From the IMG/VR virus record IMGVR_UViG_3300042869_000717, positions 14,208 to 78,207 of that record: DNA of 64,000 bases; one strand, written 5' to 3'. How positions within the stretch are numbered: the stretch's first letter is position 1; each line of letters begins with the position of its first letter. The position numbers and the translations under genes were made by a program. Below are positions 1 to 64,000 of this stretch, one piece after another. The notes below the pieces were generated by a model, which worked only from the letters and a program-made list of their open reading frames with translations, made no database searches and was not told where the DNA came from. Source of the DNA: a virus. Lineage: Duplodnaviria > Heunggongvirae > Uroviricota > Caudoviricetes.

Positions 1-2
1 CA

Positions 3-233
3 ATGTTGAAGGATGAATATCCTCAGATTAAAGATATTGTAGTAGAACCATCTGACCTTGGTGATTTTATTGTATATCGGGTAGGTATTGGTATGAAACA
101 TAACGATTTACTAAATCTTAATAAAACTGACGAAAACATATTAAAAGATAAAATTAAGAATTTATCAAAATATGTTTTAGGTAAAAATGAATGGTTAGAA
201 AACACTTTTTTTTACGACCCCCAACAATATTAA
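3..233 (+). CDS. hypothetical protein (possibly 5'-partial; ORF begins at window edge)
   Basis: ORF track; followed by strong hairpin+T-run terminator at 246-278. Confidence 0.4.
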   Translation: MLKDEYPQIKDIVVEPSDLGDFIVYRVGIGMKHNDLLNLNKTDENILKDKIKNLSKYVLGKNEWLENTFFYDPQQY

Positions 234-245
234 TAAAAAAATATT

Positions 246-278
246 CATCCCACCCATTGCCGGTGGGATTTTTTTTTC
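246..278 (+). terminator. rho-independent terminator (ATCCCACC-CATTGC-CGGTGGGAT + T9)
   Basis: perfect 8-bp GC-rich stem followed by TTTTTTTTT. Confidence 0.8.
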
Positions 279-286
279 TATCTTTG
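279..286 (+). promoter_or_regulatory. Bacteroidetes-type -7 box TATCTTTG upstream of 291
   Basis: TAnnTTTG motif 5 nt before ATG region; recurring architecture in window. Confidence 0.45.
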
Positions 287-290
287 TCCC

Positions 291-533
291 ATGAATATAG
301 ATTTAATAGAAAAATATTTGGAAGATAAGTATGGTAGTTTATCTCTAACTAAGAAACGAAATGATTATATCCTTAATGATTTATTTGATTATAATATATT
401 GGAAAAAGAATTAAGATGGTATATTGATGTTGAGTCGGATTTATTTGCTTGGTTTGGCCCTGGTAATTATTATCGGGTCATACATGATTGGTTTATCAAA
501 AGATTCGGTAAAGAAATTGGATATGACAAATAA
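291..533 (+). CDS. hypothetical protein
   Basis: ORF track 80 aa; promoter-like box upstream. Confidence 0.5.
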   Translation: MNIDLIEKYLEDKYGSLSLTKKRNDYILNDLFDYNILEKELRWYIDVESDLFAWFGPGNYYRVIHDWFIKRFGKEIGYDK

Positions 534-828
534 AGAATTATTTTTAACCTTTTTTGAAGTGGAGAGTGCCACCATTATTGGTATTAAATACCGAAACATC
601 GATAAAATTCAGTTAATATTGAACCCCACGGAGAGGAACAAATTTATGGATAAATTACCCATCAGACTTTTAATAGATAGAGAATATGGTTATTATTCTC
701 GTGTTATGGGTACCTCCGATAAAATGTTTAACCTATTTACTTATTTGGGACTCAATACAAAAGAGATTATTAGTATTTGTCGTGAGATTCATGAAGATAT
801 GGGAAGTAGAGAATTAATTGTACCTTAA
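523..828 (+). CDS. hypothetical protein (track ORF 424..828; likely start ATG 523 overlapping upstream stop)
   Basis: MTNKELF start overlaps stop of 291..533 (ATGACAAATAA); upstream part of ORF overlaps previous gene. Confidence 0.5.
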   Translation: MTNKELFLTFFEVESATIIGIKYRNIDKIQLILNPTERNKFMDKLPIRLLIDREYGYYSRVMGTSDKMFNLFTYLGLNTKEIISICREIHEDMGSRELIVP

Positions 829-971
829 TGGTATTTATTGTCAAATACTAATCATGTCAAAATCAAGAAAACCCGGGAAACCAAAAAAGAACAGAGCAAA
901 CACTCTAAAAGATTTAAAAAGAATGAATAAGAACAATGAAATTCTTAGTCGTTTAAAAAAAGAACTTTAAT

Positions 972-1006
972 AAAAAAACCTTATCATAATTGATAGGGTT
1001 TTTTTA
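972..1006. terminator. bidirectional hairpin terminator (AACCTTATCA-TAAT-TGATAGGGTT flanked by A7/T7)
   Basis: stem-loop with A-run upstream and T-run downstream between convergent genes. Confidence 0.7.
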
Positions 1007-1330
1007 ATTGTATTCGTAAAAATTCTCACCATCGGTTGTAAATCTAAGACCGAGTCGGAGATTTGGTAAATCATAATATTTTAAAAGGTTATAACATTCC
1101 TCAACTATTTCCTCTTCAATATCTTGTTCGGTTCCGTCCATTAAAAATTCAATTTGAACTTTATCTCCGTTAATGTCTTTTCGATGTTTTAATTCGTATT
1201 CAACAACATCTTCAAATTTGGGAAGTATGAAGTTATCTAATAATTTACGCACGATTTTTAATTCTTGTTCCATAATAATAAATACCACATTATTTCCTAT
1301 TTTTTTTTGTAAATAATAATTCAATTCCAT
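1004..1330 (-). CDS. hypothetical protein
   Basis: ORF track 108 aa. Confidence 0.5.
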   Translation of the reverse strand: MELNYYLQKKIGNNVVFIIMEQELKIVRKLLDNFILPKFEDVVEYELKHRKDINGDKVQIEFLMDGTEQDIEEEIVEECYNLLKYYDLPNLRLGLRFTTDGENFYEYN

Positions 1331-1353
1331 ATCTTTGTGAAAAATAAATAATA

Positions 1354-1743
1354 ATGGGATTAACTGAAGACCAACAAAAAGGGTTAGATATGATGGTTAA
1401 AATTTTAAGTAAAGAATACCCTTATATTATCGGAGCGTCTCCTAATATTGGAGATTTTGAAGAATATTCAACATTATTTACAATTAAATTGATAATGAGT
1501 AAGTTAAAACTTGAAAAATGTTTTAAACAAAAAGTAGATAATAATTGGAATGAATTTTGGAGACTTGGTAATTTATTTTATCCCAACCCGGACCCCGAAG
1601 ATTTACTTGTTGAAGAGATAAGAAGTTTAGGGAAAATGTTTTATGATGTAATAACTGATGAATATCAATTTAATAGCACGTTAACCAAAGGAGAGTTTAG
1701 ACAAGTAAAAATAAATTCATTCATATTAGATGACAAAAATTGA
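1354..1743 (+). CDS. hypothetical protein
   Basis: ORF track 129 aa. Confidence 0.5.
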   Translation: MGLTEDQQKGLDMMVKILSKEYPYIIGASPNIGDFEEYSTLFTIKLIMSKLKLEKCFKQKVDNNWNEFWRLGNLFYPNPDPEDLLVEEIRSLGKMFYDVITDEYQFNSTLTKGEFRQVKINSFILDDKN

Positions 1744-1993
1744 AAAAGAAATTGTAAAAATGATTGAGGATAAATATGGTTATCCCTACATGACATACGA
1801 TAAGGCGGAGCAAACTTGGACTAATAATTATTTTCTGTTTGATATTAAGACAGAAACAATTTATAGTTCGGATAAAGTTAAACTTGAATTAGGGAAACGG
1901 TTCGGCGCAAAATTTATTGAGAATAATTATTTCAATCTTATTTCAAAATGGTTTAAGATTAGTAACAAATATAATGTAAAGGAAGTTATTTAA
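1730..1993 (+). CDS. hypothetical protein
   Basis: ORF track 87 aa; overlaps upstream stop by 14 nt. Confidence 0.45.
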   Translation: MTKIEKEIVKMIEDKYGYPYMTYDKAEQTWTNNYFLFDIKTETIYSSDKVKLELGKRFGAKFIENNYFNLISKWFKISNKYNVKEVI

Positions 1994-2013
1994 TTTCTTG
2001 GTATTTATAACAT

Positions 2014-3429
2014 ATGGAATTAAATAAAATCATAAAGAAAGTATTAAGGGAGGCTGTTGGCATTCCTGAAGGGATTGTTGAAACTGCTGAATTGGTTTAC
2101 GGTCAATTAATGAGTGAACTTAAGTCTCTCAATTCGATAAGTGAAGACGATGAGAAACTTCATTTTCGTTTAAATGGTGATTATCAAATATCAGATTACA
2201 AATTTAAAAAAATCGATTTAACCTTAGAAATTATACGAACAGACCAAGTAGATAAAGGAACGCTTGTGGGAATGTCGTTTAACTTTAAATCGAGATTGGA
2301 TAATAATACCTTTAAAGTAATTCACCAACCAACTAAAAAGAAAATTGAATTATCAGTATCAGTTGCTATTCCGGAAGATGGGGATTTAAATTCCGTGGTT
2401 CAGGAACTCGAAAACGAAAAAGAAATGTCTATTAGTTCTCTTAGTCATGAGTTAATGCACTCTTATGATAAATTTAAAAAACCGATATCAAATCCATCAC
2501 AAAGAGCTGATTATGAAGCTTATAAAAATATTAGATTTGGTATTGACCCAATTGACGACTTTTTACATAATTTATATTTTATTCATTCAATTGAGAATAT
2601 TGTGAGACCAAGTGAAATTGCTGCGGATTTAAAATCAGGTAGTATTAACAAAGAAGGATTTTTAGTGTTTTTAAAAAATAATCGAGTTTATAAAAAATTA
2701 AAAGAGATTAATAGTTTTACATATGAGGGACTCAAAAAAGAATTACTAAATCATGTGAATATAATTCGAGAGAGATTAGAACAAAGTGGAATAGATATTA
2801 TTCCGGAGGATAATGAAGAATTAGTTAACACTGTTTTAGATTTACTTAGGATTAATTTGGTAAATGGTAAAGGAACCGTATTAAAACAAGATTTGACCAC
2901 TAATTTTTTTGAGGAGATGATGGGATTTTCAGGTAAAAAAGAAGAAGTATTTAGAAATTACGTTAAAAAAATTCAAAAATATGATAATACTGATGACTTC
3001 TTTAGAAACGAAGAAAAAATGTTTAAACGAACATCATATGATTTAATAAAAAAAATTCATAAACTATACTCTATTTTGGATAAGAACAAAGAAACAAATG
3101 AATCAATAATTAATTGGGATTTATATCATAAAATAAAAAATACACCAATTGTAATTGAGAGTGAACTTAACACCGATGACGATGGGAGAAAAGTTAAATT
3201 AATTCAAAAATATTTAGATAATGTATTAGTTCCGGGAAATAAACTTATTTGTAAAGCACAAGTTGTTCGACTTGTAAATAACGATGAATACTTAATTAGA
3301 ATTTGGGTTAATCAAAATGAACCTCACACTCAAGATGATTCAGATGATTTAGTTGATGATACATGGGATGAGATTTATAATATGTTCGAAGTCTCGACAG
3401 CAATCCACAGAGTAAAATCAGAATGTTAA
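2014..3429 (+). CDS. hypothetical protein with HExxH (SHELMHS) motif, possible zinc metallopeptidase
   Basis: 471-aa ORF; HELMH motif; TATTTATA motif just upstream; terminator after. Confidence 0.55.
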   Translation: MELNKIIKKVLREAVGIPEGIVETAELVYGQLMSELKSLNSISEDDEKLHFRLNGDYQISDYKFKKIDLTLEIIRTDQVDKGTLVGMSFNFKSRLDNNTFKVIHQPTKKKIELSVSVAIPEDGDLNSVVQELENEKEMSISSLSHELMHSYDKFKKPISNPSQRADYEAYKNIRFGIDPIDDFLHNLYFIHSIENIVRPSEIAADLKSGSINKEGFLVFLKNNRVYKKLKEINSFTYEGLKKELLNHVNIIRERLEQSGIDIIPEDNEELVNTVLDLLRINLVNGKGTVLKQDLTTNFFEEMMGFSGKKEEVFRNYVKKIQKYDNTDDFFRNEEKMFKRTSYDLIKKIHKLYSILDKNKETNESIINWDLYHKIKNTPIVIESELNTDDDGRKVKLIQKYLDNVLVPGNKLICKAQVVRLVNNDEYLIRIWVNQNEPHTQDDSDDLVDDTWDEIYNMFEVSTAIHRVKSEC

Positions 3430-3466
3430 AAAAAAATATAACCCTTCACCTCGAAGGGTTTTTTAT
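3428..3466 (+). terminator. rho-independent terminator (CCCTTC-ACCTC-GAAGGG + T6)
   Basis: stem-loop + T-run after 2014..3429. Confidence 0.75.
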
Positions 3467-3504
3467 TTGAAAAATATTTTATATCTTTACCCAAAAGATA
3501 ATTC

Positions 3505-3948
3505 ATGGAAAACTCACATATTGTAGAATGGGATTTAAGAGGGTGGATGGGAGTTGAGGAACCAACACCGTACGCACAACGAGAGTGGAATAAGACTCTC
3601 CTTAGTAAAATAATGTTGATATCAAATAAAATACATCAATCATCAAGACGAGGTGGTGCTGATACAATAATTCTTCATCCCGACCTTGAGATATTATTAC
3701 ATCCTGATTCTTATGATGACCATAGAAAAAAACTTATTAGTAATATTGATGTTATCTTGGACCCGACGATGGAAAAAGACCGAATCGAAATAAACAATAG
3801 AAAGTCATTAGAAGATTTAAGATTTATTCCATTCACAAATGACGATGAAAATACAATCGAATTCAAACCCCTTATTTCCTGCACGAACGAAGAAATTGTA
3901 AAATACATTGAAGGTCTTGTTGGATTTGTAATGATTGAAAACATTTAA
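3505..3948 (+). CDS. hypothetical protein
   Basis: ORF track 147 aa. Confidence 0.5.
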   Translation: MENSHIVEWDLRGWMGVEEPTPYAQREWNKTLLSKIMLISNKIHQSSRRGGADTIILHPDLEILLHPDSYDDHRKKLISNIDVILDPTMEKDRIEINNRKSLEDLRFIPFTNDDENTIEFKPLISCTNEEIVKYIEGLVGFVMIENI

Positions 3949-3950
3949 AT

Positions 3951-4247
3951 ATGAATAAGTGGGAACAATTTGAATATATTTTAAAATGTCTTGTACCGTC
4001 ATATAAACAAAGGTCAAGATTATCTTTAACCGTAGAAAGTAATAATTTTGCGTATTCACAATATATTCGGGACAACAAATGTATTTGGAGACTTGAAATT
4101 AGTAGGGGTAGTGAATTTTTTGAGGATATAAAAACAATTTCAGATTTTTGTGGGATATATTGGGAATATATGACATATACGATGGAACATGAACTTATTT
4201 TAGAATTGACAGAAAATAGAGAAGAAATAACACCAATTTTTTGGTAA
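3951..4247 (+). CDS. hypothetical protein
   Basis: ORF track 98 aa. Confidence 0.45.
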   Translation: MNKWEQFEYILKCLVPSYKQRSRLSLTVESNNFAYSQYIRDNKCIWRLEISRGSEFFEDIKTISDFCGIYWEYMTYTMEHELILELTENREEITPIFW

Positions 4248-4273
4248 ATTAATAATAACAAAAAAAAATAAAT

Positions 4274-4456
4274 ATGAGAGAAGAAAATTTCGCAGAATTG
4301 GTTGAAGAGTTATCAAATTATTATAATACTTCAATGTATGACGATTATCTACGTAGAGCGTTAGGGGTTATAATGGAATCTAATCTTTGTTCTGAGATTG
4401 AATTACCGAAAGAAAAAAAATCAGAAAAACCAAAATTTAATCAAACCAAAAAATAA
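4274..4456 (+). CDS. hypothetical small protein
   Basis: 60-aa ORF followed by terminator 4455-4479. Confidence 0.4.
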   Translation: MREENFAELVEELSNYYNTSMYDDYLRRALGVIMESNLCSEIELPKEKKSEKPKFNQTKK

Positions 4457-4479
4457 CCCTCACGAATGAGGGTTTTTTC
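4455..4479 (+). terminator. rho-independent terminator (ACCCTCA-CGAA-TGAGGGT + T6)
   Basis: hairpin + T-run. Confidence 0.75.
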
Positions 4480-4500
4480 ATTATAAATCTATTTATAAAT

Positions 4501-4887
4501 ATGAAATATGTAATAACAGAATCTCAATTCAAAAGATTGACGGAAGATAAAGATAATGATTTTGAATCTTATCTAACAAAACGATTCCCAAAGATTAACG
4601 ATTTAAAAATGGAAAGAAGTAATAATGTAGTTTCAGGTCCACATCGTAGATATATTAATCCGGAAAATAATGAACTTTATTTTAGAGTTGTTTTTAAAAC
4701 AGTACCAAGTTGGGAATCGGGTGTTGGTGCTTCTGACTCAGATGAGTTTATTCGTCTATATGTATCCCCAAAAATATACGCATATATTAAAAAATACGGG
4801 ATGAATTTTGAATATGATTTAATGGGGTGGTTTAACAGAACTTATAATGAAAATGTAAATTCTGTTCTTAAAAAGGTGATGGAATAA
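4501..4887 (+). CDS. MKYIITESQ-leader family protein (paralog 1)
   Basis: N-terminus MKYVITESQFKRL; tandem paralog of 4890..5273 (shared ...YKFFNP.N..F.VV...E.IRLYV...WFN.TY... motifs). Confidence 0.65.
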   Translation: MKYVITESQFKRLTEDKDNDFESYLTKRFPKINDLKMERSNNVVSGPHRRYINPENNELYFRVVFKTVPSWESGVGASDSDEFIRLYVSPKIYAYIKKYGMNFEYDLMGWFNRTYNENVNSVLKKVME

Positions 4888-4889
4888 AT

Positions 4890-5273
4890 ATGAAATATAT
4901 TATAACAGAATCTCAATATGGTAAATTAATTGAACAACGAAAAAATTTGGTTCAAACCTTCATGGAGACAAAATTCCCTGAAATGGGTAGACTAAGAAAA
5001 AGACAAACTAGAAATATGACTTTAGGCCACGGATATAAATTTTTCAACCCAAAAACTAATGATGTGTTATTCCATGTTGTTAGTGGTGGTCCGGTTTATC
5101 ATGTGAAAGGTGGTGAAACAAAACCTCTTTACGAAGGTATTAGATTATATGTCAATTCAAGTTTATATGAGTCATTAGAAAATTATATAGGGAATTTTAA
5201 AGAAGAATTACTACAATGGTTTAATGAAACTTATAAACAACAAACTAATAGAGTTATGAGAGGAATTCGATAA
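4890..5273 (+). CDS. MKYIITESQ-leader family protein (paralog 2)
   Basis: N-terminus MKYIITESQYGKL; clear paralog of 4501..4887. Confidence 0.65.
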   Translation: MKYIITESQYGKLIEQRKNLVQTFMETKFPEMGRLRKRQTRNMTLGHGYKFFNPKTNDVLFHVVSGGPVYHVKGGETKPLYEGIRLYVNSSLYESLENYIGNFKEELLQWFNETYKQQTNRVMRGIR

Positions 5274-5313
5274 TCAACCATTCATTATTCTATAAGAATG
5301 TTTATAATTACAT

Positions 5314-5475
5314 ATGAAAGATACTGTAGGAACAATTTTAGTAGAAGTAGACAAGATTATATTAAAACCTTTTGAGGGTGAAGAAGAAATTTGGGAAGAA
5401 TCCAAATCTTTGATAAACACCATTGGAACCAAATTTATCTTATTTGAAGGTAAAAAGTATTATCCTGAAAAATAA
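5314..5475 (+). CDS. hypothetical small protein (53 aa, not in ORF track)
   Basis: ATG 5314, TAA 5473; ends immediately before terminator 5478-5503. Confidence 0.3.
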   Translation: MKDTVGTILVEVDKIILKPFEGEEEIWEESKSLINTIGTKFILFEGKKYYPEK

Positions 5476-5477
5476 TA

Positions 5478-5503
5478 GAACCCACCGACAGGTGGGTTTT
5501 TTG
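5478..5503 (+). terminator. rho-independent terminator (AACCCACC-GACA-GGTGGGTT + T6)
   Basis: hairpin + T-run; lies inside the N-terminal extension of track ORF 5423..6094, arguing for start at 5525. Confidence 0.75.
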
Positions 5504-5524
5504 TTCATCATCATATTTATTATT

Positions 5525-6094
5525 ATGAAATATATTATTACAGAAAAACAAAATAAGTTGTTAATGGAAGTTAGAGTTCCAAGAGAAGAACGAATTGAGT
5601 TATATAGAAATGAGGACGTTGTGGTCGTTATCCCATTAACACATCGAGCGTTACGTAAATACGCCACATATTGTCAATGGTGTATTATTAGAGATGTCCA
5701 TGAGTGGGAACAACATCATCAGGGAACATCTATGGTGATTGTTCAAAGACACCCAATACCAATTAAAAAAGGTATTACAGGTAATCCAACTTTTTATGAA
5801 ATATATTCATTACATAGATTAAGAAACGAATACGATGATTTGGAATATGTTAATGATGTTTTGAATTATAATTTTGAATCTGATGAGATTGCTTTGGAGT
5901 ATTACGAGGAATTAATTAATGATATAAATAATTTTGGTTTGAACTCCGTATATTACGGGAATGATAACGACATTTATGATTCAGGTGATAACTACTTACG
6001 AAGTTTTGGGTACGATATTAGTAATGTTCCCAATATGACACCCAAAATTATTAAAATAATGGATGATTATTTAGAATATAATACATTAAAATAA
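5525..6094 (+). CDS. MKYIITE-leader family protein
   Basis: N-terminus MKYIITEKQNKLL; track ORF 5423..6094 trimmed to conserved Met downstream of terminator. Confidence 0.6.
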   Translation: MKYIITEKQNKLLMEVRVPREERIELYRNEDVVVVIPLTHRALRKYATYCQWCIIRDVHEWEQHHQGTSMVIVQRHPIPIKKGITGNPTFYEIYSLHRLRNEYDDLEYVNDVLNYNFESDEIALEYYEELINDINNFGLNSVYYGNDNDIYDSGDNYLRSFGYDISNVPNMTPKIIKIMDDYLEYNTLK

Positions 6095-6101
6095 TACGTT
6101 T

Positions 6102-6419
6102 ATGACAAGAGAAGAAGTAAACCAATCACTCAAAATGTTTGAGAAATTTCTACAATCCGATAAAGGTCTCGAGATTGCTCATCGATATTCAGACGATATT
6201 TGGTTTAAGTTAGATGATATCCAAACAATTACCGGTGCCGGTGAAAGTTTATACGCAGGAGGGAAATATAATATTTTCATTAAAATTGGTCATCCGTTTA
6301 ATTCCACTGTAATGGTGAGTTGGAAAAACCAACCAAAGAAACAAGATATTGAAAAAGATTTAGAACAATATCTTCCATATTTTGGATTTACCTCTCAAGT
6401 GGGGATAGCAATAATGTAA
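6102..6419 (+). CDS. hypothetical protein
   Basis: ORF track 105 aa. Confidence 0.5.
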   Translation: MTREEVNQSLKMFEKFLQSDKGLEIAHRYSDDIWFKLDDIQTITGAGESLYAGGKYNIFIKIGHPFNSTVMVSWKNQPKKQDIEKDLEQYLPYFGFTSQVGIAIM

Positions 6420-7006
6420 TGATGAAAGAACAAATTAGGAACATACTAAAAAACTATTTAAATGAAATAGTGACCTCAATACCAATTTCAAACCCAAAAT
6501 CGTCACAATGTAAGAAATTCTACGATAGGCTTAAACGTGAATTCCCAAAAACTCCTGAATATATTTTAAGAGAATTTACTACAAATATTTTATGTGGTAA
6601 TAAAGAAGTATTTCACGATGTAATGAATCAATTTTTTGGTGACCCAATACCATTTCTTGGAAAAATGTTATATAATTACCTGAAAGGTCCATGGAAACTA
6701 CAAATAATTCAAGTAAATCCCGAAGATTTTACCGAAAATACGATAAATGCTTTTATTGAAAGAGAATTTGGGAATGTTGATGCCTATATGGTTCCTAATG
6801 ATAAGGAAAGAATGGATATTCAACGAGAATTAGCCTCTTCAACAGGTAAAAATGAACCAATTATCGTAATTAAACATAAAAATGGTAAATATGAATTAGT
6901 TGAAGGTTGGCATAGAACTATGTCATCATTAAAACTTGGTGATAACGGTGAAGACCTCAAAAATTGGGATAAAGTTAAGATTAGGGCTTTTGTTTCAGAG
7001 AAATAA
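6419..7006 (+). CDS. hypothetical protein
   Basis: ORF track 195 aa, ATGA overlap with upstream gene. Confidence 0.55.
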   Translation: MMKEQIRNILKNYLNEIVTSIPISNPKSSQCKKFYDRLKREFPKTPEYILREFTTNILCGNKEVFHDVMNQFFGDPIPFLGKMLYNYLKGPWKLQIIQVNPEDFTENTINAFIEREFGNVDAYMVPNDKERMDIQRELASSTGKNEPIIVIKHKNGKYELVEGWHRTMSSLKLGDNGEDLKNWDKVKIRAFVSEK

Positions 7007-7354
7007 TTCCTCAATATTCTGTTTTCCTTCTAAATTTAATGAATGTACCCTAATTTCGGGTAATTTTACCTCTTTATTCTCACAATAATTAATTAACCAT
7101 TGAGCAGCATCATAACCGGTGTTACCATTTAACATTTTATAGTCAATATTTGATTGATTTTCAGTTAAATAGTGGTTTTGAGATAAGTCATGGTCAAAGG
7201 ACACTAGTTTCGGGATACCAAATCGTTGAATAAGGTTAATAAACTGATAAAAATCCCTTACAACTACCCAAGTATCATTTTCCTCATAAATGGGGTCAAT
7301 TGTGTTCTTAAATACATCATAAGGGGTTCTATTGTCGTCTAAAAATAATTTCAT
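6995..7354 (-). CDS. small receiver-like/CPR-like domain protein (tentative)
   Basis: 119 aa with LDDNR ... SFDHDL ... G(Y/F)D motifs reminiscent of receiver-like domains found beside RNA-repair kinases; immediately downstream of P-loop kinase gene. Confidence 0.45.
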   Translation of the reverse strand: MKLFLDDNRTPYDVFKNTIDPIYEENDTWVVVRDFYQFINLIQRFGIPKLVSFDHDLSQNHYLTENQSNIDYKMLNGNTGYDAAQWLINYCENKEVKLPEIRVHSLNLEGKQNIEELFL

Positions 7355-7371
7355 ACTACAAAAGTATGGAA

Positions 7372-7800
7372 TTAAAGTGAAATTTCAAAACGATTCTTCA
7401 TTATTTCCAATTTATCTTCAGGAACTCCGTGTTCATTGACTCCCCCGTGTCTATTTTCAACAACTAAAGAGTAAACTCTATATCCGAAGTATTCCGCCAT
7501 CTCATTATATTCCGTCATTTCCCACTCTTGGGTGAATGTATTGGAAATAACAATTCTTTCCGTGTCGTGAGCCATCTCATATCTTACATTAATTTTACAC
7601 CACTCGTGGGCGTGTTTAATGTTGGATGGAACAAACTCATATACACCAGTCTCCGGATTAATAAAAAACATATCGGCTTCGTAATGAACTCCACCTAGTG
7701 ATTCTGCTAATGTTGTTTTACCACTTCCTGGTATTACGGGAGCCCCCTTAAAAGGAATAGTTCCTTCAGGGGGCTCACTTTTTTAACTAAATTATCCATA
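7372..7800 (-). CDS. P-loop NTPase, polynucleotide-kinase-like (AAA_33-type) protein
   Basis: track ORF 7372..7671 extends in frame upstream to ATG at 7798-7800 (MDNLVKKSEPPEGTIPFKGAPVIPGSGKTTLAESL...): Walker A GSGKTT; C-terminal HGVPEDKLEIMKNRFE resembles Pnk kinase C-terminus. Confidence 0.6.
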
Positions 7801-7899
7801 TTTTATGTTTTTTTTTTATTTTTTAGTGTATTTATATTAAGAGGTTCCCCTTAATTAGGGGACAAATATAATAATTAATTTTAATTAAAAAAAATAATA

Positions 7900-8805
7900 A
7901 TGTCAAATCTCACAAGAAAATGCCCTATTTGTGGTGTAACAATAAGTTACACTAACAAATACAATATGATAAAAGCGGATAACAAAAATAGTAATTGTAA
8001 AAGTTGTGGGTTAAAATTAACTATAACCGAAGATAGGAGAGAACGTATGAAACAACGAGTTCTTGGCGACAATAACCCTATGTTTGGAAAATTTGGTGAG
8101 TTAAATCCATTTTTTAATAAAAAACATACTGAAGACACCAAACAAAAAATGAGAGAAAAAAAAGATTTTTCAGTATATAAAACAGAAGAATTTAGGGAAA
8201 AAATGAGAATTTTATCATTAAGTAATGTCACTATGTTTGGGGACTCTACTTATTATTATTATTGGGTTGATAAATATGGAGTTGAAGTTGCGGAAGAAAA
8301 AATGAAAAAATTAAAAATAAAACAATCTAAAAATACTTCAGGAGAGAATAACCCTATGTTTGGAAAATCTGTCTATGATGTTTGGGTTGAAAAATATGGA
8401 ACCGAAATTGCTAATGTTAAATTAGAACAATTAAAAATAAAACAATCTAAAAATAGTTCGGGAGAGAATAACCCAATGTTTGGAAAACCAAGTCCTGTTG
8501 GTTCCGGTAATGGTTGGTCAGGATGGTATAATAATTGGTTTTTTAGAAGTATTAAAGAATTATCATACATGATTAATGTTATTGAAAAAAATAACATTGA
8601 GTGGATTAATGCAGAATCTAATATGTATCAGATAAATTATACTGATTATAAAGGTAATAACAGAACTTATACCGCTGATTTTATATTAAAAAACAAATAT
8701 TTAATAGAAATTAAGCCAAAAAAACTTTGGTATAGTGATTCGGTGGTTAGAAAAAAATATCGGCAATTAAATTTTGTGATGAAAATAATCTTACATACAA
8801 ATTAA
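7900..8805 (+). CDS. putative homing endonuclease: N-terminal CxxC zinc ribbon, four NUMOD3-like NPMFGK repeats, C-terminal PD-(D/E)xK-like motif (DF..LIEIK)
   Basis: NPMFGK x4 (NUMOD3 hallmark of GIY-YIG/HNH homing endonucleases); CPICG...CKSCG; internal ~120-bp DNA tandem duplication. Confidence 0.6.
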   Translation: MSNLTRKCPICGVTISYTNKYNMIKADNKNSNCKSCGLKLTITEDRRERMKQRVLGDNNPMFGKFGELNPFFNKKHTEDTKQKMREKKDFSVYKTEEFREKMRILSLSNVTMFGDSTYYYYWVDKYGVEVAEEKMKKLKIKQSKNTSGENNPMFGKSVYDVWVEKYGTEIANVKLEQLKIKQSKNSSGENNPMFGKPSPVGSGNGWSGWYNNWFFRSIKELSYMINVIEKNNIEWINAESNMYQINYTDYKGNNRTYTADFILKNKYLIEIKPKKLWYSDSVVRKKYRQLNFVMKIILHTN

Positions 8806-8970
8806 GAGATACACCTAATTTATCGTCTAAAAAATTAAAAGAATTGTATGAAACAAAACAAATTATTTTTACAAAAAGATATGAAGAAAAATTTGTTGAA
8901 AAATATTTAAAAAATAATGTTGATTGATTAAGTATTTATAAAATAAGTCGCCAAAATAATATTTTTTACG

Positions 8971-8978
8971 TATCTTTG
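8971..8978 (+). promoter_or_regulatory. -7 box TATCTTTG upstream of 8997
   Basis: TAnnTTTG motif 19 nt before ATG. Confidence 0.45.
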
Positions 8979-8996
8979 TCCAATAATTAATTTTTT

Positions 8997-9419
8997 ATGA
9001 TAAATAAAACTCAATTAGAATACGTAAGTGAATTTTTGGATGGTGTTACCGTTGTGGTTGTATTTGAAGACGACCCACTATATGAACAAGTTAAAGACTA
9101 TTTTAATGAGTATGGTTTTGGGTTTATGGTTCCGGGTAGTAATTTAATTATAATTGATGGAGAAATATTAGTTGGGCTGCCAGATGCCAAAGACATTTTA
9201 AAATTTATTGAAGCTCATGAGGTCACTCATGTATTATTAGGTCATGATGGACCAAGAAATGAACAAGATGAGATAGAAGCTGATTTGGGTGCCTATATTT
9301 TATTACAAGATAAAGGATATGATAAACCAATTGAATTACTTGTAAATAATTTCAAGGAAAGACATGGTATTGAGTTTAATAAAAAAATGACTGACAATAT
9401 TAAAGTCAGATTAGAATGA
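8997..9419 (+). CDS. HExxH motif protein, ImmA/IrrE-like putative zinc peptidase
   Basis: HEVTHVLLGH motif, 140 aa. Confidence 0.45.
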   Translation: MINKTQLEYVSEFLDGVTVVVVFEDDPLYEQVKDYFNEYGFGFMVPGSNLIIIDGEILVGLPDAKDILKFIEAHEVTHVLLGHDGPRNEQDEIEADLGAYILLQDKGYDKPIELLVNNFKERHGIEFNKKMTDNIKVRLE

Positions 9420-9682
9420 AGGTAATTATTAGTGAAAATCAAGAAGATAGATTAAAATCAGCAATTAAAGAAATAGTCGAAGATATTAAAGTCCCATTAT
9501 CAATAAAAGTCGATGTTGTATTTTCATCGACTGGTGCTACATATGTTTTAATTCCATTAAAAAATTATTTAATGAGTAAGGTAAGGGCAAAATATGAATC
9601 GTTAATTCGTAATAAAATAAAAAATTATATTGGTTTAGATGTTGAAGTTATAATGATGGAGAAATCAGATATTGATTCTTAA
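9416..9682 (+). CDS. hypothetical protein
   Basis: ORF track 88 aa, ATGA overlap. Confidence 0.45.
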   Translation: MKVIISENQEDRLKSAIKEIVEDIKVPLSIKVDVVFSSTGATYVLIPLKNYLMSKVRAKYESLIRNKIKNYIGLDVEVIMMEKSDIDS

Positions 9683-9727
9683 TTGACAATATAAGATACT
9701 TTTCATATACTTCTCAAAAGATAAAAT

Positions 9728-10162
9728 ATGACTAAAGTAAAAATTTCTACAGACAAGGGAGATATGATTGCCGAACTATACGACAACGAGACTCCAATCG
9801 CAGTAAACAACTTCAAAGACTTAATCGGTAAAAAATTCTATGACGGATTAAATTTTCATAGAGTTATTCCTAATTTTGTAATTCAAGGTGGGTGTCCAAA
9901 TGGTACAGGTTCCGGTGGTCCGGGATATAATATCCCATGTGAAGTTACCGCCCCTAAACAATTTCACGATAGAGGGGTATTGTCAATTGCACACGCAGGA
10001 CGTAACACAGGAGGGTCACAATTCTTCATTTGCCATAACAGACAAGGAACCCAACATTTAGATGGTAATCACACTTGTTTTGGTAAAGTTAATGAAGGGT
10101 TAGAGGTAATCGACGCAATCAGTGCCGGTGATAAAATAAACTCAATCTCAATAATTGATTAA
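9728..10162 (+). CDS. ppiB: peptidyl-prolyl cis-trans isomerase, cyclophilin type
   Basis: FHRVIPNFVIQGGCPNGTGSGGPGY ... GVLSIAHAGRNTGGSQFFI ... LDGNHTCFGKV: canonical cyclophilin motifs over whole length. Confidence 0.9.
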   Translation: MTKVKISTDKGDMIAELYDNETPIAVNNFKDLIGKKFYDGLNFHRVIPNFVIQGGCPNGTGSGGPGYNIPCEVTAPKQFHDRGVLSIAHAGRNTGGSQFFICHNRQGTQHLDGNHTCFGKVNEGLEVIDAISAGDKINSISIID

Positions 10163-10185
10163 TAATAATGTGTAGATTGTAATAT

Positions 10186-10211
10186 AAACCCCCATCTATG
10201 GGGGTTTTTTG
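10186..10211 (+). terminator. rho-independent terminator (AACCCCCAT-CT-ATGGGGGTT + T6)
   Basis: hairpin + T-run after ppiB. Confidence 0.8.
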
Positions 10212-10242
10212 TTGTATTTATTTAATACAAGTATTTATCATC

Positions 10243-10941
10243 ATGGGAAAGAAAATTAAAGTTCGTTTAACCGAACAAGAACTAATAGATTTAATTACAA
10301 AACAATTGTCCGGACAGGATAGTATGGATATTTTGAAAGGTATGTTATCCGGTAAACCTAAAGACACTTCGAAAAGTAATGGGGACTTAACAAACCCTAT
10401 TTTAAGTTCAGGTGATAAATTCACAGAATTAAATTTAAACACGCCTGAAGGGTTTAAAGCATATAAAAATATTTCTGATAAATTTATAAATACTAGACCA
10501 TCAAACTTATTAGGTATTAACGGTGAAATGTTAGCAAACGCAGCAAAACAATCATATAATAAATTTAAATCATATGTTCCACCAGAACTGGCATTATCCC
10601 AATTGTCTGCGGAAGGAGGATTTTCTAATAATCCAAAGGCAAGACCAATTAGAACAAAGAATCCATTTAATGTTGGTAATGTAGACAAAGGCCCTAATAT
10701 TAGTCATGGGTCGGTTCAAAGTGGGATTCAATCATATTATGATTTAATGGCTAAAAATTATTTATCAGGTGGGAAAAACGCTTCAGACCTAATTGATAAT
10801 TTTGTGAATGTGAAAGGTCAAAGATATGCGTCAAGTAAAGACTACGAAAATATGGTTAAAAAAATATCCTCACAAGTTAGTCAGATGTCCCAACCAATTT
10901 ATGCATCATTAGGAGATAAAGGACAAACAGGTTTAGCGTAA
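10243..10941 (+). CDS. putative peptidoglycan hydrolase, glucosaminidase (FlgJ/LytD-like) family
   Basis: LSAEGGFSNNP ... KNPFNVGN ... SGIQSYYDLMAKNY pattern resembles mannosyl-glycoprotein endo-beta-N-acetylglucosaminidase motifs; start trimmed to MGKKIKV after terminator. Confidence 0.45.
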   Translation: MGKKIKVRLTEQELIDLITKQLSGQDSMDILKGMLSGKPKDTSKSNGDLTNPILSSGDKFTELNLNTPEGFKAYKNISDKFINTRPSNLLGINGEMLANAAKQSYNKFKSYVPPELALSQLSAEGGFSNNPKARPIRTKNPFNVGNVDKGPNISHGSVQSGIQSYYDLMAKNYLSGGKNASDLIDNFVNVKGQRYASSKDYENMVKKISSQVSQMSQPIYASLGDKGQTGLA

Positions 10942-10942
10942 T

Positions 10943-11212
10943 ATGAATAAGGATAGTAAAAAAGTTGAATCATTATTAGATGCTTTTTTTGGACATTCAT
11001 CAGTTCATCCTTATCCCGTGATTAGAATTTTAAAAGAAATGAGGTCAACCTATGATGGTGATTATCCTTATTTTGAATTAGTATATGAGGCAAACAATTA
11101 TAACCACCTATACGATATGGAAAATATAATTGAATTGGTTACCGGATATACCGGATTAAAAGAAGGTCGCGACTATTGGTTAGGTGTGACTTGGGAATTA
11201 TTAGAAGATTAA
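10943..11212 (+). CDS. hypothetical protein
   Basis: ORF track 89 aa. Confidence 0.45.
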   Translation: MNKDSKKVESLLDAFFGHSSVHPYPVIRILKEMRSTYDGDYPYFELVYEANNYNHLYDMENIIELVTGYTGLKEGRDYWLGVTWELLED

Positions 11213-11213
11213 A

Positions 11214-11561
11214 ATGAAATACATTATAACAGAAAGTCAAAAAAATCGAGGTATTCTCAAATACCTTAACACCGAATATGGTGATTTGAAACCATATAAA
11301 ACAGACGAATACCCTAACCACATATTCTTTATGAAAGATGGTGAAGTTATGTTTGACTATAATGAAAAAAATGGGGTTGCTCATGTCTCTTATACTCATA
11401 TTTGGTCATTTTTGAAATCCTTTTTTGAGTTAAATAATGAGGAAATAGAAGACCTAACGAAAGCGTGGGTGGAGGAACATTACAAATTGGAGGTGACAAC
11501 AACTATTGATGAATATTTGAGCCGTGTTTATTGGTGGAGGAACATTACAAATTGGAGGTGA
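11214..11561 (+). CDS. MKYIITESQ-leader family protein (3' end reads through first repeats of the CRISPR-like array; true stop uncertain)
   Basis: N-terminus MKYIITESQKNRG; last ~30 codons coincide with 36-bp repeats. Confidence 0.5.
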   Translation: MKYIITESQKNRGILKYLNTEYGDLKPYKTDEYPNHIFFMKDGEVMFDYNEKNGVAHVSYTHIWSFLKSFFELNNEEIEDLTKAWVEEHYKLEVTTTIDEYLSRVYWWRNITNWR

Positions 11562-11700
11562 CAACAACGCTTTTGCGTTACATCGAAAAAGGAAAAAGGT
11601 GGAGGAACATTACAAATTGGAGGTGACAACAACCCACATTGATTTATTTCGGAAAAAAAAGTCTGGTGGAGGAACAATACAAATTAAGTAAATTATGAAA
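11468..11700 (+). CRISPR. cas-less CRISPR-like mini-array: 3 identical 36-bp repeats (GGTGGAGGAACATTACAAATTGGAGGTGACAACAAC) + 1 degenerate terminal copy, spacers 29/29/31 bp
   Basis: repeats at 11468-11503, 11533-11568, 11598-11633, degenerate 11665-~11700; period 65-67 bp; alternative: diverged tandem duplication. Confidence 0.4.
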
Positions 11701-12060
11701 TACATTATAACAGAAAGTAAATTAAATCAAACGGTTAAAAATTACCTAAACAACACTTTGGATATTGAAAATATTAATTGGACTCGTTTAACTGATGATT
11801 GGGGTCAGGAACAAGACGCAATTGAATTTTATTTAGGTGATTATATGGATGATGAAACATTGTTCAGGTTATATGGTGAAGACTATTGGACCGGAGCATC
11901 AGATTACCGAAAACCATTAAGTCCAATGTTGTATGTTGAAGACCAAGGACTTCTTAACTCATTAGAAGGTTATTTTAATGATAATTGGAAAGAAGGATTT
12001 AAAGAATGGTTTGTTGAAACTTTCAAGATACCTGTTAACACAATAGAATATTACATATGA
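11695..12060 (+). CDS. MKYIITESK-leader family protein
   Basis: N-terminus MKYIITESKLNQT; start abuts degenerate repeat. Confidence 0.6.
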   Translation: MKYIITESKLNQTVKNYLNNTLDIENINWTRLTDDWGQEQDAIEFYLGDYMDDETLFRLYGEDYWTGASDYRKPLSPMLYVEDQGLLNSLEGYFNDNWKEGFKEWFVETFKIPVNTIEYYI

Positions 12061-12389
12061 TAGATATAAATCAAAGAAAATCATTACAAAAACTACTCAA
12101 TAGTGATATTATAAAAAACATATATCCTGTTATTGGAAATATAGATGTTCATTATTTTGAAAGTGAAAGTAGTATTACAAGTGATTGGTTAATTTTAGAC
12201 ATTTATTTGAATGACCCTGAAGTAAATAGAGATAATTATTGGGATAAATTTCAATTAGACCAATATTATTTAATTGACCATCATATTAGAAAATTATTAC
12301 CTTATATTGGTATCAATAACGACAATACTGGTTTTAGGTACAGAATGTATGATACTGACTTTAATATAATTGAACGAAATGATAAATAA
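12057..12389 (+). CDS. hypothetical protein
   Basis: ORF track 110 aa. Confidence 0.5.
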   Translation: MIDINQRKSLQKLLNSDIIKNIYPVIGNIDVHYFESESSITSDWLILDIYLNDPEVNRDNYWDKFQLDQYYLIDHHIRKLLPYIGINNDNTGFRYRMYDTDFNIIERNDK

Positions 12390-12588
12390 CAATATAAGAT
12401 TCCTTAAATATCTTATTGTTTGGGTAGGTTCCAATTTGGCAGTTCCATTTTGGGTTGTTGGTCACGTTCATCTAACAATGAATCTATATAAAGACATTTA
12501 TGAAATTATTGCATCTTGTGGAATGAATATTTTAGTTATGGTTGCGTTTTGGTTAGAATGGAAAAAACATAAAAAAGAGAATAACTAA
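12370..12588 (+). CDS. small hydrophobic (membrane) protein
   Basis: 72 aa, two hydrophobic segments. Confidence 0.4.
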   Translation: MNEMINNNIRFLKYLIVWVGSNLAVPFWVVGHVHLTMNLYKDIYEIIASCGMNILVMVAFWLEWKKHKKENN

Positions 12589-12634
12589 TTACAATTTAAG
12601 AAATAATTATACATTTATAAAAAAACACAAAACT

Positions 12635-12826
12635 ATGGCAAATTTAACCCAAGACGAAAAGGCAAGATTGTATAATGATATGATAATGAGATATCAAAGA
12701 ATGCAAGAAGAAGTGAGACAAATTAAGGCGGAGAATTTTGAAGTTTCCGACTCGGACCAAGAAAAAATAAATTTAATTGAATCTAAAATGAAAAGACTTT
12801 TCAATGATTCTCAAAAATTATATTAA
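12635..12826 (+). CDS. small coiled-coil protein
   Basis: 63 aa, charged heptads. Confidence 0.4.
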   Translation: MANLTQDEKARLYNDMIMRYQRMQEEVRQIKAENFEVSDSDQEKINLIESKMKRLFNDSQKLY

Positions 12827-12910
12827 AAGATAACCTCTCCAACAAGGAGTTATTTTATTTTAATTTTAAACTTACGAAGTAACGATATATTTATCATTAT
12901 ATTTATAGAT

Positions 12911-13411
12911 ATGGGAACTAAAAGATTTACAATTACAGAATCAGAAATTAAATCCATCAAAAAACTTTACATGATGGAACAATCTGAAGAAAAAGAAGAT
13001 AGAAAATTCTGCCATGGTGGAAATGTTAGGTCATTAGACGAGATTATGGGAGATGACGACGCGGAAGATTATATTGAGGGAGTGTCAATTAGGAAAAACG
13101 GTATTAATGGTTTAGTTGATAGATTAGAACTATTGAAAACACTTAGATTGCATCCAAAAGTTTCTGATGGTGGTGAACATCTGGCATCAGAAATCATGAA
13201 CCATCTTAAATCATTCAAACCTTACAACTATTTTGACGAAACAAAAAAAGAATGTAATAAAGCGATGGATAAAATTATTGAACTTTATAAAGAAAATGAG
13301 CATGGGGAGGAATTAGTTAAAGACATTGAAAAGGTTTATTTAATGAATCATGTGTCCCCGCGGGCAAAAGAATTCTTAAAACACGGGATTTCAATGATTA
13401 AAGGTCGTTAA
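12911..13411 (+). CDS. ITESE-leader family protein
   Basis: N-terminus MGTKRFTITESEIKSIKKLYMMEQ resembles leader family. Confidence 0.55.
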   Translation: MGTKRFTITESEIKSIKKLYMMEQSEEKEDRKFCHGGNVRSLDEIMGDDDAEDYIEGVSIRKNGINGLVDRLELLKTLRLHPKVSDGGEHLASEIMNHLKSFKPYNYFDETKKECNKAMDKIIELYKENEHGEELVKDIEKVYLMNHVSPRAKEFLKHGISMIKGR

Positions 13412-13471
13412 GTTGAACTTTTAAAAAATATCTTTTATAATTAGTGTTCCATTAGGGACACTTTTTTTTTT

Positions 13472-13855
13472 ATGTCAACACAGTCACACATCGATAAGGT
13501 AGAATTGAGGGCGAATTTACTTTCGTATCCATCTCATGTCGGGTCACCAAAAATAGAATCAATCGATTTATCATCATTTAAAAGAAATGGGACTGATAAA
13601 GCGAACAAAATTTATGACACGAAATATAAAGAATTAATGCGAGACGCAGAGAACCTTTATAATTCATTTATTATTAACCAAGAGGTCTATGAGTCATCTT
13701 ATCGTTTTGAACCCGTTATTGGTCAAATTTACCACCTATATGAGAATATTAAAGGTGGAAAGTTCTTATCATTAATAGAACCGAACTCATGGAAACAAAA
13801 ACACATCTATTCAGTTACTTTAAATTCCGATATGATATGGATAAAGATAGAGTAA
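13472..13855 (+). CDS. hypothetical protein
   Basis: ORF track 127 aa. Confidence 0.5.
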   Translation: MSTQSHIDKVELRANLLSYPSHVGSPKIESIDLSSFKRNGTDKANKIYDTKYKELMRDAENLYNSFIINQEVYESSYRFEPVIGQIYHLYENIKGGKFLSLIEPNSWKQKHIYSVTLNSDMIWIKIE

Positions 13856-14073
13856 AACGACTGTGTAAAACGATATTAGAAACATCATATAGTGGGGTGA
13901 CCATAACCGAGTTTGATATGACTCCAACATTTAAATATGATGATGAATTATTTAAATGGGTCCCTAATTCGTTCACTTTATTTATTCAAGTAAAAACATC
14001 AGAGTTCCCAAAAAATATACAATCAACATTAGAAGCGTATATAGGACTTGAATGTTGTGTAGATTTTCTTTAA
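13789..14073 (+). CDS. hypothetical protein (overlaps upstream ORF by 67 nt in another frame; start may be internal Met ~13836)
   Basis: ORF track 94 aa. Confidence 0.4.
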   Translation: METKTHLFSYFKFRYDMDKDRVKRLCKTILETSYSGVTITEFDMTPTFKYDDELFKWVPNSFTLFIQVKTSEFPKNIQSTLEAYIGLECCVDFL

Positions 14074-14147
14074 ATAGTTTAATTTTATTCTTATTTTTTG
14101 TAACATTTTATTAATAATTATGTATTTATTGTAAAATAGTTAAAAAT

Positions 14148-14459
14148 ATGCCTCAGGAATCAGTTTGGACAGTTATAATCACAGCATTAACCGTATTAGG
14201 TTCTGCAAGTGCTTGGAGATATTACGAAAAAAGAGCAGTAAGAAAAGAAAAAGATGAAGATTTTGTTCGTCATGATTGTAGAGATAGGATTGGTAAATTA
14301 GAAGTTTTACTACAGGAAAGTAGTAAAGAAAAAGACTCAATGAGAGACACTATTTTAAAATTAACCGAATCTGTGGCTCAATTAGCGATTAAAGTTGAAT
14401 TTTTACAAAAAGAGAATAATGAACTTCATGAATCATTAAAATTGGCGAGGATTCATTAA
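14148..14459 (+). CDS. hypothetical protein with N-terminal TM helix and coiled coil
   Basis: VWTVIITALTVLGSASAW hydrophobic segment. Confidence 0.45.
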   Translation: MPQESVWTVIITALTVLGSASAWRYYEKRAVRKEKDEDFVRHDCRDRIGKLEVLLQESSKEKDSMRDTILKLTESVAQLAIKVEFLQKENNELHESLKLARIH

Positions 14460-14743
14460 ACATCGAATCTGGTATAAGTTAATATTTTAGATTCCGGAAA
14501 AAAATATACCATAGAATCTTGGATTAGGACATGTGCTAGTGCGTCATTCATAACGTCTTCATTAATCGAATCCCCTAAAATAATAACTACCTCTAACATA
14601 ATAGAATTATCTTTCACACCGGTATTCATCGAGTGAACTTTAATTCTTGCTTTGTCACCATAGAACTCTTGTACCGCGTCTCCACGGAAATCATTGATGT
14701 AACTTTCGATTAAGCGAAAGAATCTGCGTTTCTTATCTATCAT
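14456..14743 (-). CDS. hypothetical protein
   Basis: ORF track 95 aa. Confidence 0.45.
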   Translation of the reverse strand: MIDKKRRFFRLIESYINDFRGDAVQEFYGDKARIKVHSMNTGVKDNSIMLEVVIILGDSINEDVMNDALAHVLIQDSMVYFFPESKILTYTRFDV

Positions 14744-14795
14744 AATAAGAAATATAATAAAAAAAAAATGTTATCTCACCCCTTGAATTTTTTTT

Positions 14796-15023
14796 TTAAG
14801 TAATTCTTTGAACTCTATTTTTAAATTCGATAGTTTTTCTCTCAATACCTAATGAATTTGACATTTCAGTCATAGAATTATAAAATATCCCCATATATGT
14901 ATCACATACTAACGTACCATTACTTTGTCTTAATTTACGTAAAGTTTCTTTAGTGTGCACTCTTTTTTTACCGTATTGCGGGTTATTTTTACCTTTACCT
15001 ACATAAAAAATTTTATCATTGTC
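14796..15023 (-). pseudogene. remnant of GIY-YIG-type homing endonuclease (C-terminal NUMOD-like + HTH region only, no start codon, upstream stop)
   Basis: open frame DNDKIFYVGKGKNNPQYGKKRVHTKETLRKLRQSNG...SMTEMSNSLGIERKTIEFKN resembles C-terminus of the intact GIY-YIG gene 18857..19513; catalytic N-domain absent. Confidence 0.4.
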
Positions 15024-15051
15024 CTATCTTTTATGTACATAGACATAAAAG

Positions 15052-15261
15052 TTACCTACGTCTTCCTTGACCTGCATAACGCTTTTTGTAATTTTTACTT
15101 GACTTTATATTAGATGATTTTTTTGAATGAACACCCGGACGACTAACTTTTGAAGTGGTTAATTTAACAGATGAATTTGAACTTGTATTTGATTTTGCCA
15201 TGTTATGATTTTTCAAATAAATAGTAGTTTTTTTGATATTTATAATTAAGTAAATTACCAA
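15052..15261 (-). CDS. small basic Ser/Lys-rich protein (likely start at 15201, MAKSN...)
   Basis: ORF track 69 aa; highly basic C-terminus KRYAGQGRRR. Confidence 0.3.
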   Translation of the reverse strand: MVIYLIINIKKTTIYLKNHNMAKSNTSSNSSVKLTTSKVSRPGVHSKKSSNIKSSKNYKKRYAGQGRRR

Positions 15262-15266
15262 ATACT

Positions 15267-15518
15267 ATGAAAAAATTTTTTAGAGAGTTATTCAATGACG
15301 ATAACTCAATCAATGAGAAAAGTGTTGTTGGCTTTTTAGCTTTCATCATGATGATAGCTTTCGCAGTTGCGGATATTATCACAGGTTATTTAGGTCAAAA
15401 CCTAATGATAAACGAGTTCATTTTCAACGCCTTTACATGGTTAGTTTTAGGGTCATTTGGTATCGGTTCGGTAGACAAATGGATTAATAAAAACAAAAGT
15501 AAAGAAACTGAAGAGTAA
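15267..15518 (+). CDS. small membrane protein with two TM helices (holin-like candidate)
   Basis: 83 aa, two hydrophobic helices, charged C-terminus; followed by terminator. Confidence 0.45.
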   Translation: MKKFFRELFNDDNSINEKSVVGFLAFIMMIAFAVADIITGYLGQNLMINEFIFNAFTWLVLGSFGIGSVDKWINKNKSKETEE

Positions 15519-15525
15519 ATTAACT

Positions 15526-15552
15526 ACCCCTCCTAAACGAGGGGTTTTTTAT
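15526..15552 (+). terminator. rho-independent terminator (CCCCTC-CTAAAC-GAGGGG + T6)
   Basis: hairpin + T-run. Confidence 0.8.
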
Positions 15553-15580
15553 TTAATAAAATTTTTTATATATTTGCGTC

Positions 15581-15805
15581 ATGGCAATAGAAGTTATAAA
15601 AAACACAAAAAGACAAATAGTCTACGAAGACGAGGAAACAACAACCATTTGGAAGTACGATTCATCTATATCAACATTTGGTCCCATAGAGGTCGAAATT
15701 AGATATAAAAAGGGGTATGAATGGTCTGACCCGTCAAAGAAAAAAACATTAGGGGAATTAACTAAAGAAACGAAAAAAATAACAAGGAAATCAAAGGTTT
15801 CTTAA
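15581..15805 (+). CDS. hypothetical protein
   Basis: ORF track 74 aa. Confidence 0.4.
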   Translation: MAIEVIKNTKRQIVYEDEETTTIWKYDSSISTFGPIEVEIRYKKGYEWSDPSKKKTLGELTKETKKITRKSKVS

Positions 15806-16426
15806 TTGTTTGTCTATAAGAAATTTTAGACTAACAAGAGTATCTTTATCTAATTTAGGGATAAGTTTTTCGGTATTCTCCAATAATTTTCGTGGGTTAC
15901 GAGATTCTTGTACATTTTTTGGAGCTTCTTTAACCTCATCAACTTCCCAATCATTCATTTCCCAATTATCATATTCGGTATTTTTTAGAACACCGGAATA
16001 AACATCCCAATTACCATCGTTTCTTTGCATATTTAAAGAATCTATCACCCAATCTTTATCGTAAGATGAGAAACGAGTTTCATAATATTCGATAAATGTA
16101 CAGCTACCTTGGGTGGTATATTCAACTAAATAATCTTTAGGTTGTGGGATTATAAGATGTTCTATCATCGACTTATCATCATTAGATATTCGAGAAAGTA
16201 AACCACTATTAATTTCTAAAAACTTAATAAAAAACTGAACATCCTCTTCGACCACTGATTCGTTAAAATACGAGGATACTTGTTTAAGTATATCTTCATT
16301 ATCATCATATATGTCCTGATAATTATGAGTGATATCATCCCATTCAAATCCGTCTTCAATAAGTTTATTAGCGATAAAAACTAATTGTTTTTTTGGGAAT
16401 CTCGAAAAGTTACTTTGGTTTGCCAT
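15791..16426 (-). CDS. hypothetical protein
   Basis: ORF track 211 aa. Confidence 0.55.
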   Translation of the reverse strand: MANQSNFSRFPKKQLVFIANKLIEDGFEWDDITHNYQDIYDDNEDILKQVSSYFNESVVEEDVQFFIKFLEINSGLLSRISNDDKSMIEHLIIPQPKDYLVEYTTQGSCTFIEYYETRFSSYDKDWVIDSLNMQRNDGNWDVYSGVLKNTEYDNWEMNDWEVDEVKEAPKNVQESRNPRKLLENTEKLIPKLDKDTLVSLKFLIDKQLRNL

Positions 16427-16431
16427 ATTAA

Positions 16432-16466
16432 TAAATATAACAAAAGGTGGTTATTCACCACCTTTA
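16432..16466 (-). terminator. hairpin terminator (AAAGGTGG-TTATTCA-CCACCTTT) for minus-strand gene 16451..16753
   Basis: 8-bp stem overlapping stop codon, T-run on minus strand. Confidence 0.6.
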
Positions 16467-16753
16467 ATTCTACTTTTTTGATTTTTTAAGTAATCAACTA
16501 ATCCTTGTAATTTATCGGCATCATCCGGATTAAATATGAATTCATCGAACGCCCCGTAATTACATTGCCTACCAAATATGTATTGAACACCATATTTAAC
16601 TCGTTCCCAAAATGGTCGTTTCTTTAGATGTATGTGAAAATAGCACATAGGATATGTTACACCATTGTCTAATTCGTCTTCTTCATATAGTATAATTAAT
16701 TGATGGTCAGTTGAATGACAACTACAAATTAGTAAATCTTTTTTGTTTTTCAT
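16451..16753 (-). CDS. hypothetical Cys/His-containing protein
   Basis: ORF track 100 aa. Confidence 0.5.
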   Translation of the reverse strand: MKNKKDLLICSCHSTDHQLIILYEEDELDNGVTYPMCYFHIHLKKRPFWERVKYGVQYIFGRQCNYGAFDEFIFNPDDADKLQGLVDYLKNQKSRIKGGE

Positions 16754-16773
16754 TTTGTTTGGTATTTATTGTT

Positions 16774-17022
16774 ATGAGAAATATAATAAAAATAAATGAG
16801 AATGATTTAAACCTTATTATTAAAAAGGTAATAAAAGAACAATATGAGTATAATCCTGATAGATTATATCGAAAAAGTTCGATTGTTTCGAGATTAAGAC
16901 AGGAACCAAAATATCTTCAAAAATACATCAAAGACCTCCCTAATTTAAGTAAGGAAGGTTCTGATGAAATATTTACCAAAATACCTCAGATTGTTTGGCA
17001 AGTTTTATTTAGTCGATACTAG
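16774..17022 (+). CDS. hypothetical protein (track ORF 16711..17022 trimmed to MRNIIKI)
   Basis: upstream part overlaps divergent gene. Confidence 0.4.
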   Translation: MRNIIKINENDLNLIIKKVIKEQYEYNPDRLYRKSSIVSRLRQEPKYLQKYIKDLPNLSKEGSDEIFTKIPQIVWQVLFSRY

Positions 17023-17710
17023 GAAATTCAACTTCATTAGTATCAGGATTCCAATCGATGGTCATTGGTTTTTGAGTATAAGTATATCTTTCATTTAAAA
17101 CCGCAGTATTGAAGTGGTGAGTATCTCCTTTTCTAACATAACCATAACCTGTATGAATATGACCACAAAGATGAATTTTAGGGGTTATAATTCGTAATCT
17201 CTCAACTAATAATTCACAACCCAAATTATCGTGTCTTCTACCTTCAACGGTATCTAATATTCCAAACGCAGGTCCGTGAGTTAATAGGATATCAGTGTCA
17301 TCAGGGATTCCTTCCCATTTACCCGATAATTCAATTCCATTTTTAGGTAAGTTAAATGCCCATCCATGAAATTCTGGTTGGTAAGGACTACCATAGATTT
17401 TTACTTCTCTTTCATCCCCAATTTTAACTTTAACTTCACTATCTTGAAGATAAGTAATTCCACTGTAGAAATCCAAAATTTCTTTCACCTTATCAGCATT
17501 GTCTTGGAATCCCCAATCGTGGTTTCCAGCAATGAAAATCTTGTGAGTATAACCTTCGATGTTGTTGAACCACTTACAGAACTCTCTGATTTCATGTTCG
17601 TATCCCATAGATGATATATCACCACTATGAAGTAGTAAATCTCCACCAGGTAAATCTCCGGTTATTTGTTTGTGCTTATTATGCGTATCAGAGATTAGCG
17701 AAATCTTCAT
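17009..17710 (-). CDS. calcineurin-like metallophosphoesterase
   Basis: DTH ... GDxxxxG ... GNHD ... THGP ... GHIH motif series. Confidence 0.8.
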   Translation of the reverse strand: MKISLISDTHNKHKQITGDLPGGDLLLHSGDISSMGYEHEIREFCKWFNNIEGYTHKIFIAGNHDWGFQDNADKVKEILDFYSGITYLQDSEVKVKIGDEREVKIYGSPYQPEFHGWAFNLPKNGIELSGKWEGIPDDTDILLTHGPAFGILDTVEGRRHDNLGCELLVERLRIITPKIHLCGHIHTGYGYVRKGDTHHFNTAVLNERYTYTQKPMTIDWNPDTNEVEFPSID

Positions 17711-17734
17711 AATTTTTTATTTTTTTTTTTAAAT

Positions 17735-18370
17735 TTAATCCCACCATTTTTCAATTTCCGACTCCATTATTTTGAATAACAATTTTCTTGCTCTATCGTG
17801 ATTTATGTGTCCAATATTCATTGCAATTATTTGTTTATCTTCCTCACGACCGTCTCTACCAAAAACACCTTCACCATTTATTACTCTTTTGTATATAAGT
17901 GGGTATTTTTTGAAATAATCATCAAAATTTTCTTCTAATAATCGTGATTCCCAAGATGATAATGTTGGTTTATCCGGTACAGGTTCAAACCAATGTTTTG
18001 TTTTATGATAATCGGTGTATTCAGTTGAATAAAATTCCTCCTGTATCAATTCCATTAATTTGACGCACAATCTCATTCTTTTAGCATCTAATTGTGCTCG
18101 AGTATGTCTATCATTACCACCAATATAATCCGCTTGAGCTGAGATTTTATGTTTCATTACCTCAAAGATGTAGTGAGAATCCCAATGACGGTCTTTCCAA
18201 ATTATAGGTAACCAATACCAAACACTTTTAACTCCTCTTTTGAAAGTTGTGTGTAAGTACTTACCATCATTATACCACCATGATGGAATGTATTGTAGTT
18301 TTCTAATAATCCAAGGTCTCTTGGCTCTTTCATCCGCCCATTCGTCAAATATGTCTTTTTCCGGTTCCAT
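17735..18370 (-). CDS. hypothetical protein
   Basis: ORF track 211 aa. Confidence 0.55.
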   Translation of the reverse strand: MEPEKDIFDEWADERAKRPWIIRKLQYIPSWWYNDGKYLHTTFKRGVKSVWYWLPIIWKDRHWDSHYIFEVMKHKISAQADYIGGNDRHTRAQLDAKRMRLCVKLMELIQEEFYSTEYTDYHKTKHWFEPVPDKPTLSSWESRLLEENFDDYFKKYPLIYKRVINGEGVFGRDGREEDKQIIAMNIGHINHDRARKLLFKIMESEIEKWWD

Positions 18371-18507
18371 TTTTAATATTTTTTACAAAGATAGTAAAAA
18401 AATAAGACCCAACAAAATAAATCATCGGGTCTTTTGGAAAAAAAATATATGAGAACACTCCAAAGAGCGGTGTGTAATAAATAAATACATTAAATTTTAA
18501 AAAAAGT

Positions 18508-18771
18508 TCAGTTCTTTACTACGGAAACCAAATTTTTTTTAAATGTGATAGAAATTCTTTTTTGGTGATAATTACTCCAAAAATTATTTCTCAATCGTCT
18601 TAAGAATCGATTTTCAAGACCAACGATATCAGAAGAAAAATATTTATTATCCCAAAGATTAAAACATTTTTCAGTGCATTCTAAATGTTCCTTCGTTTTA
18701 GAAGAATTTAAAATTCTAACAACCCATTTATAGTCGTTGAGTGCTGATGTTAAATTAGTTGAAATCCCCAT
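18508..18771 (-). CDS. hypothetical protein
   Basis: ORF track 87 aa. Confidence 0.4.
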   Translation of the reverse strand: MGISTNLTSALNDYKWVVRILNSSKTKEHLECTEKCFNLWDNKYFSSDIVGLENRFLRRLRNNFWSNYHQKRISITFKKNLVSVVKN

Positions 18772-18856
18772 TTTATTTTTTTTGTAAAGATAAGTATTCT
18801 TTTTATAAAAAAATTAACTTTATTAAAAATCTTTATTTAATCCAACACACAACGGG

Positions 18857-19513
18857 TTAAACATACTTAAACACATATCCGTGAGTTTGATTTCGTTTAC
18901 CTTTAGCCACTAAACAAGCCTTACTATTTGATTTGTGAAACCCTAAAATTCTACACGCTTCTGAAATAGAGTGAAATCTCCCAACATACTCATTATTATT
19001 GAAGTTGTAAACATCTGTGGATTTTGCCTGTCCTGATTTAATTGTTCTTAATGATTGTTTATGTTTTTCTTCCTCAGACCTTTTTTGGCCTGTTAAAGAT
19101 TTACTTCTTTTTAATATGGTTTCTTTTGATGGTGATTTACCAAAATTGGGGTTTTTATCCCCTAATTTGGATTGTCTCATTTTTTCTTTAGTGTTTTCAG
19201 ACATAACACAATTCCATATACCATCACCACCATCCGTCATATTACATAAACACCCAGTGTTTAAATCTTTCCTACCATATAATTTAATAAATTCTTTTTC
19301 TTTTTCAGACGCTTGATTTTTAGTTAAACCTTCAAATAAAATCTCAATTTCAATATCGGTTTTATTAGATATTTTTCTCCAAATTTCATTACGTCTGTTA
19401 GGTTTGGTTTGATATGCTCTTGCGTGATTTTTTTTATTACCTATACCGATATAAAAAGGCTCAGTTTTGTCCAATCTAATGTGTCTATAAACATACCAAT
19501 TATTTTCCATCAT
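18857..19513 (-). CDS. GIY-YIG homing endonuclease (I-TevI/Seg-like) with NUMOD-type DNA-binding C-terminus
   Basis: WYVYRHIRLDKTEPFYIGIG ... R ... E ... N; NPNFGKSPSKETILKRSKSLTGQ NUMOD3-like; C-terminal HTH. Confidence 0.85.
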   Translation of the reverse strand: MMENNWYVYRHIRLDKTEPFYIGIGNKKNHARAYQTKPNRRNEIWRKISNKTDIEIEILFEGLTKNQASEKEKEFIKLYGRKDLNTGCLCNMTDGGDGIWNCVMSENTKEKMRQSKLGDKNPNFGKSPSKETILKRSKSLTGQKRSEEEKHKQSLRTIKSGQAKSTDVYNFNNNEYVGRFHSISEACRILGFHKSNSKACLVAKGKRNQTHGYVFKYV

Positions 19514-19637
19514 ACTTTTTTATTTCGTTAAGTATTAATTTTTCAACCCAATCATTTAATTTAATAGAATTATTATTACAATATTCCTTTAATTTTTGGT
19601 GGGTTTCTTTACTAATTATTAAAGTTTTTCTTTCCAT
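19500..19637 (-). CDS. small ribbon-helix-helix-like protein (45 aa, not in track), overlapping start of GIY-YIG gene
   Basis: MERKTLIISKETHQKLKEYCNNNSIKLNDWVEKLILNEIKKYDGK: beta strand + two helices typical of CopG/Arc RHH. Confidence 0.35.
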   Translation of the reverse strand: MERKTLIISKETHQKLKEYCNNNSIKLNDWVEKLILNEIKKYDGK

Positions 19638-19687
19638 ATTAATAAATATTATGGAAATGTAAAAAAGTATAAAAAAGTATAAAAAAA

Positions 19688-20500
19688 TTATGATAATAAC
19701 TTAAAATATTCTACAAAGTGCTTATATCGGTCCTCAATTCCATTCAACCCGCCATTTACACATTTAGTCACACTTTCAACAACGGCTCTTGACGAACCAC
19801 TATCACATTTAGGTAAACATCTTGTAAAGAACCAAGATGCTGATAATATTGGGTACTTAGTAGCGACTAAATCAGGGTTAGAAACCAAATCTTCATTAAT
19901 TGCCTTTCCAAACGCAATATAATTTTCTTTTCCTGTCAACTGGATACCACCGCGGCCACGAAATTTGAACCCTTCTTTTGTTGATTCATCACCATTACCC
20001 ATTCTTCCACCATATACTTTTGATGCAATTTTTTCAGGGTTTCTTGAATAAGATTCTGATAAATTACCAGGGAAATATTTAGGGAATATTTTTTTAAGAC
20101 CATCCGCAGAATAATTTAAATTTTCTTGGAATACTTTGAACCCCCCCGATTCGTGACCACACTGAGAAAGGAAATGAGACAACCTTAATGGTGTGTTAAT
20201 TTTGAATTTTTCAATAACTTCAGGAATCTGTGCAATTATTGATTCAGGAATATGTCCTTTTAATTTTTCTAAATTGATTGACCCCCCTGTCGGGATAACT
20301 ACATCTTCTTTAATCACAGAATTAAACATTTTTTTCCAAGTTCCTTCACCAACAATTCCGTCAGAAGTTAATCCATTTTTAGTTTGCCATTCTTTAACCA
20401 ATTTTTTAGTACCGGGACCAAAAGACCCATCAACTGTTGTACCCAATTTTAATTGAAGTTTTTTCACTTCTTCTCCGGTTGACCCAATTTTTAATGTCAT
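19688..20500 (-). CDS. endolysin: N-terminal peptidoglycan-binding domain (PG_binding_1) + C-terminal GH19 lysozyme-like/chitinase-like domain
   Basis: LKIGSTGEEVKKLQLKLG...DGSFGPGTKKLVKEWQ (PG-binding); HESGGF ... YGGRMGNG ... FRGRGGIQLTG ... NY (GH19 catalytic motifs). Confidence 0.85.
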   Translation of the reverse strand: MTLKIGSTGEEVKKLQLKLGTTVDGSFGPGTKKLVKEWQTKNGLTSDGIVGEGTWKKMFNSVIKEDVVIPTGGSINLEKLKGHIPESIIAQIPEVIEKFKINTPLRLSHFLSQCGHESGGFKVFQENLNYSADGLKKIFPKYFPGNLSESYSRNPEKIASKVYGGRMGNGDESTKEGFKFRGRGGIQLTGKENYIAFGKAINEDLVSNPDLVATKYPILSASWFFTRCLPKCDSGSSRAVVESVTKCVNGGLNGIEDRYKHFVEYFKLLS

Positions 20501-20606
20501 AATAATTTACTTTTATAACTATAAATATATTATCAGGGTGATTATTAGTTTTTAATGATGCGCGATTATTAGTTTTTATGGGGGTATTTATTATAAAATA
20601 GAATGT

Positions 20607-21233
20607 ATGAATAATTTAAGAGAATTAATAAAAGAGACTTTGGAGTCTCATTTAGACAAAACTTTGGTTTTGAAAGAAGATGTGGTGATTTCCGAATCAT
20701 TATCCTATCATATTACTGAAAAAATATCATTAACTGACAATGTCTTTAGGGCTTATTCTCAAAAATATTTTGATTTGGTTAATGAGGTTAGAAATTTATG
20801 GAATGAAGGTAAAATAGACCTTAATGAGGAAGATAAAATGATGGTTGAATCTGATTTAGGGGTTAAAGTTAAAATAGGTAAAGAATATGTTTATTTGGAC
20901 GCCCCTTATATCTATGAAACTGAGACTGAAGAGGATATTTTAAAAGAGGCAATACATAGAGGAAAAAAGGTTGAACTAAATAAACCTAAAAGAACTCCCG
21001 GAGGCCCTAAGAAATTTGCGGTTTATGTTAAAACACCTGGTGGTGGTATTAAAAAAGTTACCTTTGGTGACCCTAATTTAAAAGTCAAAAACAGTAATAA
21101 AGTGGCGGCAAAATCATTCCGGGCTCGTCATAAATGTGACCAAAAGAAAGATAGAACAACTGCTGGATATTGGAGTTGCTCAATCGGAAGGTATGCAAAA
21201 CAATTAGGTCTTTCATCTTCAAATTCTTGGTAA
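20607..21233 (+). CDS. hypothetical protein
   Basis: ORF track 208 aa, basic C-terminal half. Confidence 0.5.
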   Translation: MNNLRELIKETLESHLDKTLVLKEDVVISESLSYHITEKISLTDNVFRAYSQKYFDLVNEVRNLWNEGKIDLNEEDKMMVESDLGVKVKIGKEYVYLDAPYIYETETEEDILKEAIHRGKKVELNKPKRTPGGPKKFAVYVKTPGGGIKKVTFGDPNLKVKNSNKVAAKSFRARHKCDQKKDRTTAGYWSCSIGRYAKQLGLSSSNSW

Positions 21234-21496
21234 TGGATTTACCATTTCAACAATACATTAAATCAGGAAAAATGATTAGAGTATTCACACCTGATATTGA
21301 ATCTGATGAATTAAAATGGCATCAAGACCTTAAAGACCGAAAAGTTACAGTGGTTGAAGACGGTGGGTGGTCATTCCAAATGGAGAATTTTTTACCAATC
21401 AAATTATCTGAAACTAAAGAATTTAACATACCAAAATTTACTTGGCACAGAGTAATTAAAGGGGAAGGGACTTTAATAGTCGAAATAGAAGAATAA
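21233..21496 (+). CDS. hypothetical protein (track ORF 21170.. trimmed to MDLPFQQ)
   Basis: ATG 21233 right after upstream stop. Confidence 0.45.
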   Translation: MDLPFQQYIKSGKMIRVFTPDIESDELKWHQDLKDRKVTVVEDGGWSFQMENFLPIKLSETKEFNIPKFTWHRVIKGEGTLIVEIEE

Positions 21497-21503
21497 ATAT
21501 AAA

Positions 21504-21535
21504 ATAAAAATACCCCAAACGGGGTATTTTTATTT
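21504..21535. terminator. bidirectional terminator (ATACCCC-AAAC-GGGGTAT flanked by A/T runs)
   Basis: between convergent genes. Confidence 0.75.
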
Positions 21536-22707
21536 TATATTTCACCGGCCTGACAATCTTCATTATTATCAATATATGGTTCGGCGGATATATTACCTCG
21601 AGTAGATACTCCCAACTCAAATGATTCTCCAAGTCTATCGATTCCACCATAAAGATTTCTAAGAGATACTTCTGCATTTTCTCCCAAAATTGCAACTTCG
21701 GTTCTAAGTTGTTCCTCAAGTTGTTCTCTTGTTCTTACCGTTCTGGGTCTTAATTGAATAACTTGTCTCTCTATTATCTCAGGTTCGTTCATTTCAATCT
21801 CCATTGTCTGCATTGGTATTTCTTCTACCATATTATCCTCATTGCCCTCCATCGATATTTCCCCAAGAACTTGAGATTTTTTATACCTAATCCTACTACA
21901 TTCAATTTCAACTTGTATTTGAATTTTAACTGAACATAAATTTTTATTAGTTTTATCCGATTTTAAAATCTTTTTAACAATCGGAAACATATAGTCCTCA
22001 ATTTCTAATTCTAAAAAATCAACTCTACTATCGGCAGCGTTCCAAAAACTTAATTCTTTTTCATTATCAAGAGATTTAAATAATGCAAATTTTAATCCCG
22101 TAACTTTGTTAATAAAATAAACTAAAATACCTCTATTCCAATATCGTTCAAAATATTGTTTATCATTTTGATAAGTGGTACACCATTTAGTTGCGGCTCC
22201 GTATTTTGATGACGCACCGAATGTTAATGGTCTTAATGCTAACCAAACATCATCTTCATACTCCTTAATTATTTGGGATTTCATCATCTTTTCATCCTCT
22301 TTTAACGACGCCAACCCTACTGCCGACCTAATTTCATCGAATGTTTGATATGTTGTAATATCGTTATTTTTAATTAAACCTCTTTCATTATATTTACGGA
22401 ATGAAATTACATCACGAATATCTTCATTGTTGAAAACATCGGTATAAAAATAATATGAATATATTTCATTATCTGACATGTTACCACAATCAAATCCTAA
22501 ATTTTCCATTCTTTCTATAATATGCTCTATTTCAGATTTATAGTCCATTTTACCCCATAGTTTATCCGGTTGAAACCTATGAGAGAATAATTTACAAAGT
22601 AATGGTAAATATTTATTTGTTTTTGTATTATCCATTTTTAAAAACACGTCAATTATTGAAATGTTTAATTCAGGATATTGGTTTTTAATTTCTGTGATTT
22701 TTGACAT
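21535..22707 (-). CDS. hypothetical protein carrying conserved 'WCTT' domain shared with 35717..37072
   Basis: DDVWLALRPLTFGASSKYGAATKWCTTYQNDKQYF...ILVYFINKV aligns with EDLLIMSPHTHEASRKLG...SAWCTTFKSPDHF...VTFYYIKVK. Confidence 0.6.
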   Translation of the reverse strand: MSKITEIKNQYPELNISIIDVFLKMDNTKTNKYLPLLCKLFSHRFQPDKLWGKMDYKSEIEHIIERMENLGFDCGNMSDNEIYSYYFYTDVFNNEDIRDVISFRKYNERGLIKNNDITTYQTFDEIRSAVGLASLKEDEKMMKSQIIKEYEDDVWLALRPLTFGASSKYGAATKWCTTYQNDKQYFERYWNRGILVYFINKVTGLKFALFKSLDNEKELSFWNAADSRVDFLELEIEDYMFPIVKKILKSDKTNKNLCSVKIQIQVEIECSRIRYKKSQVLGEISMEGNEDNMVEEIPMQTMEIEMNEPEIIERQVIQLRPRTVRTREQLEEQLRTEVAILGENAEVSLRNLYGGIDRLGESFELGVSTRGNISAEPYIDNNEDCQAGEI

Positions 22708-22805
22708 AAGTTATTTTTTTTTTTAATAATAATTTTTTTATTCCATCGAATCAAATAATGAATTAAATTTTAACGTTTTAATTTTTTTCGTGTGATTAAA
22801 TATAG

Positions 22806-22813
22806 TATATTTG
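22806..22813 (+). promoter_or_regulatory. -7 box TATATTTG 40 nt upstream of 22854
   Basis: TAnnTTTG. Confidence 0.4.
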
Positions 22814-22853
22814 TACGAAAGAACCAAACTCATTTACCAAGTATTTATAAATT

Positions 22854-23828
22854 ATGGAAGAATTAGAATTACCAATAGAACGACTTAATAAATTTTTATC
22901 TCAACATGATTTTATAGTTGAAGACCCTATGGGGGATTATTTGCCATCTGATGTATTTGCCAATGTTAAAGTTCAAATTACGGGAACTAAAAAAATGATA
23001 AGAATGGGGGATGAAATGATATATGTCACTTACACTTTATTCATTAAGGGTTCTAATCCTATGATGGACGCTCTTACCAATATGTTAATGGACGGTAAAA
23101 AAGAAAAAGTAGTGGGTAATGGGGACTTAACTTTTTATATCTTAACTAACAGAGTTACGGTACAATTACAAAAATTTTTACAGTATTGGGGGTTAAATAA
23201 TCCTGCTATGTGTACCAAAGTGGTAAATGAAACAAGTAAAAACATAAACGAAAGTTTAATTATGGAAAAAAAATATGATAATATTGTTAGGAGAATAGTT
23301 AATGATATTATTTCATTATACAAAACAAAATCATTTGGGGAATACCAATTACCTGATGATTTGAGAGAAACGGAACCATATTATAATCACCCGCAATTAG
23401 GTATTGAATTTAGTTTAAATTTATCTATTAAACAAAGTGATGATGTTAAAACTTTTGAAGTTGATGGTGATTTATATTACAAAGATAATCTGATAGATAT
23501 TGAAATTATAGTAAATCCTAATTCAGGTAATGAGATTATTAATGAACTGGTTAGTGAATTGAATGAAGTTGTTAGACACGAAATTGAACATATTTTACAA
23601 TACGATAGTGGAAGAAGAACAGTTAAAGAACAATCTAACCCATTTAAATATTATACACACAAATATGAAATAGGGGCTCAAAGAGCCGGATTTGAAAAAA
23701 GAGCAAGGCAAGAAAAAAATAGTATGGAAACCTTGGTTCGAAATTGGTTTAAAAAATATCCTCATAAACATAATTTAACACCATTACAAGAAGAAAAAGT
23801 GATTCAAAAAATACTTTCTGAAAAATAA
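22854..23828 (+). CDS. hypothetical protein (HEIEH motif)
   Basis: ORF track 324 aa. Confidence 0.55.
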   Translation: MEELELPIERLNKFLSQHDFIVEDPMGDYLPSDVFANVKVQITGTKKMIRMGDEMIYVTYTLFIKGSNPMMDALTNMLMDGKKEKVVGNGDLTFYILTNRVTVQLQKFLQYWGLNNPAMCTKVVNETSKNINESLIMEKKYDNIVRRIVNDIISLYKTKSFGEYQLPDDLRETEPYYNHPQLGIEFSLNLSIKQSDDVKTFEVDGDLYYKDNLIDIEIIVNPNSGNEIINELVSELNEVVRHEIEHILQYDSGRRTVKEQSNPFKYYTHKYEIGAQRAGFEKRARQEKNSMETLVRNWFKKYPHKHNLTPLQEEKVIQKILSEK

Positions 23829-23829
23829 G

Positions 23830-24450
23830 TTATTTGAGTTTTTTTAGTATTTTTCTGATTGTGACAGTCAAAGCTTGACCACTTAATCCAATAACTCCAG
23901 ATGCTAATAGTCGTTCAACTATTTGTAATGAACTTTGTCTTAAATTTGTTGAAGATTCAGCAATTGCCGTAATATCAAAAATAATTGGGATTAAAAAACT
24001 ATAAGCCGCTACTTCCATAAGTGACCCTATTGTTATGTTAATAGAACTTAAAAACCCTACAAACGCCGATTTTAATTCATGGCCCTTCGATAAAATTTGT
24101 TCAAATTGAGGTAAAACTCCTTCTTCTTTTATTTTTTCAATCAATTTACTAACACCTCTTTTATTTTCAAAAAAGAGCATTGATGCCACCGCAGCAAGGA
24201 TTAAAATCCCCTGTTCCTCGGTTAAATTAAAATTACCGGTTTTAATAAATTCGTCTAATGGTGCGATAAGACCACCAACCGAAGTTCCCCAAGTTAATAA
24301 CATCCTAAGGTTTATTCCATAAATTGCTTTGACACGATTAACTAAGTTTTCAGTGAAAGAATATAGTTCTTTCATGTCGTTAGTCATTTTAGATTTGTCT
24401 TGTTCTGTTAAAATTGTCTTTAACTGTGCTTCTGTGATTAAAAATTCCAT
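23830..24450 (-). CDS. hypothetical protein, partly hydrophobic
   Basis: ORF track 206 aa. Confidence 0.5.
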   Translation of the reverse strand: MEFLITEAQLKTILTEQDKSKMTNDMKELYSFTENLVNRVKAIYGINLRMLLTWGTSVGGLIAPLDEFIKTGNFNLTEEQGILILAAVASMLFFENKRGVSKLIEKIKEEGVLPQFEQILSKGHELKSAFVGFLSSINITIGSLMEVAAYSFLIPIIFDITAIAESSTNLRQSSLQIVERLLASGVIGLSGQALTVTIRKILKKLK

Positions 24451-24481
24451 AATAATAAATATATTGATTATATTTATAAAT

Positions 24482-25087
24482 ATGAAAGGACCATTAAATA
24501 CGCCATTAAAAGCCGGTGATGAAATAGTATGTTTCCATATGGAACATGAAACAAGTGTTCCTCCGGGAACAAAAGGGGTTGTAACTAAAGTTCAAAAAGA
24601 CCCATTTGAATCAGATGATGATGCGTTAATTATTAGTGTTAATTGGGAAAACGGAAGTAAGTTATCGTTGGTTAGTGCAACTGATGCTTGGAAAAAAATA
24701 CAAGAAAAACAACTTGATGAACAAACCGGAAGTAATGAATATGATTTTTTCAGTAAAAATCCTGAGATTTTTGAAAATTTTAATTGGAAATTTTTGAGGG
24801 AATATCTTAAGAAAGTCCAAAAGTCCGGTGCTGTGAATATGTTTCAAGCCGGCCCATTCTTATATTCGGGTAAAGAATGGATTGACCGATATTATGGTGA
24901 AAATAATGAAGACAATGAAAATTTCCAAGAAATGTTAGATAGTGCTGAAGAAGCTAAAGACATAATGGTTCGAGGAACCATAAAATGGATGGAATCGAAA
25001 GGTATGGAAATTGAATTAGACACTGTTAATAGGGTTATTCGTAAATTATCTACAAAAATAGTCGAATTATATATGAAGTTTTATTAA
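24482..25087 (+). CDS. hypothetical protein (trimmed to MKGPLNTPL)
   Basis: TATTTATAAAT motif directly upstream of ATG 24482. Confidence 0.5.
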   Translation: MKGPLNTPLKAGDEIVCFHMEHETSVPPGTKGVVTKVQKDPFESDDDALIISVNWENGSKLSLVSATDAWKKIQEKQLDEQTGSNEYDFFSKNPEIFENFNWKFLREYLKKVQKSGAVNMFQAGPFLYSGKEWIDRYYGENNEDNENFQEMLDSAEEAKDIMVRGTIKWMESKGMEIELDTVNRVIRKLSTKIVELYMKFY

Positions 25088-25281
25088 AAACTCACTCCTT
25101 CAATTTTGTATATAACATCACCATCTAACGATTCCGCTTCAAATCTTACTTCATTTAGATAGGTGAGTTCTAATTGAGTACTCGCGATTAATAATTCCGC
25201 AACTTGGTCCCAAGTTATTAGGTCTTTCATCCATAAAGTGTGGAGAGACCTCATCATTTCAAATTCTGTTGATTCTTTCAT
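25084..25281 (-). CDS. hypothetical small protein
   Basis: ORF track; part of long minus-strand gene run 23830-34406. Confidence 0.4.
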   Translation of the reverse strand: MKESTEFEMMRSLHTLWMKDLITWDQVAELLIASTQLELTYLNEVRFEAESLDGDVIYKIEGVSF

Positions 25282-25289
25282 TCTATTGT

Positions 25290-25565
25290 TTATCTATCTT
25301 TACCTTCTAATATGGCATCAATGTTAATTTTTCCTTCAGTGTCTATGAATTGTTCTAAAAAATCAAGTTTAACTTGTTTGTTTAGTTCTAATAAATTCAT
25401 TTCATCCAACTCTGTTGTTGTGAATTTTTCGTTTGTTAATTCACACAGGTAAGAATGATGAATTACATCATATGTTTTACCTTTATAATCCAATGTGGAT
25501 GGTTCCGACATTAGTTTCATTTCTTTTCCGGTTAATGGACTTTTCATGATTAATTTAAAATCCAA
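25290..25565 (-). CDS. hypothetical protein
   Basis: ORF track 91 aa. Confidence 0.4.
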   Translation of the reverse strand: MDFKLIMKSPLTGKEMKLMSEPSTLDYKGKTYDVIHHSYLCELTNEKFTTTELDEMNLLELNKQVKLDFLEQFIDTEGKINIDAILEGKDR

Positions 25566-25735
25566 TTAATTAATGAATTCATTTGATGTTGTTCATTTTC
25601 GTTTTGGATATGTTCTTGAATATTTTCAATAGTTACATCATCATATTTATCAGGATTTCTAACTTTATCCATTAATAATTCAGTATGTTCCAACATTTCT
25701 TCGTACTTCTCTTTAATTTCTTTTTCTATTCTCAT
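25550..25735 (-). CDS. hypothetical small protein
   Basis: ORF track 61 aa. Confidence 0.35.
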   Translation of the reverse strand: MRIEKEIKEKYEEMLEHTELLMDKVRNPDKYDDVTIENIQEHIQNENEQHQMNSLINWILN

Positions 25736-25968
25736 AATAATATTTCAATTGTTATACCTGCGGAACCTAATGATAGGTTATAGGTATTAAATCTGTTGTC
25801 ATTTAACCATCCATACTTTTCGAAGTTAAAGATGATAATATCTTTTCCTTCGTATTGAGCATGGACGGCATTTGTTTGATAATCTATTGATGGTTGGGAT
25901 ACGAATCCATTTCTAACAGGGTTTATGAAATCTTTTTCTAATTCTTGTGTTGAAATATGTATTAACAT
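25732..25968 (-). CDS. hypothetical protein
   Basis: ORF track 78 aa. Confidence 0.4.
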   Translation of the reverse strand: MLIHISTQELEKDFINPVRNGFVSQPSIDYQTNAVHAQYEGKDIIIFNFEKYGWLNDNRFNTYNLSLGSAGITIEILL

Positions 25969-25987
25969 TTTTAATTACTTATATCAT

Positions 25988-26737
25988 TTATTCCAACCAA
26001 ATCCAAGTTGGGAAGTTTTTATTTCTTATTCTATCTCTAACACTACTATCAGGCATATTAAAAAATTTTGAAGCTTCGACCGCCGAATTAAAAACTAACC
26101 CATCAATATTACATTTTTTGGAAGATGGTTTGGAGTGTCCTACTTTTTTCAAACTCTCTTTAATTTTGTTTCTATGTTCTTCAGAATTAACTTTACCTTT
26201 TCGTCCTGATGGTTTCCCTTTACGGGTTAAAGACATTTTCTTTTTAGTTTCTTCAGAATGTTTATTTTTTGAACTACTAACACTTAATTTATCTTTTGTT
26301 TCATCTGTGTGAGTTTTACCAAAAAATGGATTTTTATCACCACCATATTTACCAATCCGACTATTACTTATTTTTTGTTTGGTCTCATCTGTTAGTTTTA
26401 TCCCATATCTTGGATTATTTTTACCACTAATACTTTCAGAGTATTCTTTTCTAATAATTTCATATAATTTACCCGATACTTGATATCTTTCCTGATAATC
26501 TCTATTAACATTAGACATATTCCACAACGCCATTCTTAATTTTCGGTTTTTAGGATAAATCTCACATAATAATAAATGACAAATAAAATGTTCTTTCGCG
26601 GTTAATTTAACTAAATTCCAACTATCATTAGTTCCACCCATACATTTAGGTATTATGTGATGAGTTTCAGTATAACCGGTTAATAATCTATCTTTTCCGT
26701 TATCAGTAATCTTATTATAAATTTTAATATAATCCAT
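25988..26737 (-). CDS. HNH homing endonuclease with NUMOD3 repeats
   Basis: THHIIPKCMGGTNDSWNLVKLTAKEHFICH (HNH); KNNPRYG / KNPFFGK NUMOD3 repeats. Confidence 0.8.
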   Translation of the reverse strand: MDYIKIYNKITDNGKDRLLTGYTETHHIIPKCMGGTNDSWNLVKLTAKEHFICHLLLCEIYPKNRKLRMALWNMSNVNRDYQERYQVSGKLYEIIRKEYSESISGKNNPRYGIKLTDETKQKISNSRIGKYGGDKNPFFGKTHTDETKDKLSVSSSKNKHSEETKKKMSLTRKGKPSGRKGKVNSEEHRNKIKESLKKVGHSKPSSKKCNIDGLVFNSAVEASKFFNMPDSSVRDRIRNKNFPTWIWLE

Positions 26738-26802
26738 CGTGTCCTTTACATATAAATATCACGATATTTGTAAATGTATAGAAAACAACGGATATTTTTT
26801 AA

Positions 26803-27636
26803 TTAAATTGCCAATTCTAATGGAGAATTTATTTTTTTACCTATATTATCGTAAATAATAAAATCATCAATTGTATACTTGTAGAAGTTTTTGACTTCTT
26901 TTAACTCTATTTTTGGTTGGATGTTAATACCCAAATTAACCCTATCTAATATCTCGTTAGCCGCATCATAATGTCTATCGTAGATATGTAAATTTTGTGT
27001 TAAATGACAAAACTTCCCAACCTGATAATTCAAATGTCCGGCAACCATCATTAAAAATGACACATATTGGATTTTATTTATAAAACCAGCTGTAATATAA
27101 TCATTACTTCGTTGGATTAGAGTCATATCTAAAAACATAACACCATTAACTTTTCTAACCGACCAAATTGTTTCATACGCACAAGGATGTAATCCTTTGG
27201 TGTCTTTCAAATCTTGATATTGATATAAATTTATGATGTGTCGTCTTGAAAATGGGTCATTTTTTAATCCACCCAATAAATCATTCATTAAATTATATTT
27301 TGATACCGTCGCACCATATCTTTGACCTATTGTATCATCACCAATATTCCATTCATCCCACCATAAAACACCTTTTTCTCTTGCTGTAACCAAAGAACTA
27401 TCCTGTGATTGGTAAATCCATAATATTTCTTTAATTCCGGTCTTAATCGCTGTGTTTCGTAATGTTGTTATTGGGAACTCACCTTTTGAAATATCATATT
27501 CCTCAAAAACTTGGGTGATGAATTTACTATGAGCCGGTGTTCCATCAACATATTTTGGTCTTGGGTCTTCATCCAAACAACCTTCAGATAGAATTTTACG
27601 GAGGTTATCATTATAGTATTTATCAGCTTTATTCAT
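26803..27636 (-). CDS. thyA: thymidylate synthase family enzyme (ThyA or dUMP hydroxymethylase-like)
   Basis: RRHIINLYQ...GLHPCA (nucleophile Cys) ... LIQRSNDYITAGFINKIQYVSFLMMVA ... HLTQNLHIYDRH; Asn retained at dUMP-specificity position; motif after Cys diverges from canonical HAFFQFYV. Confidence 0.8.
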   Translation of the reverse strand: MNKADKYYNDNLRKILSEGCLDEDPRPKYVDGTPAHSKFITQVFEEYDISKGEFPITTLRNTAIKTGIKEILWIYQSQDSSLVTAREKGVLWWDEWNIGDDTIGQRYGATVSKYNLMNDLLGGLKNDPFSRRHIINLYQYQDLKDTKGLHPCAYETIWSVRKVNGVMFLDMTLIQRSNDYITAGFINKIQYVSFLMMVAGHLNYQVGKFCHLTQNLHIYDRHYDAANEILDRVNLGINIQPKIELKEVKNFYKYTIDDFIIYDNIGKKINSPLELAI

Positions 27637-27802
27637 ATTTCAAAATATCTACGTAATAATTATCGGTGTTATAACCATATTTAATTCTGCTTTGTTCTGC
27701 TTCTTCTTTAGTTTTGAAAGGACCCAAGATTACATTATGTTCTTTACTCCCGTGTGCTGGTACTTTTTCATACACCGCATAAAGTGTGCCTATAAATCCC
27801 AT
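27629..27802 (-). CDS. hypothetical small protein (57 aa, not in track), ATGA overlap with thyA start
   Basis: MGFIGTLYAVYEKVPAHGSKEHNVILGPFKTKEEAEQSRIKYGYNTDNYYVDILKYE. Confidence 0.35.
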   Translation of the reverse strand: MGFIGTLYAVYEKVPAHGSKEHNVILGPFKTKEEAEQSRIKYGYNTDNYYVDILKYE

Positions 27803-27956
27803 ATACTTTTTCTTTTTCGTTTTATTTTATTCAGTAGTAACTGAAGTATCAGTACTATCATCAGTATCATCTTCTAATTCTTTAACTTGTTGATACCACA
27901 TTGGATTTGGTAATCCGCTGTAATAGTCCCACAATTCATCGTCAATTACTTCTAAA

Positions 27957-28436
27957 TTATTTTCCATTTTCAGACATAGTAATCTTTAAAAACTCTTCCA
28001 TTGAAATTAAATTGGAATCTAATAATCCTCTTAAATAATTTTCATCTGTCATTTTCTCACTAACTTGTTGTGTTAGTATTTTTACAATTCTTTTACTTTT
28101 TTTTCCCATAATTTTTGTATTTCTTTCTAATAATTCATTTCTATTTAATCCGGTATTACTAATCGATTTTTGTCGAGAAATAACTGATATTTCATCCATT
28201 TGTTGAAGTTCTTCATCATTAAATGGTCTTTCACCATATAAATCAATATCAATAATCCCAGTGTCTTCCTTAATAAGGACTTTTAAGTTTTCATAACCCA
28301 AATTTACCCCATTATTTCTTGAATTGATTAATAACTCAATCAATTGGTCGATTGGTATATCGCCAACAAACCTTAACCATGGGTTTGTTTCTACCCCGGA
28401 GATTGTTTCAATATGTTCTTTTTTCTTATTATTCAT
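27957..28436 (-). CDS. hypothetical protein
   Basis: ORF track 159 aa. Confidence 0.5.
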   Translation of the reverse strand: MNNKKKEHIETISGVETNPWLRFVGDIPIDQLIELLINSRNNGVNLGYENLKVLIKEDTGIIDIDLYGERPFNDEELQQMDEISVISRQKSISNTGLNRNELLERNTKIMGKKSKRIVKILTQQVSEKMTDENYLRGLLDSNLISMEEFLKITMSENGK

Positions 28437-28701
28437 TTTTATTTAAATCAATTATATTTCCGTAATGCCCTATTATGAATCTTAAAATATCCACTTTAAA
28501 GGGTTGTTTTTTATCCTTTGGTATTGAATCCTCAATCCATCTATCATACCATTCATCATTATACGTTAATAGTGTTTCACAAAACCTGTGACAAGACATC
28601 GCACCCATAATTGAACCTGCGGCGACATCCATTGGGTGCCACCAATCGACATATTTTTGGTGAGCATTTTTTAACACCAATAACCTCTCATCTCTACTCA
28701 T
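28429..28701 (-). CDS. hypothetical protein (track ORF 28429..28770 trimmed to internal Met)
   Basis: overlap with 28694..28978 otherwise 77 nt. Confidence 0.4.
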   Translation of the reverse strand: MSRDERLLVLKNAHQKYVDWWHPMDVAAGSIMGAMSCHRFCETLLTYNDEWYDRWIEDSIPKDKKQPFKVDILRFIIGHYGNIIDLNKNE

Positions 28702-28978
28702 TTCTATTTTGTTTTGATATGTAAAAATAAAGGGTTGTGATAGATTTCTCCCACTCTTTATACAATTCACTATTTGTGTTCATCTCATTATAGAATTCTT
28801 CTTTTGTTAGAAGTTCACCCGGATTAGGTGGTTGACAGGAATTATCCTTACTAAACGTTCCGTTTTGAAACATCGGATGAAGCCACCGAACGGTTGCCAT
28901 AGAATGTTCTACTTCATAACATTCATACACTTGGTCTATGGTCTCAACCATATTGGGGTCTATATTACTCATCATCAA
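28694..28978 (-). CDS. hypothetical protein
   Basis: ORF track 94 aa. Confidence 0.4.
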   Translation of the reverse strand: MMMSNIDPNMVETIDQVYECYEVEHSMATVRWLHPMFQNGTFSKDNSCQPPNPGELLTKEEFYNEMNTNSELYKEWEKSITTLYFYISKQNRNE

Positions 28979-29195
28979 ATCCCCCCTCTAATTCAAAATT
29001 TTCACCTTCTTCAACTTTATTATCAATGTATTCACGAAGTTCTTTCATATGTTGTAAGAACCCCAATCTTAATCTGTGGAATTCCTCATCTTTAATTTCA
29101 TCCCAATTGGAATAACTTTCAAAGCAGTAGTCAAAACCTTCTTCATCCATTCTGTATTGGACTGATTGCCAAATTTCTAATTCATCGTATGTCAT
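28965..29195 (-). CDS. hypothetical acidic protein
   Basis: ORF track 76 aa. Confidence 0.4.
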   Translation of the reverse strand: MTYDELEIWQSVQYRMDEEGFDYCFESYSNWDEIKDEEFHRLRLGFLQHMKELREYIDNKVEEGENFELEGGFDDE

Positions 29196-29629
29196 TATTC
29201 AACTATTTTATTTGAGTTATTATCTTTAATCTCAACAACCTTACCCACCATTTTAGATAATCCGGAAAACATTGTCTTTCTTCTTTCATCGTATATCTTT
29301 TTCAAATCATCTTGTCTACCATCACCGATGAAAGTTTTACTAACTAAATTTGTAAGAGTATTGTCAAGTTTTTCTTTAATACTCATTGGTGCTGATTCAA
29401 TTGGTATGAAGATAATTTTCTCAACATTATACTTATCAAATTTGAAGTTAAATTTTACTGACCTGGTATATTTTTCAATAACTTCCAACTCAACATTCAT
29501 ATAAACGGTTGGTCCTAACATATTCCAAAAAAGTTTACCATCTTTTTGAGGTTCAGGTAACTGAACTCGGATGTTGGAACCAATAATATTGTCCAACATA
29601 AACTCAATATATTTTTCTCTTATATCCAT
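29195..29629 (-). CDS. hypothetical protein
   Basis: ORF track 144 aa. Confidence 0.5.
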   Translation of the reverse strand: MDIREKYIEFMLDNIIGSNIRVQLPEPQKDGKLFWNMLGPTVYMNVELEVIEKYTRSVKFNFKFDKYNVEKIIFIPIESAPMSIKEKLDNTLTNLVSKTFIGDGRQDDLKKIYDERRKTMFSGLSKMVGKVVEIKDNNSNKIVE

Positions 29630-29630
29630 A

Positions 29631-29843
29631 TTACCAACTATTATAATCTGTTATGTCTTTTCTTATTGTCATAAACACTTTTTTTGGGCTTGTAATTACA
29701 ACCTCAACATTAAGTCCAATTCCGGTGTGAGAGATAAGATATTGAACTTTATAATCAACATCATCACCATATAATACTTTAATTGAATCAACTATTGTTT
29801 TTTGATTCTCTTTTTCTACTTCATTTAATTCAAAATTTCCCAT
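29631..29843 (-). CDS. hypothetical protein
   Basis: ORF track 70 aa. Confidence 0.4.
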   Translation of the reverse strand: MGNFELNEVEKENQKTIVDSIKVLYGDDVDYKVQYLISHTGIGLNVEVVITSPKKVFMTIRKDITDYNSW

Positions 29844-29985
29844 TATTTAAAAGGTTTAAATTCACATATGTCAAACCATCCATGGTCCAAGTTTTTGTGA
29901 TAATCATTATATGTCCAAGAACACTTCCATTCAGTTGTCACTTGAAAGTGCCATTTTAGAAATCTAATATTGAATTTTAGGTTGC

Positions 29986-30168
29986 TCATACGTTATTATA
30001 TTCTTGTAATTTGGATTTCATGTAATGAAATGCTTTTTCAATGGATGTATTAATATCCATTAATCTGTTTTCTTCCTTAATTTTGGTAGATAAGTCCAAA
30101 ACCTCTTTTCTAATCCCTAATGATTCGGCTTCCATTAGTAAATTAAAAATAAATTCTTCGTTTGTCAT
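29986..30168 (-). CDS. hypothetical small protein
   Basis: ORF track 60 aa. Confidence 0.35.
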   Translation of the reverse strand: MTNEEFIFNLLMEAESLGIRKEVLDLSTKIKEENRLMDINTSIEKAFHYMKSKLQEYNNV

Positions 30169-30428
30169 TTTTTGTGTTGTTTAGATTGTAACCATTGTTT
30201 AAAATTATTCATACAGTTTGATTCAAAGTCCTTTTCCGGAAATGAAGTTGTTTGATGATATTCATATCCATATTTGGATGATTTAATCATTTCCTCCTCA
30301 TTATATCCATTAGAATTCAATTTACCTAAATTATAAGAATCCACCATCGATTTAATGATGGATTCTTTGTCCAAAAATGAATTATGGACAATATTTGATT
30401 CGTAAATTTCTTCTAATTTTTGTTTCAT
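30165..30428 (-). CDS. hypothetical protein
   Basis: ORF track 87 aa. Confidence 0.4.
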   Translation of the reverse strand: MKQKLEEIYESNIVHNSFLDKESIIKSMVDSYNLGKLNSNGYNEEEMIKSSKYGYEYHQTTSFPEKDFESNCMNNFKQWLQSKQHKK

Positions 30429-31504
30429 GACTCACTATCTTTTTGCCAAAATGGTTTACTATATGTTGGACGTATTAGATTCCAAATATAGGAAGAATAA
30501 TCTTTTTTATCAAACATTTTAAATAAAATTGGTTGAGCAAATTTATCTTGTGTCATCACCCATTCGGCGAATGATTTTCTGTCGGTAACCGGTTCTTTGT
30601 CGTTGTATTTACCATACATATAGTAGTCAAATGTTTTTCCAACCCTTTCACCAATTTGGAAGTATGAATATCTTAAATCTTTAACAACATTTTTAACCCA
30701 CTTGTCAAATTCATCCGGAACACTATCCAAATATTCATTTATATCTTTACCATCTTTCAACACTTCCCAAATATTAATATTCGAAAACCCAGTTAAGATT
30801 CTATGGAGACGAACATAATTTTCTCCCTTTATTTTCATTCTAAACCCACTTCTAAATCTTATGACAAAACCTTCTTGATTATCCTTGATAATTGATTTGA
30901 GGGTCTTATAATCATCAATCCCATCATATCGTTTAACAACCGGAAACCCAACAACTTCACAAACTTGAATCAAAGAAGAATAATCAAATTCTTTTCCTGA
31001 AACATTACTAATCATAGTAAGTACTACCAAACTTTCATCATCACCATAATCACAAACAATACGATTCTCTTTGTAAATTATTTCTACTAATGTGGTGTAC
31101 CCTTTTGGAACTGGTTGGATGTCATATTTTTTTAATATTTCTCTACCTCTAATTGCTTGGTCTGAAGTGAATGAACCCTTACTTGCAAAAATCCATTGTC
31201 CTTCATACCAAAACAAAATCCCTAACGACCCATCCATTTTCTCAAACACTTCAAAAGTTTCATTTGGGATTTCACTTGGGTCATGTTCTTCCATATTGAA
31301 GAATTTACCAAATGGTTTGGCAACGACATTACCATCATTATCCAAAACAAGTCCTCGACAATTTTTGGTAATATTATCCCATTTACCCTCAAACTGAGTT
31401 TGTCTTGAGTAATTATATATTGCAATTGGAAGTGTTGGATGAGGGTTTTTCTCAATCAATCCTTCACTCACGTATCTGTCTATTATTTCTATATCAATTT
31501 TCAT
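30425..31504 (-). CDS. rnlA: ATP-dependent RNA ligase, T4 Rnl1-like (tRNA repair ligase family)
   Basis: IAIYNY ... CRGLVLDNDG ... KFFNMEE; EKMDGSLG (KxDG adenylation motif I); WIFASKGSFTSDQA; EGFVIRF...KIKGENYVRLH align with T4 Rnl1 motifs; start trimmed to MKIDIEI (upstream extension runs through terminator hairpin). Confidence 0.8.
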   Translation of the reverse strand: MKIDIEIIDRYVSEGLIEKNPHPTLPIAIYNYSRQTQFEGKWDNITKNCRGLVLDNDGNVVAKPFGKFFNMEEHDPSEIPNETFEVFEKMDGSLGILFWYEGQWIFASKGSFTSDQAIRGREILKKYDIQPVPKGYTTLVEIIYKENRIVCDYGDDESLVVLTMISNVSGKEFDYSSLIQVCEVVGFPVVKRYDGIDDYKTLKSIIKDNQEGFVIRFRSGFRMKIKGENYVRLHRILTGFSNINIWEVLKDGKDINEYLDSVPDEFDKWVKNVVKDLRYSYFQIGERVGKTFDYYMYGKYNDKEPVTDRKSFAEWVMTQDKFAQPILFKMFDKKDYSSYIWNLIRPTYSKPFWQKDSES

Positions 31505-31509
31505 GATGC

Positions 31510-31546
31510 AAATATAAAAAAAAATCCCCAATAAATGGGGATTTTT
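31510..31546 (-). terminator. hairpin terminator (AAATCCCCA-ATAA-ATGGGGATTT) with flanking A/T runs
   Basis: between SPFH gene end and rnl start. Confidence 0.7.
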
Positions 31547-31565
31547 AAAATATTTTATTTTTTTT

Positions 31566-32420
31566 TTATCTATTAAGAAGTATTCCGGATGTAGAACCAA
31601 AAACATTGTTTTGTCCGTAAGGAGATTTACCTTTTTCAGCCCATACTCTTTCAGTTTCTGCTCTGTATAACTCTAACAATTTAGGTTGAGATAATATCTC
31701 TTTTGTTTTGGCGTCGTATAATGCCGCTTCATAATTACCTTTCGCCAACGCAACTTTCTTAAGTGCCGTTTGTTCTGCTTGAATTGTTTGAGATTTAATC
31801 GTTGCCGTTTCTTGGATTACTTTAATTTTAGTCTCAATTGCCTTTCTATAAGACGCAGGAATATCCATTTTTAAGACTGCGATGTTATTTAATATGAACC
31901 CTTCTTTTTCTAATGCTTTTTCCAAAGTTCTTGTGACATTTGCTTCATATACATTTCTATGTTGGAGTAAACTATCGGATGCGAAACTAACCGCATTATC
32001 TAATAATTCTTTTCTTACAATATTACGAACTCTTGTTTCAATTAATTCTTCCATACCTACACGATATTTTGTGAATAACATTGTCGCTGATTCTCGTTTT
32101 AATTGAAGGTTAATTGCAACATCCAATCCAAAAGTGGCACCATCACCCGAAGTTACATCAATATGTTCATCTGTTGGTGAATCTTCATCTACTGATGATG
32201 TCCATACTTTATGTTGAACTGATGTTGGATACATATACACATCTTGTGTTGGTGGGAAATACATAATAAGACCCGACGCCATTTCAATATTTGGAACCCC
32301 CTTGTCGTTTCCAATCTGATTCACTACTAATGCGACTTCCGCTGAGTCCGCAATTTTACAAGAACTAACTCCTACAATAAACAATAACACTACTCCTACA
32401 ATAATTAAAATTCTACTCAT
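31566..32420 (-). CDS. SPFH/band-7 (stomatin/prohibitin-like) domain lipoprotein
   Basis: signal peptide with lipobox LLFIVGVSSC; SPFH-like core and C-terminal coiled coil. Confidence 0.7.
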   Translation of the reverse strand: MSRILIIVGVVLLFIVGVSSCKIADSAEVALVVNQIGNDKGVPNIEMASGLIMYFPPTQDVYMYPTSVQHKVWTSSVDEDSPTDEHIDVTSGDGATFGLDVAINLQLKRESATMLFTKYRVGMEELIETRVRNIVRKELLDNAVSFASDSLLQHRNVYEANVTRTLEKALEKEGFILNNIAVLKMDIPASYRKAIETKIKVIQETATIKSQTIQAEQTALKKVALAKGNYEAALYDAKTKEILSQPKLLELYRAETERVWAEKGKSPYGQNNVFGSTSGILLNR

Positions 32421-32724
32421 CTTTCTTTGGTTTTAAATTTTTTTCTTTTTTACTTTTTTTCTTTTTTTTAGGTGTTTCTGTCTGAACCTCTTCAGTTGGA
32501 ATTTCTTCCGGTACAATCTCAGGTTGTTTATTCCAACTTGATATTAAATTGTAAGTGTAATTAACCAATGTGATAATTCCAAAAATTTGTGACCCGAATA
32601 AAATTAACCCAGCCCCCAATGAAAAAGTATCCGGTTGATTGATTAAATGGAATGACATTATGGTTGTTTGGCATAGGATTAAAAATAATAAAATTAATCC
32701 GATACTGATTGCGACTCTCTTCAT
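32413..32724 (-). CDS. membrane protein with lysine-rich C-terminal tail (possible NfeD-like SPFH partner)
   Basis: 2-3 TM helices then PKKKKKSKKEKNLKPKK. Confidence 0.45.
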   Translation of the reverse strand: MKRVAISIGLILLFLILCQTTIMSFHLINQPDTFSLGAGLILFGSQIFGIITLVNYTYNLISSWNKQPEIVPEEIPTEEVQTETPKKKKKSKKEKNLKPKKDE

Positions 32725-32725
32725 G

Positions 32726-32944
32726 TTATTTGATGATTGTCATGTTTGTGTTGGCAATTGGAAATCTTGCGACAGGAACTCGAGTGTCTCCCCATTCAAT
32801 TGATTGTACTACTTCGTAATACCCCTCCGGTGCGATTCGAACTGTCGGAACCTTATCGAATTCATATAAGATTGTTGAATCTGATGTTCTACCTTCAGTT
32901 ACTTTAACTGTTTTGGTGTTTGTGTTAAAAACTAATGTTTGCAT
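32726..32944 (-). CDS. hypothetical small protein
   Basis: ORF track 72 aa, immediately upstream of membrane/SPFH pair. Confidence 0.4.
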   Translation of the reverse strand: MQTLVFNTNTKTVKVTEGRTSDSTILYEFDKVPTVRIAPEGYYEVVQSIEWGDTRVPVARFPIANTNMTIIK

Positions 32945-32984
32945 ATATTTTTATTTTTGTTTGACAAAGGTAAGTCATTTAAAT

Positions 32985-33482
32985 TTACTTGCCTAATTTA
33001 TTTTGATATTTTTTTAATCGTTTTTTAATTTTCTTGGAAACTTCTTTATTTCTCGCTTTGTCTTTTAATGAAAGATATTTTGAGTAAGACTCTTTAGTTA
33101 ATTTTATTAACTCAGCGTTTTCATCATCTGATAAATCAAATGAAATATGACCACAAGTTATTTTTGTTGTAAAGATATAACTCGTGATTATTGATGTAAA
33201 TTTCTTAAACCCAAAATATTTGGTCTTGTATGGTTCTAATTTAGCCGTGTAATTAGTTATTGTGTATATTTTGATACTTGGTTCACCATCCTCAAATTTT
33301 AACGCAAAATCTAATAAATCAACATCAATTGTTTCTTTACTATCACAATTACTTTTAATTTCTAAAGTATTTTTTTTATAGGGGGGTCCATCATACCAAC
33401 TATAACCACAATCGTGGAAGATATTATCTCCACCTACATTTTCTAATTCTTTATGAATTAATTCTAAAATTTTTTCTTTCAT
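32985..33482 (-). CDS. hypothetical protein
   Basis: ORF track 165 aa. Confidence 0.5.
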   Translation of the reverse strand: MKEKILELIHKELENVGGDNIFHDCGYSWYDGPPYKKNTLEIKSNCDSKETIDVDLLDFALKFEDGEPSIKIYTITNYTAKLEPYKTKYFGFKKFTSIITSYIFTTKITCGHISFDLSDDENAELIKLTKESYSKYLSLKDKARNKEVSKKIKKRLKKYQNKLGK

Positions 33483-33766
33483 GTTATTTTAACTTTATCT
33501 AATCTATCTATTAACCACTCTTCATTAACATAATCCGGTCTTTCCCCTAAAATAATTTTATCAATTGTTTCACCAAGAATTTCCATTAACATTGATTTAA
33601 TTTCTGAAGGGGCGTCCACGGCATTATAAAGAAAACAATCCTGAATCATCTCATAAGTTAATGGAACTTCAATAATAACTCGTTTGGGAATTAAATTCCC
33701 TTCCTTATCAAAATGATTTTCTTCTATTCTTGTTTTATACATATTACTTTCTTTTTCGACCTTCAT
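33479..33766 (-). CDS. hypothetical protein
   Basis: ORF track 95 aa. Confidence 0.45.
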   Translation of the reverse strand: MKVEKESNMYKTRIEENHFDKEGNLIPKRVIIEVPLTYEMIQDCFLYNAVDAPSEIKSMLMEILGETIDKIILGERPDYVNEEWLIDRLDKVKIT

Positions 33767-34406
33767 CGGTCATTACTTCATCTGTGTGGTGGTCATCATC
33801 CATATTAGAAAGAATTTCTCTCGTTTTAACAATCTTAATAACATTATCTAACGAGTATGGCATAAAAAACATATTACCATCAATTCCAACATCCATTCTC
33901 CTTCCTTTACCAAATACTTTTTGTTGAGGTAGATGACAATGTCCGTGTAAGTGGATGTGTCCTTTGTTTAATCCATCCCAAGAATCAATAGGGTAGTGCA
34001 TTAAAACCAAAGTATCGAATTTATACATCAATTTTGTGTAGTGATTTACACTTGCAAACATTTCTTGACAATCCTCTCGGTTGTTCTCAATGTGGTGGTC
34101 GTGATTCCCTAATATAAGGTGAATCTCTTTACATACAATTCTATCTCTAAAAATTTTTACATTTTCAAAGCCGCCAAAACTCCAATCACCCAAGTGAATT
34201 AAAACATCGTCTTGACCAACAACACTATTAATGTTATTCACAATAATGTCGTTCATCTGTCCAATAGTTTCAAAATCTCTTGTTTGACTTTCAGGAATTG
34301 ACCCATCAGGTAATCTCCATGCCGTTACACCTCGACATATATTCTTATGTCCAAAGTGAGTGTCGGATACAATCCAAACTTTTCTATGTTTTTCTATCTT
34401 AATCAT
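33744..34406 (-). CDS. calcineurin-like metallophosphoesterase (second copy)
   Basis: VSDTHFGH ... HLGDW ... LGNHDHH ... HLHGHCH motifs. Confidence 0.8.
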   Translation of the reverse strand: MIKIEKHRKVWIVSDTHFGHKNICRGVTAWRLPDGSIPESQTRDFETIGQMNDIIVNNINSVVGQDDVLIHLGDWSFGGFENVKIFRDRIVCKEIHLILGNHDHHIENNREDCQEMFASVNHYTKLMYKFDTLVLMHYPIDSWDGLNKGHIHLHGHCHLPQQKVFGKGRRMDVGIDGNMFFMPYSLDNVIKIVKTREILSNMDDDHHTDEVMTDEGRKRK

Positions 34407-34614
34407 AGGGCAAAGATATTAAATTAAATTGGAATAAAAAAATTTTGAAGAAAAAAAACAAGTGGGGTTAATGTTAGGCGAAAAGTAAATTACCAGTGAA
34501 CTATCAAATGAATTATTAACCCCCTCACTTGTGTCTTACAAATATAATTATGTATTTTCGTTATGTCAAATATAAAAAAAAGGAAATGTTGTGTATTTAT
34601 ATTAAAACTAATTT

Positions 34615-35658
34615 ATGAGAACAAATTACGGAATAGGTCAATTATCTGCAGCTGAAAAGTCTGACATACTAGACCAACACAAAAGTTTATACAACGGTTA
34701 TCAAACAATGCAACCTGAAGTATCAAATACTCAACCATTATATGTGTTTGACCCGGCAGGTGATAAACACGGACTTGTTGTCAATAATAAAGGTGAAGTT
34801 AAAAGATATACAAACATGGGAATCAACGAACAGGTTGAAACTAAAGAAGTTTGTGATGAATGTGGAGCTATGATGACTGAAGGTATGTGTACCGAATGTA
34901 ATTATGGACACATGGAAGAAGAAACAGGTCATTTGGATGACATATATGATGAAGAAGATTTAAATCCAACTGCAGGGTTTGATTACATTGAAGGTTCATC
35001 AAACAATGTTGACACATTCAAAGGAAGAAATAAGAATCTATATAAAGAAGACGATGTTATTGATGATGATGGTTTTGAAGATGAAGAATTAGAAACAGAT
35101 GAATTAGACGAACAAGGTGGAAACGCTGATGATATGAATGTTGATTCAGTTGAACCTGCATATGATTTTGACTCAAATGGGCCAGGTAGTGTTTATCCGG
35201 TTAACGAATATGATGATGAGGAAGAAGTTGAATATGAGAAAATGGAGTCTGCGTGGGCAGATGAAGAAATAGATGAAGTAGATGTTTCAGGTTCCCAAGG
35301 AATCTACGCAGATATGGACAGAGCATACGACTTTGATAGTGAAGGACCAGGTAAAGCGGGGCCATACCAAAGATTCAGTTATAATGAAGACGACGAAGAT
35401 GAATTTATGGATTATGATGGAGATGATGCATCAACTTGGCCAGGAGCTAATTATGGTGATGAGGACGAAGACGAAGATGATGATTCATTTGACTTAGACC
35501 TTGATAAATTCGACCCGAGAGATAAATCATGGGAAGAAATCAAAGCTCACACCGGTGATGATGATTGGAGTGAAATTGATGAAGACATTATGGAAGACTT
35601 CACATCACAAAAAAATAAAATCTCGGAGATGTTTAACAGAATGAGTAAATTTAAATAA
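34615..35658 (+). CDS. highly acidic protein with CxxC...CxxC zinc ribbon and internal YDFDS-GPG repeats
   Basis: CDECGAMMTEGMCTEC; D/E-rich; two repeats YDFDSNGPGS / YDFDSEGPGK. Confidence 0.6.
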   Translation: MRTNYGIGQLSAAEKSDILDQHKSLYNGYQTMQPEVSNTQPLYVFDPAGDKHGLVVNNKGEVKRYTNMGINEQVETKEVCDECGAMMTEGMCTECNYGHMEEETGHLDDIYDEEDLNPTAGFDYIEGSSNNVDTFKGRNKNLYKEDDVIDDDGFEDEELETDELDEQGGNADDMNVDSVEPAYDFDSNGPGSVYPVNEYDDEEEVEYEKMESAWADEEIDEVDVSGSQGIYADMDRAYDFDSEGPGKAGPYQRFSYNEDDEDEFMDYDGDDASTWPGANYGDEDEDEDDDSFDLDLDKFDPRDKSWEEIKAHTGDDDWSEIDEDIMEDFTSQKNKISEMFNRMSKFK

Positions 35659-35661
35659 AAC

Positions 35662-35699
35662 AAACAACCCCTCTAACCGGAGGGGTTGTTTGTTTTTTG
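35662..35699 (+). terminator. rho-independent terminator (AACAACCCCTC-TAACC-GGAGGGGTTGTT + T)
   Basis: long GC stem + T-run; core CCCCTCTAACCGGAGGGG repeated at 37086-37107. Confidence 0.8.
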
Positions 35700-35716
35700 A
35701 AAGATATTTATAAATT

Positions 35717-37072
35717 ATGAGAATAGTTATAACAGAACAAGAAAAAAAAGACATTTTATCTTCCTATATTTTAATCGAAAATGTTAAACAAGCTAGAAAA
35801 TACGTTGAATTAAACCTACTTCCTAAAGATATATTAGAAAAACTAATATCTATTGACCCATCTAAAACAAATAAATATGTTGGATGGATGTCTAAAATAT
35901 GGATGAGTGAACAACCAGATTTAGACCAATTAAGAAATACGATTGAGGAATACGATGTTTTTTTAAATAAAGGTAAAACTAAAACAAAAGATATTAATCA
36001 GTTTAAAACTTTTAAAGATTTATATTCTGAGGTAGATGGTTTAAACCAATCAAGTGAAGGTGTTTCAAATAAAGGTTTAGAGTCGGATTATGACACAGTA
36101 GTAAATAATGAAGATTTACTAATTATGTCACCTCATACACACGAGGCGTCAAGAAAATTAGGGTTATCTCACTTCTCTTTTAGAGATTGTGGTAACGGTA
36201 AAAAAGATTCGGCTTGGTGTACAACTTTTAAATCGCCTGACCACTTTAATGACTATTACTATAAAAATAACGTAACTTTTTACTATATTAAGGTAAAATC
36301 ACCACAAATGATTGAAAAGTTAAAAGAGTCATTTCCTAACCGATGGGAAAAGATGGTAGTAGTGGCATTGGCGGTACTTAGTAATGGAACTATAGATGGT
36401 TATAATGGGTCAGATTTACAAATTAACTCTAAAGATATTCAAACATTTATATCTATACTAAACCTAAATAATATATTTGTTACAAGACGTTCGACTGGGG
36501 AACGTTCTAAAAATCATCAAATCGCTGAACAAAAGAAAATACAAAAATATATTAAAGATGGGTCTAAAGGAGATTTAATTCTTAACTCAACCAATACTTT
36601 AGGTGATTTAACATCAGTTGATGGAAGACTTGTATTAAATAATTGTAATTTTAAATCTTTAGAAAACTTAAAAAGTGTTACATCGTTAGAAATTCGTAAT
36701 TGTCCTAATTTAAAATCATTAAATATGTTAAAATATGTAAATATTTTAGTGATTTCTGAGACATCAATTGAAAATTTAGGTGTTGTAACATTCGCCGAAA
36801 TGATAGATATCCAACATTGTCCTAATTTAGAATCTTTGGGTAATATAAAATCGGCAAAATATATAAGAATTATGAATTGCCTTAATTTAAAGTCTTTGGG
36901 GAAATTAGAATCGGTAGAAAATTTATTTATCCAAAATTGCCCAATTAAGACTTTTGGTGAATTAAAAAGTGTGGGAGAAAATTTAAATATTATGCAAACA
37001 CCATTATCTAAAAAACATAATGAAAACGAAATAAGAAAAATGATTAATGTTGGTGGTGATATTAAACTTTAA
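35717..37072 (+). CDS. multi-domain protein: MRIVITEQE leader, 'WCTT' domain, C-terminal leucine-rich repeats (NCPNLKSL-type)
   Basis: N-terminus MRIVITEQEKKDIL; WCTT block shared with 21535..22707; ~6 LRR-like 22-aa repeats LxNCPNLKSLxxLKxV. Confidence 0.65.
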   Translation: MRIVITEQEKKDILSSYILIENVKQARKYVELNLLPKDILEKLISIDPSKTNKYVGWMSKIWMSEQPDLDQLRNTIEEYDVFLNKGKTKTKDINQFKTFKDLYSEVDGLNQSSEGVSNKGLESDYDTVVNNEDLLIMSPHTHEASRKLGLSHFSFRDCGNGKKDSAWCTTFKSPDHFNDYYYKNNVTFYYIKVKSPQMIEKLKESFPNRWEKMVVVALAVLSNGTIDGYNGSDLQINSKDIQTFISILNLNNIFVTRRSTGERSKNHQIAEQKKIQKYIKDGSKGDLILNSTNTLGDLTSVDGRLVLNNCNFKSLENLKSVTSLEIRNCPNLKSLNMLKYVNILVISETSIENLGVVTFAEMIDIQHCPNLESLGNIKSAKYIRIMNCLNLKSLGKLESVENLFIQNCPIKTFGELKSVGENLNIMQTPLSKKHNENEIRKMINVGGDIKL

Positions 37073-37084
37073 AACTAATTTAAT

Positions 37085-37112
37085 AAACCCCTCTAACCGG
37101 AGGGGTTTTTTA
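37085..37112 (+). terminator. rho-independent terminator (AACCCCTC-TAACC-GGAGGGGTT + T6)
   Basis: same hairpin core as 35664-35690. Confidence 0.8.
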
Positions 37113-37159
37113 TGCGATTTAGTGATAAAAATATTGTCTTTTGAGATATTTTAACATAT

Positions 37160-37486
37160 TTGTTTATAAAAGTTATTATGGAAATTAAAGAAATTATATC
37201 ATATTATTTGAACGGAGAGACTAATATGATTGAGGTATCATTTAGAACTATAGATGATGAAGAAGATGTGTTAAGAAATGACACAATCGATTATAGTATT
37301 GTTGAGGAATACGGATTTGACCTTGTCACAGAAACATTCGATTTTTTCGGAGATGATGAGGACGATTTTGAAGGGGGAATTTTTGAACATGAGACAATCG
37401 AATTAGATGAAGATGAACTAATCATATTCTTAAATGAATATTATTTAATTAACCCACTCCAATTACCAAAAAATGAGTTTTATTAA
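37160..37486 (+). CDS. acidic hypothetical protein
   Basis: ORF track 108 aa. Confidence 0.45.
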   Translation: MFIKVIMEIKEIISYYLNGETNMIEVSFRTIDDEEDVLRNDTIDYSIVEEYGFDLVTETFDFFGDDEDDFEGGIFEHETIELDEDELIIFLNEYYLINPLQLPKNEFY

Positions 37487-37518
37487 CTATTTATTTAAAT
37501 AACAAAAAAATATTAAAA

Positions 37519-37767
37519 ATGGTTAGAGATATTAATGCACTTATCGACTTCTTTAAAAAATACACTTCAGATAGTGAACCAAGGGAAGAAATGGAAGAAC
37601 AAGACGATGCTGCGGCATCAACTCCCTCATCTGGAGGTGGTGGAGGGTCAATACCTAAATGGGAAGATACATATACATTAACTCGAGGTAAAGCAAATCC
37701 ACTAATGAAATCAGGTCAAAAATGGCAAACTGGATTAACCCGAGGTGCTGCTAATCAGATTTGGTAA
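37519..37767 (+). CDS. hypothetical protein
   Basis: ORF track 82 aa. Confidence 0.45.
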   Translation: MVRDINALIDFFKKYTSDSEPREEMEEQDDAAASTPSSGGGGGSIPKWEDTYTLTRGKANPLMKSGQKWQTGLTRGAANQIW

Positions 37768-37800
37768 TAACAACATATTTATAATTAAAATACTTTAAAG

Positions 37801-38865
37801 ATGGTACAACCAAAATATAGCCCGGCGGAGGCGTTAGAAAGAGTTAAATTGATGATGTCTTACGATATGTCAAAAACTCTGAACGAAAATAAAAAAGAAA
37901 TTGGAATTATTGAAGAACAATACGTGTCACCAACCGTTGCAGGAGCTGGATTAGGAGCCGCTGCGGGAGCAGGATTAGGTGCGTCGGGTGCTTTAGGGGC
38001 TGCGGGGGTTGCGTTACCTAAAATCGCTGGTGCAACTGCAATTGCCGCGTCACAAGGTACGGGATTAGTAGGTGCGTTATCATCTCTTGGGGTTGGGGCG
38101 ACAGCAGCTGGAGCAATTGTAGGAGGAGCAGCCGGACTTGCGTTACTACCATTAGTTTATTGGTTTGTAACAAAAGATACGGGAATGAACAAAGTGAAAA
38201 AAATGTTTGAAATGTGTTCATCTGAGGGTATTAAAATTGCCAAATTACAACGAAAATTACAAGATACTGATTTACGTTCAATTACTGATGATATTGAAGA
38301 CGCAATTGTTAATGATAGTTACGGATTTCAAGGAGGAACTGATGAAGAAAAATTATTTGGAGCATTCAAAAAATTAGAATCCGGTACTGCATCTGATTTC
38401 TGTGCGTTAGTTAAATATTATAACGCACATTCCGATAGTGGTGATTTATTTGATGATTTAGATATCGACATTGATTCGGAGTCTGAATGGAAACAAATAT
38501 ACAGACCAATTAGAAATTGTGTTGAGGATTCTTTATTAACTATTAAAGACACTAGTAGTGGCGGAGGTGGTAATAAAACAGGTGGTAAAACACCCGGTAA
38601 AAGTACTTACAAACCATGTTCAGGAACTTATTCCTATGGATGTAAATCAAATACAATTGCAAAAGTTCAAGGATGTTTAGGATTAACTCCTGACGGAAAA
38701 TTTGGTAAAAAGACTAAAGCCGCGTTAGCATCTAAAGGGTTTACCTCATTTACTGATGCTGATGTTACAAAAATCTGTGCATCTAAACAACCGGTTAAAC
38801 CACAAACAGATGAATTCTCAGTTCAAGCAGATGCGGACGATTCATTATCATTGATTAATACTTAA
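37801..38865 (+). CDS. Gly/Ala-rich membrane-associated protein with C-terminal peptidoglycan-binding-like domain
   Basis: long G/A-rich hydrophobic stretch; C-terminus VQGCLGLTPDGKFGKKTKAALASKGF resembles PG_binding_1. Confidence 0.5.
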   Translation: MVQPKYSPAEALERVKLMMSYDMSKTLNENKKEIGIIEEQYVSPTVAGAGLGAAAGAGLGASGALGAAGVALPKIAGATAIAASQGTGLVGALSSLGVGATAAGAIVGGAAGLALLPLVYWFVTKDTGMNKVKKMFEMCSSEGIKIAKLQRKLQDTDLRSITDDIEDAIVNDSYGFQGGTDEEKLFGAFKKLESGTASDFCALVKYYNAHSDSGDLFDDLDIDIDSESEWKQIYRPIRNCVEDSLLTIKDTSSGGGGNKTGGKTPGKSTYKPCSGTYSYGCKSNTIAKVQGCLGLTPDGKFGKKTKAALASKGFTSFTDADVTKICASKQPVKPQTDEFSVQADADDSLSLINT

Positions 38866-38873
38866 TTTTAAAA

Positions 38874-39797
38874 ATGAAGAAAAGATATATTATAGAAGAA
38901 TCCGAAAAGAATGAAATTTTATCAATGCACAAATCATTGATGAAGGAACAAATACAACCTATTGTACCTGTCACGCCAGTTTCAAACACGGGTGAAGAAA
39001 TATTAAGAAAGGCTAAAGCTGCGGGATGTTTAATTAATGGTCAATTATTTACAAATCCTGATAAAACTAAATTTGTTTATCGTGCAACTACTAAAAGTGG
39101 TAAAGAAATCGACTTTTATGGTGATATGACTTATAAATTTAGAGATGGAAGTAAAAGTGGTAATTGGAAATGTGATAAGATTGCTCAAATGGATTCTCAA
39201 CAAGCGACACAAGCATCTCAAAAAGCAACAGTAGATACTGACATTGCAAGAGAATTGGAACAATACGGATGGAAAAAAAGAGCTGACATTGCCGTAACAG
39301 ATACAGAACTTTCTCAATTATACCAAAAACATCCAAAATACGATTTATATAAATTAAAGGTTAATACTGCAAAACAAGGTGGTTATACTCCGGAACAACA
39401 AGCTTTTATCAATCAATGGATAAAAAACGAAGGATATGTTGAAAAACTAACCCCTGAACAATTAGCATCTGGGACTTATCAAAAAGTTAATGTTCAAGGT
39501 AGTGAACAATATTTCCCTGGAGGTTTAATCATGTATAAACCAGCTGCCGGAGAACAAGATAAAAAAGTGTGTCGAGATAAAGTGAAACAATATTATGATT
39601 ATTGGAAAACTAAAAGAGAAGACATACCTCAAAGTCAATTTGATTCATTAAAATCTCAAGTTCAGGCTTGTGCCAACCAATTTAACGGTAAATGGGGTGG
39701 AGTTTTTAGTATTGTTGACAATTATATTAAAACATTAAGAGGTGGAACGGGTGGGCCATTATCTTATGGTGAAGACGCTAAATGGAGATTGAAATAA
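38874..39797 (+). CDS. IIEESEK-leader family protein
   Basis: N-terminus MKKRYIIEESEKNEILSMHKSLMKEQ. Confidence 0.55.
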   Translation: MKKRYIIEESEKNEILSMHKSLMKEQIQPIVPVTPVSNTGEEILRKAKAAGCLINGQLFTNPDKTKFVYRATTKSGKEIDFYGDMTYKFRDGSKSGNWKCDKIAQMDSQQATQASQKATVDTDIARELEQYGWKKRADIAVTDTELSQLYQKHPKYDLYKLKVNTAKQGGYTPEQQAFINQWIKNEGYVEKLTPEQLASGTYQKVNVQGSEQYFPGGLIMYKPAAGEQDKKVCRDKVKQYYDYWKTKREDIPQSQFDSLKSQVQACANQFNGKWGGVFSIVDNYIKTLRGGTGGPLSYGEDAKWRLK

Positions 39798-39807
39798 TCA
39801 ATAAGTT

Positions 39808-40464
39808 ATGTTAGAAAAACAAATAAAAAGAGCGATATTAGAAGCGAAAGATAATCAAGAAAAAACTTTAATTGAAGAGAATTTAGTTAGAAGTAGAATA
39901 TTAATGATTGTTGAATCGGAAGATAATATTAAAAATTTTAATAAATTACCTAAAAAGAAACAAGAAAAAATTGCTTATTCTCTTCTTGAAGAGATTAATT
40001 TTTTAAGTGAGAATAAAATCTTAAACGAACAATTGATGGACGTTTTAGGAAAATTATTTGGGAGTAATGCTTTGAGTGGAATTGCTCAAACAGTTGTTGA
40101 ACCAATGGTTAAATCTTTAGTTGGAAAGTTAGGGTTAAGTAATTTTTTTACAAATGCAATAACATCATTTATAGTTTCAGACCCAAGAAGATTAGCTTTA
40201 GCTCTTAAAGATTGTAAAGAACTTACAAAATTAATTGCCGAATCATTATCTGAGGCGGTTGTTCAAATGTTAGGTGAAAAAGCCGGACTTGAAGGTCAAG
40301 GGTATTCATTCTTAAGAAATGCTTTGGGAGGTGCTGTTAAAGACACCGCATTTATCTCAAGTTTAGAAAATCAATTATCCGGAATAGTTTGTGGAATGTT
40401 TAATGGTTTTAACAAAAAAGCGACAGATGTTTATAATAAAATTAAACCTGTGGTTACAACATAA
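39808..40464 (+). CDS. hypothetical protein
   Basis: ORF track 218 aa. Confidence 0.5.
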   Translation: MLEKQIKRAILEAKDNQEKTLIEENLVRSRILMIVESEDNIKNFNKLPKKKQEKIAYSLLEEINFLSENKILNEQLMDVLGKLFGSNALSGIAQTVVEPMVKSLVGKLGLSNFFTNAITSFIVSDPRRLALALKDCKELTKLIAESLSEAVVQMLGEKAGLEGQGYSFLRNALGGAVKDTAFISSLENQLSGIVCGMFNGFNKKATDVYNKIKPVVTT

Positions 40465-40526
40465 TAGATATAAAACTCTATTATATAAATTAGATTTTTA
40501 AAAACAAGGGGGTGTTTATCTTATCT

Positions 40527-40561
40527 AAAAAAAAAAGAAGGTAGTAATACCTTCTTTTTTC
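40527..40561. terminator. bidirectional terminator (GAAGGTA-GTAA-TACCTTC flanked by A10/T6)
   Basis: between convergent genes 39808..40464(+) and 40577..41320(-). Confidence 0.75.
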
Positions 40562-40576
40562 ATTTAACACTTATTC

Positions 40577-41320
40577 TTATTTTCTTTTAAGAATTTCTTT
40601 CTCATAATACTCATCAAAACCAATCATCATATCAGTCATTGATTGATTTTTCTCAACACCGATAATTTTATCAATTAATCCAAACTCTAACGCTTCATCT
40701 GAATTAAACCATTTGTCATTTCTTGATGATTCTAACATTTGTTCAAATGTTTTACCACAATTCTCAGCTAATATTTTAAATAACAAGTAGTTATATTTTT
40801 CAGCTTCAAGTTGACCAATTCTAGTGTCTTGAACATTCCCTTGTGTTCCGTGAGACACCATGTGAGTCATAACCTTTGAAAAAATTAAAGATTCCCTTTT
40901 ACCTTTTGCCCCTGAAGATAGTAATACCGAACCCATGGACGCACACATACCAATATTTGTGGTTGCAACATCGGCATTGATGAAGTTCATAGTATCTCTA
41001 ATACCTAAACCACTTAATACACTACCACCCGGAGTTTGTAGATATAAATTGATATCTTTTTTCTTATCCAAATTATCTAAGAAGATAAGTTGTGATTGTA
41101 TAATATCACCCATTCTATCGTCAACCGGACCCGAAGCCCAAAGAATTCTATCCATCATCAAACGAGAAAAAATATCCATTTGAGTTACTCTCATCTCTCT
41201 TTCCTCTAAAATATATGGAGTCATCGAGTTTTGAATGTGATTGTTGAAGTTATGTAAATCCAAAGATGGTTTACCTAAATGTTTTGTGTAATAATTTTGA
41301 AATTCTTGTCCTACGTTCAT
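40577..41320 (-). CDS. clpP: ClpP-family serine protease (possible prohead/maturation protease)
   Basis: LQTPGGSVLSGLGIRDTMNFI ... GMCASMGSVLL (Ser) ... MTHMVSHG (His) ... EALEFGLIDKII; full S14 peptidase signature. Confidence 0.85.
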   Translation of the reverse strand: MNVGQEFQNYYTKHLGKPSLDLHNFNNHIQNSMTPYILEEREMRVTQMDIFSRLMMDRILWASGPVDDRMGDIIQSQLIFLDNLDKKKDINLYLQTPGGSVLSGLGIRDTMNFINADVATTNIGMCASMGSVLLSSGAKGKRESLIFSKVMTHMVSHGTQGNVQDTRIGQLEAEKYNYLLFKILAENCGKTFEQMLESSRNDKWFNSDEALEFGLIDKIIGVEKNQSMTDMMIGFDEYYEKEILKRK

Positions 41321-41376
41321 ATGTTTTAATTTTTGACAAAGATATATAAAAATAATTGATTCACCAAAATATAATT

Positions 41377-41700
41377 TTAATTTTCTTCAGTTGGAGATAT
41401 AATTTCTGAATCAACAACATCAATATTTGATGGGTCAACTTCATCATTATTCATACTAACAGCCGTTCCTTCTTCTAAATCTTCTTCACATTTGTATATG
41501 TGAATTTGGTCGTTATGACCAAAAACAATTACTTTTTTAGAACCGTCATTTAATTTAATGTCTCCTTTAATATCAACAACAATTCCCTCACCCTCTTTAA
41601 AAATAAGACCCAATGCTCTTGCAAAAATTAATGATGCATTAAGTAAATCTTGAACGTCTTGTGTTGTTTCTCCCGTCTCAGGGTTTGTGTAATTTTCCAT
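41377..41700 (-). CDS. acidic hypothetical protein
   Basis: ORF track 107 aa. Confidence 0.45.
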   Translation of the reverse strand: MENYTNPETGETTQDVQDLLNASLIFARALGLIFKEGEGIVVDIKGDIKLNDGSKKVIVFGHNDQIHIYKCEEDLEEGTAVSMNNDEVDPSNIDVVDSEIISPTEEN

Positions 41701-41916
41701 ATAATAAGTTTTTTTTTAAATCTAATAAATTTTGGTAATAAAAAAAAGGGGTAGACCCCTTTTTAAATGTTAAATTATTCGATTGTATAAGGTTTCCAAT
41801 CCTAATAACACAACCCTTCTCATATTTGTATGATTTCCAAAAGTCCCAATTTATAATTGGTCATCATCATATTAATAAATATCTTCAAAATAGTTTGTAG
41901 TATCAATTTTATTTTA

Positions 41917-41924
41917 TATTTTTG
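41917..41924 (+). promoter_or_regulatory. -7 box TATTTTTG upstream of 41946
   Basis: TAnnTTTG 22 nt before ATG. Confidence 0.4.
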
Positions 41925-41945
41925 TCGAAATTAAATTAAAATATT

Positions 41946-42200
41946 ATGCCAAACTTTAGTACCTATGTTAACATTGAACCCTCCGAATATGTTGAAAATT
42001 GTCGGGATTCAGATATTGAAGAATTAGTCGATATCCTTATTGAGGAAGGATATTTAGATGGGGGACCAATCACATCCAACAGACACCATAACCTTTTAGA
42101 TGAGGAATGGAGTGTTATTATGAGTAAATTAATGAAGTCCCGACTAATGTTAACAAACGATGAGGAAATGATTATCAAAAACATTTCAAATAGACTTTAA
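41946..42200 (+). CDS. hypothetical protein
   Basis: ORF track 84 aa. Confidence 0.45.
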   Translation: MPNFSTYVNIEPSEYVENCRDSDIEELVDILIEEGYLDGGPITSNRHHNLLDEEWSVIMSKLMKSRLMLTNDEEMIIKNISNRL

Positions 42201-42204
42201 CTTT

Positions 42205-42552
42205 ATGGCTCACCCAAATTTACATTCAAAATCCTCGGCAAAGAAATTTGGAGGAAAACCGGAAGATTACACTCATTTACATGAATGGATGGATGAAACC
42301 AAATCATGGTATGCGGATTCATTACATAGAATATGGAGACATCACTCAGAAGGAATCTTTGAGATGGAAAAAAGATTTGGTTCAGAATTCCTAAATAGTG
42401 ATGGGAAAATTGTCTACACCCGATATATTGGAGAGCAACATGTTAGAGAAGATTGTAATAATTATATACCAACTGCGAAAGAGTGGGTTGACAATATTAG
42501 AGAAAAAACACGTCCATTATGGATGTTAAAGACACTTAAACTAGAAGACTAA
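42205..42552 (+). CDS. hypothetical protein
   Basis: ORF track 115 aa. Confidence 0.5.
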   Translation: MAHPNLHSKSSAKKFGGKPEDYTHLHEWMDETKSWYADSLHRIWRHHSEGIFEMEKRFGSEFLNSDGKIVYTRYIGEQHVREDCNNYIPTAKEWVDNIREKTRPLWMLKTLKLED

Positions 42553-42563
42553 TATTTATTAGT

Positions 42564-43274
42564 ATGAATGAATTATTAACACCGGAAGAGAAAAAATATT
42601 TAGAAAGAGTTTCGAGATATGTCCAATCAATGGGACAGAAAGTTGTTGAAATTAGAATTGAAGCTAATGAATGGGATAACAAATCAGAAATCAGTAATAT
42701 TGAGTGGGAATATGTAACTAATTTTGATTATAACTCAACTTTAGATATTCCATCAGGATTTATTGAAATATTACAGAAAATTTTTAATTATTTAGATTCA
42801 TCAGGTAGTTATTCTTTTCCTGACATTGAGGGAATTAATTACCACGATTTTTTAATAGATTTTGACACAAGAAATAGAGAATTAACTATAAGACAAATTT
42901 ACAGTTATTATGATGTTGGTGGTAAATCTGAGGTTGATTTTGAAGGGGATGAAGTGGATATGGATTCATTTAGGGATGAATTATCATCTAATAATGTTGA
43001 AATCCCTGAAGATGGTATATTAACCGCTCGTTATAATGGTGGTGGTGATGACGGTTCCCTTGATGGTAGTTTTGACGAGATTAATGAGTCAGTCCCAAGT
43101 CTTATGGAAGATTTTTGTTATACTGTATTATCAAATAATTTTGGTGGTTGGGAAAATAATGAAGGTGGTGAAGGGTATTTTATGTTTAACTTTAATGATA
43201 ATACCGTCACTTTATATCACACTGAAAATATTGAAGAAAACGATTCAAATACATTATTTGAAACAAATTTTTAA
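42564..43274 (+). CDS. acidic hypothetical protein
   Basis: ORF track 236 aa. Confidence 0.5.
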   Translation: MNELLTPEEKKYLERVSRYVQSMGQKVVEIRIEANEWDNKSEISNIEWEYVTNFDYNSTLDIPSGFIEILQKIFNYLDSSGSYSFPDIEGINYHDFLIDFDTRNRELTIRQIYSYYDVGGKSEVDFEGDEVDMDSFRDELSSNNVEIPEDGILTARYNGGGDDGSLDGSFDEINESVPSLMEDFCYTVLSNNFGGWENNEGGEGYFMFNFNDNTVTLYHTENIEENDSNTLFETNF

Positions 43275-43286
43275 AAAAAAAAGAAA

Positions 43287-43451
43287 ATGAATTATTTAAA
43301 TGCAAAAATTTTTTTAGATAAAAAACAAGAGGAACATTTCACTGAATTTGGAGCCTACGCTGATACCAACAGTAAAATAGCTGAGTGGATGGAAGAATAC
43401 CTCCAAGAAGAATTAATAAAATTATCAGAAAAAATATTGACAAGTTTTTAA
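43287..43451 (+). CDS. hypothetical small protein (54 aa, not in track)
   Basis: ATG 43287 .. TAA 43449. Confidence 0.3.
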   Translation: MNYLNAKIFLDKKQEEHFTEFGAYADTNSKIAEWMEEYLQEELIKLSEKILTSF

Positions 43452-43706
43452 ACTTTTCGTAAGTTTGTAATAGTTATTAAAAACACAGGTAGAAATACCT
43501 AAAAAAAAAAAGAAAAATGAAAAATAGTAATAAACATATGAATGTCTCGATTTGGAACCAACAGTTTAGTAATTGTTCGTATCCGCGTATTTCGCATACA
43601 AGTTCAGATAGTTTATTAAATGATTTAACGACAATATAAAAGTTAAACATAAAATATAACCTAAATCCTGAACTCAAAAAGTTCGGGATTTTTTTTTACA
43701 AAAAAG

Positions 43707-43737
43707 TTTGGTAGAAACAAAAAAAGGATTACCTTTG
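43707..43737 (+). promoter_or_regulatory. Bacteroidetes-type promoter (TTTG at 43707 / TACCTTTG at 43730, 19-bp spacer) driving tRNA cluster 1
   Basis: motif pair 50 nt upstream of first tRNA. Confidence 0.55.
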
Positions 43738-43787
43738 TCCCATCAAAAATAAAGGAATTAGTTATTTGACATATTGGTAAGAAAAAT

Positions 43788-43870
43788 GGAGGAGTGGACA
43801 GTTGGTTGTCGAGCGGTCTTGAAAACCGTCGCTCGGAAACGGGTTGCAGGTTCGAATCCTGTCTCCTCCG
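43788..43870 (+). tRNA. tRNA-Ser (anticodon TGA), type II
   Basis: acceptor GGAGGAG/CTCCTCC, anticodon loop CTTGAAA, long variable arm, T-loop TTCGAAT. Confidence 0.6.
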
Positions 43871-43971
43871 CGGGTTAGTTAAATAGTTTAATCCACACCC
43901 AAAAAAGAATGTTCGGAGTGAAGCCGAGGCGAACGTAATTGTGGTAACCGTTCTTTAACTAAAAAATATTT

Positions 43972-44043
43972 TGCCCCTTCGTATATCGGTTAGTACACAT
44001 GGTTTTGGTCCATGCGGGAGTGGTTCGATTCCATTAGGGGTAA
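43972..44043 (+). tRNA. tRNA-Gln (anticodon TTG)
   Basis: acceptor TGCCCCT/AGGGGTA (U1-A72 as in E. coli Gln), anticodon stem CATGG/CCATG loop TTTTGGT, T-loop TTCGATT. Confidence 0.55.
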
Positions 44044-44097
44044 CAAGGGGTTCGGTGGAAACCCACGAGTAGGTGATGAGCCTATGTCCACCACAAT

Positions 44098-44169
44098 ACT
44101 GATGTAGCTCAGTGGTAGAGCACTTCTTTCATACGGAAGGTGTCGGTGGTTCAATCCCACCCATCGGTA
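44098..44169 (+). tRNA. tRNA-Met (anticodon CAT), copy 1
   Basis: acceptor ACTGATG/CATCGGT, D-arm GCTCAGTGGTAGAGC, anticodon loop TTCATAC, T-loop TTCAATC. Confidence 0.65.
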
Positions 44170-44175
44170 CAATTT

Positions 44176-44246
44176 ACCTCGTTGGCGTAATAGGAGCGTA
44201 TTTGTTTTACATACAAATGGCGGTGGAGCGTAACCATCACGAGGTA
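44176..44246 (+). tRNA. tRNA-like, anticodon TAC (Val?) with non-canonical D-arm and T-loop AGCGTAA
   Basis: perfect 7-bp acceptor ACCTCGT/ACGAGGT, perfect anticodon stem ATTTGT/ACAAAT loop TTTACAT, T-stem GGTGG/CCATC; D-stem not foldable. Confidence 0.35.
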
Positions 44247-44251
44247 CAAAA

Positions 44252-44332
44252 GGAAAATAAAAGTCGTTCGGATACGGCACCCTGACTGTAAATCAGGTCC
44301 TCACGGGAGTGGTTCGAGTCCACTATTTTCCA
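44252..44332 (+). tRNA. tRNA-Tyr (anticodon GTA), D-arm atypical
   Basis: acceptor GGAAAAT/ATTTTCC, anticodon stem CCTGA/TCAGG loop CTGTAAA, T-arm AGTGG-TTCGAGT-CCACT. Confidence 0.45.
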
Positions 44333-44491
44333 CTATAATAATGGTTTTCTCTATCCATCGGATGTCGACAATTCAGGATAGGTCAAAGAAATCATCACCC
44401 CCCTGAAAAGGGAATGTGCCGAGGGCCTCGTAAAACTACGATTAAGCACTTAAGATTGGAGCGAGACGGGTACTCCAACATTATTATAATT

Positions 44492-44564
44492 GTGTCTTTC
44501 GTATAGCTGGTGCGTACGTCCGCCTGAAGAGCGAAAGGAACAGGTTCGATTCCTGTAGGACACA
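44492..44564 (+). tRNA. tRNA-Phe (anticodon GAA)
   Basis: acceptor GTGTCTT/AGGACAC, D-arm GTAT..GTAC, anticodon loop CTGAAGA, T-arm ACAGG-TTCGATT-CCTGT. Confidence 0.6.
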
Positions 44565-44714
44565 CAAACGAGGTAATCGTTCCCAGAGTTGGTAAGGCCT
44601 TACCGGGACTCAAGAAAAGTAAAGTTACAGATGGATGCGTAACGCCTTGGACTACTATGACTTAATAATGATACGAGCTTCATACGTTCGCAAAATAACA
44701 TAGTGGTCAAAATC

Positions 44715-44786
44715 GGATTGGTAGCTCAGAGGAAGAGCGGCAGGTTGTTAGTCTGCGGGTCGGGATTTCGAAATTCCCCCGGTCCT
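44715..44786 (+). tRNA. tRNA-Asn (anticodon GTT), copy 1 (one T-stem mismatch)
   Basis: acceptor GGATTGG/CCGGTCC, D-arm GCTCAGAGGAAGAGC, anticodon stem GCAGG/TCTGC loop TTGTTAG. Confidence 0.5.
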
Positions 44787-44850
44787 CGAGGTCACCTTAC
44801 ACCTCCTATATGGCACTCGGTCCGTTAAGCCGGGGAAGTAAGGTAAAAAT

Positions 44851-44924
44851 TCTTCAGTAGCTCAGTTGGTTAGAGCATCGTACTGTTAATACGAGAGTCC
44901 TAGGTTCAAGTCCTAGCTGGAGAG
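44851..44924 (+). tRNA. tRNA-Asn (anticodon GTT), copy 2
   Basis: acceptor TCTTCAG/CTGGAGA, D-arm GCTCAGTTGGTTAGAGC, anticodon stem TCGTA/TACGA loop CTGTTAA, T-arm CTAGG-TTCAAGT-CCTAG. Confidence 0.65.
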
Positions 44925-44939
44925 CAAAATAAAGTACAT

Positions 44940-45013
44940 GGTGATTGTAGCTGAATTGGTAAAGCGTCTGGTTGTGGTCCAGGAGATTGTGGGTTCGAGT
45001 CCCACCTTTCACA
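44940..45013 (+). tRNA. tRNA-His (anticodon GTG) with extra 5' G(-1); acceptor has two U-U mismatches
   Basis: anticodon stem TCTGG/CCAGG loop TTGTGGT, T-arm GTGGG-TTCGAGT-CCCAC, G-1 present. Confidence 0.45.
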
Positions 45014-45068
45014 CTTAATTAAAATATTATGAAAAAGGTATTAGACAATCTTTGAGGTCCACTAAACA

Positions 45069-45272
45069 ATGGACTCAGAGATTATGAGTGTAAACACAAA
45101 CAGAATGAAATTGAACAAGGCGACTTGTTCAAAAGATTATAGATTGATTTGGTTAAAGTTTGAATACCCACCATATTGGGACGAGGGTGTTCATTACAGA
45201 AAAGGTCAGTTCTCTCACAAATATAGAGAACACAAAACTTGGAAGTATAACCGAAAAACTCAATGGAAATAA
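45069..45272 (+). CDS. hypothetical small protein within tRNA cluster (uncertain)
   Basis: ORF track 67 aa; no overlap with tRNAs. Confidence 0.25.
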   Translation: MDSEIMSVNTNRMKLNKATCSKDYRLIWLKFEYPPYWDEGVHYRKGQFSHKYREHKTWKYNRKTQWK

Positions 45273-45512
45273 AAATTGGTAAATATTAAGTATCTTTGTA
45301 AATTAATCTGGGACAATCAGATAGAGGTGAAACCTTAAAAGTTTCTGAAATATAATACAGAAGTCCAGGTAAGTCTGGAATAGAATATCTCTAATTTACA
45401 TAAAGATACTATCAGTAATGGTAAATGTGTTGTTCCCGGTGGGAGGGGAATGGAATAGTCGGGTGAGATTATAAATTTTAAAGGATTTATGTCTATATTT
45501 GCACAACACGAG

Positions 45513-45660
45513 GAGTTCTCAACCTCAAAATTAAAGTAGTTCAGTTGGTTAGAACAGACATACCTAACTCGAAAGAGAAAAACAACGAATAAGGGACGGA
45601 GTCACATCCAATACCGAACTAAGTGGAAAAGGAAATCAGGTCGTAGGTTCGAGTCCTACC
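45513..45660 (+). ncRNA. 148-nt tRNA-like gene with ~75-nt internal insertion (canonical acceptor ATTAAAG/CTTTAAT, D-arm GTTCAGTTGGTTAGAAC, T-arm GTAGG-TTCGAGT-CCTAC)
   Basis: 5' and 3' tRNA halves intact, anticodon arm not identifiable; preceded by conserved motif GAGGAGTTCTCAACCTCAAA. Confidence 0.35.
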
Positions 45661-45765
45661 TTTAATTCGAAATGTGTTATTCCCGATACGGTACGCAAAC
45701 CGTTGTGAGATGAGGGGTACTAAAAACTAGAGTATAAGTTCTCTATGACACAGAGGAATTCTCAA

Positions 45766-45908
45766 CCTCAAATTGGTCAGGTGGCGGAATTGGTAGACGC
45801 GTAATGGGTGATTGATTAATCGGGCCGTGAGACATCACATTAAATATGTTGACCATCCCGAAGAACCGAGTAAAATTGGTCTTTTCAATCGTACAGGTTC
45901 GAGACCTG
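45766..45908 (+). ncRNA. 143-nt tRNA-Leu-like gene with ~55-nt internal insertion (acceptor GGTCAGG/CCTGACC, Leu-type D-arm TGGCGGAATTGGTAGACGCG, T-arm ACAGG-TTCGAGA-CCTGT)
   Basis: D-arm matches bacterial tRNA-Leu; preceded by GAGGAATTCTCAACCTCAAA. Confidence 0.4.
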
Positions 45909-45965
45909 TCCTGACCACAAGGATGTTCCACCCTTACCAAATAATAGGGATGACTGATGGAAAGA

Positions 45966-46038
45966 CATCAAATTGTCTCCATCGTTCAACTGGAAAGGAC
46001 TTATCTTTACGACAGATAGAATAGGGGTTCGAATCCTC
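45966..46038 (+). tRNA. tRNA-Arg (anticodon ACG)
   Basis: acceptor GTCTCCA/TGGGGAC, anticodon stem TATCT/AGATA loop TTACGAC, T-loop TTCGAAT. Confidence 0.65.
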
Positions 46039-46071
46039 TTGGGGACACAAAAAAAACTTGAACTTTTCAAT

Positions 46072-46079
46072 ATTTTTGA
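46072..46079 (+). promoter_or_regulatory. -7 box TATTTTTG upstream of 46108
   Basis: TAnnTTTG 29 nt before ATG. Confidence 0.4.
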
Positions 46080-46107
46080 TATATTTATTAATAAACAAAT
46101 TAAGTAA

Positions 46108-46902
46108 ATGGAAACAGAAAAATTAAAAGATTCAATATTAAAATTGAGGTTAGAAGGATATAGTATTACAAATATTAAAAATATATTGGGTTGTAGCGTC
46201 GGTGTTATTTCATATCATATTAATAAAAATGGTATGGGAGGTGTTCACGAAAATTATAAAACAACAACAATAAATGATGAAGATTTTTTAAAACTAATTG
46301 ACAAATCGGTAATTGATAAAATTATTAATTTAAAACAAAATGGTGAAACATATAAAAGTATTTTTCCCCAAGTTAATATTAGTCAAGATAAAGTAATCAG
46401 AATTTGTAAAATTTTTAATCTTAATAAAAATAAAAATGAATTAAGATTTAAAGATGAGGATTTTATAAAAAAAATAAAAGAATTATATGACAAAATTGGT
46501 AGCATCCGAAAAGTTAGTGAAATATTAGGAGTTGGTAGAAAGATTATTAGTAGTATTGTTGAGGTCAAAACTCAAACCGCGATTGAACGTAGGAAAAGTT
46601 CTGTTGAACACGTAGTTAGATGTCGTAAAAATAGAAAAAAAAGATTAGTTGAGTATAAAGGTGGTTGTTGTCAGAGATGTGGTTATAGTAAATCTATGAA
46701 CGCCTTACAATTTCACCATATCAATCCTGATGAAAAAGATTTTACTATAGGGGGTAAAAATTATTCAGAAGAAAAAATGAAAAAAGAGGTTGATAAATGT
46801 GTTTTGGTTTGTAGTAATTGTCATTGTGAAATACACGAAGAAATAACTGAAACAGGTAAATCAGAATTTATTGTTAATTATTCAAAAAGAGAATTGCTGT
46901 AA
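46108..46902 (+). CDS. HNH homing endonuclease with N-terminal HTH repeats, inserted in tRNA cluster
   Basis: GGCCQRCGYSKSMNALQFHHINPDEKDFT ... CVLVCSNCHCEIHEE (HNH); two HTH-like N-terminal modules. Confidence 0.8.
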   Translation: METEKLKDSILKLRLEGYSITNIKNILGCSVGVISYHINKNGMGGVHENYKTTTINDEDFLKLIDKSVIDKIINLKQNGETYKSIFPQVNISQDKVIRICKIFNLNKNKNELRFKDEDFIKKIKELYDKIGSIRKVSEILGVGRKIISSIVEVKTQTAIERRKSSVEHVVRCRKNRKKRLVEYKGGCCQRCGYSKSMNALQFHHINPDEKDFTIGGKNYSEEKMKKEVDKCVLVCSNCHCEIHEEITETGKSEFIVNYSKRELL

Positions 46903-46972
46903 CGGTATCAGAACACACTGCTAATGTGTCCCTCCTTAAATGGGGGTATGGGTTCGAATCCCATATTCTCTA
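46888..46972 (+). tRNA. tRNA-Ser (anticodon GCT), type II; 5' end overlaps last 15 nt of HNH gene
   Basis: acceptor AGAGAAT/ATTCTCT perfect, anticodon stem ACACA/TGTGT loop CTGCTAA, long variable arm CCTCCTTAAATGGGGG, T-arm ATGGG-TTCGAAT-CCCAT. Confidence 0.7.
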
Positions 46973-46986
46973 CAAAAAAAATATAT

Positions 46987-47058
46987 TAGGGTGTATTCTC
47001 GGGGTGAGAAGCCTGCATTGGAGGCAGGAAGCGGAGAGTTCGACCCTCTCCACCCTAA
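46987..47058 (+). tRNA. tRNA-Pro (anticodon TGG)
   Basis: acceptor TAGGGTG/CACCCTA, D-stem TTCT/AGAA, anticodon stem CCTGC/GCAGG loop ATTGGAG, T-arm GAGAG-TTCGACC-CTCTC. Confidence 0.7.
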
Positions 47059-47063
47059 CAATT

Positions 47064-47136
47064 CGGTCAGTAGCTCAATCGGTAGAGCATTCGCCTGATA
47101 CGCGAAAGGTAGTGGGTTCGATACCCACCTGACCGA
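47064..47136 (+). tRNA. tRNA-Ile (anticodon GAT)
   Basis: acceptor CGGTCAG/CTGACCG, D-arm GCTCAATCGGTAGAGC, anticodon stem TTCGC/GCGAA loop CTGATAC, T-arm GTGGG-TTCGATA-CCCAC. Confidence 0.75.
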
Positions 47137-47324
47137 CAAATGTGGCTCATAAAGTTTGATTATTAATCTCAAATTACTTATATTTTGAGCCGAATAACAA
47201 AACAAAATGAGCTCAATAATCCCCTAAAGCTTTAAGGTGAAGCACGATACTTTTAATATCGGGAAAATGGGCCAGTACCATTTGGGGGAACAAAAAAAAA
47301 ATGTTTAATTAAAAATTAATAGTC

Positions 47325-47834
47325 GTGAGTAGTTACCAAAAAACTTTGGTTTTGGATTCAAGTTTTATGGCGAGGAGTATTATTTCCACAGAGAGGGCTT
47401 TCGTCATTTCTTATAAGGGTAATGCTGACGTTATAAATGAACATCCGGAATCATTCAAATTAGTGAATCCTGAATTGGATATCAAAAAACCTTCAATTAT
47501 TCGGGTCTACAAATATGTGAATCAGATAATTCAAAAAGTTCCTTTAAGTAGAGAGAATGTTTATCGTAGAGATAACTTTGAGTGTGTATATTGTGGAGAC
47601 AATAATAGAAAGACGCTAACTTTGGACCACGTAATACCCCAATCTAAGGGGGGGAAAGACAGTTGGGACAACTTAGTTACCGCTTGTAGAAGGTGTAACG
47701 GTGAGAAGTCCAATTTGACGTTGGAGGAATACGGTAAGGAAATTCCTCAACCAAGGAGACCTCATTACTTGATGTTAATGAAACAAGTTCATCACGAAAT
47801 CCCTGATGAATGGAGACCCTACTTATTCTTTTAA
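47325..47834 (+). CDS. HNH endonuclease (McrA-like)
   Basis: FECVYCGDNNRKTLTLDHVIPQSKGGKDSWDNLVTACRRCNGEK. Confidence 0.75.
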   Translation: MSSYQKTLVLDSSFMARSIISTERAFVISYKGNADVINEHPESFKLVNPELDIKKPSIIRVYKYVNQIIQKVPLSRENVYRRDNFECVYCGDNNRKTLTLDHVIPQSKGGKDSWDNLVTACRRCNGEKSNLTLEEYGKEIPQPRRPHYLMLMKQVHHEIPDEWRPYLFF

Positions 47835-47836
47835 CT

Positions 47837-48013
47837 ATGATAACAGAAAGTCAGTATAAAACAGCACTTAAAGTGGTGTCGGAATACAAGAAACAACAAA
47901 AATATTTAAAACCTAAGGAATGTCAACATTATAATATGGATTGGAGCATTGAAGAACAGAGATACGTTTGTCTTGATTGTGATTTCAAGGGACCTAAAAA
48001 AAGTGAGGAATAA
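47837..48013 (+). CDS. small zinc-ribbon protein with MITESQ N-terminus (truncated leader?)
   Basis: MITESQYKTALK...; CQHYNMDW...CLDC. Confidence 0.45.
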   Translation: MITESQYKTALKVVSEYKKQQKYLKPKECQHYNMDWSIEEQRYVCLDCDFKGPKKSEE

Positions 48014-48240
48014 TGTCAAATAAAATAAAATTCATTGGTAATGGTGATGATATATTCAAAAATGAAATTCATTTTACATCACCGGTTGGAAGTGATTACA
48101 CTTTATGTGGTTTAACACTTGATGGGGATTTTATGACTTGTGGTCAATTTGTAAAAACAAATGAAAATGTAAATTGTGAAGACTGTCAAAAAATTGTTAA
48201 CTTTTCAAAAACCATTAAAAAGACTTGGAAAACAATTTAA
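48013..48240 (+). CDS. small Cys-rich protein
   Basis: ORF track 75 aa, ATGA overlap. Confidence 0.45.
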   Translation: MSNKIKFIGNGDDIFKNEIHFTSPVGSDYTLCGLTLDGDFMTCGQFVKTNENVNCEDCQKIVNFSKTIKKTWKTI

Positions 48241-48256
48241 AGAAAATTCATAATTA

Positions 48257-48287
48257 TTTGGTAGATTAAATTTTAGTTGTATCTTTG
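48257..48287 (+). promoter_or_regulatory. promoter TTTG(48257)/TATCTTTG(48280)
   Basis: 19-bp spacing, 23 nt upstream of ATG 48310. Confidence 0.5.
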
Positions 48288-48309
48288 TCAAAATCAAAAA
48301 AGATAAGAT

Positions 48310-49152
48310 ATGGATAAGTTAAAAATAATGTTTAGTGAGAATTGGAAATCAATAATATTTTCATATTCATTGTTCATGATTAATGCGATATTGATGGTTA
48401 TGTATCCCAAAGTTTTGGGTAATGCAATTGACCACTTAATTACCAAAGATTATTCATACATATGGTATTTGGTTTCTACATTTGCATCAATTATGTTCTT
48501 CGGGTACATCAGTAAAATTTATGACACTAAAGTATTCTCCGGGATTTATAGGAGATTTGCCTCTATTGAAACAAGTAATCAACTTGATAATGATGTTGAG
48601 ACAACAAAAATCAACGGAAGATTAACCTTAATGCACTATATTGTCCTGTTTTTTGAACGAGATATGTTATTGGTAATACAGACGATTATTGGTTTGGTTG
48701 GCGCCATCTACTTCTTGGCAATGGTAAGTTTACCGATTGTTGGATTCTTGATTATTACAACAATATTAATCTTGGGGGCAACAGCATATTATTCACCAAA
48801 AATTGCCAACATTACAAGTAAATATAATGATTTGTCTGAAGAACAAACTGATGTGATTGGTACAAGAAAAATTGCCTCAATTAATAATTTATTAAAGAGA
48901 GGTCAGTTCTTATCACTTAAAATGTCAAGTATTGATGCTAAGTTTTCAATTTGGATTCAAGGTATTGTTTATGGAAGTGTGACAGCATTATTAACATACT
49001 ACGTAATGTACAATAAGGTGAGTGTGGGAAGTGTATTCTCAACTTATAGATATATGTTTGATTTTTGTAATGCTCTTCTTGGGTTACCAACAATTTTAAC
49101 ATCATATATTAATATTAAGGACGTTATTAAAAGATTAGAAACAGAAAATTAA
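48310..49152 (+). CDS. ABC-exporter-like transmembrane domain protein (6 TM), no ATPase domain in window
   Basis: 280 aa with 6 predicted TM helices arranged like type I ABC exporter TMD; next ORF is not an NBD. Confidence 0.5.
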   Translation: MDKLKIMFSENWKSIIFSYSLFMINAILMVMYPKVLGNAIDHLITKDYSYIWYLVSTFASIMFFGYISKIYDTKVFSGIYRRFASIETSNQLDNDVETTKINGRLTLMHYIVLFFERDMLLVIQTIIGLVGAIYFLAMVSLPIVGFLIITTILILGATAYYSPKIANITSKYNDLSEEQTDVIGTRKIASINNLLKRGQFLSLKMSSIDAKFSIWIQGIVYGSVTALLTYYVMYNKVSVGSVFSTYRYMFDFCNALLGLPTILTSYINIKDVIKRLETEN

Positions 49153-49157
49153 ATATT

Positions 49158-49433
49158 ATGTCAGAAGTAAAAAAACAACGTGAGAGAGTTATTGTGGCCG
49201 GAGATGGTGAATTATCATTTGGAATGGGAATTGAGAACAGTGTTAAATTACCATTCATTACGATTGATTCATTGTCAGAACCGAATGAGGTTGGTGTTGA
49301 TGTGTTAGGTGGTGAAAGTGAGGAAATTCTAACAATCATCTTTAAGAATCTCAAATCATTAGAGGTTTTGGAAAAAATGTGTAGTGAGTCAAGAAAATAT
49401 TTGGAAAATAAAGATAAAAATTTGGTAGATTAA
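49158..49433 (+). CDS. hypothetical protein
   Basis: ORF track 91 aa. Confidence 0.45.
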   Translation: MSEVKKQRERVIVAGDGELSFGMGIENSVKLPFITIDSLSEPNEVGVDVLGGESEEILTIIFKNLKSLEVLEKMCSESRKYLENKDKNLVD

Positions 49434-49443
49434 AAAATCGTAG

Positions 49444-49451
49444 TATCTTTG
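49444..49451 (+). promoter_or_regulatory. -7 box TATCTTTG upstream of 49474
   Basis: TAnnTTTG. Confidence 0.45.
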
Positions 49452-49473
49452 TCCCCACAAAAACTGATATATT

Positions 49474-49797
49474 ATGTTATTAGAAAACGAAATTTTAGAT
49501 TTTACGAATTGGTTGTATGACAATGGGTGGGAATTATCATCCGAAGGAAACTATACCAATATCCAAACTGATGAGGTTAAAAGTGTTGGAGAATTGATTA
49601 TTAAAAGTGAAACAATCAATGATTACGTACCACAAGCATTTCAAGTTGGTAATGTGGTTAGAGATAAAAATAGTGGAAATGAGGTTGAATTGACTAGAAT
49701 TGATTGGCATAAATACGACCGGGCATACACATATTGGTACGAAGATGAAGAAGGTGAGGAATGGTACGGATTTGAAGACGAATTTGAGAAAATATGA
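49474..49797 (+). CDS. hypothetical protein
   Basis: ORF track 107 aa. Confidence 0.5.
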   Translation: MLLENEILDFTNWLYDNGWELSSEGNYTNIQTDEVKSVGELIIKSETINDYVPQAFQVGNVVRDKNSGNEVELTRIDWHKYDRAYTYWYEDEEGEEWYGFEDEFEKI

Positions 49798-49979
49798 TTG
49801 AGAGTGATTTAACAACAGAAGAGCTAATAAGTGAAATTATTAAATTGGAATGTGAGATAACTGAATCAATTTTTAAAGGACATAAAGCTAATGATGGTGA
49901 CCAATATGTCAATCATAGAAAAAGATTATCTCTTTTAAGAAAAACACTCCGGAGTAGGAATATAATCGTATCTTTGTAA
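49794..49979 (+). CDS. hypothetical small protein
   Basis: ORF track 61 aa. Confidence 0.4.
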   Translation: MIESDLTTEELISEIIKLECEITESIFKGHKANDGDQYVNHRKRLSLLRKTLRSRNIIVSL

Positions 49980-50045
49980 AAATTATTACATATACACCTT
50001 GTTATGTGTATGTAAAAAACGTAAAAAAATTAAACTTTTAAATAT

Positions 50046-50270
50046 ATGAAACGAACTAAATTAACAGATTTTATTTTGAAAAACCTACAATGGACTGGTT
50101 TATTTTTGTGTGAACAAATTTACTGGAGTAGATTGAGTAAAACACTGAATGACATCAAAAACAACATAGATGACATTGAAACAATTTCACACAAAAATAA
50201 TGATGTAATAAAGGGGTTTTCAAAAGAAAACTTCGATAATAGAACACTGTATAAAGTTGAGGTAGTTTAA
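50046..50270 (+). CDS. hypothetical protein
   Basis: ORF track 74 aa; TTGTTATGTGTATGTAAAA motif ~40 nt upstream. Confidence 0.45.
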   Translation: MKRTKLTDFILKNLQWTGLFLCEQIYWSRLSKTLNDIKNNIDDIETISHKNNDVIKGFSKENFDNRTLYKVEVV

Positions 50271-50380
50271 TTTTAGTTTTTTATTACACATAACGGTTGG
50301 GTGTAAAAAATTGTTTTAATGTTTTTTACACTTTGTTATGTTTAGTTTTAAAAAATTTATACAACTTAAAAATATATTAT

Positions 50381-50650
50381 ATGAAAGAATGGATAGAGAT
50401 AAATTCAGAACAAGATTTACCAAATGAAGAATTATTTTGTTGGTGGGTAAATAGAACAAATGGTCATATGTTTCCAAGTAAATTGAAAGGACAAATGGGA
50501 AGAAGTTTGTCTCATTTAACATTTAGTCACTATATGGTTATTGATGATGTACCAACGCCACCAACAGAACGAAAACCACTTGAAGAACAAACTTCTTGGA
50601 CTAAATTTGATGTAAACAAAATACTTCAAGACAAATTAAAAAACAAATAA
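50381..50650 (+). CDS. hypothetical protein (track ORF 50297.. trimmed to MKEWIEI)
   Basis: TTTGTTATGT motif ~47 nt upstream. Confidence 0.45.
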   Translation: MKEWIEINSEQDLPNEELFCWWVNRTNGHMFPSKLKGQMGRSLSHLTFSHYMVIDDVPTPPTERKPLEEQTSWTKFDVNKILQDKLKNK

Positions 50651-50898
50651 ATTTCTTAAAATTAAACATAACGATTGAGTATAAAAGAAGTGCGGTTGTG
50701 TAACAACTATCTTGCAAGGTAGATGCGGTTCAACTCCGTAACAGAGGATTTCCAATGTCGAACTTTTGGAGCATTTCTTTTATACTTTGTTATAAAATCG
50801 TTTTAATGTTTTATAACGTCCGATGATAAACAATCGTTTTAATGTTGTTTATCATTTGTTATGTGTATGTAAAATAAAAATTATACAAATTTAAAATT

Positions 50899-51111
50899 AT
50901 GGGACGAAATAGAAACGGAAGTAATGAATTATTAGAATCTTTAATCGGAATGAATAAAGAATCAGGAACAGAATTATGTAAAGAAAATGATTATAAAGTT
51001 AGAATAACAAGAGAAGATTCTAATAATTATGTAATCACAATGGATTTACGATTTGATAGAATAAACTTGGAGATTGATAAAGGATTAATAACCAAATGTG
51101 ATATAGGATAA
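50899..51111 (+). CDS. hypothetical protein
   Basis: ORF track 70 aa; TTTGTTATGTGTATGTAAAA 40 nt upstream. Confidence 0.45.
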   Translation: MGRNRNGSNELLESLIGMNKESGTELCKENDYKVRITREDSNNYVITMDLRFDRINLEIDKGLITKCDIG

Positions 51112-51393
51112 TCATAATTTTTATTTTATTACACATAACTATGTTATATATGTAATATTGTGTAAAACATTAATTATTAGTAAGTTATATTATGAAAAAC
51201 CAAAAAATTATAAAGATTTGTGAAGAAAAGTTTATATATCTGAACTACTCCCCTAAAACTGGAAATAATTATTTATCGCATGTTAAACCTTTCTTAGAAA
51301 GTTTATACTCACGTTTCAAATAATATTTTAAGTAAAGTAAAACTTCCTATATAATTTTCTAATTTTTAATTTGGTTGGTTAAAAATTTATTCC

Positions 51394-51401
51394 TACCTTT
51401 G
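51394..51401 (+). promoter_or_regulatory. -7 box TACCTTTG (with TTTG at ~51370)
   Basis: upstream of 51453. Confidence 0.45.
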
Positions 51402-51452
51402 TAAAAAAATTAAAGATTAACTCTTGGTGTAAGAGGATTAAAAATAGAAATT

Positions 51453-51695
51453 ATGATATTAAAAAAAGATATGGTTGAAGGGTGGTATAATGGTTTCTGT
51501 AGAAACAACCACATGGCATATTGGGATGGTGAAAAGTTCCAATACATTCGATATCAGTTCGGGTTTTATTTGGACACCATTGAACATTTTGAGGATGTTA
51601 AAGAAAAAAGATTGGACGGATTTGTTCCGGTTGAAAGGGTTGAAAGAATCCCCATTGATGAACAATGGAAGATTAAAGATGAAATAGGATATTAA
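51453..51695 (+). CDS. hypothetical protein
   Basis: ORF track 80 aa. Confidence 0.45.
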   Translation: MILKKDMVEGWYNGFCRNNHMAYWDGEKFQYIRYQFGFYLDTIEHFEDVKEKRLDGFVPVERVERIPIDEQWKIKDEIGY

Positions 51696-51855
51696 GATGA
51701 CAGAATACGAAGCAAAACAAAGATTAAAGTGGTTTATTGATGGATATTTTATCCATTGTTTGGGAAGTTTATTCTCCAAAATGTCCACAGAAAGAATTTG
51801 TGAATTATACAATGTTGAGATGTCATATTTTAGAGAAGATATTAAATAAACAAAT

Positions 51856-52242
51856 ATGGGTAGATATTATTTCCAAGTAGATAGAGTGGCGTCAATGAGT
51901 TTCCAACCGGAAAAAGAAACAGGTTATAAGTGGTTTGATAAAGTACCATCAAAACCTAAAACATTTTTAGGGATTAAGTATGGTATGACAGAAGAAACAC
52001 CTGAAGGGTGGAGTAATTATAATTCCGGAATAAACCGAAGAACTACGGAATATTTAAGTGAATACAAATGGTATCTTATCAATGAAGAAACTAAAGAAAT
52101 TCGACAAAAATCTCAAATAACCGTTAATTTATCTGATAAGACATCACATAGCACGTATTTTGATTCTGAAGAAGAAGCGGAAGAATATATGTATGGATTA
52201 CAAGAATCAACCGGTAAGGAGTTTTTTGGAATTGACACATAA
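51856..52242 (+). CDS. hypothetical protein
   Basis: ORF track 128 aa. Confidence 0.5.
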   Translation: MGRYYFQVDRVASMSFQPEKETGYKWFDKVPSKPKTFLGIKYGMTEETPEGWSNYNSGINRRTTEYLSEYKWYLINEETKEIRQKSQITVNLSDKTSHSTYFDSEEEAEEYMYGLQESTGKEFFGIDT

Positions 52243-52412
52243 AAATTAAATTTACACATAGAAAGACAAACAGCGTTAAAGTTAGAAAATGTAACACTAC
52301 AAGAAGTGTTATGTTTGTTGAGTAAGTTAGTTTTAGGGAGGAATGAAATAGTTTGAAAATAAATAGCCCTTCTAATTATCCCAATCTTGATGGATGTGTG
52401 ATTTATTAAAAC

Positions 52413-52480
52413 ACCCGCTACGTAGTCACGGCCGGATAACACGTACAGACAAGGGAGAAAAGGTCAGTCCGGGTGTTTTT
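52413..52480 (+). ncRNA. structured element closed by long-range stem ACACCCG...CGGGTGT followed by T6 (terminator-like or small RNA)
   Basis: 7-bp GC-rich closing stem enclosing ~50 nt, then TTTTTT. Confidence 0.3.
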
Positions 52481-52552
52481 TAAAATAGAAAACCTACAGT
52501 GCTCATAGAATGATATGGATACAATTCCTGTTCTTTAGGTCGTAGGTTAAAT

Positions 52553-52622
52553 GGTCTTGTTGGTCGTGGCGACCGGTTAGTCTGCAAAACTAATAGAGTG
52601 GGTTCGATTCCCCCCGAGACCT
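52553..52622 (+). tRNA. tRNA-Cys (anticodon GCA), short D-loop, one T-stem mismatch
   Basis: acceptor GGTCTTG/CGAGACC, anticodon stem TTAGT/ACTAA loop CTGCAAA, T-loop TTCGATT. Confidence 0.45.
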
Positions 52623-52855
52623 CAAATAACATAGTTTTTTAACTCGCGAAAATCGGCTTGAATCTCTGAATGGAAAACGCGTTTCTTAGTAAGAGGTGAA
52701 ATAGAAAATTAGATTCGGAGGCATCCGGGTTGTGTGAAAAAGTAGGGGGGTTACCCGGCGGGGGACTACAAAAAATTATGTTATTATTTTTGGTGAAACA
52801 TAGGTTATGGTGACCCTTTTTAGTTTTTTAAGATATTTATATTAAAATAAAGTAT

Positions 52856-53503
52856 ATGAATTTAAAAACTGTAACAAAAGAAGAATTATTTGAAATATTA
52901 AATAATTCAAAATCAATGAGAGAGGTTATTTTATTATTTAATTTATCACCAAATGGGTCGGGTGGTTATAGAAATATTAAAGACAGAATTATTAAATTGG
53001 GTTTAGAGATTCCTAAATATAATTATTATGGTACAGGACCTAAAGAAGTTAGATTAGACGAGGACGTTTTTGTTAAAGATTCAACATTTGCGAGAGGTAA
53101 AATTAAAAATAGAATATTAAAGAAAAATTTACTTGAGTATAAATGTGTCGAATGTGGCAATAATGGGGAATGGAATGGTAAAAATATTAGCCTACATTTA
53201 GACCATATTAATGGGGTTAATAATGACAATAGAATAGAAAATTTAAGATTTTTATGTCCTAATTGTCACTCCCAAACTAGCACATATTCCGGGAAATCTA
53301 ATAAAATTAAATACCATTGTGAGTGTGGTGGTACAAAAGATAAAAAAAGTGATAAATGTATCAAATGTACAAATAAACAAAATAGAAAAGTTGAGAGACC
53401 ATCCATAGAACAAATAAAACAAGATGTAATTAATCTTGGGTATAAAGGAACAGGTCGTAAATATGGTGTTAGTGATAACGCCATTAGAAAATGGTTAAAA
53501 TAA
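52856..53503 (+). CDS. HNH homing endonuclease (paralog of 57424..58221)
   Basis: CVECGNNGEWNGKNISLHLDHINGVNNDNRIENLRFLCPNCHSQT; shared N- and C-terminal modules with 57424 gene. Confidence 0.8.
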   Translation: MNLKTVTKEELFEILNNSKSMREVILLFNLSPNGSGGYRNIKDRIIKLGLEIPKYNYYGTGPKEVRLDEDVFVKDSTFARGKIKNRILKKNLLEYKCVECGNNGEWNGKNISLHLDHINGVNNDNRIENLRFLCPNCHSQTSTYSGKSNKIKYHCECGGTKDKKSDKCIKCTNKQNRKVERPSIEQIKQDVINLGYKGTGRKYGVSDNAIRKWLK

Positions 53504-53504
53504 T

Positions 53505-53575
53505 ACGTTTGTGATGTAATGGTAGCATAATTCTCTCCAAAAGAATTTGTATGGGTTCGAGACCTATCAAACGTG
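53505..53575 (+). tRNA. tRNA-Trp (anticodon CCA)
   Basis: acceptor ACGTTTG/CAAACGT perfect, D-arm ATGT..GCAT, anticodon stem ATTCT/AGAAT loop CTCCAAA, T-arm ATGGG-TTCGAGA-CCTAT. Confidence 0.65.
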
Positions 53576-53737
53576 CAAGAAGACGGAGAGTGATTTAAGG
53601 GTATAATTCCGTTAGGTGACCCCTTGAGGGTCTCTCCCGAAGAAATATTGTAAAACTAAACTTCCACATAAGGTGAAGTCGGTCATAATTGTTGGTGTGG
53701 ATGTACTTCAAAGCCGTCTGTTGTTTTACAAAAAAAA

Positions 53738-53808
53738 GGGATAAAAGCACATAAGGATGTGCAAGCATCAGACGGTGCGAGGCATGGGTTCGAATCCCAA
53801 ATATTCCA
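53738..53808 (+). tRNA. tRNA-like (D-arm GCAC..GTGC and T-arm ATGGG-TTCGAAT-CCCAA present; anticodon arm unresolved)
   Basis: partial cloverleaf only. Confidence 0.25.
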
Positions 53809-54337
53809 CAAAAACAGACACATAACTTAAGTCAGTGGTAATACGGATGTGAGGTTCGGAGTAATCAACCAAACCAAGAGACCGCCGAGGGTAAACACGG
53901 GTATGATGCCCGTCTAGTCCCCTAAGACGTAAATATCGGAGAATCATTCTGTCTGTTTTTAATTATTTGGGTAACCTTTCCGGTGTAGCGAATCGGGCCA
54001 TTCGGTGAGGGTGGTGTCAGAGAATAAGGTTAATTGGAGTACAATGTATTGTAATATTTCTAGAAAAAAAGATATGTCAAGGCTCTCGGTGCGAATCCCC
54101 TGTTACCCACAAAATTTATCGATACGGTGAATACCGGCGATAATCGCCGTAGAAATACGGTGAATGTAAATAAAAAGTTTAACAACCGGGGTGTCCATAC
54201 TCTAAAAAATTAATGGACTAGCGTGTTGATAGGGGTGACCTCCCAATAGTAGCACCGTAGTAATACGGTAAAGGATAGATAAGGACTAGTACGCCGGTGA
54301 CGAACACGACGAATTCCGGAATTCCCATGTAGCCCGC

Positions 54338-54372
54338 TACGACCCGAGGGCGGGGTTGTTAAACTTTTTTAA
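54338..54372 (+). terminator. hairpin CCCG-AGGG-CGGG + T6, closing a ~170-nt region bounded by AACAACC...GGTTGTT long-range pairing
   Basis: T-run after GC hairpin at end of 0.8-kb noncoding stretch. Confidence 0.45.
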
Positions 54373-54510
54373 TAATATTACTTATGATTAAAATACCTTC
54401 ACCTCGAAGAAATTATCCATTTCCGATAATTGTTAAAACAATATTATCTATACCGGTTTAAAAAAAAATGTATTTGAATAGTAATTCATTATGTTAAGAT
54501 ATTTATTAGT

Positions 54511-54897
54511 ATGAGAAAATTTATAATTACCGAAGAAGAAAAAGACGATATATTAAACCAACACAAAGAAATGATGGATAAACCAAAACTTCCGGAGAAT
54601 AGAAAAATATTAGATTTTGATATAACTCCAATGAGTTTACTTAAATTTAAGTCTCAGGGGTTAACACCGTATTATTACGATGGAGATACCAATATTATTG
54701 AAATAACAAGTCCAATTATAGGGAAGACATATAACACTATACCAAAAGAAGTGTTCTTATTAACTCCGGATGAATACGATAAGATTAAAAAATTATCTGA
54801 CAATATTAAGGAAATGATTGAACTTAAAATGAATGCAATTAAATTGTTTAAACAATACATTCCGGCTGTTTTAGATGAACTTATAGAAAATAAATAA
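54511..54897 (+). CDS. FIITEEE-leader family protein
   Basis: N-terminus MRKFIITEEEKDDILNQHKEMM. Confidence 0.55.
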   Translation: MRKFIITEEEKDDILNQHKEMMDKPKLPENRKILDFDITPMSLLKFKSQGLTPYYYDGDTNIIEITSPIIGKTYNTIPKEVFLLTPDEYDKIKKLSDNIKEMIELKMNAIKLFKQYIPAVLDELIENK

Positions 54898-55103
54898 TTA
54901 ATACTTGACACTTTTATAAAAAGGTGTATATTTATTAGAAATTACAATAACACAGAAAATGCAAACTTTAAACATATTACTTACGATAGCGGGAACTGAG
55001 GGTAGAGATACGACTTGGAAGGAGATGGTATGATATATATTTAAGTAAAAAAAAATATTTAAAAATCCATCTTCAAAAAAGGTGGATTTTTTTTTTGTTT
55101 TTA

Positions 55104-55134
55104 TTTGGTAGAATGAAATAATGTATTACCTTTG
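55104..55134 (+). promoter_or_regulatory. promoter TTTG(55104)/TACCTTTG(55127); upstream motif TTTGGTAGAATGAAATAA shared with 55624 and 59338 promoters
   Basis: 19-bp spacing; 18 nt before ATG 55152. Confidence 0.55.
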
Positions 55135-55151
55135 TAACAAATAAAAGGATT

Positions 55152-55394
55152 ATGAAAAAATTAATTTTAATTATGTCCATCCCACTATTCTTATCTTGTT
55201 CTGTTGATGGATATGTGAGTTGTAATTGTGGGCTAGTAATTAGTAATAGAGTGAGAGATTATTCTGTTGTAATTAGAAATGAATGTACCGGAGATGATAA
55301 ATTATTTTATCTATACCCGAATGATTGGAGAAACGCCCAAGTGGGTTCACAATTTTGTATTTATAACACCAATAATTGGAGAAAATCAAATTAA
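55152..55394 (+). CDS. putative lipoprotein
   Basis: MKKLILIMSIPLFLSCS signal peptide with lipobox. Confidence 0.5.
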   Translation: MKKLILIMSIPLFLSCSVDGYVSCNCGLVISNRVRDYSVVIRNECTGDDKLFYLYPNDWRNAQVGSQFCIYNTNNWRKSN

Positions 55395-55398
55395 AGTT

Positions 55399-55530
55399 AT
55401 GGAAGAATATACAGGAGAACAAATATTGGTCATAATGGGTGGATTGTTGGTATGTTTACTGGTATTGATACTCGCAGGTAAAAAATATATTGATACAATA
55501 ACTAAAAATAATAATAACAGGTATGATTAG
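55399..55530 (+). CDS. small membrane protein (from track ORF 55279..55530, internal Met)
   Basis: MEEYTGEQILVIMGGLLVCLLVLILAGKKY single TM. Confidence 0.3.
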   Translation: MEEYTGEQILVIMGGLLVCLLVLILAGKKYIDTITKNNNNRYD

Positions 55531-55623
55531 AGAAGAGTTGGTTATGGATTACTCACCGATATTGGGAGTAACCTACGGATTAAAAAATGTTTTAGTCGAA
55601 GAAGAAAAAAAAGAAGAGTAAAG

Positions 55624-55654
55624 TTTGGTAGAATGAAATAAAGCATTATCTTTG
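55624..55654 (+). promoter_or_regulatory. promoter TTTG(55624)/TATCTTTG(55647) driving tRNA cluster 2
   Basis: 47 nt upstream of tRNA-Glu. Confidence 0.55.
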
Positions 55655-55700
55655 TACCATCAAAAAGAAACAAGTTAATTGAAATATTGGTTATTCATAA

Positions 55701-55772
55701 GCTGCCATCATCTAACGGTCAGGATATATGGTTTTCATCCATAAAATCGGAGTTCGATTCTCCGTGGCAGTA
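55701..55772 (+). tRNA. tRNA-Glu (anticodon TTC)
   Basis: acceptor GCTGCCA/TGGCAGT, D-arm ATCT..AGGA(T), anticodon stem TATGG/CCATA loop TTTTCAT, T-arm CGGAG-TTCGATT-CTCCG. Confidence 0.7.
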
Positions 55773-55836
55773 CAAGGGTTATGAGCAACGTGTCCCCTAA
55801 TTACACAATGTTGACGATTCGGAAAGACGAATAATT

Positions 55837-55910
55837 GGGGCTGTAGTTCAATTGGCTGAATAGCTCGTTTGCAACGAGAAGGTATGCGGGTTCGACCCCC
55901 GTCAGTTCCA
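55837..55910 (+). tRNA. tRNA-Ala (anticodon TGC)
   Basis: acceptor GGGGCTG/CAGTTCC (two G-U), anticodon loop TTTGCAA, T-loop TTCGACC. Confidence 0.55.
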
Positions 55911-56010
55911 CAAAAAACAGAAAGACAGAATACGGGAAGTCACTACCCGGGAAACACGGTTCTTTCTCCTTCAATTGTTATAGGATAGTCACCTTTGAAT
56001 TGAAAATTTT

Positions 56011-56086
56011 GGTCTTGTGAGCCCCATTGGTAGGGGAATTGCACTGTCACTGCTCTAAAATGAGGGTTCGAAACCCTCCGGGACCG
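56011..56086 (+). tRNA. tRNA-like, anticodon GTC (Asp?) with weak anticodon stem and irregular D region
   Basis: acceptor GGTCTTG/CGGGACC, T-arm GAGGG-TTCGAAA-CCCTC. Confidence 0.4.
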
Positions 56087-56194
56087 CAATTAAATAATAC
56101 ATCGCGAGTGGGGGGCATAGAGTTTCCGCAAGTCTCATAAACTTGACATAAGACAGGGGCGGTACCTGTACTTCGCTACTAAAAACAAATAAAT

Positions 56195-56266
56195 TGCAGG
56201 TTAGAGCAGAGGTAGCTCGGGAGGCTCATAACCTCTAGGTCGTTGGTTCGAATCCAGCACCTGCTA
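56195..56266 (+). tRNA. tRNA-Met/fMet (anticodon CAT), copy 2, with unpaired 1-72 position
   Basis: acceptor TGCAGGT/ACCTGCT, D-arm GAGCAGAGGTAGCTC, anticodon stem GGAGG/CCTCT loop CTCATAA, T-arm GTTGG-TTCGAAT-CCAGC. Confidence 0.55.
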
Positions 56267-56345
56267 CGAATGTGTCTCAATTCCCTGAAGAAATTCAAAC
56301 TTGAGGTCCCGGTAGACAGTACTAGTCTGAATCTACCCAAAAAAT

Positions 56346-56419
56346 GACGGTATCGCCTAGTAGGTATGGCACCACACTTCCAATGTGGAATAAGGTCGGT
56401 TCGAGACCGACTATCGTCT
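56346..56419 (+). tRNA. tRNA-Gly (anticodon TCC)
   Basis: acceptor GACGGTA/TATCGTC perfect, anticodon stem CCACA/TGTGG loop CTTCCAA, T-arm GTCGG-TTCGAGA-CCGAC. Confidence 0.7.
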
Positions 56420-56432
56420 CAAAAAAAAAAAC

Positions 56433-56505
56433 GTCCTTATGATGTAATGGATTGGCATACAAATCTTCTAAATTTGTCGTTTGGGTTCGAATCCCGATAA
56501 GGATA
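56433..56505 (+). tRNA. tRNA-Arg (anticodon TCT)
   Basis: acceptor GTCCTTA/TAAGGAT, anticodon stem CAAAT/ATTTG loop CTTCTAA, T-loop TTCGAAT. Confidence 0.65.
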
Positions 56506-56512
56506 CAATAAT

Positions 56513-56586
56513 ACCCTCGTGGGCAAACGGGAAAGCCGCTTCACTTAGGATGAAGAGTTTTGTGAGTTCGACTCTCACCGGGGGTA
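56513..56586 (+). tRNA. tRNA with anticodon TAG (Leu) but type-I architecture (no long variable arm)
   Basis: acceptor ACCCTCG/CGGGGGT, anticodon stem CTTCA/TGAAG loop CTTAGGA, T-arm GTGAG-TTCGACT-CTCAC, discriminator A. Confidence 0.5.
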
Positions 56587-56798
56587 CAAATACATTATCA
56601 TAACTCGGTGTGATACACCGCCAAACTACCTCCTTAAACAACGTGGGAACTGCGGTTCTCCCAATGTGGCCGAAGTGATGATGTTAAAAGAAACAGAGAA
56701 AAATCTGGACAGCGAAAGCAGGATAGACCTTGGACAGTTTCTTTTAGTAGTTTAAGAGACAGAGTTGACTTCTACTTAAAAAAAATACTCTGCAACAG

Positions 56799-56872
56799 GG
56801 TTCCTACGCATAAAAGGTGGTGCACGGGTTTTGTAACCCCGAATAGAGTCAGTTCGATTCTGACAGGAACCT
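56799..56872 (+). tRNA. tRNA-Thr (anticodon TGT)
   Basis: acceptor GGTTCCT/AGGAACC, D-arm GCAT..GTGC, anticodon loop TTTGTAA, T-arm GTCAG-TTCGATT-CTGAC. Confidence 0.55.
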
Positions 56873-56876
56873 CAAT

Positions 56877-56966
56877 TGTTAGATGATATAGTGGTAGTAT
56901 TTGGTCGTCGATTCACGAAAGTGGGGTATCTTCGGCAGAGCACGGGTTCGATTCCTGTTCTAACAA
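56877..56966 (+). tRNA. 90-nt type-II tRNA-like gene, anticodon arm unresolved
   Basis: perfect acceptor TGTTAGA/TCTAACA, T-arm ACGGG-TTCGATT-CCTGT, D-loop with GG. Confidence 0.35.
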
Positions 56967-57180
56967 CAAATGAGATAGAGATACTCAATGATTTGGCATC
57001 GTTCGAAATAATGATGTAGCTGACGCCTCATACGGTTTTACAGAGGGGGTCTGTCGGAATAAAGGGAACTGACAACAATCCCTCCGAGTAGTTGTTGACT
57101 TTTAAGCGGTAAGACGCGATGGGTTTTGAATAGAAAAACTGTGGACATCTACACCAAAATAATCTCATTGGTGGAAGGAT

Positions 57181-57256
57181 TGGTAAGAAGTTTTGTTGGC
57201 GAAACACTCGGTGGGTAACTGCCGAGAGTCCGTGGGTTCGAAACCCACCTTATCAA
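57181..57256 (+). tRNA. tRNA-like with enlarged (8-10 nt) anticodon loop
   Basis: acceptor TGGTAAG/CTTATCA, D-arm GTTT-TGTTGGCG-AAAC, stem CTCGG(T)/(G)CCGAG enclosing GGGTAACT, T-arm GTGGG-TTCGAAA-CCCAC. Confidence 0.35.
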
Positions 57257-57261
57257 CAACT

Positions 57262-57346
57262 ACCCGGGTGGTGGAATGGTATACACGCTAGACTTAAAAT
57301 CTAGTCCTCCGTAAGGGGGTTGAGGGTTCAAGTCCCTCTCCGGGTA
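57262..57346 (+). tRNA. tRNA-Leu (anticodon TAA), type II
   Basis: acceptor ACCCGGG/TCCGGGT, anticodon stem CTAGA/TCTAG loop CTTAAAA, long variable arm TCCTCCGTAAGGGGGT, T-arm GAGGG-TTCAAGT-CCCTC. Confidence 0.75.
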
Positions 57347-57423
57347 CAAAAAGGTAATCGTAAAAAATAATTAAAAAACTTAAACTTTGTGTAGGTTCGA
57401 GATATTTATAATAAAGGAACATT

Positions 57424-58221
57424 ATGAAATATAAACACACAAAAGAGAGTTTAGAACAAGTTATTAAAGAATCGTTGTCAATATCTGAAGTTTGTAAAAA
57501 ATTAGGGATTATTGCTGCTGGTGGAAATTATAAAACACTCAGAAATAAAATTACAGAATTTAATATTGATACATCCCATTTTACCGGACAAGGTTGGAAT
57601 CAGGGTGATAGATATAGAAAAGTTATCCCACCAATGAGTTTGGATAAAATATTAATTAAAGGTTCTGTTTATGGGAGTCATAATTTAAGAAAACGATTAA
57701 TTGAAGACGGGTTAAAAACTAAAACCTGTGAATGTTGTGGATTATCACAATGGATGGAACAACCAATTAAATTAGAATTACATCATATAAATGGTGATTC
57801 AAATGATAATAGATTAAATAATTTACAAATATTATGCCCTAATTGTCACGCTATGACTAATAATTATCGAGGTAAAAATGTAAAAACAAAAAAATCAGAA
57901 CCATCCATAGAGTGGTTAAATAATTTAACAAATGCCGAGTTAGTTAAATTACCACCAAAGGAAAAAGAAATTAAACAATGTTTAACTTGTAACGGAGAAT
58001 ATACTGGAAAAAGTAAAAAATATTGTTCTATTGAGTGTTATTATGAAGGAAAAAGAATAAATAACATAATCCCAAAAGTTCCTGAATTATTGGAAATTTT
58101 TGAGAAACACAAGACATTTACATCCGTTGGTCGTCATTATAATGTTAGTGATAATGCGGTTAGAAAATGGTGTAAAAATTATGGGATTATGGAAATGATA
58201 AAAATTGTCCAAAATAAGTAA
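57424..58221 (+). CDS. HNH homing endonuclease (paralog of 52856..53503)
   Basis: CECCGLSQWMEQPIKLELHHINGDSNDNRLNNLQILCPNCHAMT. Confidence 0.8.
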   Translation: MKYKHTKESLEQVIKESLSISEVCKKLGIIAAGGNYKTLRNKITEFNIDTSHFTGQGWNQGDRYRKVIPPMSLDKILIKGSVYGSHNLRKRLIEDGLKTKTCECCGLSQWMEQPIKLELHHINGDSNDNRLNNLQILCPNCHAMTNNYRGKNVKTKKSEPSIEWLNNLTNAELVKLPPKEKEIKQCLTCNGEYTGKSKKYCSIECYYEGKRINNIIPKVPELLEIFEKHKTFTSVGRHYNVSDNAVRKWCKNYGIMEMIKIVQNK

Positions 58222-58407
58222 TATTAAACATTAAAGTGACATTGCAGAAGTAAACCAGTGAGGCACACATAAAATTGGACCCGTTGAAAATGTGAGGTGA
58301 TAGACCACCATATGTTTAATATTTCTTTTAATTAGAAAATGTGTAAATTATCAATATGAAAAACCAAAATCCGAACTCCACATAGTTTTAGCTATTAGCT
58401 AAAATTT

Positions 58408-58638
58408 ATGACTCAGAAATTGAGAATTTGGAGAGTAGTTCCCGTTAGAAACGGTGTTCAGGCTCCCACGTTTTTTGTTGAAACAACAGAAGACGGACGT
58501 GAGAAGGCAGAAGAATCTGCGATTAAACAAGCAAGAGTAAAATCGGGCTTAGGAAAGTTCAAAGAATGGAACTTTAGATTGGAGAAACTCTCTGTGAGGG
58601 TGGATAAGTTTGGTCGGTATATAAAACACCACCAATAG
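58408..58638 (+). CDS. hypothetical protein
   Basis: ORF track 76 aa. Confidence 0.4.
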   Translation: MTQKLRIWRVVPVRNGVQAPTFFVETTEDGREKAEESAIKQARVKSGLGKFKEWNFRLEKLSVRVDKFGRYIKHHQ

Positions 58639-58729
58639 GTTAACAATTAAACCGCTGAGGGTTTTAAATTACTCAGTGTACTTTTTAGGTTAAAGTCGTG
58701 TAGGGTGTTTACACCAAAACCTAATTTAA

Positions 58730-58802
58730 GGTCTCGTAACTCAGAGGTTAGAGTGCTACACTCATAATGTAGAAGTCGGGATATCGTAATTCTCCGGGGC
58801 CA
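58730..58802 (+). tRNA. tRNA (anticodon CAT), copy 3 (Met/Ile-lysidine candidate) with non-canonical T-loop ATCGTAA
   Basis: acceptor GGTCTCG/CGGGGCC, D-arm ACTCAGAGGTTAGAGT, anticodon stem CTACA/TGTAG loop CTCATAA. Confidence 0.5.
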
Positions 58803-58976
58803 CAATAGATATTTGAGTGTAAGTATAGTATAATATCAGTCGTTGGACTCTTACAGGTCGCGAACGATGGTCTGATTGTCGTTAATCAGTTTAGGTACCC
58901 GGCAACCCTACATATAACCTCCGAGGAAACTTGGGGGTTTTTTATTATACGTTATATTTATATTAAAACAATTAAA

Positions 58977-59282
58977 ATGGATAAGAAAATATTAACTGAA
59001 GAATTAGGTGATATAAAATACCTTTTTGGGTATAAATCAGGAAAGGTTATTTCAGAACAATCTCATTATGAAACCACCAAAAAACGACCTGAAAGATTAG
59101 TAAAAGACATTGAAACCGGTAAAATTGTTGGTACCTACCAACACGGACTTGGATTTCACCCAAATTCTTATGGTGAAGAATTAGGTTACGAATCTCACCC
59201 AAAAGACATCCCATATGGAACAAAAATGGGTGGCACTGAAGTTGGTGAATTTGATTACGATGACAACGATTTTATGGAATAA
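58977..59282 (+). CDS. hypothetical protein (ILTEEL N-terminus)
   Basis: ORF track 101 aa; TATTTATATTAAAA motif upstream. Confidence 0.5.
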   Translation: MDKKILTEELGDIKYLFGYKSGKVISEQSHYETTKKRPERLVKDIETGKIVGTYQHGLGFHPNSYGEELGYESHPKDIPYGTKMGGTEVGEFDYDDNDFME

Positions 59283-59337
59283 AAAAAAATAAGGATTATA
59301 AAAACCCTCAGATTATTTTTAATTTGGGGGTTTTTTA

Positions 59338-59368
59338 TTTGGTGTAATGAAAAAAAGTATTATCTTTG
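59338..59368 (+). promoter_or_regulatory. promoter TTTGGTGTAATGAAAAAAAGTAT-TATCTTTG
   Basis: -33 TTTG / -7 TATCTTTG (59361-59368), 16 nt before ATG 59385. Confidence 0.5.
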
Positions 59369-59384
59369 TCAAAAATATAAAAAT

Positions 59385-59930
59385 ATGAAATTAAATTCGA
59401 ATTCAATCAGTTCAAAACTGTACAGATGGTTCTACGGAACAAATGTTTTACCAAACAACTTATGTCCTTATTTTTGGAAATTGGTGTTAGCTTGGTTAGT
59501 GTTAATCCCTTATTCTTTGGTTGGTCTTCCATCGATTGTTATGGAACTTTATGATAAAGATTACGAATATAATGATAATAGTACCGGAAAGCGTATTGGG
59601 ATTGGAGTGTTGTTTTATTTTTTATTGTTCTTCATCTTTTGCATGTTGTCATTTATTGGTTGGTTTTTTATATTACCAACTAAAGATAGTTTTTATGATT
59701 TTATGGGAACAATAGGTGCTATATTATGGATGGCATCAATTATGATTGGGGTTATTGAAGGTGTTACAGCTCTTAAAGACCGGAACCGAAAACGTAAGAT
59801 AAAATACGATGAGAATGGTCGGAGAATATGGAGTGAACCAAAAGAAGAAAAAACTTATTTGGTGGTGGAATTCGCAAAGGCAAAATATAACAAATACTGT
59901 CCTAAAATTGATTGGATGGATAATAAATAA
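59385..59930 (+). CDS. membrane protein (4 TM)
   Basis: ORF track 181 aa, hydrophobic helices. Confidence 0.55.
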   Translation: MKLNSNSISSKLYRWFYGTNVLPNNLCPYFWKLVLAWLVLIPYSLVGLPSIVMELYDKDYEYNDNSTGKRIGIGVLFYFLLFFIFCMLSFIGWFFILPTKDSFYDFMGTIGAILWMASIMIGVIEGVTALKDRNRKRKIKYDENGRRIWSEPKEEKTYLVVEFAKAKYNKYCPKIDWMDNK

Positions 59931-59935
59931 AAGAT

Positions 59936-60544
59936 ATGATAGATAATATTGACGTAGTAAAATCCTTATTAAATTTTTCCGAACCGGGAGACTTCTATAT
60001 GTTGTATGTATTCAAAAGGAAAAAAGACCAACCTGAAGGGGAGAGAGATAATCACCAATCAGTGAGAACTATTAAAACTTACTGCGTCGATAGTCTTGAA
60101 TACCTTGATAAAAGGTATGATGAGATTAAACAACTTTGTGAGATGTTTAAAGCCCGAGCGTATATCCATGTTCAAAAACAAAATCACCGAGATGTATCAT
60201 TGGAGATGTTGTCAACCTTGGCCCAAAGGATTAAGAATGGTGCTCAGGTCCAAAAAGGGTTATTTGATTCAGTTGTTGGACAAATTAAAACTCAGGAAAA
60301 GAGATGGATTATCGATATCGACACTAAGGATAAAAAATTCTTGAGGGACATTACCATGGACCTTATGGAGATTCAGCCAGTTGGGAGTAAAGTTGAAAAA
60401 GTGATTCCCACTAAAAATGGGTTCCATTTAATCACTCAAAAATTCAATGTGATGGAGTTTAGTAAACTTTATCCGGATGTTGACATTCAAAAAAAGAATC
60501 CGACATTATTGTATTACCCTAATATATTGGATGATGGAAAATGA
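59936..60544 (+). CDS. hypothetical protein
   Basis: ORF track 202 aa. Confidence 0.5.
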   Translation: MIDNIDVVKSLLNFSEPGDFYMLYVFKRKKDQPEGERDNHQSVRTIKTYCVDSLEYLDKRYDEIKQLCEMFKARAYIHVQKQNHRDVSLEMLSTLAQRIKNGAQVQKGLFDSVVGQIKTQEKRWIIDIDTKDKKFLRDITMDLMEIQPVGSKVEKVIPTKNGFHLITQKFNVMEFSKLYPDVDIQKKNPTLLYYPNILDDGK

Positions 60545-60881
60545 AGAATTAAATCCAAATTTCTTTAAACAAAGGAAGACCAAAATTAAGAAAATAGTTA
60601 AGGAATATAAAACCGCAACTCGTCGTGAAATATTCGAAGGAGTAAGAGATAATTTTATATTTGGATTCCTTGGTGCTACGCTTGTAGTGTTTATTTCGAC
60701 AAGGGCAGATATTGCAGTATTCTTAGGGTATTTAACTTATTACTTCTTCATGGGTAAAATAGTTAATCGTCCCAAATATGTTACTGATTTGGGACAGTTA
60801 ATTGTTTTCCCAATTCCATCCGCTCTTGGGGCGTTCACCGGATATAAATTATCGTATATATTATTACAATTGATAAACTAA
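60531..60881 (+). CDS. membrane protein (track ORF 60477.. trimmed to MMENEEL)
   Basis: two TM helices. Confidence 0.45.
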   Translation: MMENEELNPNFFKQRKTKIKKIVKEYKTATRREIFEGVRDNFIFGFLGATLVVFISTRADIAVFLGYLTYYFFMGKIVNRPKYVTDLGQLIVFPIPSALGAFTGYKLSYILLQLIN

Positions 60882-60913
60882 TGATATTTATTGCTAAACA
60901 AAAATAGTAAATT

Positions 60914-61378
60914 ATGAACGATAAAATAACAATGACCAAAGAAATGCTCTTTAAGGCAATGAGATTAAGTGAACAAGAAAGTAAAAAAGAAGAAAATACG
61001 AACACTAAAAGTAATTCAGGGTTTAAAAATATGGTATCAACATTACTACATTCACAAACTCAAGTTCACATTTTTCATTTACAAACCAAATCGTATTCTG
61101 AACATAAGGCATTACAAGGATACTATGAAGGGATTGATACATTGGTAGATGGTATTATTGAAAGTTACCAAGGTAAGTACGATGTTATTAAAAATTACGA
61201 TTCAATTAAAACCGAGGACTACAAGAGTTCTGAACAAGTGATTAATTATTTCAAATCATTAGATACAATGATTGATAATGCAAGAAAAGGTGTTAAAGAA
61301 TCGTTCATCCAAAACCAAATTGATACAGTTCAGGAACTGATATTTTCCACAGTATATAAGTTAAGATTTTTAAAATAA
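60914..61378 (+). CDS. hypothetical protein
   Basis: ORF track 154 aa. Confidence 0.5.
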   Translation: MNDKITMTKEMLFKAMRLSEQESKKEENTNTKSNSGFKNMVSTLLHSQTQVHIFHLQTKSYSEHKALQGYYEGIDTLVDGIIESYQGKYDVIKNYDSIKTEDYKSSEQVINYFKSLDTMIDNARKGVKESFIQNQIDTVQELIFSTVYKLRFLK

Positions 61379-61394
61379 AAATAGATTATTAAAT

Positions 61395-61432
61395 ATAAAA
61401 AAAAAACCATCATTAAAGATGGTTTTTTTTTA
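61395..61432. terminator. bidirectional terminator (AACCATC-ATTAAA-GATGGTT flanked by A10/T9)
   Basis: between convergent genes. Confidence 0.8.
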
Positions 61433-62068
61433 TAATAATTTTTTAATCCTATCTATTTCTTCTTTAAGACCAACCATTGAACGAACATCGATTGATGTTC
61501 CTACCGGCATTATCGTTTTAGCTACATTACCCGCCCAATTTGATAAATAACCATCTTCTTCTGATGGGGTTTCAGTCCCGGTTTTTGAGTCTATTGATGA
61601 GGAACTTGACTCTTTAGAATATTTAGATTCTATCCATTTAATTAATTCCGTAATTTTAATTTGGTTACCACTAATATCAACAGCCATCCCAACTGTCGGA
61701 GTTCCCGGAAAATTTTTGTAATGTAAACTCCCCCCTGTGTGAACATTGTCAACTTTATTATTAGGGTCTTTTTTTGCGTATGGGTTTTCAGTAGTTTTTA
61801 ATCCCATCGAATGTGCTTTATCTATGATTGCTATTGCGGCATTACGGTCGGTAAAACCTATGTGTAAATGATTTTCATGACCGGACCAAGTCATCCCTTC
61901 TTTTCGTTGTCCATTGTCATATCCGTATCCTATCTCCCCGCCTTTTTTTGTTACAGGATTGTAAACTAATTCGTCAACACCATTAATGTCGGTTGCCTCA
62001 GTTACTTTATTTTTTTTCATATCAGAAATGATATTATATGTTCGAGTTATTTTATTAAATTCATTCAT
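61430..62068 (-). CDS. hypothetical protein with HENHLH motif (possible metal-binding hydrolase)
   Basis: ORF track 212 aa. Confidence 0.5.
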   Translation of the reverse strand: MNEFNKITRTYNIISDMKKNKVTEATDINGVDELVYNPVTKKGGEIGYGYDNGQRKEGMTWSGHENHLHIGFTDRNAAIAIIDKAHSMGLKTTENPYAKKDPNNKVDNVHTGGSLHYKNFPGTPTVGMAVDISGNQIKITELIKWIESKYSKESSSSSIDSKTGTETPSEEDGYLSNWAGNVAKTIMPVGTSIDVRSMVGLKEEIDRIKKLL

Positions 62069-62089
62069 AATAATAAATACCTCATTATT

Positions 62090-62123
62090 AGATAAAAAAA
62101 AAATCCGACTAATTGTCGGATTT
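62090..62123 (-). terminator. hairpin terminator (AATCCGAC-TAATT-GTCGGATT) with T-run on minus strand
   Basis: overlaps stop of 62109..62471. Confidence 0.7.
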
Positions 62124-62471
62124 CTTACTATATGTTAATCTTTTGATTTCAGGTGTTGGTTGTTCCTCTTCTTTAATAACTCTTGGTTCTTGTAAAGGTG
62201 GTGTATGATAAGTCTTTTTAAAAACTCTTTTAGTTTTTTCCTTAACCGGAATAGATTTAATCAAACCAAAAGTAATCCATCTATACCAAACTCTTTCATG
62301 AATATAATATTGTATTGGCTTATAAATTAATTCCGCAATTCCAAAGGCTGCGCCAATTTTAATAGAACCGGATATTACCCACATTATTAAAAAACCAATT
62401 ACAGTACTGATTATTCGATAACTTATTGTTTTTGCTAAATGTCGTTTAGCAGATACTTTAACTTGACTCAT
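62109..62471 (-). CDS. small membrane protein
   Basis: ORF track 120 aa, 2 TM. Confidence 0.5.
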   Translation of the reverse strand: MSQVKVSAKRHLAKTISYRIISTVIGFLIMWVISGSIKIGAAFGIAELIYKPIQYYIHERVWYRWITFGLIKSIPVKEKTKRVFKKTYHTPPLQEPRVIKEEEQPTPEIKRLTYSKKSDN

Positions 62472-62476
62472 ATAAA

Positions 62477-62998
62477 TTAATATTTCTTATTTTTAATCCT
62501 ATTTTTCAACTCATGTAACGCCGATATTGCGAGTTCAGTATTATCTTCCATAATTGATTCTGTATTTTCATCCGGAATAACTCTTATTGTATCGACCTCA
62601 ATAGTATCATTAGTTCGTTTCATTGCCAATACACGAGGGTTTTTAACCATTGTACGAGGATTCATATTTCTTATTATCTTTTCTAACTCATCAATTTGAG
62701 TAATAATCTCCTTTTCTCTTTCTATCCTTTTATAAGAACATTCCGATTGTCCATCAATCACTTCTTGAGTCAAATCATTAACTCTGAAGGTCAAACTGTC
62801 TAATTGGGTATTCAGAGATGTAATCATAGTTCTTTGTCTCTTAATTACCAAATTCTGTTGTGTGAAGTCCGGTTTTAACGCGTCAATTATATCTGAACCG
62901 AATGTTATTAAAAATACGGATATACATAAAATAATCAAAGCCCAAATACGTTGGGCTGTTGAAAATGTTTTAAGGATTTCTGTGAAGTATTGAATCAT
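62477..62998 (-). CDS. membrane-anchored coiled-coil protein
   Basis: N-terminal TM then heptad-rich region. Confidence 0.5.
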   Translation of the reverse strand: MIQYFTEILKTFSTAQRIWALIILCISVFLITFGSDIIDALKPDFTQQNLVIKRQRTMITSLNTQLDSLTFRVNDLTQEVIDGQSECSYKRIEREKEIITQIDELEKIIRNMNPRTMVKNPRVLAMKRTNDTIEVDTIRVIPDENTESIMEDNTELAISALHELKNRIKNKKY

Positions 62999-63009
62999 AC
63001 TGATAAATA

Positions 63010-63597
63010 TCAGTCATTCAGGTATTGTAATAATTTTTCTTTAATGCCTGATTGTTTAATTCCTTCATTCATTCTTGGCGTGTGAACGAAGTTGGATAAA
63101 CCCCACTTTTGTTCTCTATCGTGAGTATCTTTTTCACCTAACTCTAAATCATCGATACAAGCCCAATGTGTAACTTCAGGATGGTCGGTTAGATATTGTC
63201 TAACTTCTATACATCTTTGTTGTTCGTACATTGTTCTTCTAACCCATTCAAACTCATCAGGTTTATCACAACCGATGTATCGTTTGGTAAATGCAATTGG
63301 AGCTTTTAAGATTCCTTGAGAGAGATAGTATTCTCCGATTTCTTCTAATGTTGCGTGTAATCTCCAATCAGAGGAAACAACGATTTCCGCTCCGGTCTCT
63401 TCTAATACTTGATTTAATACTTTGATGGCCTTTTTATCAAAATCATCAAACCTCACATCGACGGGCGCCGTAGTATCACTGGTCGCCTCGGGATTAAGTT
63501 TTTTATACTTATCCCATTTTTTGGTTCTCCCACCCCAATTATTGGAGAGACAGATTACCCCATCATTATCCAAAAACAATATTTTTTTAGTTTCCAT
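63010..63597 (-). CDS. HAD-superfamily phosphatase (5'(3')-deoxyribonucleotidase-like)
   Basis: ILFLDNDGVI (motif I DxDG), SSDWR (motif II), CIDDLELG (motif IV). Confidence 0.6.
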   Translation of the reverse strand: METKKILFLDNDGVICLSNNWGGRTKKWDKYKKLNPEATSDTTAPVDVRFDDFDKKAIKVLNQVLEETGAEIVVSSDWRLHATLEEIGEYYLSQGILKAPIAFTKRYIGCDKPDEFEWVRRTMYEQQRCIEVRQYLTDHPEVTHWACIDDLELGEKDTHDREQKWGLSNFVHTPRMNEGIKQSGIKEKLLQYLND

Positions 63598-63982
63598 CTA
63601 TTTCTCCAATTTCTTTTTTCCAAATGTAAGTTCTATACTTAGGTATTATTCTTATTTCATACGGGATTCTTAAAACCGCTAATTTAACGTCTGAAAAATG
63701 ATTAACATACTTATCTATATCTTCAGCAAATAGAGGTAAGTTTTTTTCTCTGGCTCGTATTACCCATTCTAATTTATGTTCTTCAATACAGAGATATTTT
63801 CGTCTTTCAACTAACTCCCATAACAATTCAGGAGTTAAAAGACCTAATTTCTCTAAAGTTATAATTGATTCACTAGTTGAGGTATCCAACGATTTAATGT
63901 TTATACTTTTCCCTTTTGCTCGTTTGTAATTCAATTTTTTTAATGAATCAAAACTTCTAACTTTTATAATCCCTTTCATCAT
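63587..63982 (-). CDS. hypothetical protein
   Basis: ORF track 131 aa. Confidence 0.45.
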   Translation of the reverse strand: MMKGIIKVRSFDSLKKLNYKRAKGKSINIKSLDTSTSESIITLEKLGLLTPELLWELVERRKYLCIEEHKLEWVIRAREKNLPLFAEDIDKYVNHFSDVKLAVLRIPYEIRIIPKYRTYIWKKEIGEIDGN

Positions 63983-64000
63983 TTTTGAACTTTCGTTATT

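Follow-up and report, generated by a model that had tools for sequence, protein, structure and literature searches.

A conserved N-terminal peptide on many unrelated proteins of distant T4 relatives, a candidate capsid-targeting tag

Many otherwise unrelated proteins encoded in a 64-kb stretch of DNA from a large, uncultivated T4-related phage (the window) and in related viral contigs begin with the same short peptide. Its consensus is M-(K/R)-(Y/I/F)-(I/L/V)-(I/V)-(T/S)-E, and a short amphipathic helix comes next. Sequence comparison indicates that this leader is a modular N-terminal tag carried by many unrelated bodies, cell-wall hydrolases included. The best supported reading, to which we give roughly even chances, is that it acts as a capsid-targeting or propeptide tag of the T4 type.

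Occurrence of the leader in the window

A previous sequence-only reading had listed window genes with this N-terminal motif, and all of the starts that it listed are indeed present (Table 1), the one at 47837 being a weak member. Two additional carriers, at 9416 and on the minus strand at 24450, were identified here. The pattern [ILVF][ILV]TE occurs nine times within residues 1-10 of the approximately 113 called proteins, against 0.14 expected (Poisson P ~7e-14), with two more occurrences in the other 15.7k residues of window proteins. The motif is real, as had been claimed, and its N-terminal enrichment is still significant once paralogs are collapsed.

The description of the carriers as unrelated holds for most of them but not for the core set, in which four of five genes are paralogous. 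Full-length matches between 4501 and 4890 (E 1e-25), 4890 and 11695 (E 2e-5), and 11214 and 11695 (E 1e-4) indicate that these four genes form one paralog family, to which BLAST found no relation of the 5525 body. Comparison of the other window carriers with each other detected no similarity beyond the leader, except for an N-terminal match of 27 residues between 38874 and 54511. In all, the window carriers fall into about ten sequence-unrelated groups, and leader genes occur at a density of about 2 per 10 kb in the window and 2.7 per 10 kb in selected loci. Downstream of its leader, the 10243 product has a low-complexity linker and a weak glucosaminidase-like domain (residues 109-211); the 35717 product contains a 'WCT' domain and LRR-like repeats; and the product of 23830..24450 has hydrophobic Gly-rich segments, its ortholog in contig L051 starting with MKYIITESQLKTIMMEQ. 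The 47837 ORF lies directly after an HNH endonuclease gene and overlaps its end.

Table 1. Leader-bearing genes, ClpP gene and TATTTAT box sites of the window (a minus sign after a position marks the minus strand)
Feature	Position	Strand	First residues	Leader sequence	Length (aa)	Remarks
Leader gene, type A	4501..4887	+	MKYVITESQ	MKYVITESQFKRL	128	small-protein paralog family
Leader gene, type A	4890..5273	+	MKYIITESQ	MKYIITESQYGKL	127	paralog of 4501
Leader gene	5525..6094	+	MKYIITEKQ	MKYIITEKQNKLL	189	TATTTAT box in front
Variant leader gene	9416..9682	+	MKVIISENQ	MKVIISENQEDRL	88	
Variant leader gene	10243..10941	+	MGKKIKVRLTEQEL	MGKKIKVRLTEQELIDL		3 extra residues; TATTTAT box in front
Leader gene, type A	11214..11561	+	MKYIITESQ	MKYIITESQKNRG	115	paralog family
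Leader gene, type A	11695..12060	+	MKYIITESK	MKYIITESKLNQT	121	paralog family
Leader gene, type B	12911..13411	+	MGTKRFTITESE	MGTKRFTITESEIKSIKKLY	166	TATTTAT box in front
Leader gene	23830..24450	-	MEFLITEAQL	MEFLITEAQLKTILTEQ	206	TATTTAT box in front
Leader gene, type B	35717..37072	+	MRIVITEQE	MRIVITEQEKKDILSSY	451	TATTTAT-N5-ATG box in front
Leader gene, type B	38874..39797	+	MKKRYIIEESEK	MKKRYIIEESEKNEILSMHK	307	Pro/Val-rich linker after leader
Leader gene, type B	54511..54897	+	MRKFIITEEE	MRKFIITEEEKDDILNQHKE	128	TATTTAT box in front
Weak variant leader gene	58977..59282	+	MDKKILTEEL	MDKKILTEELGD	101	
Doubtful member	47837..48013	+	MITESQ	MITESQYKTAL	58	uncertain start
ClpP-family protease	40577..41320	-				Pfam CLP_protease, 171 bits
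TATTTAT box sites	1271-, 4490, 5514, 10232, 12900, 16424-, 16763, 19635-, 24448-, 24471, 41868-, 42553, 54500, 62066-, 62996-					

Selection on the peptide, modularity and upstream box

Related viral contigs contain 285 leader ORFs whose bodies fall into 107 clusters, with Glu as residue 7 in 86 of the 107. Among 139 distinct MKYIITE genes, codon choice at K2, I4, T6 and E7 tracks gene-body usage, while TAC at Y3 and ATA at I5 are commoner in the leader than in gene bodies; amino acid substitutions are conservative (Y/I/F/L, I/V/L, T/S, K/R). The best-conserved part of the protein, in each of two independent families, is its first 9-10 residues (3.78 vs 2.4 bits and 3.87 vs 3.1-3.4 bits), and conservation extends beyond the proposed cut, to S at P1', Q at P2' and L/I at P6'. 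Because synonymous sites vary as they do in gene bodies, these comparisons indicate that the leader is selected as protein, which is the opposite of the conserved synonymous sites that the sequence-only reading had named as the mark of a DNA-level element.

The leader is also modular. Pfam-confirmed fusions place it on PG_binding_1, Phage_lysozyme+LysM, Phage_lysozyme2+SH3_3, Peptidase_M23 and DUF723 proteins, and it is found on LRR-domain proteins as well. Natural homologs of 54511 without the 24-aa leader exist, the leader being present in about 100 clusters of the family and missing from about 19, and the leader coding sequence is absent upstream of the leaderless gene. Conversely, gene 2014 of the window has an ortholog in contig L030 that bears the leader. 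Leader genes form tandem arrays, and the gene content of the spot that they occupy varies between assemblies.

A TATTTAT box, exemplified by the TATTTAT-N4-ATG arrangement at 4490..4503 (+) behind a terminator hairpin upstream of 4501, has the 15 window sites listed in Table 1; in a count of 18 box sites of the window, 8 have a leader gene directly after them. Of 274 leader ORFs in the related contigs that were retrieved, 70 have the box immediately in front, and many leader genes lie behind a terminator hairpin as well as the box. The portal gene, too, is preceded by it at 23 head loci, as are the protease and scaffold genes of contig L044. The regions upstream of leader genes are A-rich and lack a Shine-Dalgarno sequence, and many ATGs lie 4 nt past the box. 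The box is a candidate late promoter, transcription from which would start at about the ATG.

The hairpins and boxes in front of many leader genes, their tandem arrays, the 65-nt tandem repeat in which 11214 ends and which joins it to the start of 11695, and the differing gene content of the spot could all be accommodated if the conserved 5' end were a recombination or cassette-shuffling site and the peptide a by-product. T4-type phages do carry promoter-stem-loop mobile cassettes, DNA-level elements outside the coding region, which likewise flank small novel ORFs with a hairpin and promoter in hyperplastic regions; the conserved part here is, in contrast, a peptide. We regard this explanation as highly improbable and largely refuted, since leader synonymous positions are about as free as those of gene bodies, replacements are conservative, and box-less leader genes are common (204 of 274).

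The upstream regions and the position of the ATG also bear on the idea that the peptide reflects convergent optimization of how proteins are expressed and folded, in an AT-rich genome where Shine-Dalgarno sequences are weak or missing and mRNAs often leaderless, M-K-Y-I-I being a translation-favourable start and T-E-S-Q a helix N-cap. In a library of 250,000 variants, K/N-Y/I at codons 3-5 gave top expression, partly via the amino acids (Verma et al. 2019; PMC6920384), so that M-K-Y-I is near the best-expressing starts; the over-use of TAC at Y3 and ATA at I5 is in line with this. Two AF2 models are also compatible with an N-cap, as the helix begins at E7 or just after it: 4890 (pLDDT 87) is modelled as coil (1-6), helix (7-28) and an alpha/beta body, and 54511 (pLDDT 85) as coil (1-7), helix (8-19), a low-confidence linker (20-31) and a body with pLDDT >90. 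The K/N-Y/I motif is, however, a loose two-residue preference, and nine residues in a row, the invariant Glu among them, would not become fixed across 107 unrelated bodies through a generic optimum, nor would a dispensable helix and linker be expected after the tag. Moreover, the tag is absent from the most highly expressed late genes of the clade, which encode its most abundant proteins (capsid protein MGALLES, portal MAEQNY, scaffold MTEKSI, sheath MATAQAN), even though the portal mRNA is leaderless. Expression and folding optimization is consequently an improbable account of the leader.

Head machinery of the clade and proteases

The phages that carry the leader are distantly related to T4; they are large myophages of low GC content with matches to Pfam Gp23 (1e-71) and Portal_T4 (9e-74), and their hosts are probably Bacteroidota. 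In contigs L044 and L091 the portal gene is followed by those for protease, scaffold and capsid protein, in that order, and a leader gene lies at a distance of 1.6 kb. PF03420 (gp21-type, S77) was found in every one of the best 120 protease homologs, on contigs of which some reach 324 kb, and Flavobacterium phage immuto, a relative that is in culture, has an annotated 'prohead core protein serine protease'. Within the window and its 10-kb flanks, no S77 protease, portal or capsid gene was found; what ties the window phage to the T4-like clade is a set of genes shared at 38-58% identity, an ORF resembling a gp23 fragment, and the common leader and TATTTAT box.

The I-T-E core of the leader matches genuine T4 cleavage sites (NC_000866; arrows mark the cut), namely IPI (STITE↓A) and gp23 (FLTE↓A), alongside which stand IPII/III (MKTYQEFIAE↓A) and gp24 (LLRE↓S). 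Capsid-protein cleavage sites predicted for the clade itself are of the same kind (YLINE↓AA, QIVSE↓AN).

The sequence-only reading had instead pointed to the ClpP-family protease of the window. The gene is real, but it was rejected as the leader-cutting enzyme: it is a genuine Clp-family (S14) protease, a class that does not cut (L/I)-x-E, and no portal or capsid genes adjoin it. The enzyme relevant for such sites is of the T4 gp21 (PF03420) type, found only in related contigs. The probable partner of the window ClpP is a 671-aa double-AAA+ Clp ATPase encoded about 9 kb past the window end, and possession of both leaves room for the leader being an N-terminal degron that delivers proteins to a phage Clp machine (ClpP with a ClpA/B/C-like ATPase) for timed turnover. 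The modelled tag is an exposed Met-basic-hydrophobic stretch, which we take to resemble one class of ClpX N-terminal recognition signals. We consider a degron very doubtful: tag and Clp genes give no sign of co-variation, a need to degrade secreted-type cell-wall hydrolases and some 100 families is hard to see, and both the match to T4 maturation sites and the promoter box common to many leader genes and head genes would be left unexplained.

A putative capsid-targeting role and its known counterparts

If the leader is a capsid-targeting tag, the tagged proteins would be made late in infection and docked by the tag on the scaffolding core of the assembling prohead; a gp21-type (S77) prohead protease would then cleave behind the invariant Glu (I-T-E↓S) and release a propeptide of 7 residues, and the mature proteins would stay inside the head and pass into the host together with the DNA. 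This course of events is inferred by analogy with T4 IPI-III. The proposal made in the sequence-only reading, a capsid-targeting leader with an I-x-E protease site, is favoured by protein-level selection, modularity, the predicted exposure of the heptapeptide ahead of a short helix, a T4-like clade with an S77 protease and a similar predicted capsid site, the promoter box and a virion homolog in phage PA5oct; its ClpP detail was wrong.

The virion homolog is EST35_0205, annotated as a structural protein from ESI-MS/MS of PA5oct particles, to which the WCT domains of 35717 and 22707 are homologous (hhalign probability 97.8%, E 8e-13). Its gene lies just downstream of terminase and before a gene that is probably portal, but its N-terminus, MKLFEVFTLYED, is not the tag, and PA5oct belongs to another phage lineage with another host.

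The closest parallel is the capsid-targeting sequence (CTS) of T4 IPI, IPII, IPIII and Alt. T-even internal proteins are diverse defence proteins with only a conserved CTS in common (PMC3012670). Like the leader, the CTS is a short N-terminal peptide on proteins that are mostly small, evolve fast and are not related in the rest of their sequence, and whose genes lie in variable regions close to those for tRNAs and lysozyme; it ends in the hydrophobic-x-Glu motif cleaved by gp21; the clade described here likewise has gp20, gp21 and gp23 homologs. The two peptides differ in sequence, MKYIITE having no similarity to the T4 MKTYQEFIAE, and in number, with 3-4 genes in T4 and tens per genome here, cell-wall hydrolases included, which would be a repertoire far larger than any known CTS set. 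The putative 7-residue propeptide would also be shorter than those of the T4 proteins (10-19 residues) and than any T4 CTS (10-20 residues; PMC5694885), and conservation runs past the predicted cut into the helix, so that part of the signal would stay on the mature protein. Some carriers would make improbable cargo, among them a 91-aa PCD-like protein and proteins resembling homing endonucleases or nucleases. In phiKZ, 201phi2-1 and SPN3US many head-internal proteins, paralog families included, are similarly cut after Glu by a gp21-related protease, and the SPN3US paralogs gp53 and gp54 have identical first 15 residues with cleavage motifs within them (PMC5694885). These phages, in contrast, use A/S/G-x-E motifs and propeptides mostly >100 residues long, with no single short tag across unrelated families.

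Several of these features would also fit an uncleaved label for interaction, localization or export, such as a strand and helix that dock onto a shared partner, or a signal that sorts envelope-acting proteins. The tag is modular and, in the models, exposed, the helix after E7 is conserved, many carriers are envelope-linked (lysozymes, an M23 peptidase, proteins with PG-binding domains or C-terminal TM anchors), and the leaderless 54511-family copy adjoins a holin gene. With only three hydrophobic residues before T-E, the tag does not qualify as a signal of the Sec, Tat or SAR type; most carriers are small and soluble, without envelope features; and a T4-type protease, which the clade possesses, requires exactly what is seen here, I/V/L at P3 and the invariant Glu. 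We therefore hold such a label to be possible but unlikely. Should the leader instead be a capsid-targeting tag, the injected proteins of such phages would be predictable from sequence alone.

Leader-bearing genes in the window

A simple codon-usage gene call of the window yielded 113 proteins, in which the pattern [ILVF][ILV]TE occurs nine times within the first ten residues and twice elsewhere, against an expected N-terminal count of 0.14 (P ~7e-14). The gene starts for which the sequence-only reading had proposed a common leader (consensus M-K-Y-I-I-T-E-S-Q) are all present where it placed them, and two further carriers were identified, 24450(-) (MEFLITEAQL) and 9416 (MKVIISENQ; genes are named by their window start coordinates). 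Its description of the attached bodies as unrelated applies to 5525, 12911, 24450(-), 35717, 38874, 54511, 9416, 10243 and 58977, which have only the leader in common, save for 38874 and 54511, whose N-termini match over 27 residues; it does not apply to 4501, 4890, 11214 and 11695, which are full-length paralogs (E 1e-25 to 1e-4) in a family that the other nine do not match. Pfam and PHROGs searches on ten window carriers returned nothing except a sub-threshold LRR match, and gene 10243 presents a weak glucosaminidase match (residues 109-211) after the leader and a low-complexity linker.

The window has ~30% G+C and short, densely packed genes, including 23-27 tRNA genes with HNH and GIY-YIG endonuclease genes between them, and also encodes a thymidylate synthase, an RNA ligase-like gene, ClpP and several cell-wall enzymes. 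Metagenomic contigs, the longest of them 294-315 kb, carry the same sequence. Searched by megablast, none of 50,697 deposited phage genomes closely matches the DNA of the 9.5-kb core region, and no cultured phage with the tag emerged from this search or from tblastn with the 26-aa consensus leader, a query too short to inform, which returned chance matches only. Leader genes are concentrated in variable regions: per 10 kb, the window has 2.0 of them and the selected loci 2.7, compared with 0.15 around head modules.

Features of the window and of related loci, with coordinates (L numbers denote related viral loci; arrow, leader-like cut position)
Feature	Coordinates (strand)	Observation
TATTTAT-N4-ATG sites	4490, 5514, 10232, 12900, 16763, 24471, 42553, 54500 (+)
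TATTTAT-N4-ATG sites	1284, 16437, 19648, 24461, 41881, 62079, 63009 (-)
TATTTAT-N5-ATG sites	2002, 22842, 35705
HExxH-type proteins	2014-3429, 8997-9419, 22854-23828 (+)	Motifs HELMH, HEVTH, HEIEH; no Pfam match; two of the three preceded by a TATTTAT box; leader present on orthologs of 2014-3429 (L030, L079)
Capsid-like ORF	3505-3948 (+)	147 aa; resembles C-terminal part of gp23-type major capsid protein; 44% identity over 41 aa to the capsid protein of Flavobacterium phage immuto; tblastn E 4e-12, 34% over 74 aa, to capsid gene of head locus L194; may represent a piece of a capsid gene or a small paralog; no head module near it
65-nt unit	11468-11700	3-4 tandem copies over the 3' end of 11214 and the spacer before 11695; 11214 not called in metagenomic variant L002
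Basic protein	15052-15201 (-)	49 aa, Lys/Ser-rich; 50% identity to a 45-aa immuto protein, which likewise has a TATTTAT box upstream
Helix-only N-termini	2014, 6419, 39808 (+), 1273 (-), 16774 (+)	Resemble the leader part after Glu7; sequences in window MELNKIIKKVLREA, MMKEQIRNILKNYL, MLEKQIKRAILEAKD, MEQELKIVRKLL
Internal leader-like core	37801-38865 (+)	...KKEIGIIEE↓QYVS at residues 33-41, then Gly/Ala-rich hydrophobic stretch; C-terminal peptidoglycan-binding-like motif by eye, no family found by Pfam; may be a longer-propeptide form of the leader signal
ClpP	40577-41320 (-)	Flanking genes small and unrelated
tRNA block	43788-58802	23 genes by ARAGORN and four by Rfam only
Rfam-only tRNA	44176-44246
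Rfam-only tRNA	45530-45667	138 nt, possibly intron-containing
Rfam-only tRNA	56799-56872
Rfam-only tRNA	58730-58802
tRNA-like gene	57181-57257	Four-base anticodon
HNH-type endonuclease genes	46108, 47325, 52856, 57424	Within tRNA block
Lipoprotein-like ORF	55152-55394	After 54511
TM ORF	55279-55530	After 54511
Leaderless 54511-family version	L283 1501-2022	Adjoins a Phage_holin_10 gene
Locus listed with ClpP	L119 16701-17176

Conservation and modularity of the leader

A scan of IMG/VR with back-translated M-K-Y-I-I-T-E returned at least 115 stretches, with up to six tandem leader copies per locus among those listed. Across 139 distinct genes, the codons for K2, I4, T6 and E7 appear in the same proportions as in gene bodies, and only Y3 (TAC) and I5 (ATA) deviate. 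Positions 8-10, which the search pattern left unconstrained, are S in 54%, Q in 58% and L or Y in 61% of cases, and homologs present conservative replacements (MKL-, MKV-, MKI-, MR-, -ISE-). In the family of gene 4890 (232 metagenomic homologs, all unnamed and without Pfam domains), the first nine residues are the best-conserved part of the protein (3.78 versus ~2.4 bits per column), and in an A3 alignment that was not selected for the leader T6 and E7 are at least 90% conserved. The independent 54511 family gives a similar picture, with 3.87 bits in the leader versus 3.1-3.4 elsewhere. Judged from codon use and replacements, the leader is selected at the protein level, and it therefore does not behave as the DNA element that the sequence-only reading had set against its own proposal, in which synonymous sites would be as conserved as nonsynonymous ones. 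We rejected this explanation because synonymous sites vary freely, and consider it highly improbable that the 5' end of leader genes is a DNA-level cassette or recombination site, even though recombination does shape leader loci, as seen in the gene arrays and the 65-nt tandem repeat. The repeat itself resembles the trace left by recombination within an array of paralogs.

The leader is attached to a wide range of proteins. In 1.06 Mb of leader-containing loci we identified 285 distinct leader ORFs, which after removal of the first 25 residues fall into 107 BLAST clusters; Glu is residue 7 in 86 of the 107 cluster representatives. Pfam-confirmed fusions include PG_binding_1, Phage_lysozyme with LysM, Phage_lysozyme2 with SH3_3, Peptidase_M23 and DUF723, and the hypothesis of a single diverged superfamily was rejected because these fusions are Pfam-distinct. 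Two leader types can be differentiated. Type A (MKYIITESQLxxhIxxYL) is found on 100-125-aa proteins, often arrayed, whereas type B (M(x)(K/R)(K/R)FIITE(E/D)EKxxIxx(L/M)(Y/H)) is found on 35717, 38874 and 54511 and, in related contigs, on PG-binding, M23 peptidase and membrane-anchored proteins.

Some families have versions with the leader and versions without it. Window gene 2014 starts MELNKIIKKVLREAVG, and its ortholog in another phage starts MKYIITESQYNLINEALG, the full MKYIITESQ leader. About 100 clusters of the 54511 family have a 24-residue leader and ~19 do not, the latter starting MKNT... or MENT... at the position of residue 25; inspection of the DNA upstream of a leaderless copy revealed a terminator and no hidden leader. 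AlphaFold models of 4890 (pLDDT 87) and 54511 (pLDDT 85) agree with each other, with residues 1-6/7 in coil and a helix starting at residue 7 (4890) or 8 (54511), followed in 54511 by a low-confidence linker (residues 20-31) and a confident body. The genes around 54511 and its leaderless relative (table) could constitute a lysis neighbourhood.

A translation-favourable K-Y-I start (PMC6920384) combined with a helix cap could plausibly explain the first four residues, but it cannot account for a nine-residue peptide that is fixed while its helix and linker are dispensable, and capsid, portal, scaffold and sheath proteins lack the leader start; we regard this explanation as quite unlikely.

Head module, prohead protease and proposed cleavage site

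Pfam searches on the large ORFs of leader loci identified Gp23 (1e-71), Portal_T4 (9e-74), tail sheath and type IX secretion sorting domains. In two of these loci, L044 and L091, the head genes follow the T4 order (portal, two small genes, protease, acidic scaffold at 6472-7647 in L044, capsid protein), and a leader gene is found 1.6 kb from them. The protease has a phmmer match to T4 gp21 (1.5e-15), and PF03420 (Peptidase S77) is present in 120 of its 120 best homologs, some of which come from contigs as long as 324 kb. The nearest matches of the capsid protein, at ~40% identity, are its counterparts in Flavobacterium phage immuto, Microcystis phage Mel-JY01 and Rhodothermus phage RM378, and the immuto head module has an annotated 'prohead core protein serine protease'. 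Gene starts in the clade are preceded by A-rich stretches without Shine-Dalgarno sequences, a pattern in keeping with Bacteroidota hosts.

The head genes (Gp23, portal, S77 protease) were not found within the window, nor was a gp21-type PF03420 protease found in the window or its flanks. Besides the common leader and promoter box, the window is tied to this T4-like clade by shared genes: its proteins 20607, 21233 and 22707 present 58%, 52% and 38% identity to genes adjoining the capsid gene in head loci, a 319-nt DNA match links it to one such locus, its ORF 3505-3948 is similar to the C-terminal part of a gp23-type capsid protein, and it shares a small basic protein with immuto. An indirect connection to virions comes from WCT, a domain common to 35717, 22707 and a leader-bearing L092 protein, for which hhalign indicates homology to PA5oct EST35_0205, residues 29-192 (probability 97.8%, E 8e-13). 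The annotation of EST35_0205 is that of a structural protein, based on ESI-MS/MS, and its gene lies between the terminase and a next gene that is probably the portal.

The sequence-only reading had cited the window ClpP as the relevant protease. This assignment fails, as the protein is a bona fide Clp protease (171 bits), of a different class and located outside any head module, not next to portal or capsid genes. With a 671-aa ClpA/B/C-like double AAA+ ATPase encoded ~9 kb beyond the window end, ClpP would amount to the phage's own Clp proteolytic machine. Among the matches listed for the capsid protein and for ClpP (80 each), no contig is common to both, a comparison too small to inform. The presence of these genes is all that speaks for the leader as a Clp N-terminal degron, which we deem very unlikely.

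The cut positions in T4 IPI-III, gp23 and gp24 are those established for T4. Read in NC_000866, the sites (arrow, cut) are MKTYQEFIAE↓A in IPII and IPIII, MKTFKEFTSTTTPVSTITE↓A (TITE↓A) in IPI, MAKINELLRE↓S in gp24 and ...SFLTE↓AE in gp23. The leader core has I/V/L at P3, T/S at P2 and E at P1, the last invariant by construction of the leader set, so that I-I-T-E↓S agrees with the T4 sites in its P3 hydrophobic residue and P1 Glu. Cleavage in T4 takes place C-terminal to Glu, and capsid targeting sequences (CTSs) are 10-20 residues long (PMC5694885). Comparable sites are predicted in the clade: alignment with the T4 gp23 cut gives YLINE↓AA (L044 and 13 other loci) and QIVSE↓AN (immuto), the L044 protein after the portal starts MNKFGALKSKLLNKLTE↓SY, two immuto paralogs adjoining the terminase start M(A)(D/E)NF.L..FL(T/V)E↓NKL, and another immuto protein contains ...KLAGIITE↓SQF at residues 19-25. 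Matches to hh[TSN]E in L044 head-module proteins are few and scattered (beyond the capsid site, one in the scaffold and one in the protease), and protease specificity is therefore not definable independently.

Like the T4 CTS, the leader is a short N-terminal peptide conserved over otherwise unrelated proteins and ending in the prohead-protease motif (L/I)-x-E. Direct comparison with the ipI, ipII and ipIII N-termini, however, revealed no sequence similarity; MKTYQEFIAE and MKYIITESQ have in common only M-K and the terminal hydrophobic-x-E. The leader is also unlike Sec, Tat, lipoprotein or SAR signal peptides, which have a hydrophobic core of ~7-20 residues after a basic N-region, since its hydrophobic stretch spans only three residues before T-E and the amphipathic helix. 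A tag that serves in docking or sorting and stays uncleaved would suit the modularity of the leader and its enrichment for envelope-active bodies, but leaves the protease-site geometry unexplained, and appears unlikely. More doubtful still is a phage-specific sorting signal, rather than a capsid propeptide, leading by an undescribed phage route to a common destination, possibly envelope export or hand-over to the phage Clp unfoldase-protease; its cargo could be cell-wall hydrolases, PG-binding and membrane-anchored proteins and many small effectors.

Expression, proposed route and significance

The TATTTAT box is found at the N4 spacing from ATG 15 times in the window, against ~1 expected, and three more times at N5; at eight of the 18 sites the gene that follows is a leader gene. 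Across 80 head-module loci the box lies directly upstream of the portal gene 23 times, and in L044 it is located 17 and 25 nt upstream of the protease and scaffold genes. Its presence before portal, protease and scaffold genes makes it a good candidate for the late promoter of the clade, and the N4 spacing would give leaderless mRNAs. In fetched related contigs, 70 of 274 leader ORFs (26%) are directly preceded by the box. The possibility that the peptide leader is needed for leaderless translation was rejected, because the portal gene is leaderless without the tag and the remaining 204 of the 274 leader ORFs, many internal to arrays, are box-less. The TATTTAT-N4-ATG box suggests an expression mode for late, leaderless genes in this lineage.

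A T4-style capsid-targeting propeptide is the best explanation for the leader, one to which we give roughly even credence because we infer every step from expression to injection. The leader would be recognised as the prohead assembles and be cut off after Glu7 by the S77 protease, and a large, fast-evolving protein set, including cell-wall hydrolases, would then travel in the head. T-even internal proteins have only a CTS in common (PMC3012670), an arrangement mirrored by the proposed leader system. Against capsid loading, the repertoire would be unprecedentedly large, with odd cargo (PCD-like and nuclease-like proteins), conservation runs on beyond the proposed cut and the protease is not found in this genome fragment. 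The observation behind the original capsid-targeting proposal is confirmed, and the proposal itself has partial support: it is right in kind and wrong in its choice of protease.

If capsid loading and cleavage do take place, one regular expression would be enough to catalogue the injected proteins of this whole clade of abundant, uncultivated freshwater jumbo phages, for which the present sample already holds hundreds of families, mostly of unknown function. In size and diversity the set would far exceed the internal proteins of T-even phages, among which anti-restriction factors are known, and it would constitute a rich hunting ground for new proteins that counter host defences or take over the host, and for cell-wall enzymes delivered by virions. 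The 7-20-residue tag could also become a tool for loading Bacteroidota phages with foreign proteins, a use to which the T4 CTS is put in E. coli.

Follow-up and report, generated by a model that had tools for sequence, protein, structure and literature searches.

To our knowledge, natural examples of translational bypassing are very few: gene 60 of T4 with its homologs, elements in yeast mitochondria, and a single candidate from a Streptomyces phage. In the T4 mobA/gene 60 system, a cassette disrupts the site of its own nuclease and the disruption is then bypassed (bioRxiv 10.1101/2022.08.31.505936), with forward bypassing driven by mRNA pairing on exit from the ribosome (bioRxiv 10.1101/2024.12.09.627546). 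Synthetic stop-hops over matched codons have also been reported (PMC5009743); in those made in E. coli, matched codons flank a stop codon and 9 nt are decoded as one amino acid (Weiss et al., 1987, reviewed in PMC5009743). The described classes include hops of +5 and +6, and in 2016 natural in-frame stop hopping was not known, the existence of shorter counterparts being "long presumed" (PMC5009743). In the terminase of Streptomyces phage phiHau3, inserts of 10 nt are bypassed in a UUA-triggered manner (PMC10732093). Finally, jumbo phages have already been described with an RNA-repair kit consisting of cRec, stand-alone SAK-HAD, calcineurin-like phosphatases, Rnl1/Rnl2, and PNK (PMC7824862).

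In the window, by which we mean the whole 64,000-nt stretch of phage DNA analyzed here, we found a PNK-like kinase gene that is interrupted within its ATP-binding motif. It is quite probable that a homing-endonuclease cassette resides in this gene and that a programmed translational hop yields the full-length kinase. The sequence anatomy of the break, its conservation, hairpin covariation, the cassette boundaries, the linkage to an endonuclease, and the PNK-like fold are direct observations, and from them we infer the hop itself and its efficiency. Together with its relatives, this locus would, as seems fairly likely to us, represent the first natural and evolutionarily maintained family of 5-9 nt stop-hops, hairpin-driven at a Pro-stop site, borne by a homing-endonuclease cassette hidden in the Walker A motif of an RNA-repair kinase, and independent of gene 60/mobA.

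As in T4 gene 60/mobA, the interruption lies in a highly conserved motif, a stop follows the take-off codon, and take-off and landing codons match; in both systems it belongs to a free-standing homing-endonuclease cassette that has in some cases lost its nuclease gene but kept the bypass, or here the hop site. The interrupted genes differ, a PNK-like kinase here and a topoisomerase in T4, as do the endonuclease families, the one found here having a zinc finger, NUMOD3 motifs, and a PD-(D/E)XK-like motif. Take-off would occur from Pro or Ser codons instead of GGA, with a nascent chain of 21 aa, and the gap spans 5-9 nt, compared with 50 in gene 60. A nascent-peptide signal belongs to the gene 60 type as well; the kinase leader peptide is conserved in length, at 21 aa. 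The gap of the kinase genes, unlike that of gene 60, has neither an A-site stem-loop nor an obvious Shine-Dalgarno-like element, being too short for either, and for this reason we place the hop site in the mechanism class of bypassing and not in the gene 60 family of elements. There is no sequence homology to T4 gene 60/mobA.

The kinase hop sites share the exact geometry of the synthetic E. coli stop-hops; the latter are artificial, of low efficiency, and without stimulators, whereas those described here are natural, exist in 29 variants, and possess a dedicated hairpin. The phiHau3 terminase is likewise a phage gene with a short bypass, for which a 5' stem-loop stimulator and a slow A-site codon are proposed. 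In contrast to the kinase hop, the terminase bypass is triggered by a sense codon that is rare and linked to the availability of host tRNA, and its proposed role is regulatory; it concerns three terminase genes only and has no link to a homing endonuclease. The repair genes of the window resemble the jumbo-phage kits (PMC7824862) in both domain set and neighborhood logic. All features are listed in Table 1.

Table 1. Positions in the window of the interrupted kinase gene, its cassette, the RNA-repair genes, and the tRNA-Pro gene.
Feature	Position	Strand	Description
cREC protein, 119 aa	6995..7354	-	17 nt downstream of kinase; PF20274 (cREC_REC), E = 2e-20
Kinase body	7372..7728	-	would restart at GGA 7728..7726 (GSGKTTLAESLGG...), stop 7374..7372; PNK-like P-loop kinase
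Mobile cassette, 1.2 kb	7723..8929	.	endonuclease gene, divergent intergenic region, and kinase 5' end to hop site; blastn synteny breakpoints
Undecoded gap, 8 nt	7729..7736	-	TAA 7736..7734, spacer TA 7733..7732, landing CCA 7731..7729
Kinase leader ORF	7737..7799	-	ATG 7799..7797 to take-off CCG 7739..7737; MDNLVKKVSPLKELFLLRGLP, 21 aa
GC-rich hairpin within leader	7740..7776	-	GAGCCCCCU...AGGGGGCUC plus inner stem; 3' arm ends right before take-off codon
Putative homing-endonuclease gene	7900..8927	+	divergent from kinase; N-terminal zinc finger, four NUMOD3 motifs, C-terminal PD-(D/E)XK-like motif
Second metallophosphoesterase, MPP1	17009..17710	-	Metallophos; weak link to kinase elsewhere, 5/80 loci
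T4 Rnl1-type RNA ligase	30425..31504	-	Pfam RNA_lig_T4_1 (PF09511) 1.2e-19; PHROG 562 4e-64; KMDGS, CRG, EGFVIRF
Metallophosphoesterase, MPP2	33744..34406	-	Pfam Metallophos; PHROG 547 3e-44; commonest neighbor of kinase in other phages
tRNA-Pro (UGG)	46987..47059	+	normal 7-nt anticodon loop; in 23-gene tRNA array 43788..57347
Stand-alone HAD phosphatase, "Swiss Army Knife" RNA-repair type	63010..63597	-	Pfam HAD_SAK_2, 3.8e-19

In the window, a stop codon together with a shift of frame splits the ATP-binding motif of the kinase, at CCG TAA TA CCA. Reading from the ATG gives the leader, which ends as LLRGLP-TAA and encodes strand beta-1 and the initial half of Walker A behind an N-terminal extension; GSGKTT resumes 8 nt past the leader end, in a different frame. 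In the PGSGKTT frame, neither ATG nor GTG nor TTG occurs upstream of the M at 7671, and there is a stop further upstream. The original prediction had rightly listed the two minus-strand ORFs 6995..7354 and 7372..7671, the latter of 99 aa with GSGKTT upstream of it and in frame. It had, however, extended 7372..7671 in frame to an ATG at 7798, an ATG that actually lies at 7799..7797 and in the other frame. A plain ORF starting at an ATG does not give the kinase, which can be produced only via a recoding event that had been overlooked. The same break is present in L001, an independent ENA MEGAHIT contig (Illumina) 99.99% identical to the window across 12.4 kb, and is therefore not an error of the window; the 99-aa ORF that it leaves is recorded on at least 36 contigs (104 index blocks). 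No match was found by blastn of 6400..8900 against GenBank phages or by a search of IMG/VR for the exact junction pattern. A metagenome scan with too loose a pattern gave no kinase among the matches listed (at least 120), and a scan of GTDB genomes gave a single chance match, in a GC-rich MAG, and neither prophage copies nor a pointer to the host. The leaders are AT-rich and poor in Shine-Dalgarno sequences, which might hint, speculatively, at Bacteroidota.

The conceptual protein obtained by deleting the gap matches the AAA_33 profile (E = 2e-8, 35 bits vs. a cut-off of 27). An AF2 model (pLDDT 84) of an intact homolog with 89% identity has T4 Pnk as its best structural match (E = 5e-6, TM 0.67), followed by the kinase of C. 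thermocellum Pnkp, mammalian PNKP, and Pnkp1, and a profile search of PDB sequences with the kinase returned no match. The protein is T4-Pnk-like by fold, in line with the Pnk-like P-loop kinase first proposed, and we regard it as a putative 5'-OH polynucleotide kinase. With about 130 aa (PHROG 2071), it stands alone and, unlike T4 Pnk and Pnkp, has no fused phosphatase, a separation that had also been anticipated. Residues D40 and R114, candidate counterparts of the general base D35 (the catalytic Asp) and the phosphate-binding R126 of T4 Pnk, are invariant across the kinase family. GenBank phage records label this subfamily either "ATPase" or "polynucleotide kinase".

A survey of relatives yielded 89 distinct kinase genes, 29 interrupted and 60 intact, with none left unclassified. 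The interruption is at the identical position in 29/29, and in each a stop codon (TAA, TGA, and TAG are all used) stands directly 3' of the take-off codon, which is CCN or, in one lineage with Ser at that motif position, TCC. Gaps are 5, 6, 7, 8, or 9 nt long, so that in-frame, +1, and +2 relations are all found, and their deletion always restores the family Walker A, [RK]G[LVI][PS]-G[SAC]GK[ST]. No insertion in this motif was seen in any of the 60 intact genes, nor in 58 aligned intact proteins. The leader is 21 aa long in 23 of 28 relatives and 20-23 aa in the others (one starts with GTG), and the kinase bodies of all 29 interrupted genes are full length by the criteria applied. All three stops are used at the site and the ORFs of the window are normal with table 11, which makes a reassigned stop codon unlikely.

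The landing codons seen are CCA, CCG, CCT, CTA, TCA, ACA, and ACT, each of which could pair with the take-off tRNA at two or three positions if G.U is allowed. Landing would be on CCN in 19 of the 29 (from CCG to CCA in the window), on CTA or TCA in eight (G.U at one position), and on ACA or ACT in two (2/3 positions); the ten that are not CCN, and the last two especially, speak against the hop. Re-pairing of the P-site tRNA downstream is the sole single mechanism that would fit all 29 genes.

At the start of the hop, peptidyl-tRNA-Pro would occupy CCG in the P site while UAA stands in the A site. A C-terminal proline is a poor termination context, and release at UAA would be slow because of it. 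The tRNA would then lose its pairing with the mRNA, which would slide by 8 nt, aided as the 5' hairpin emerges from the exit channel and refolds, until the tRNA pairs again, on CCA. Decoding would restart at GGA to give ...LLRGLP-GSGKTT..., the exact family Walker A, with ...ELFLLRGLPGSGK... as the hop-frame junction peptide.

Perfect GC-rich hairpins of 9 bp or more occur only twice in the 64 kb of the window, and the leader hairpin is one of these; its MFE is -25.9 kcal/mol (z = -3.1). Over 48 nt, MFE values range from -18.1 to -25.9 in 22 interrupted genes vs. -0.4 to -7.2 in 58 intact ones, without overlap (Mann-Whitney p = 6e-12). Interrupted variants found later gave -19.1 to -27.0, and the hairpin is present in all 27 interrupted genes scored. 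A single consensus hairpin for all variants failed: the pairing register varies by subgroup, with three registers (column sums 52, 53, and 54), and covariation can therefore be counted only inside subgroups. Within one subgroup, 93.5% of cells are paired vs. 46-63% with partners slid, and five pairs are altered on both sides, which none of 500 shuffles matched. The subgroup of the window itself adds three further compensatory pairs, from n = 4 sequences and with a shuffle control that is not significant (33/500). The U.G pairs of the hairpin are consistent with selection acting on the sense-strand RNA, and a stimulatory role of the hairpin in the hop appears plausible; part of the conservation of leader and hairpin is owed to common cassette ancestry. 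An intrinsic terminator was rejected, as no T-run is found 3' of the hairpin.

The break is best read as having come with a selfish endonuclease cassette that invaded the 5' end of the kinase gene. The cassette stands in place of 86 bp in the syntenic locus L096, whose kinase is intact. One of its blastn synteny boundaries is the hop site, and other cassette pairs drop sharply in identity there. A NUMOD3 endonuclease gene adjoins 15 of 22 interrupted kinase loci vs. none of 58 intact ones (Fisher p = 3e-11). Its NUMOD3 motifs score over the Pfam cut-off, and its nuclease domain has a weak Phage_endo_I match (18 bits vs. a cut-off of 29) together with a conserved DF...E.KPK motif. In the window, an A7 run at 8751..8757 shortens the endonuclease to 301 aa (ORF 7900..8805); the independent assembly has A8 there and encodes 342 aa. 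The other endonucleases are only 44-54% identical to that of the window, which points to an old cassette family. Between L066 and L087, the cassettes are 98-100% identical while flanks are 50-90% identical and bodies diverged, and other pairs are similar. Such a cassette would deliver the 21-codon leader with its strong hairpin, the stop codon and extra bases inside the Walker-A coding sequence, and the endonuclease gene. The Walker-A sequence is probably the target of the endonuclease, and a carrier of the cassette would thereby be immune to its own nuclease.

The cassette may instead have inactivated the kinase for good, so that no full-length protein is made and leader, hairpin, and stop are baggage spread by homing, but we consider this unlikely. 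Not one of the 29 bodies shows any additional lesion, even though the cassette family is apparently old, and the start codon, the in-frame beta-1 strand (hhhhRG[LVI]P), and a re-pairable landing codon are kept in all three frame relations, next to a hairpin that covaries. The RNA-repair genes are accessory, as would suit the loss of one of them, and the cassette is clearly mobile, being often more alike between genomes than the kinase body. A recent insertion could then explain intact bodies; yet in L003, L005, L013, and L130 the endonuclease has been lost, and both the hop site and an intact body are retained. Values of dN/dS are 0.04-0.22 between close interrupted pairs and 0.15 between the window and L003, whose leaders are more diverged than their bodies, which suggests that the break is old. 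This dN/dS evidence is weakened by the mobility of the cassette, since intact bodies could partly stem from recent homing into live genes and not from selection while interrupted.

Somewhat less probable still is a mixture of ordinary recoding events, namely readthrough (6 and 9 nt), -1 frameshifting at C-CCG (5 and 8 nt), and +1 frameshifting at CCU-UGA (7 nt), by which the P-loop would gain one to three residues. For each event there are precedents at stop codons, CCU UGA looks shift-prone, and the C-CCG of the window permits re-pairing on CCC, whereas in L005 the -1 codon is UCC. Three separate mechanisms would be required at one homologous site, and they would add residues between RGxP and GxGK, where no intact family member has an insertion. 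Readthrough would moreover select on the amino acid, but the post-stop codon varies between P, L, and S, all pairable with the tRNA-Pro anticodon. Considered singly, -1 frameshifting at C-CCG fits the window alone, and readthrough fits the in-frame variants alone and would lengthen the P-loop.

We find it very improbable that the gap is removed in RNA (by editing, a tiny splice by the phage ligase, or polymerase slippage), or that two separate polypeptides arise after reinitiation. The phage does encode an RNA ligase and end-healing enzymes, but no conserved structure encloses the gap, the hairpin lying wholly 5' of it, and no homopolymer is present on which slippage could occur. Reinitiation would find a start codon after the stop in L012 alone (a GTG), and a P-loop domain that lacks beta-1 would not be expected to fold. 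A sequencing or assembly error has practically no chance of explaining the break, and was already refuted: one base in an A-run of the endonuclease gene does differ between the window and the independent assembly, but the 8-nt insertion is not a homopolymer, is identical in that Illumina assembly, recurs on many contigs, and has 28 other diverged interrupted counterparts.

If made by the proposed hop, the kinase would work with cREC, with a metallophosphoesterase or the HAD phosphatase, and with the Rnl1 ligase in the healing and sealing of RNA ends, probably those of tRNA. The enzymes named in the original prediction were all recovered. The receiver-like small protein contains both LDDNR and SFDHDL and matches cREC_REC with 73.7 bits (cut-off 27) over residues 1-117. 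The Rnl1-type ligase, with all three of its predicted motifs, scores 71.5 bits (cut-off 28.3) and has KMDGS at residue 123 of a 393-aa ORF, whose likely start is ATG 31504. Both calcineurin-like phosphoesterases are Metallophos proteins, and the HAD phosphatase belongs to HAD_SAK_2.

In related phages, MPP2 is found no more than 3 kb from the kinase in 46/80 loci, Rnl1 in 21/80, and cREC in 19/80, the last in agreement with the expectation that the receiver-like protein is found near RNA-repair genes; where cREC is near the kinase, it is often accompanied by MPP2 and Rnl1 too. These counts make a heal-and-seal RNA-repair module, as first suggested, a reasonable reading, with the qualifications that such a kit was already known and that the kinase would join it only via recoding. 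Protection against anticodon nucleases may be its purpose. In the window, the repair genes are dispersed across 57 kb and not grouped in an operon.

If the proposed hop is real, this kinase family supplies a natural short stop-hop, invented independently of T4 gene 60/mobA, whose 29 natural variants already chart the sequence rules of stop-hops. They would form a ready comparative mutagenesis set, in which all three stop codons are represented, the gap takes five lengths, landing codons are cognate or near-cognate, and the hairpin exists in many versions, and exit-side mRNA refolding and P-site re-pairing would become directly testable in a minimal system. It would also be a second, independent pairing of a homing endonuclease with a recoding signal, one that colonizes an essential motif with neither intron nor intein involved. 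Gene callers give such kinases as truncated 99-aa "hypothetical proteins", and similar cases have therefore probably been missed.

Regarding the tRNA genes of the window, ARAGORN counts 23, fewer than the approximately 30 first estimated. The phage tRNA-Pro (UGG) among them could read both the take-off CCG and the landing CCA.

The polynucleotide-kinase-like gene is broken within its Walker A motif. The original prediction had extended the 99-aa ORF in frame to an ATG at 7798; this ATG (7799..7797) lies in a different frame, with a TAA (7736..7734) intervening. It opens a reading of MDNLVKKVSPLKELFLLRGLP up to this stop, and the 99-aa ORF, read upstream in its own frame, gives ...KGAPVIPGSGKTTLAESLGGVHYEADM, with no ATG, GTG or TTG upstream of the M at 7671. 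The motif is thus split in two, between an ATG leader and a GSGKTT body, and the junction reads CTC CCG TAA TA CCA GGA AGT GGT AAA. Conceptual removal of 8 nt, TAATACCA, gives LLRGLP-GSGKTT. A window-specific sequence error is excluded, because an independent ENA MEGAHIT contig (L001, 99.99% identical across 12.4 kb) has the same junction. The 99-aa ORF was recorded on at least 36 contigs, the longest of which (314,729 bp) indicates a jumbo phage.

Features of the window, with coordinates and assignments
Feature	Position	Strand	Remarks
cREC domain protein (ORF, 119 aa)	6995..7354	minus	PF20274, 2e-20; adjoins 99-aa ORF
ORF, 99 aa	7372..7671	minus	3' part of kinase
Kinase body	7728..7372	minus	
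Kinase gap	7736..7729	minus	
Kinase leader	7799..7737	minus	
Hairpin	7776..7740	minus	3' arm ends directly before CCG
Cassette	7723..8929		endonuclease gene, intergenic region, kinase 5' end up to proposed hop site
Putative homing endonuclease	7900..8805		divergent from kinase; zinc finger, four NUMOD3 motifs, C-terminal PD-(D/E)XK-like motif
Cyclophilin-type peptidyl-prolyl isomerase	9728..10162	plus	PF00160 (precomputed L001 annotation)
Tandem repeat	11468..11685		
Metallophosphoesterase	17009..17710		
Second homing-endonuclease-like gene	25988..26737	minus	three NUMOD3 stretches, I-TevI DNA-binding domain
Thymidylate synthase	26803..27636	minus	
T4 Rnl1-type ligase	30425..31504		KMDGS, CRG, EGFVIRF
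SPFH/Band 7 protein	31566..32420	minus	
Metallophosphoesterase	33744..34406		
ClpP protease	40577..41320	minus	PF00574, 2e-50
tRNA of unknown identity (ARAGORN)	57181..57257	plus	four-base anticodon (gtaa); just before tRNA-Leu(taa)
SAK-type HAD	63010..63597		

A second phage (L003) has CCG TAA CCA GGG at the homologous position, with the stop in frame, and two base pairs of its upstream hairpin are altered on both sides relative to the window. Surveying IMG/VR by pattern scans and by kinase-based and endonuclease-based searches, we found 89 distinct kinase genes, 60 intact and 29 interrupted (with a stop and short gap inside Walker A); none was unclassifiable. In all 29 interrupted genes the leader is about 21 codons long. 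The take-off codon, CCN (or TCC in a lineage with Ser at this place in the motif), is followed directly by a stop (TAA, TGA or TAG), and the gap before GGN-NNN-GGN-AAR measures 5, 6, 7, 8 or 9 nt, so that in-frame, +1 and +2 relations are all represented. Deleting the gap restores [RK]G[LVI][PS]G[SAC]GK[ST] in every case. The final three gap bases are CCA, CCG, CCT, CTA, TCA, ACA or ACT, and, with G.U allowed, two or three positions of every such landing triplet can pair with the take-off tRNA. A hop, in which the P-site tRNA re-pairs on this downstream triplet, would explain all 29 genes, and on this sequence evidence we consider it probable that programmed hopping yields full-length kinase.

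Besides the leader hairpin, the 64 kb (31% GC) contain a single other perfect GC-rich hairpin of 9 bp or more, which resembles an intergenic terminator. The MFE of the leader hairpin is -25.9 kcal/mol (z = -3.1). When the 48 nt that end at the take-off codon were folded, 22 interrupted genes gave -18.1 to -25.9 kcal/mol and 58 intact ones -0.4 to -7.2, without overlap; the intact genes encode nearly the same peptide as the interrupted leaders in AT-rich codons. Within a subgroup of 11 hairpin sequences, paired cells make up 93.5% of the total, falling to 46-63% with partners slid, and five pairs are altered on both sides (matched by 0/500 shuffles). The window's own subgroup of four sequences has three further compensatory pairs, not significant in the shuffle control (33/500). 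Several pairs are U.G, consistent with selection on the sense-strand RNA, and pairing registers differ among subgroups, indicating that the stability and position of the hairpin are conserved and not its sequence.

Homologs of the divergent, putative endonuclease (44-54% identical) occupy the same position beside 15 of 22 interrupted kinase genes, all found without the endonuclease as query, and beside none of 58 intact genes (Fisher p = 3e-11). For a syntenic locus whose kinase is intact (L096, 80-88% nucleotide identity), the match to the window breaks off at 8930 and resumes at 7722, and the 1,207 bp of the window in between stand in for 86 bp of L096; other cassette pairs are 98-100% identical up to the P-loop and then drop to 50-90%. 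This pattern of sequence identity is the hallmark of homing with co-conversion, with one boundary at the proposed hop site. The endonuclease has been lost from four interrupted alleles (L003, L005, L013, L130) and lies upstream on the kinase strand in three loci (L306, L308, L332).

The main rival explanation is that the cassette merely kills the kinase, as it might, and since the cassette is mobile, the interruption of some bodies may be recent only. Nevertheless, all 29 interrupted bodies were scored as full-length, dN/dS is 0.04-0.22 between close interrupted pairs, and the cassette retains a start codon, the beta-1 strand and a pairable landing codon. Readthrough and -1 or +1 frameshifting are improbable, as each could fit only a subset of genes and would lengthen a loop in which none of 58 aligned intact proteins, nor any of the 60 intact genes, has an insertion.

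Several observations concern the endonucleases themselves. With an A7 run (8751..8757), the window's gene has an ORF of only 301 aa; the otherwise identical L001 has A8 there and reaches 342 aa. Sequencing error, a real, nuclease-inactivating polymorphism or a slippage site could account for the difference. Two IMG/VR loci (L311, L350) have distant endonuclease homologs directly upstream of intact kinases with no stop or gap, L350 retaining AGG GGG GTT codons, and may represent hop-less cassettes or the element at an earlier stage. The interrupted kinase of L005 has no upstream endonuclease; a cysteine-rich, endonuclease-looking ORF with repeated 'SDETKLK' motifs lies 405..1178 nt downstream of its P-loop codon. 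The second homing-endonuclease-like gene of the window directly adjoins the thymidylate synthase gene, the classic target of I-TevI-type elements.

For the hop, we infer a mechanism in which CCG in the P site and UAA in the A site would lead to slow release, because a C-terminal Pro is a poor context for termination. The base after the stop is C in most interrupted variants, a weak termination context in E. coli. At this point, the 3' arm of the hairpin would lie in the E site and exit channel, the 5' arm being already outside the ribosome; refolding would then pull the mRNA through, moving the ribosome forward, and the tRNA would re-pair 5-9 nt downstream. For gene 60, pairing of the mRNA where it leaves the ribosome has been proposed to act as a 'driver' (bioRxiv 10.1101/2024.12.09.627546), and the refolding step agrees with this. 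Among the tRNAs encoded in the window is a tRNA-Pro (UGG), whose anticodon loop is normal. The tRNA with a four-base anticodon could be an expanded-anticodon or a degenerate tRNA, and its gtaa quadruplet does not match the hop site. The cyclophilin gene and the Pro-dependent hop site lie some 2 kb apart, probably by coincidence. The window's interrupted kinase and its counterparts in related loci have AT-rich sequence before their start codons (e.g., TAATAAATAT ATG), with no Shine-Dalgarno motif, which hints at a host not reliant on Shine-Dalgarno initiation.

T4 mobA/gene 60 is a close parallel: the proposed mechanism is of the same class and is likewise allied with a homing endonuclease. In the T4 system the insert that is bypassed destroys the site of the nuclease, and several phages retain the insert after nuclease loss (bioRxiv 10.1101/2022.08.31.505936). 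The element, gene and nuclease family are unrelated, and the kinase gap is much shorter and its signals simpler. According to a 2016 recoding review, stop-hops were seen in synthetic constructs only and natural in-frame stop hopping was not known (PMC5009743). No report of a bypass in such a kinase was found in the literature searched; among natural short bypasses, the phiHau3 terminase candidate (PMC10732093) comes nearest.

The gap-deleted kinase, a conceptual query, matches AAA_33 (2e-8) and PHROG 2071, and aligns without a gap to a very large family, whose stand-alone members are about 127-130 aa long and start MKELFLLRGLPGSGKST. T4 polynucleotide kinase is the closest match (E = 5e-6, TM 0.67) to an AlphaFold model of an intact homolog (89% identical, pLDDT 84), followed by the C. 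thermocellum Pnkp kinase, mammalian PNKP and Pnkp1. Database and model matches thus favor the polynucleotide-kinase-like assignment of the original prediction, and the receiver-like protein, Rnl1-type ligase, two phosphoesterases and HAD phosphatase that it listed were all recovered (see table); its tRNA count of about 30 falls to 23 with ARAGORN. Among 80 distinct related loci, the 33744-type phosphoesterase lies within 3 kb of the kinase in 46, Rnl1 in 21 and cREC in 19, often as a single block, and this clustering supports, by context, an RNA-repair role. Such a kit, including cRec, stand-alone SAK-HAD and calcineurin-like phosphatases, has already been described in jumbo phages (PMC7824862). 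The SPFH/Band 7 gene lies immediately upstream of the ligase gene, and the window also encodes a ClpP protease. Finally, offset self-matches of ~76% identity (blastn, L001 vs window) at 11468..11685 indicate a tandem repeat whose period is about 67 nt.

Follow-up and report, generated by a model that had tools for sequence, protein, structure and literature searches.

The window, as we refer to the whole 64-kb stretch of viral DNA analyzed here, contains three exact copies of a 36-bp sequence, GGTGGAGGAACATTACAAATTGGAGGTGACAACAAC, and a truncated fourth copy, separated by short segments of differing sequence and spaced at periods of 65, 65, and 67 bp (Table 1). A preliminary description of this DNA had noticed the repeats, and the positions and separations that it gave for the three identical copies were confirmed exactly. 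The degenerate fourth copy that it reported is also present, although its identity to the start of the repeat is 20 of 21 nt rather than 19 of 21; beyond these 21 nt the sequence becomes AAGTAAATT followed by the ATG of the next gene, in agreement with the reported proximity of the last copy to that start codon. The repeat was absent from 100 dinucleotide-preserving shuffles, even with three mismatches allowed, and an independent ENA assembly contains an identical array of 240 nt. Tandem Repeats Finder called no tandem repeat at the locus because the segments between the repeats (hereafter spacers) are unrelated. An Rfam scan of the locus (E ≤ 10) returned chance snoRNA-like matches alone and no CRISPR-DR family, and promoter, terminator, and fold scans of the locus yielded nothing above chance.

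Table 1. Features of the array locus (positions are those of the window).
Feature	Position	Strand	Remarks
Conserved small gene, 115 aa	11214..11561	+	body occupies the 'leader' place of the array
Repeat 1	11468..11503	+	gene-proximal ('leader') end; encodes VEEHYKLEVTTT, the final 12 codons of the conserved domain
Spacer 1	11504..11532	+	29 nt, TATTGATGAATATTTGAGCCGTGTTTATT; captured from another phage
Repeat 2	11533..11568	+	identical to repeat 1; contains the TGA that ends the upstream ORF
Spacer 2	11569..11597	+	29 nt; beyond the ORF end, yet stop-free in the coding frame of the repeat
Repeat 3	11598..11633	+	identical to repeat 1
Spacer 3	11634..11664	+	31 nt; oldest, trailer-end; common to near-identical variants L063 and L064
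Truncated terminal repeat	11665..11685	+	first 21 nt, one mismatch; then stops in all frames, then the next ATG
Downstream paralog-like gene (MKYIITESK…)	11695..12060	+	begins 10 nt past the truncated copy

The first repeat lies inside the 3' end of the small upstream gene, as had been reported, and most of repeat 2 lies inside it too: the ORF continues past repeat 1 and spacer 1, enters repeat 2 in the +2 frame, and ends there (…WWRNITNWR*). Repeat 1 constitutes the end of a conserved domain of ~97 residues and the body of the gene therefore stands where the leader of an array would normally be. Residues ~7–100 of the product are confidently predicted to fold as an alpha/beta domain, and the first spacer residues are modeled by AlphaFold as part of a beta-strand of this fold. 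The upstream and downstream genes both start with MKYIITES and are 78% identical over 58 nt. Judging from the reading frames, the array sits in frame within a conserved protein-coding gene and is apparently kept open for translation, a property that the preliminary description missed. In common with CRISPR arrays generally, the locus has direct repeats within the range of 23–55 bp and unique spacers of similar length; in place of the usual non-coding AT-rich leader and non-coding array, it has a protein-coding gene as leader.

Comparison of orthologous loci in related phages identified 43 distinct arrays of 1–7 spacers, all in related uncultured aquatic T4-like phages and with CRISPR-type behavior. 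Every array examined lies 3' of a homolog of the small gene and ends in a 21-nt stub, with the ATG of the next gene ~6–15 nt past this terminal repeat. The 88 unique spacers measure 30 nt (54 spacers), 29 nt (24), or other lengths between 27 and 33 nt (10), and in no case was a spacer duplicated inside one of the 43 arrays. Both the 5' GGTGGAGGAACA and the 3' ACAACAAC of the repeat are invariant across the family, synonymous sites included, and the stub consensus GGTGGAGGAACATTACAAATT is kept in any reading frame, even where repeat 1 deviates from it. We identified 92 close homologs of the array gene and, at 50% identity, 1,445 clusters; most members of this family have arrays, often after every tandem paralog (four in a row in contig L053). 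Searches of the array region against INPHARED cultured phages (megablast and tblastn) returned nothing. The array family is large and previously undescribed, and the host of the phages that carry it is probably a member of the Flavobacteriia. A further 14 contigs grouped with the window by mostly common neighboring proteins, a grouping that reflects proteins and not arrays.

Near-identical variants reveal how these arrays change. In three sets (window/L063/L064, L006/L008, and L025/L027), flanks are 98–100% identical, first spacers differ, and last spacers are common; the single-spacer variant L063, assembled with k=31, is possibly a collapse artefact. Where the gene is ~90% identical between phages, the spacers are at random-level identity, which indicates that spacers were replaced rather than mutated, and near-identical proteins bear unrelated 9-aa tails. 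At discriminating positions, internal repeats match repeat 1 in 69 instances and the terminal stub in 4. The family thus displays the polar acquisition, leader-proximal repeat duplication, and degenerate terminal repeat of CRISPR arrays. The array geometry recognized in the preliminary description is genuine, as judged by the hypervariable spacers, the turnover at one end, the stub, and a foreign spacer match.

A tandem duplication of the 3' end of the gene, followed by divergence of the inter-repeat segments via unequal crossing-over, would be in keeping with a first repeat that is coding sequence and with the likeness of spacers 2 and 3 at 15 of 29 ungapped positions. This likeness is, however, within the range between unrelated spacers, and the spacers are not one diverged duplicated unit, the outcome that the preliminary description had named as a possible refutation. 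Furthermore, identity is 100% among the repeats and no more than random among the spacers, spacer 1 is a 32-mer of foreign origin, the internal repeats are copies of repeat 1 and not hybrids with the stub, and Tandem Repeats Finder calls none of it, all of which make such an origin very improbable. 'False CRISPRs' are tandem repeats in coding genes; a lack of diverse spacers defines them, and Tandem Repeats Finder calls most of them (PMC5294841). Like them, the window array has a repeat-spacer pattern that coincides in part with an ORF and no cas gene beside it, but it differs in its highly diverse spacers, one-end turnover, foreign protospacer, and lack of a Tandem Repeats Finder call.

The spacer search against phage genomes that the preliminary description had proposed matched spacer 1 to another phage and left spacers 2 and 3 without a match. 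Spacer 1 is identical over 29 of 29 nt, or 32 of 32 nt with the preceding AAC, to positions 3417–3448 of contig L068 (IMGVR_UViG_3300034167_000495), inside a gene in the terS position. Apart from this segment, the window and L068 have no common sequence; the segment is native to the terS-position gene family of L068, and the match provides the foreign origin expected of CRISPR spacers. Among TerL proteins, the nearest to that of L068 belong to phages of Bacteroides, Flavobacterium, and Polaribacter. Spacer 1 reads in the same sense and frame as the ORF that it targets, and its protospacer is followed by N5-6 TAAAA. Spacers 2 and 3, searched as one merged pattern, had no exact match in IMG/VR, and two other family spacers matched their own arrays alone, such that a protospacer was found for one of ~5 spacers searched in that database. 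No match was obtained for 85 concatenated spacers against 50,697 cultured phage genomes (INPHARED), and local BLAST of spacers against all fetched loci returned the arrays themselves and nothing more. An absence of matches is usual for most CRISPR spacers.

In the window, translation extends as far as repeat 2; in many relatives, it covers the whole array. In the frame of the gene, 90% of spacers are stop-free versus 56% expected, and frame-0 stops number 12 in 796 spacer codons, with several-fold more in the other frames. Spacers with an in-frame stop are filtered out because the array is translated, and such a filter is lacking in non-coding arrays that lie next to an effector gene (6 of 14 spacers stop-free; see below). 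Among 17 spacers that lie beyond the reach of the ORF, 152 codons contain no stop, an avoidance that is explained only on the assumption that all spacers came in at the first, translated position. The codon score of the spacers (-0.027 ± 0.055) agrees with that predicted for random-phase fragments passed through a stop filter (-0.032) and not with that of in-frame gene pieces (+0.32). The spacers behave as random-strand, random-phase pieces of foreign phage-like DNA.

Several other explanations of the translated array were discarded. Frame-aware capture, for example of ribosome-protected fragments, was rejected by the codon-score test. Programmed frameshifting or ribosome hopping was dropped given 29-nt spacers without a common slippery motif, a GTGA termination-reinitiation overlap given its absence from most family repeats, and hypervariable HTH recognition helices given that most spacer peptides are not helix-like.

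An alternative that we consider unlikely is that function resides in the translated variable peptides of 9–11 residues between conserved 12-residue motifs, the DNA repeats being mere swap sites. Multi-core precursors such as cyanobactin PatE have recognition segments, conserved at the nucleotide level, that flank hypervariable short cassettes of varying number. The arrays likewise consist of conserved segments flanking hypervariable cassettes in varying number, and the spacer peptides can be likened to the hypervariable cores of such precursors or to variable binding loops. That spacers are stop-free in the gene frame, and that the first of their residues fall in a modeled beta-strand, would also fit a role for the peptides. 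Further agreement comes from jumbo-phage relatives, in which spacers are only 27, 30, or 33 nt and the entire array is a single ORF, and from fused long ORFs that hold 2–5 units of domain plus array (P0097, 760 aa; P0102, four in-frame units). In some of the jumbo-phage 'spacers', most changes appear to be synonymous or conservative (three copies, by inspection), as in one conserved spacer peptide, QEFGWR[IL]Q[EK] (also by inspection), which points to a protein-level role in those relatives. Yet 27% of spacers are 29 nt, breaking the frame and silencing what lies downstream, and two of the three window spacers are untranslated. The invariance of repeat ends at synonymous sites, the conservation of the stub as DNA in any frame, and codon scores that fit random-phase fragments rather than coding sequence are difficult to reconcile with selection on peptides. 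Finally, unlike for PatE, maturation enzymes were not found nearby, and it would be left unexplained why a homologous, non-coding array lies next to a nuclease gene.

The preliminary description had called the array Cas-less, which holds for the 64-kb window, where no Cas match was found (largest ORF, 471 aa), but not for the phage as a whole. A search outside the window identified a candidate nuclease in the same phage genome: contig L080, 99.993% identical to window positions 1–13428, carries a 400-aa TnpB/Cas12f-like gene, with a homologous-repeat array, ~6–7 kb upstream of the window. This gene scores 184.5 bits on the NCBIfam model guided_TnpB (cut-off 100) and matches the Pfam Cas12f1-like TNB domain with E 2.5e-20, while the C2c8 and Cas12f2 models score far under their cut-offs; putative RuvC-like D/E/D motifs were discerned by eye. 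On its 3' side lie a ~200-nt structured, tracr-like RNA region and then the array (L080 positions 2250–2532; periods of 66, 65, 66, and 65 bp), followed by a terminator. Effector-adjacent arrays have the same 36 + 29/30 geometry and a last repeat in the form of a 20–21-nt stub. The alignment score between the window repeat and the effector-array repeat exceeds that of all 5,000 shuffles, and their 3' handles are identical at 9 of 15 positions (AAAGGTAGTCACAAC vs GGAGGTGACAACAAC); predicted RNA duplexes that pair each of the two repeats with the tracr-like region were uninformative. The two arrays are ~17 kb apart. In all homologs of the nuclease, down to 49% identity, a structured RNA region and an array of 36-nt repeats are retained. 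A second lineage (L082/L033) encodes the nuclease with its own array plus a 5-spacer gene-embedded array, and co-occurrence of nuclease and gene-embedded array is documented in these two lineages only. Contigs of 0.2–1 Mb with these genes are on record. Genes for cas1, cas2, cas4, reverse transcriptase, and integrase were found neither in the window, nor in the 8 kb upstream, nor beside related arrays, and a scan of the window for anti-repeats or tracrRNA-like sequences yielded nothing above shuffles. A diversity-generating retroelement was dropped from consideration, there being no reverse transcriptase and no template/variable-region pair.

On the strength of these sequence comparisons, we think it probable, if by no means certain, that this gene-embedded array, genuinely of CRISPR type, serves as a satellite to a miniature type V system that the phage itself encodes. 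New units, each a 29–30-bp spacer plus a copy of repeat 1, appear gene-proximally while old units persist distally. Transcripts of gene plus array would be processed into guides comprising the 3' handle of the repeat and a spacer, which would direct the TnpB-like nuclease against competing phages. Spacer integration would require a repeat-duplicating Cas1-Cas2-like integrase, possibly that of the host, as none was found in the phage DNA examined.

Phage miniature type V systems derived from TnpB include Cas12j/CasΦ, Casλ/Cas12n, Cas12f-like systems, and the 'Cas12 hacker' (bioRxiv 10.1101/2025.01.20.633832, PMC12141684), and phage-encoded miniature type V CRISPR-Cas is also treated in PMC10691335. 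The system described here resembles them in its small RuvC-type TnpB-like effector, long structured tracr-like RNA, short array with repeats of ~36–37 nt, absence of adaptation genes, and spacers against other phages. It differs in that the 400-aa effector scores as TnpB and as no named Cas12 subtype, and in that the window array lies 17 kb from the effector in in-frame fusion with a gene, its repeat has diverged, and arrays of this kind recur after many paralogs of that gene. A bolder proposal, which we advance tentatively and hold to be possible rather than probable, is that the family represents a novel 'translated' CRISPR class, in which a small phage gene acts as leader and its own last codons as first repeat. 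Arrays following most paralogs (>1,400 clusters) would then supply a 400-aa TnpB-like nuclease, itself resembling an intermediate between transposon nucleases and Cas12, with satellite libraries of guides, and the small protein may be a new accessory factor coupling translation, guide biogenesis, or spacer uptake.

The preliminary description had instead likened the repeat to those of type VI-B (Cas13b) and had raised the possibility that the array hijacks host Cas machinery, and neither suggestion was borne out. Type VI-B arrays have 36-nt repeats, ~30-nt spacers, GUUG/CAAC ends, a poly-U loop, and a hairpin (bioRxiv 10.1101/092577). The window array has these sizes, but the 5' end of its repeat is GGUG rather than the complementary GUUG, the poly-U loop and hairpin are absent, and the predicted fold is unexceptional (MFE -1.6 kcal/mol, z = 0.56; 139 of 200 shuffles fold equally well or better). 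No cas13b is adjacent, and spacer 1 is sense, not complementary, to its target mRNA and therefore cannot guide Cas13b. That the same phage encodes a TnpB/Cas12-like nuclease accompanied by a related array also argues that the window array is not a Cas13b array.

More broadly, Flavobacteriia host II-C or VI-B machinery (Cas1-Cas2 with Cas9 or Cas13b) might use the spacers against competing phages with no cognate phage effector. Arrays of Flavobacterium columnare have 36-bp repeats, 29–30-nt spacers, a leader-distal GTTGT, and base 36 leader-proximal, and its VI-B system adapts in trans via the II-C Cas1-Cas2 (PMC8092290). The window array has the same geometry as these II-C and VI-B arrays, and the 3' half of its repeat, RRGGGTNACAACAAC, has a reverse complement, GTTGTTGTNACCCYY, that begins with GTTGT, with the array's variable end on the gene side. 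In addition to repeat and spacer sizes and the GTTGT…/…ACAAC end motif, it shares with Flavobacteriia II-C/VI-B arrays polar acquisition and the occurrence of arrays without their own cas1 and cas2 (PMC8092290, PMC5524643, bioRxiv 10.1101/092577). The target phage of spacer 1 is of Bacteroidota type and the TAAAA of its protospacer resembles the F. columnare II-C PAM (PMC5524643); this motif is, however, leader-distal, the reverse of the F. columnare rule. The window array further departs from the Flavobacteriia systems in lacking the hairpin, poly-U, and GUUG end, in having a gene as leader, and in the absence of cas9, cas13b, and an anti-repeat from the window. Scans of bacterial and archaeal genomes of 185,579 species, made with a 21-mer of the repeat or with its conserved ends at the right spacing, both patterns demanding the coding-constrained 5' half, found no array and only two single chance matches, which leaves host Cas hijacking without support. 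With the incompatibility of spacer 1 with Cas13b and a simpler partner at hand in the related effector-linked array of the same phage, dependence on host effectors appears improbable. Viral mini-arrays directed against other viruses are known, with 1–2 spacers, repeats identical to those of the host, and a location in non-coding DNA (PMC11656645, PMC7099407, PMC10651486). The window array is likewise short, without adjacent cas genes, and with a spacer matching another virus; unlike mini-arrays, it has three spacers (up to seven in the family), a coding repeat 1, a phage effector, and no host repeat detected with the 5'-half patterns. Related viruses are the usual mini-array targets, whereas the sole target identified here is a phage otherwise dissimilar to the window.

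The arrays might alternatively be functionless by-products, tolerated scars of off-target spacer integration at a gene whose 3' end resembles a phage or host CRISPR repeat. The protein motif WVEE[HY]Y is also carried by homologs without arrays (L014-L019 and L005), suggesting that the coding sequence is older than the array, the handle has diverged from that of the effector array, and stop avoidance could reflect a mere need to spare the operon. Nevertheless, repeat ends and stub are held to consensus beyond coding needs in marine and freshwater lineages, arrays occur with most members of a very large family, and the array of the window is identical in an independent assembly. We therefore judge it doubtful that the arrays are mere scars.

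Programs that search for CRISPRs normally reject a repeat-spacer pattern if it overlaps an ORF, and the family would therefore be a hidden spacer reservoir and a hidden record of phage-phage conflicts in lakes and oceans. The question is raised of which enzyme integrates spacers in a phage genome showing no cas1 or cas2. The link between extra, distant arrays and a very small TnpB-like nuclease that has an array and tracr-like RNA of its own bears on the origin of type V systems from transposon nucleases, and the nuclease is a compact candidate editor. The family also suggests that spacer arrays can coexist with translation, the measurable mark of which is stop-codon avoidance.

The array in the window is best supported as a satellite of a miniature type V (TnpB-derived) system encoded by the phage itself, which carries a candidate nuclease, recognized from its sequence, just outside the window. 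The array is an in-frame extension of a conserved small gene, and its spacers would be deployed against competing phages. Its geometry is as the preliminary description had claimed, with three exact copies of a 36-nt repeat and a degenerate fourth, separated by spacers of 29, 29, and 31 nt. In 100 shuffles, allowing up to three mismatches, no match to the 36-mer was obtained. Tandem Repeats Finder did not call the locus because the segments between repeats are unrelated. The window (31% GC, with 23 tRNA genes and several homing endonucleases) derives from a large uncultured phage, and no close relative was found among cultured phages. Earlier work has described phage mini-arrays, solitary repeat units, and miniature Cas12 systems of phages (PMC11656645, PMC7099407, PMC10651486, bioRxiv 10.1101/2025.01.20.633832). 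Our literature search identified no described arrays that take their first repeat from the end of a conserved gene, stay translatable, and recur after many paralogs.

The window locus is a real CRISPR-type array. In all, 43 distinct arrays, each with 1-7 spacers, were collected by scanning viral and metagenome contigs and by look-ups. All arrays examined lie directly 3' of a homolog of ORF 11214-11561 and end in a repeat stub of ~21 nt just 5' of the ATG of the next gene, and some contigs carry tandem gene-plus-array units (four in contig L053). The 88 unique spacers comprise 54 of 30 nt, 24 of 29 nt, and a handful measuring 27 or 31-33 nt, and none is duplicated within any of the 43 arrays; 'false CRISPRs' inside genes lack spacer diversity by definition (PMC5294841). 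Between genomes with flanks 98-100% identical, gene-proximal spacers differ and distal spacers are common: S1-S2-S3 in the window versus S4-S3 in L064 and S3 in L063 (a k=31 assembly that may be a collapse artefact), a-b-c-d-e in L008 versus x-d-e in L006, and y-p-q in L027 versus p-q in L025. At ~90% identity of the gene, spacers are no more alike than expected at random, and so they are replaced rather than mutated. At sites where repeat 1 and the stub differ, internal repeats agree with repeat 1 at 69 and with the stub at 4, which is the prediction of leader-end repeat duplication; unequal crossing-over with the stub predicts otherwise and was rejected. The 5' GGTGGAGGAACA and 3' ACAACAAC of the repeat are invariant across the family, synonymous sites included, and the stub retains its consensus in whichever reading frame, so the constraint acts partly at the nucleic-acid level.

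At least one window spacer is, by sequence, foreign. A query of IMG/VR with the 22-nt core of spacer 1 matched one contig, L068 (IMGVR_UViG_3300034167_000495), and the match extends to 32/32 nt, comprising the 29-nt spacer and the preceding AAC that ends the repeat. The protospacer lies inside an ORF in the terS position, directly 5' of the large-terminase gene. L068 has no further similarity to the window, and the terminases most similar to its own come from phages of Bacteroides, Flavobacterium, Polaribacter, and Cellulophaga. Homologs 73% identical to the target ORF carry a diverged but homologous segment in the same place, so the protospacer sequence is native to the target gene. The spacer search proposed in the preliminary description traced spacer 1 to another phage's gene; no match was obtained for any other spacer tested. 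Spacers without a database match are usual for CRISPR. The targeted stretch is a helix-turn-helix-like segment (…SSRTIDEYLSRVY…) of the small-terminase-position gene of a small Bacteroidota-type phage, and N5-6 TAAAA follows the protospacer.

Repeat 1 codes for protein. It is translated within ORF 11214-11561 as VEEHYKLEVTTT, and the ORF runs on through spacer 1 into repeat 2, where it is in the +2 frame (WWRNITNWR) and stops. The encoded protein has 92 homologs in a collection of 5.8 billion proteins (1,445 clusters at 50% identity), none of them annotated or from a cultured phage. Most homologs have 113 aa and end in …WVEEHYKLxVTTT, nine variable residues, and WRNITN, which is the window's layout of repeat, 29-nt spacer, and repeat; the remaining homologs include ones with two to four motif copies in frame. 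Near-identical family proteins bear unrelated tails. A less likely rival explanation is that the cassette functions at the protein level through such tails; the nucleic-acid-level constraint on the repeats speaks against it. Four distant members (P0097, 760 aa; P0213, 588 aa; P0095, 346 aa; P0102, 180 aa) are each a single long ORF with two to five units of domain plus in-frame repeat/variable-peptide array; the gene-array series is therefore one polyprotein-like product in some lineages.

Translation acts as a filter on the array. When spacers are read on from VEEHYKLxVTTT without a change of frame, 12 of their 796 codons are stops (10/393 in first spacers, 2/251 in later in-frame spacers), with several-fold more in the other frames, and the 17 spacers beyond reach of the ORF have 0/152 in the gene's frame. 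Stop-free spacers make up 90%, versus 56% expected without a filter; as a control, effector-linked non-coding arrays show no such filter (6/14 spacers stop-free). Jumbo-phage relatives limit spacer lengths to 27, 30, or 33 nt, and their whole arrays, at times several gene-plus-array units, are single ORFs. With stops ignored, the codon-usage score of stop-free spacers (-0.027±0.055) agrees with the -0.032 predicted for fragments of any strand and phase from gene-dense phage DNA that are then stop-filtered. In-frame gene fragments were rejected as the spacer source, the score predicted for them (+0.32) being far from that observed. We infer that every spacer would enter at the translated first position and that stop-bearing insertions would be purged there, the cost probably falling on the operon, for example by uncoupling from the next gene, the ATG of which lies next to the stub. 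Integration at this gene that is off-target and tolerated is a less likely rival account of the same arrays; the stop filter would be compatible with it, and the invariant repeat ends speak against it.

The likeness to type VI-B (Cas13b) repeats suggested in the preliminary description was not upheld. The defining features of such repeats are a length of 36 nt, GUUG and CAAC ends that are complementary to each other, a poly-U loop, and a hairpin of conserved form (bioRxiv 10.1101/092577). A Cas13b array is ruled out by the GGUG start of the window repeat, its absent poly-U, a fold no better than shuffles, and a spacer 1 in the sense of its target mRNA. The longest window ORF is at most 471 aa, those of at least 200 aa matched no Cas, reverse-transcriptase, or integrase family, and no anti-repeat was found in the window. 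The genomes of 185,579 species were scanned twice, each time with a pattern requiring the coding 5' half of the repeat, and no array with the window repeat was detected. Flavobacterium II-C and VI-B arrays resemble the window family in geometry, 29/30-nt mix, GTTGT end, and polarity (PMC8092290, PMC5524643), so a host-adaptation role is possible, as is the hijacking of host II-C/VI-B machinery by the window array.

The preferred reading, a satellite of the phage's own type V system, draws on L080, an ENA contig reached by look-up of a window protein, which matches window 1-13428 at 99.993% identity and reaches 8 kb further upstream. That no cas gene is present holds for the 64-kb window and not for the phage, which encodes a TnpB/Cas12f-like protein on L080. 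This gene scores 184.5 bits against guided_TnpB (cut-off 100) and E 2.5e-20 against the TNB domain, with weak matches to C2c8 and Cas12f2 models. Its translation contains, by eye, GIDVG, QVEDI, and DRDINAAKNI motifs, which we take to be an intact RuvC D/E/D triad. The effector-linked array opens with a repeat copy whose 5' half is degenerate and closes with one truncated after ~21 nt, followed by a terminator. Alignment of its repeat with the window repeat scores above all 5,000 shuffles, the 3' handles are identical at only 9/15 positions, and both repeats lack a hairpin. The candidate nuclease would use guides processed from the window array. Nuclease homologs at 85%, 52%, and 49% identity all have the structured RNA region along with an array of 36-nt repeats that end in …TTTGAAAGGTAGTTACAAC, and the loci share a 400-aa gene, a ~200-nt RNA region, spacers of 29-30 nt, truncation of the last repeat, and a terminator. 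This phage-encoded family looks like a compact type V system or a transposon-to-CRISPR intermediate. One homolog belongs to the L082/L033 phage, which carries a 5-spacer gene-embedded array, so nuclease and gene-embedded array are found together in two lineages. On L080, the RNA region and array are flanked by a perfect inverted repeat of 15 nt.

Positions of features in the window and in fetched contigs (L-numbers)
Feature	Location	Remarks
Exact repeat copies	window, starts 11468, 11533, 11598	36-mer GGTGGAGGAACATTACAAATTGGAGGTGACAACAAC
Fourth repeat copy	window 11665	20/21 first nt kept, divergence beyond
ORF with spacer 1 protospacer	L068 3259-3687	
Nuclease gene, 400 aa	L080 831-2033, 5.96-7.16 kb before window position 1	NCBIfam guided_TnpB; Pfam Cas12f1-like TNB
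Structured RNA region	3' of nuclease gene	~200 nt, GC-richer
Effector-linked array	L080 2250-2532	repeat GTTGGGAATCATCACAATTTGAAAGGTAGTCACAAC; periods 66/65/66/65; spacers 30/29/30/29
Inverted repeat	L080 2068-2082 / 2549-2563	
Nuclease-RNA-array loci	L080 831-2600 (5.4-7.2 kb upstream of window position 1); L082 9563-11260; L083 8001-9720; L086 10001-11682	
HNH and HTH endonuclease-like ORFs	window 46108-46902, 52856-53503, 57424-58221	among tRNA genes
NUMOD3-containing homing-endonuclease-like ORFs (3)	window 7900-8805, 18857-19513, 25988-26737	besides the HNH ones
tRNA cluster	window 43788-57347	23-24 genes
tRNA with four-base anticodon	window 57181-57257	ARAGORN; gtaa
Rfam tRNA match	window 45530-45667	138 nt; no ARAGORN call
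ORFs starting M(K)(Y)IITE(S/E)(Q/E)	window 4501-4887, 4890-5273, 5525-6094, 11214-11561, 11695-12060, 54511-54897	
ORFs with looser form of this start	window 23830-24450 (minus strand), 35717-37072, 38874-39797	
24-nt tandem repeat	window 37934-37979	in ORF 37801-38865
Auxiliary genes	window 9728-10162, 26803-27636, 30425-31606, 31566-32420, 40577-41320; L080 14982-15341	

The window region is rich in mobile nucleases. The Rfam tRNA match may contain an intron or insertion. Many otherwise unrelated small window ORFs have the N-terminal motif M(K)(Y)IITE(S/E)(Q/E) in common, and we take these starts to resemble T4 capsid-targeting leaders, cleaved after (L/I)xE. The tandem repeat encodes a Gly/Ala-rich stretch (AGAGLGAAAGAGLG). 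Auxiliary genes include those for a cyclophilin-type PPIase, thymidylate synthase, T4-type RNA ligase 1, an SPFH/Band 7 protein, a ClpP protease, and a cREC_REC (cyclic-phosphate processing receiver) domain protein, and a ClpB-like AAA+ ATPase is encoded just past the far end of the window (contig L081).
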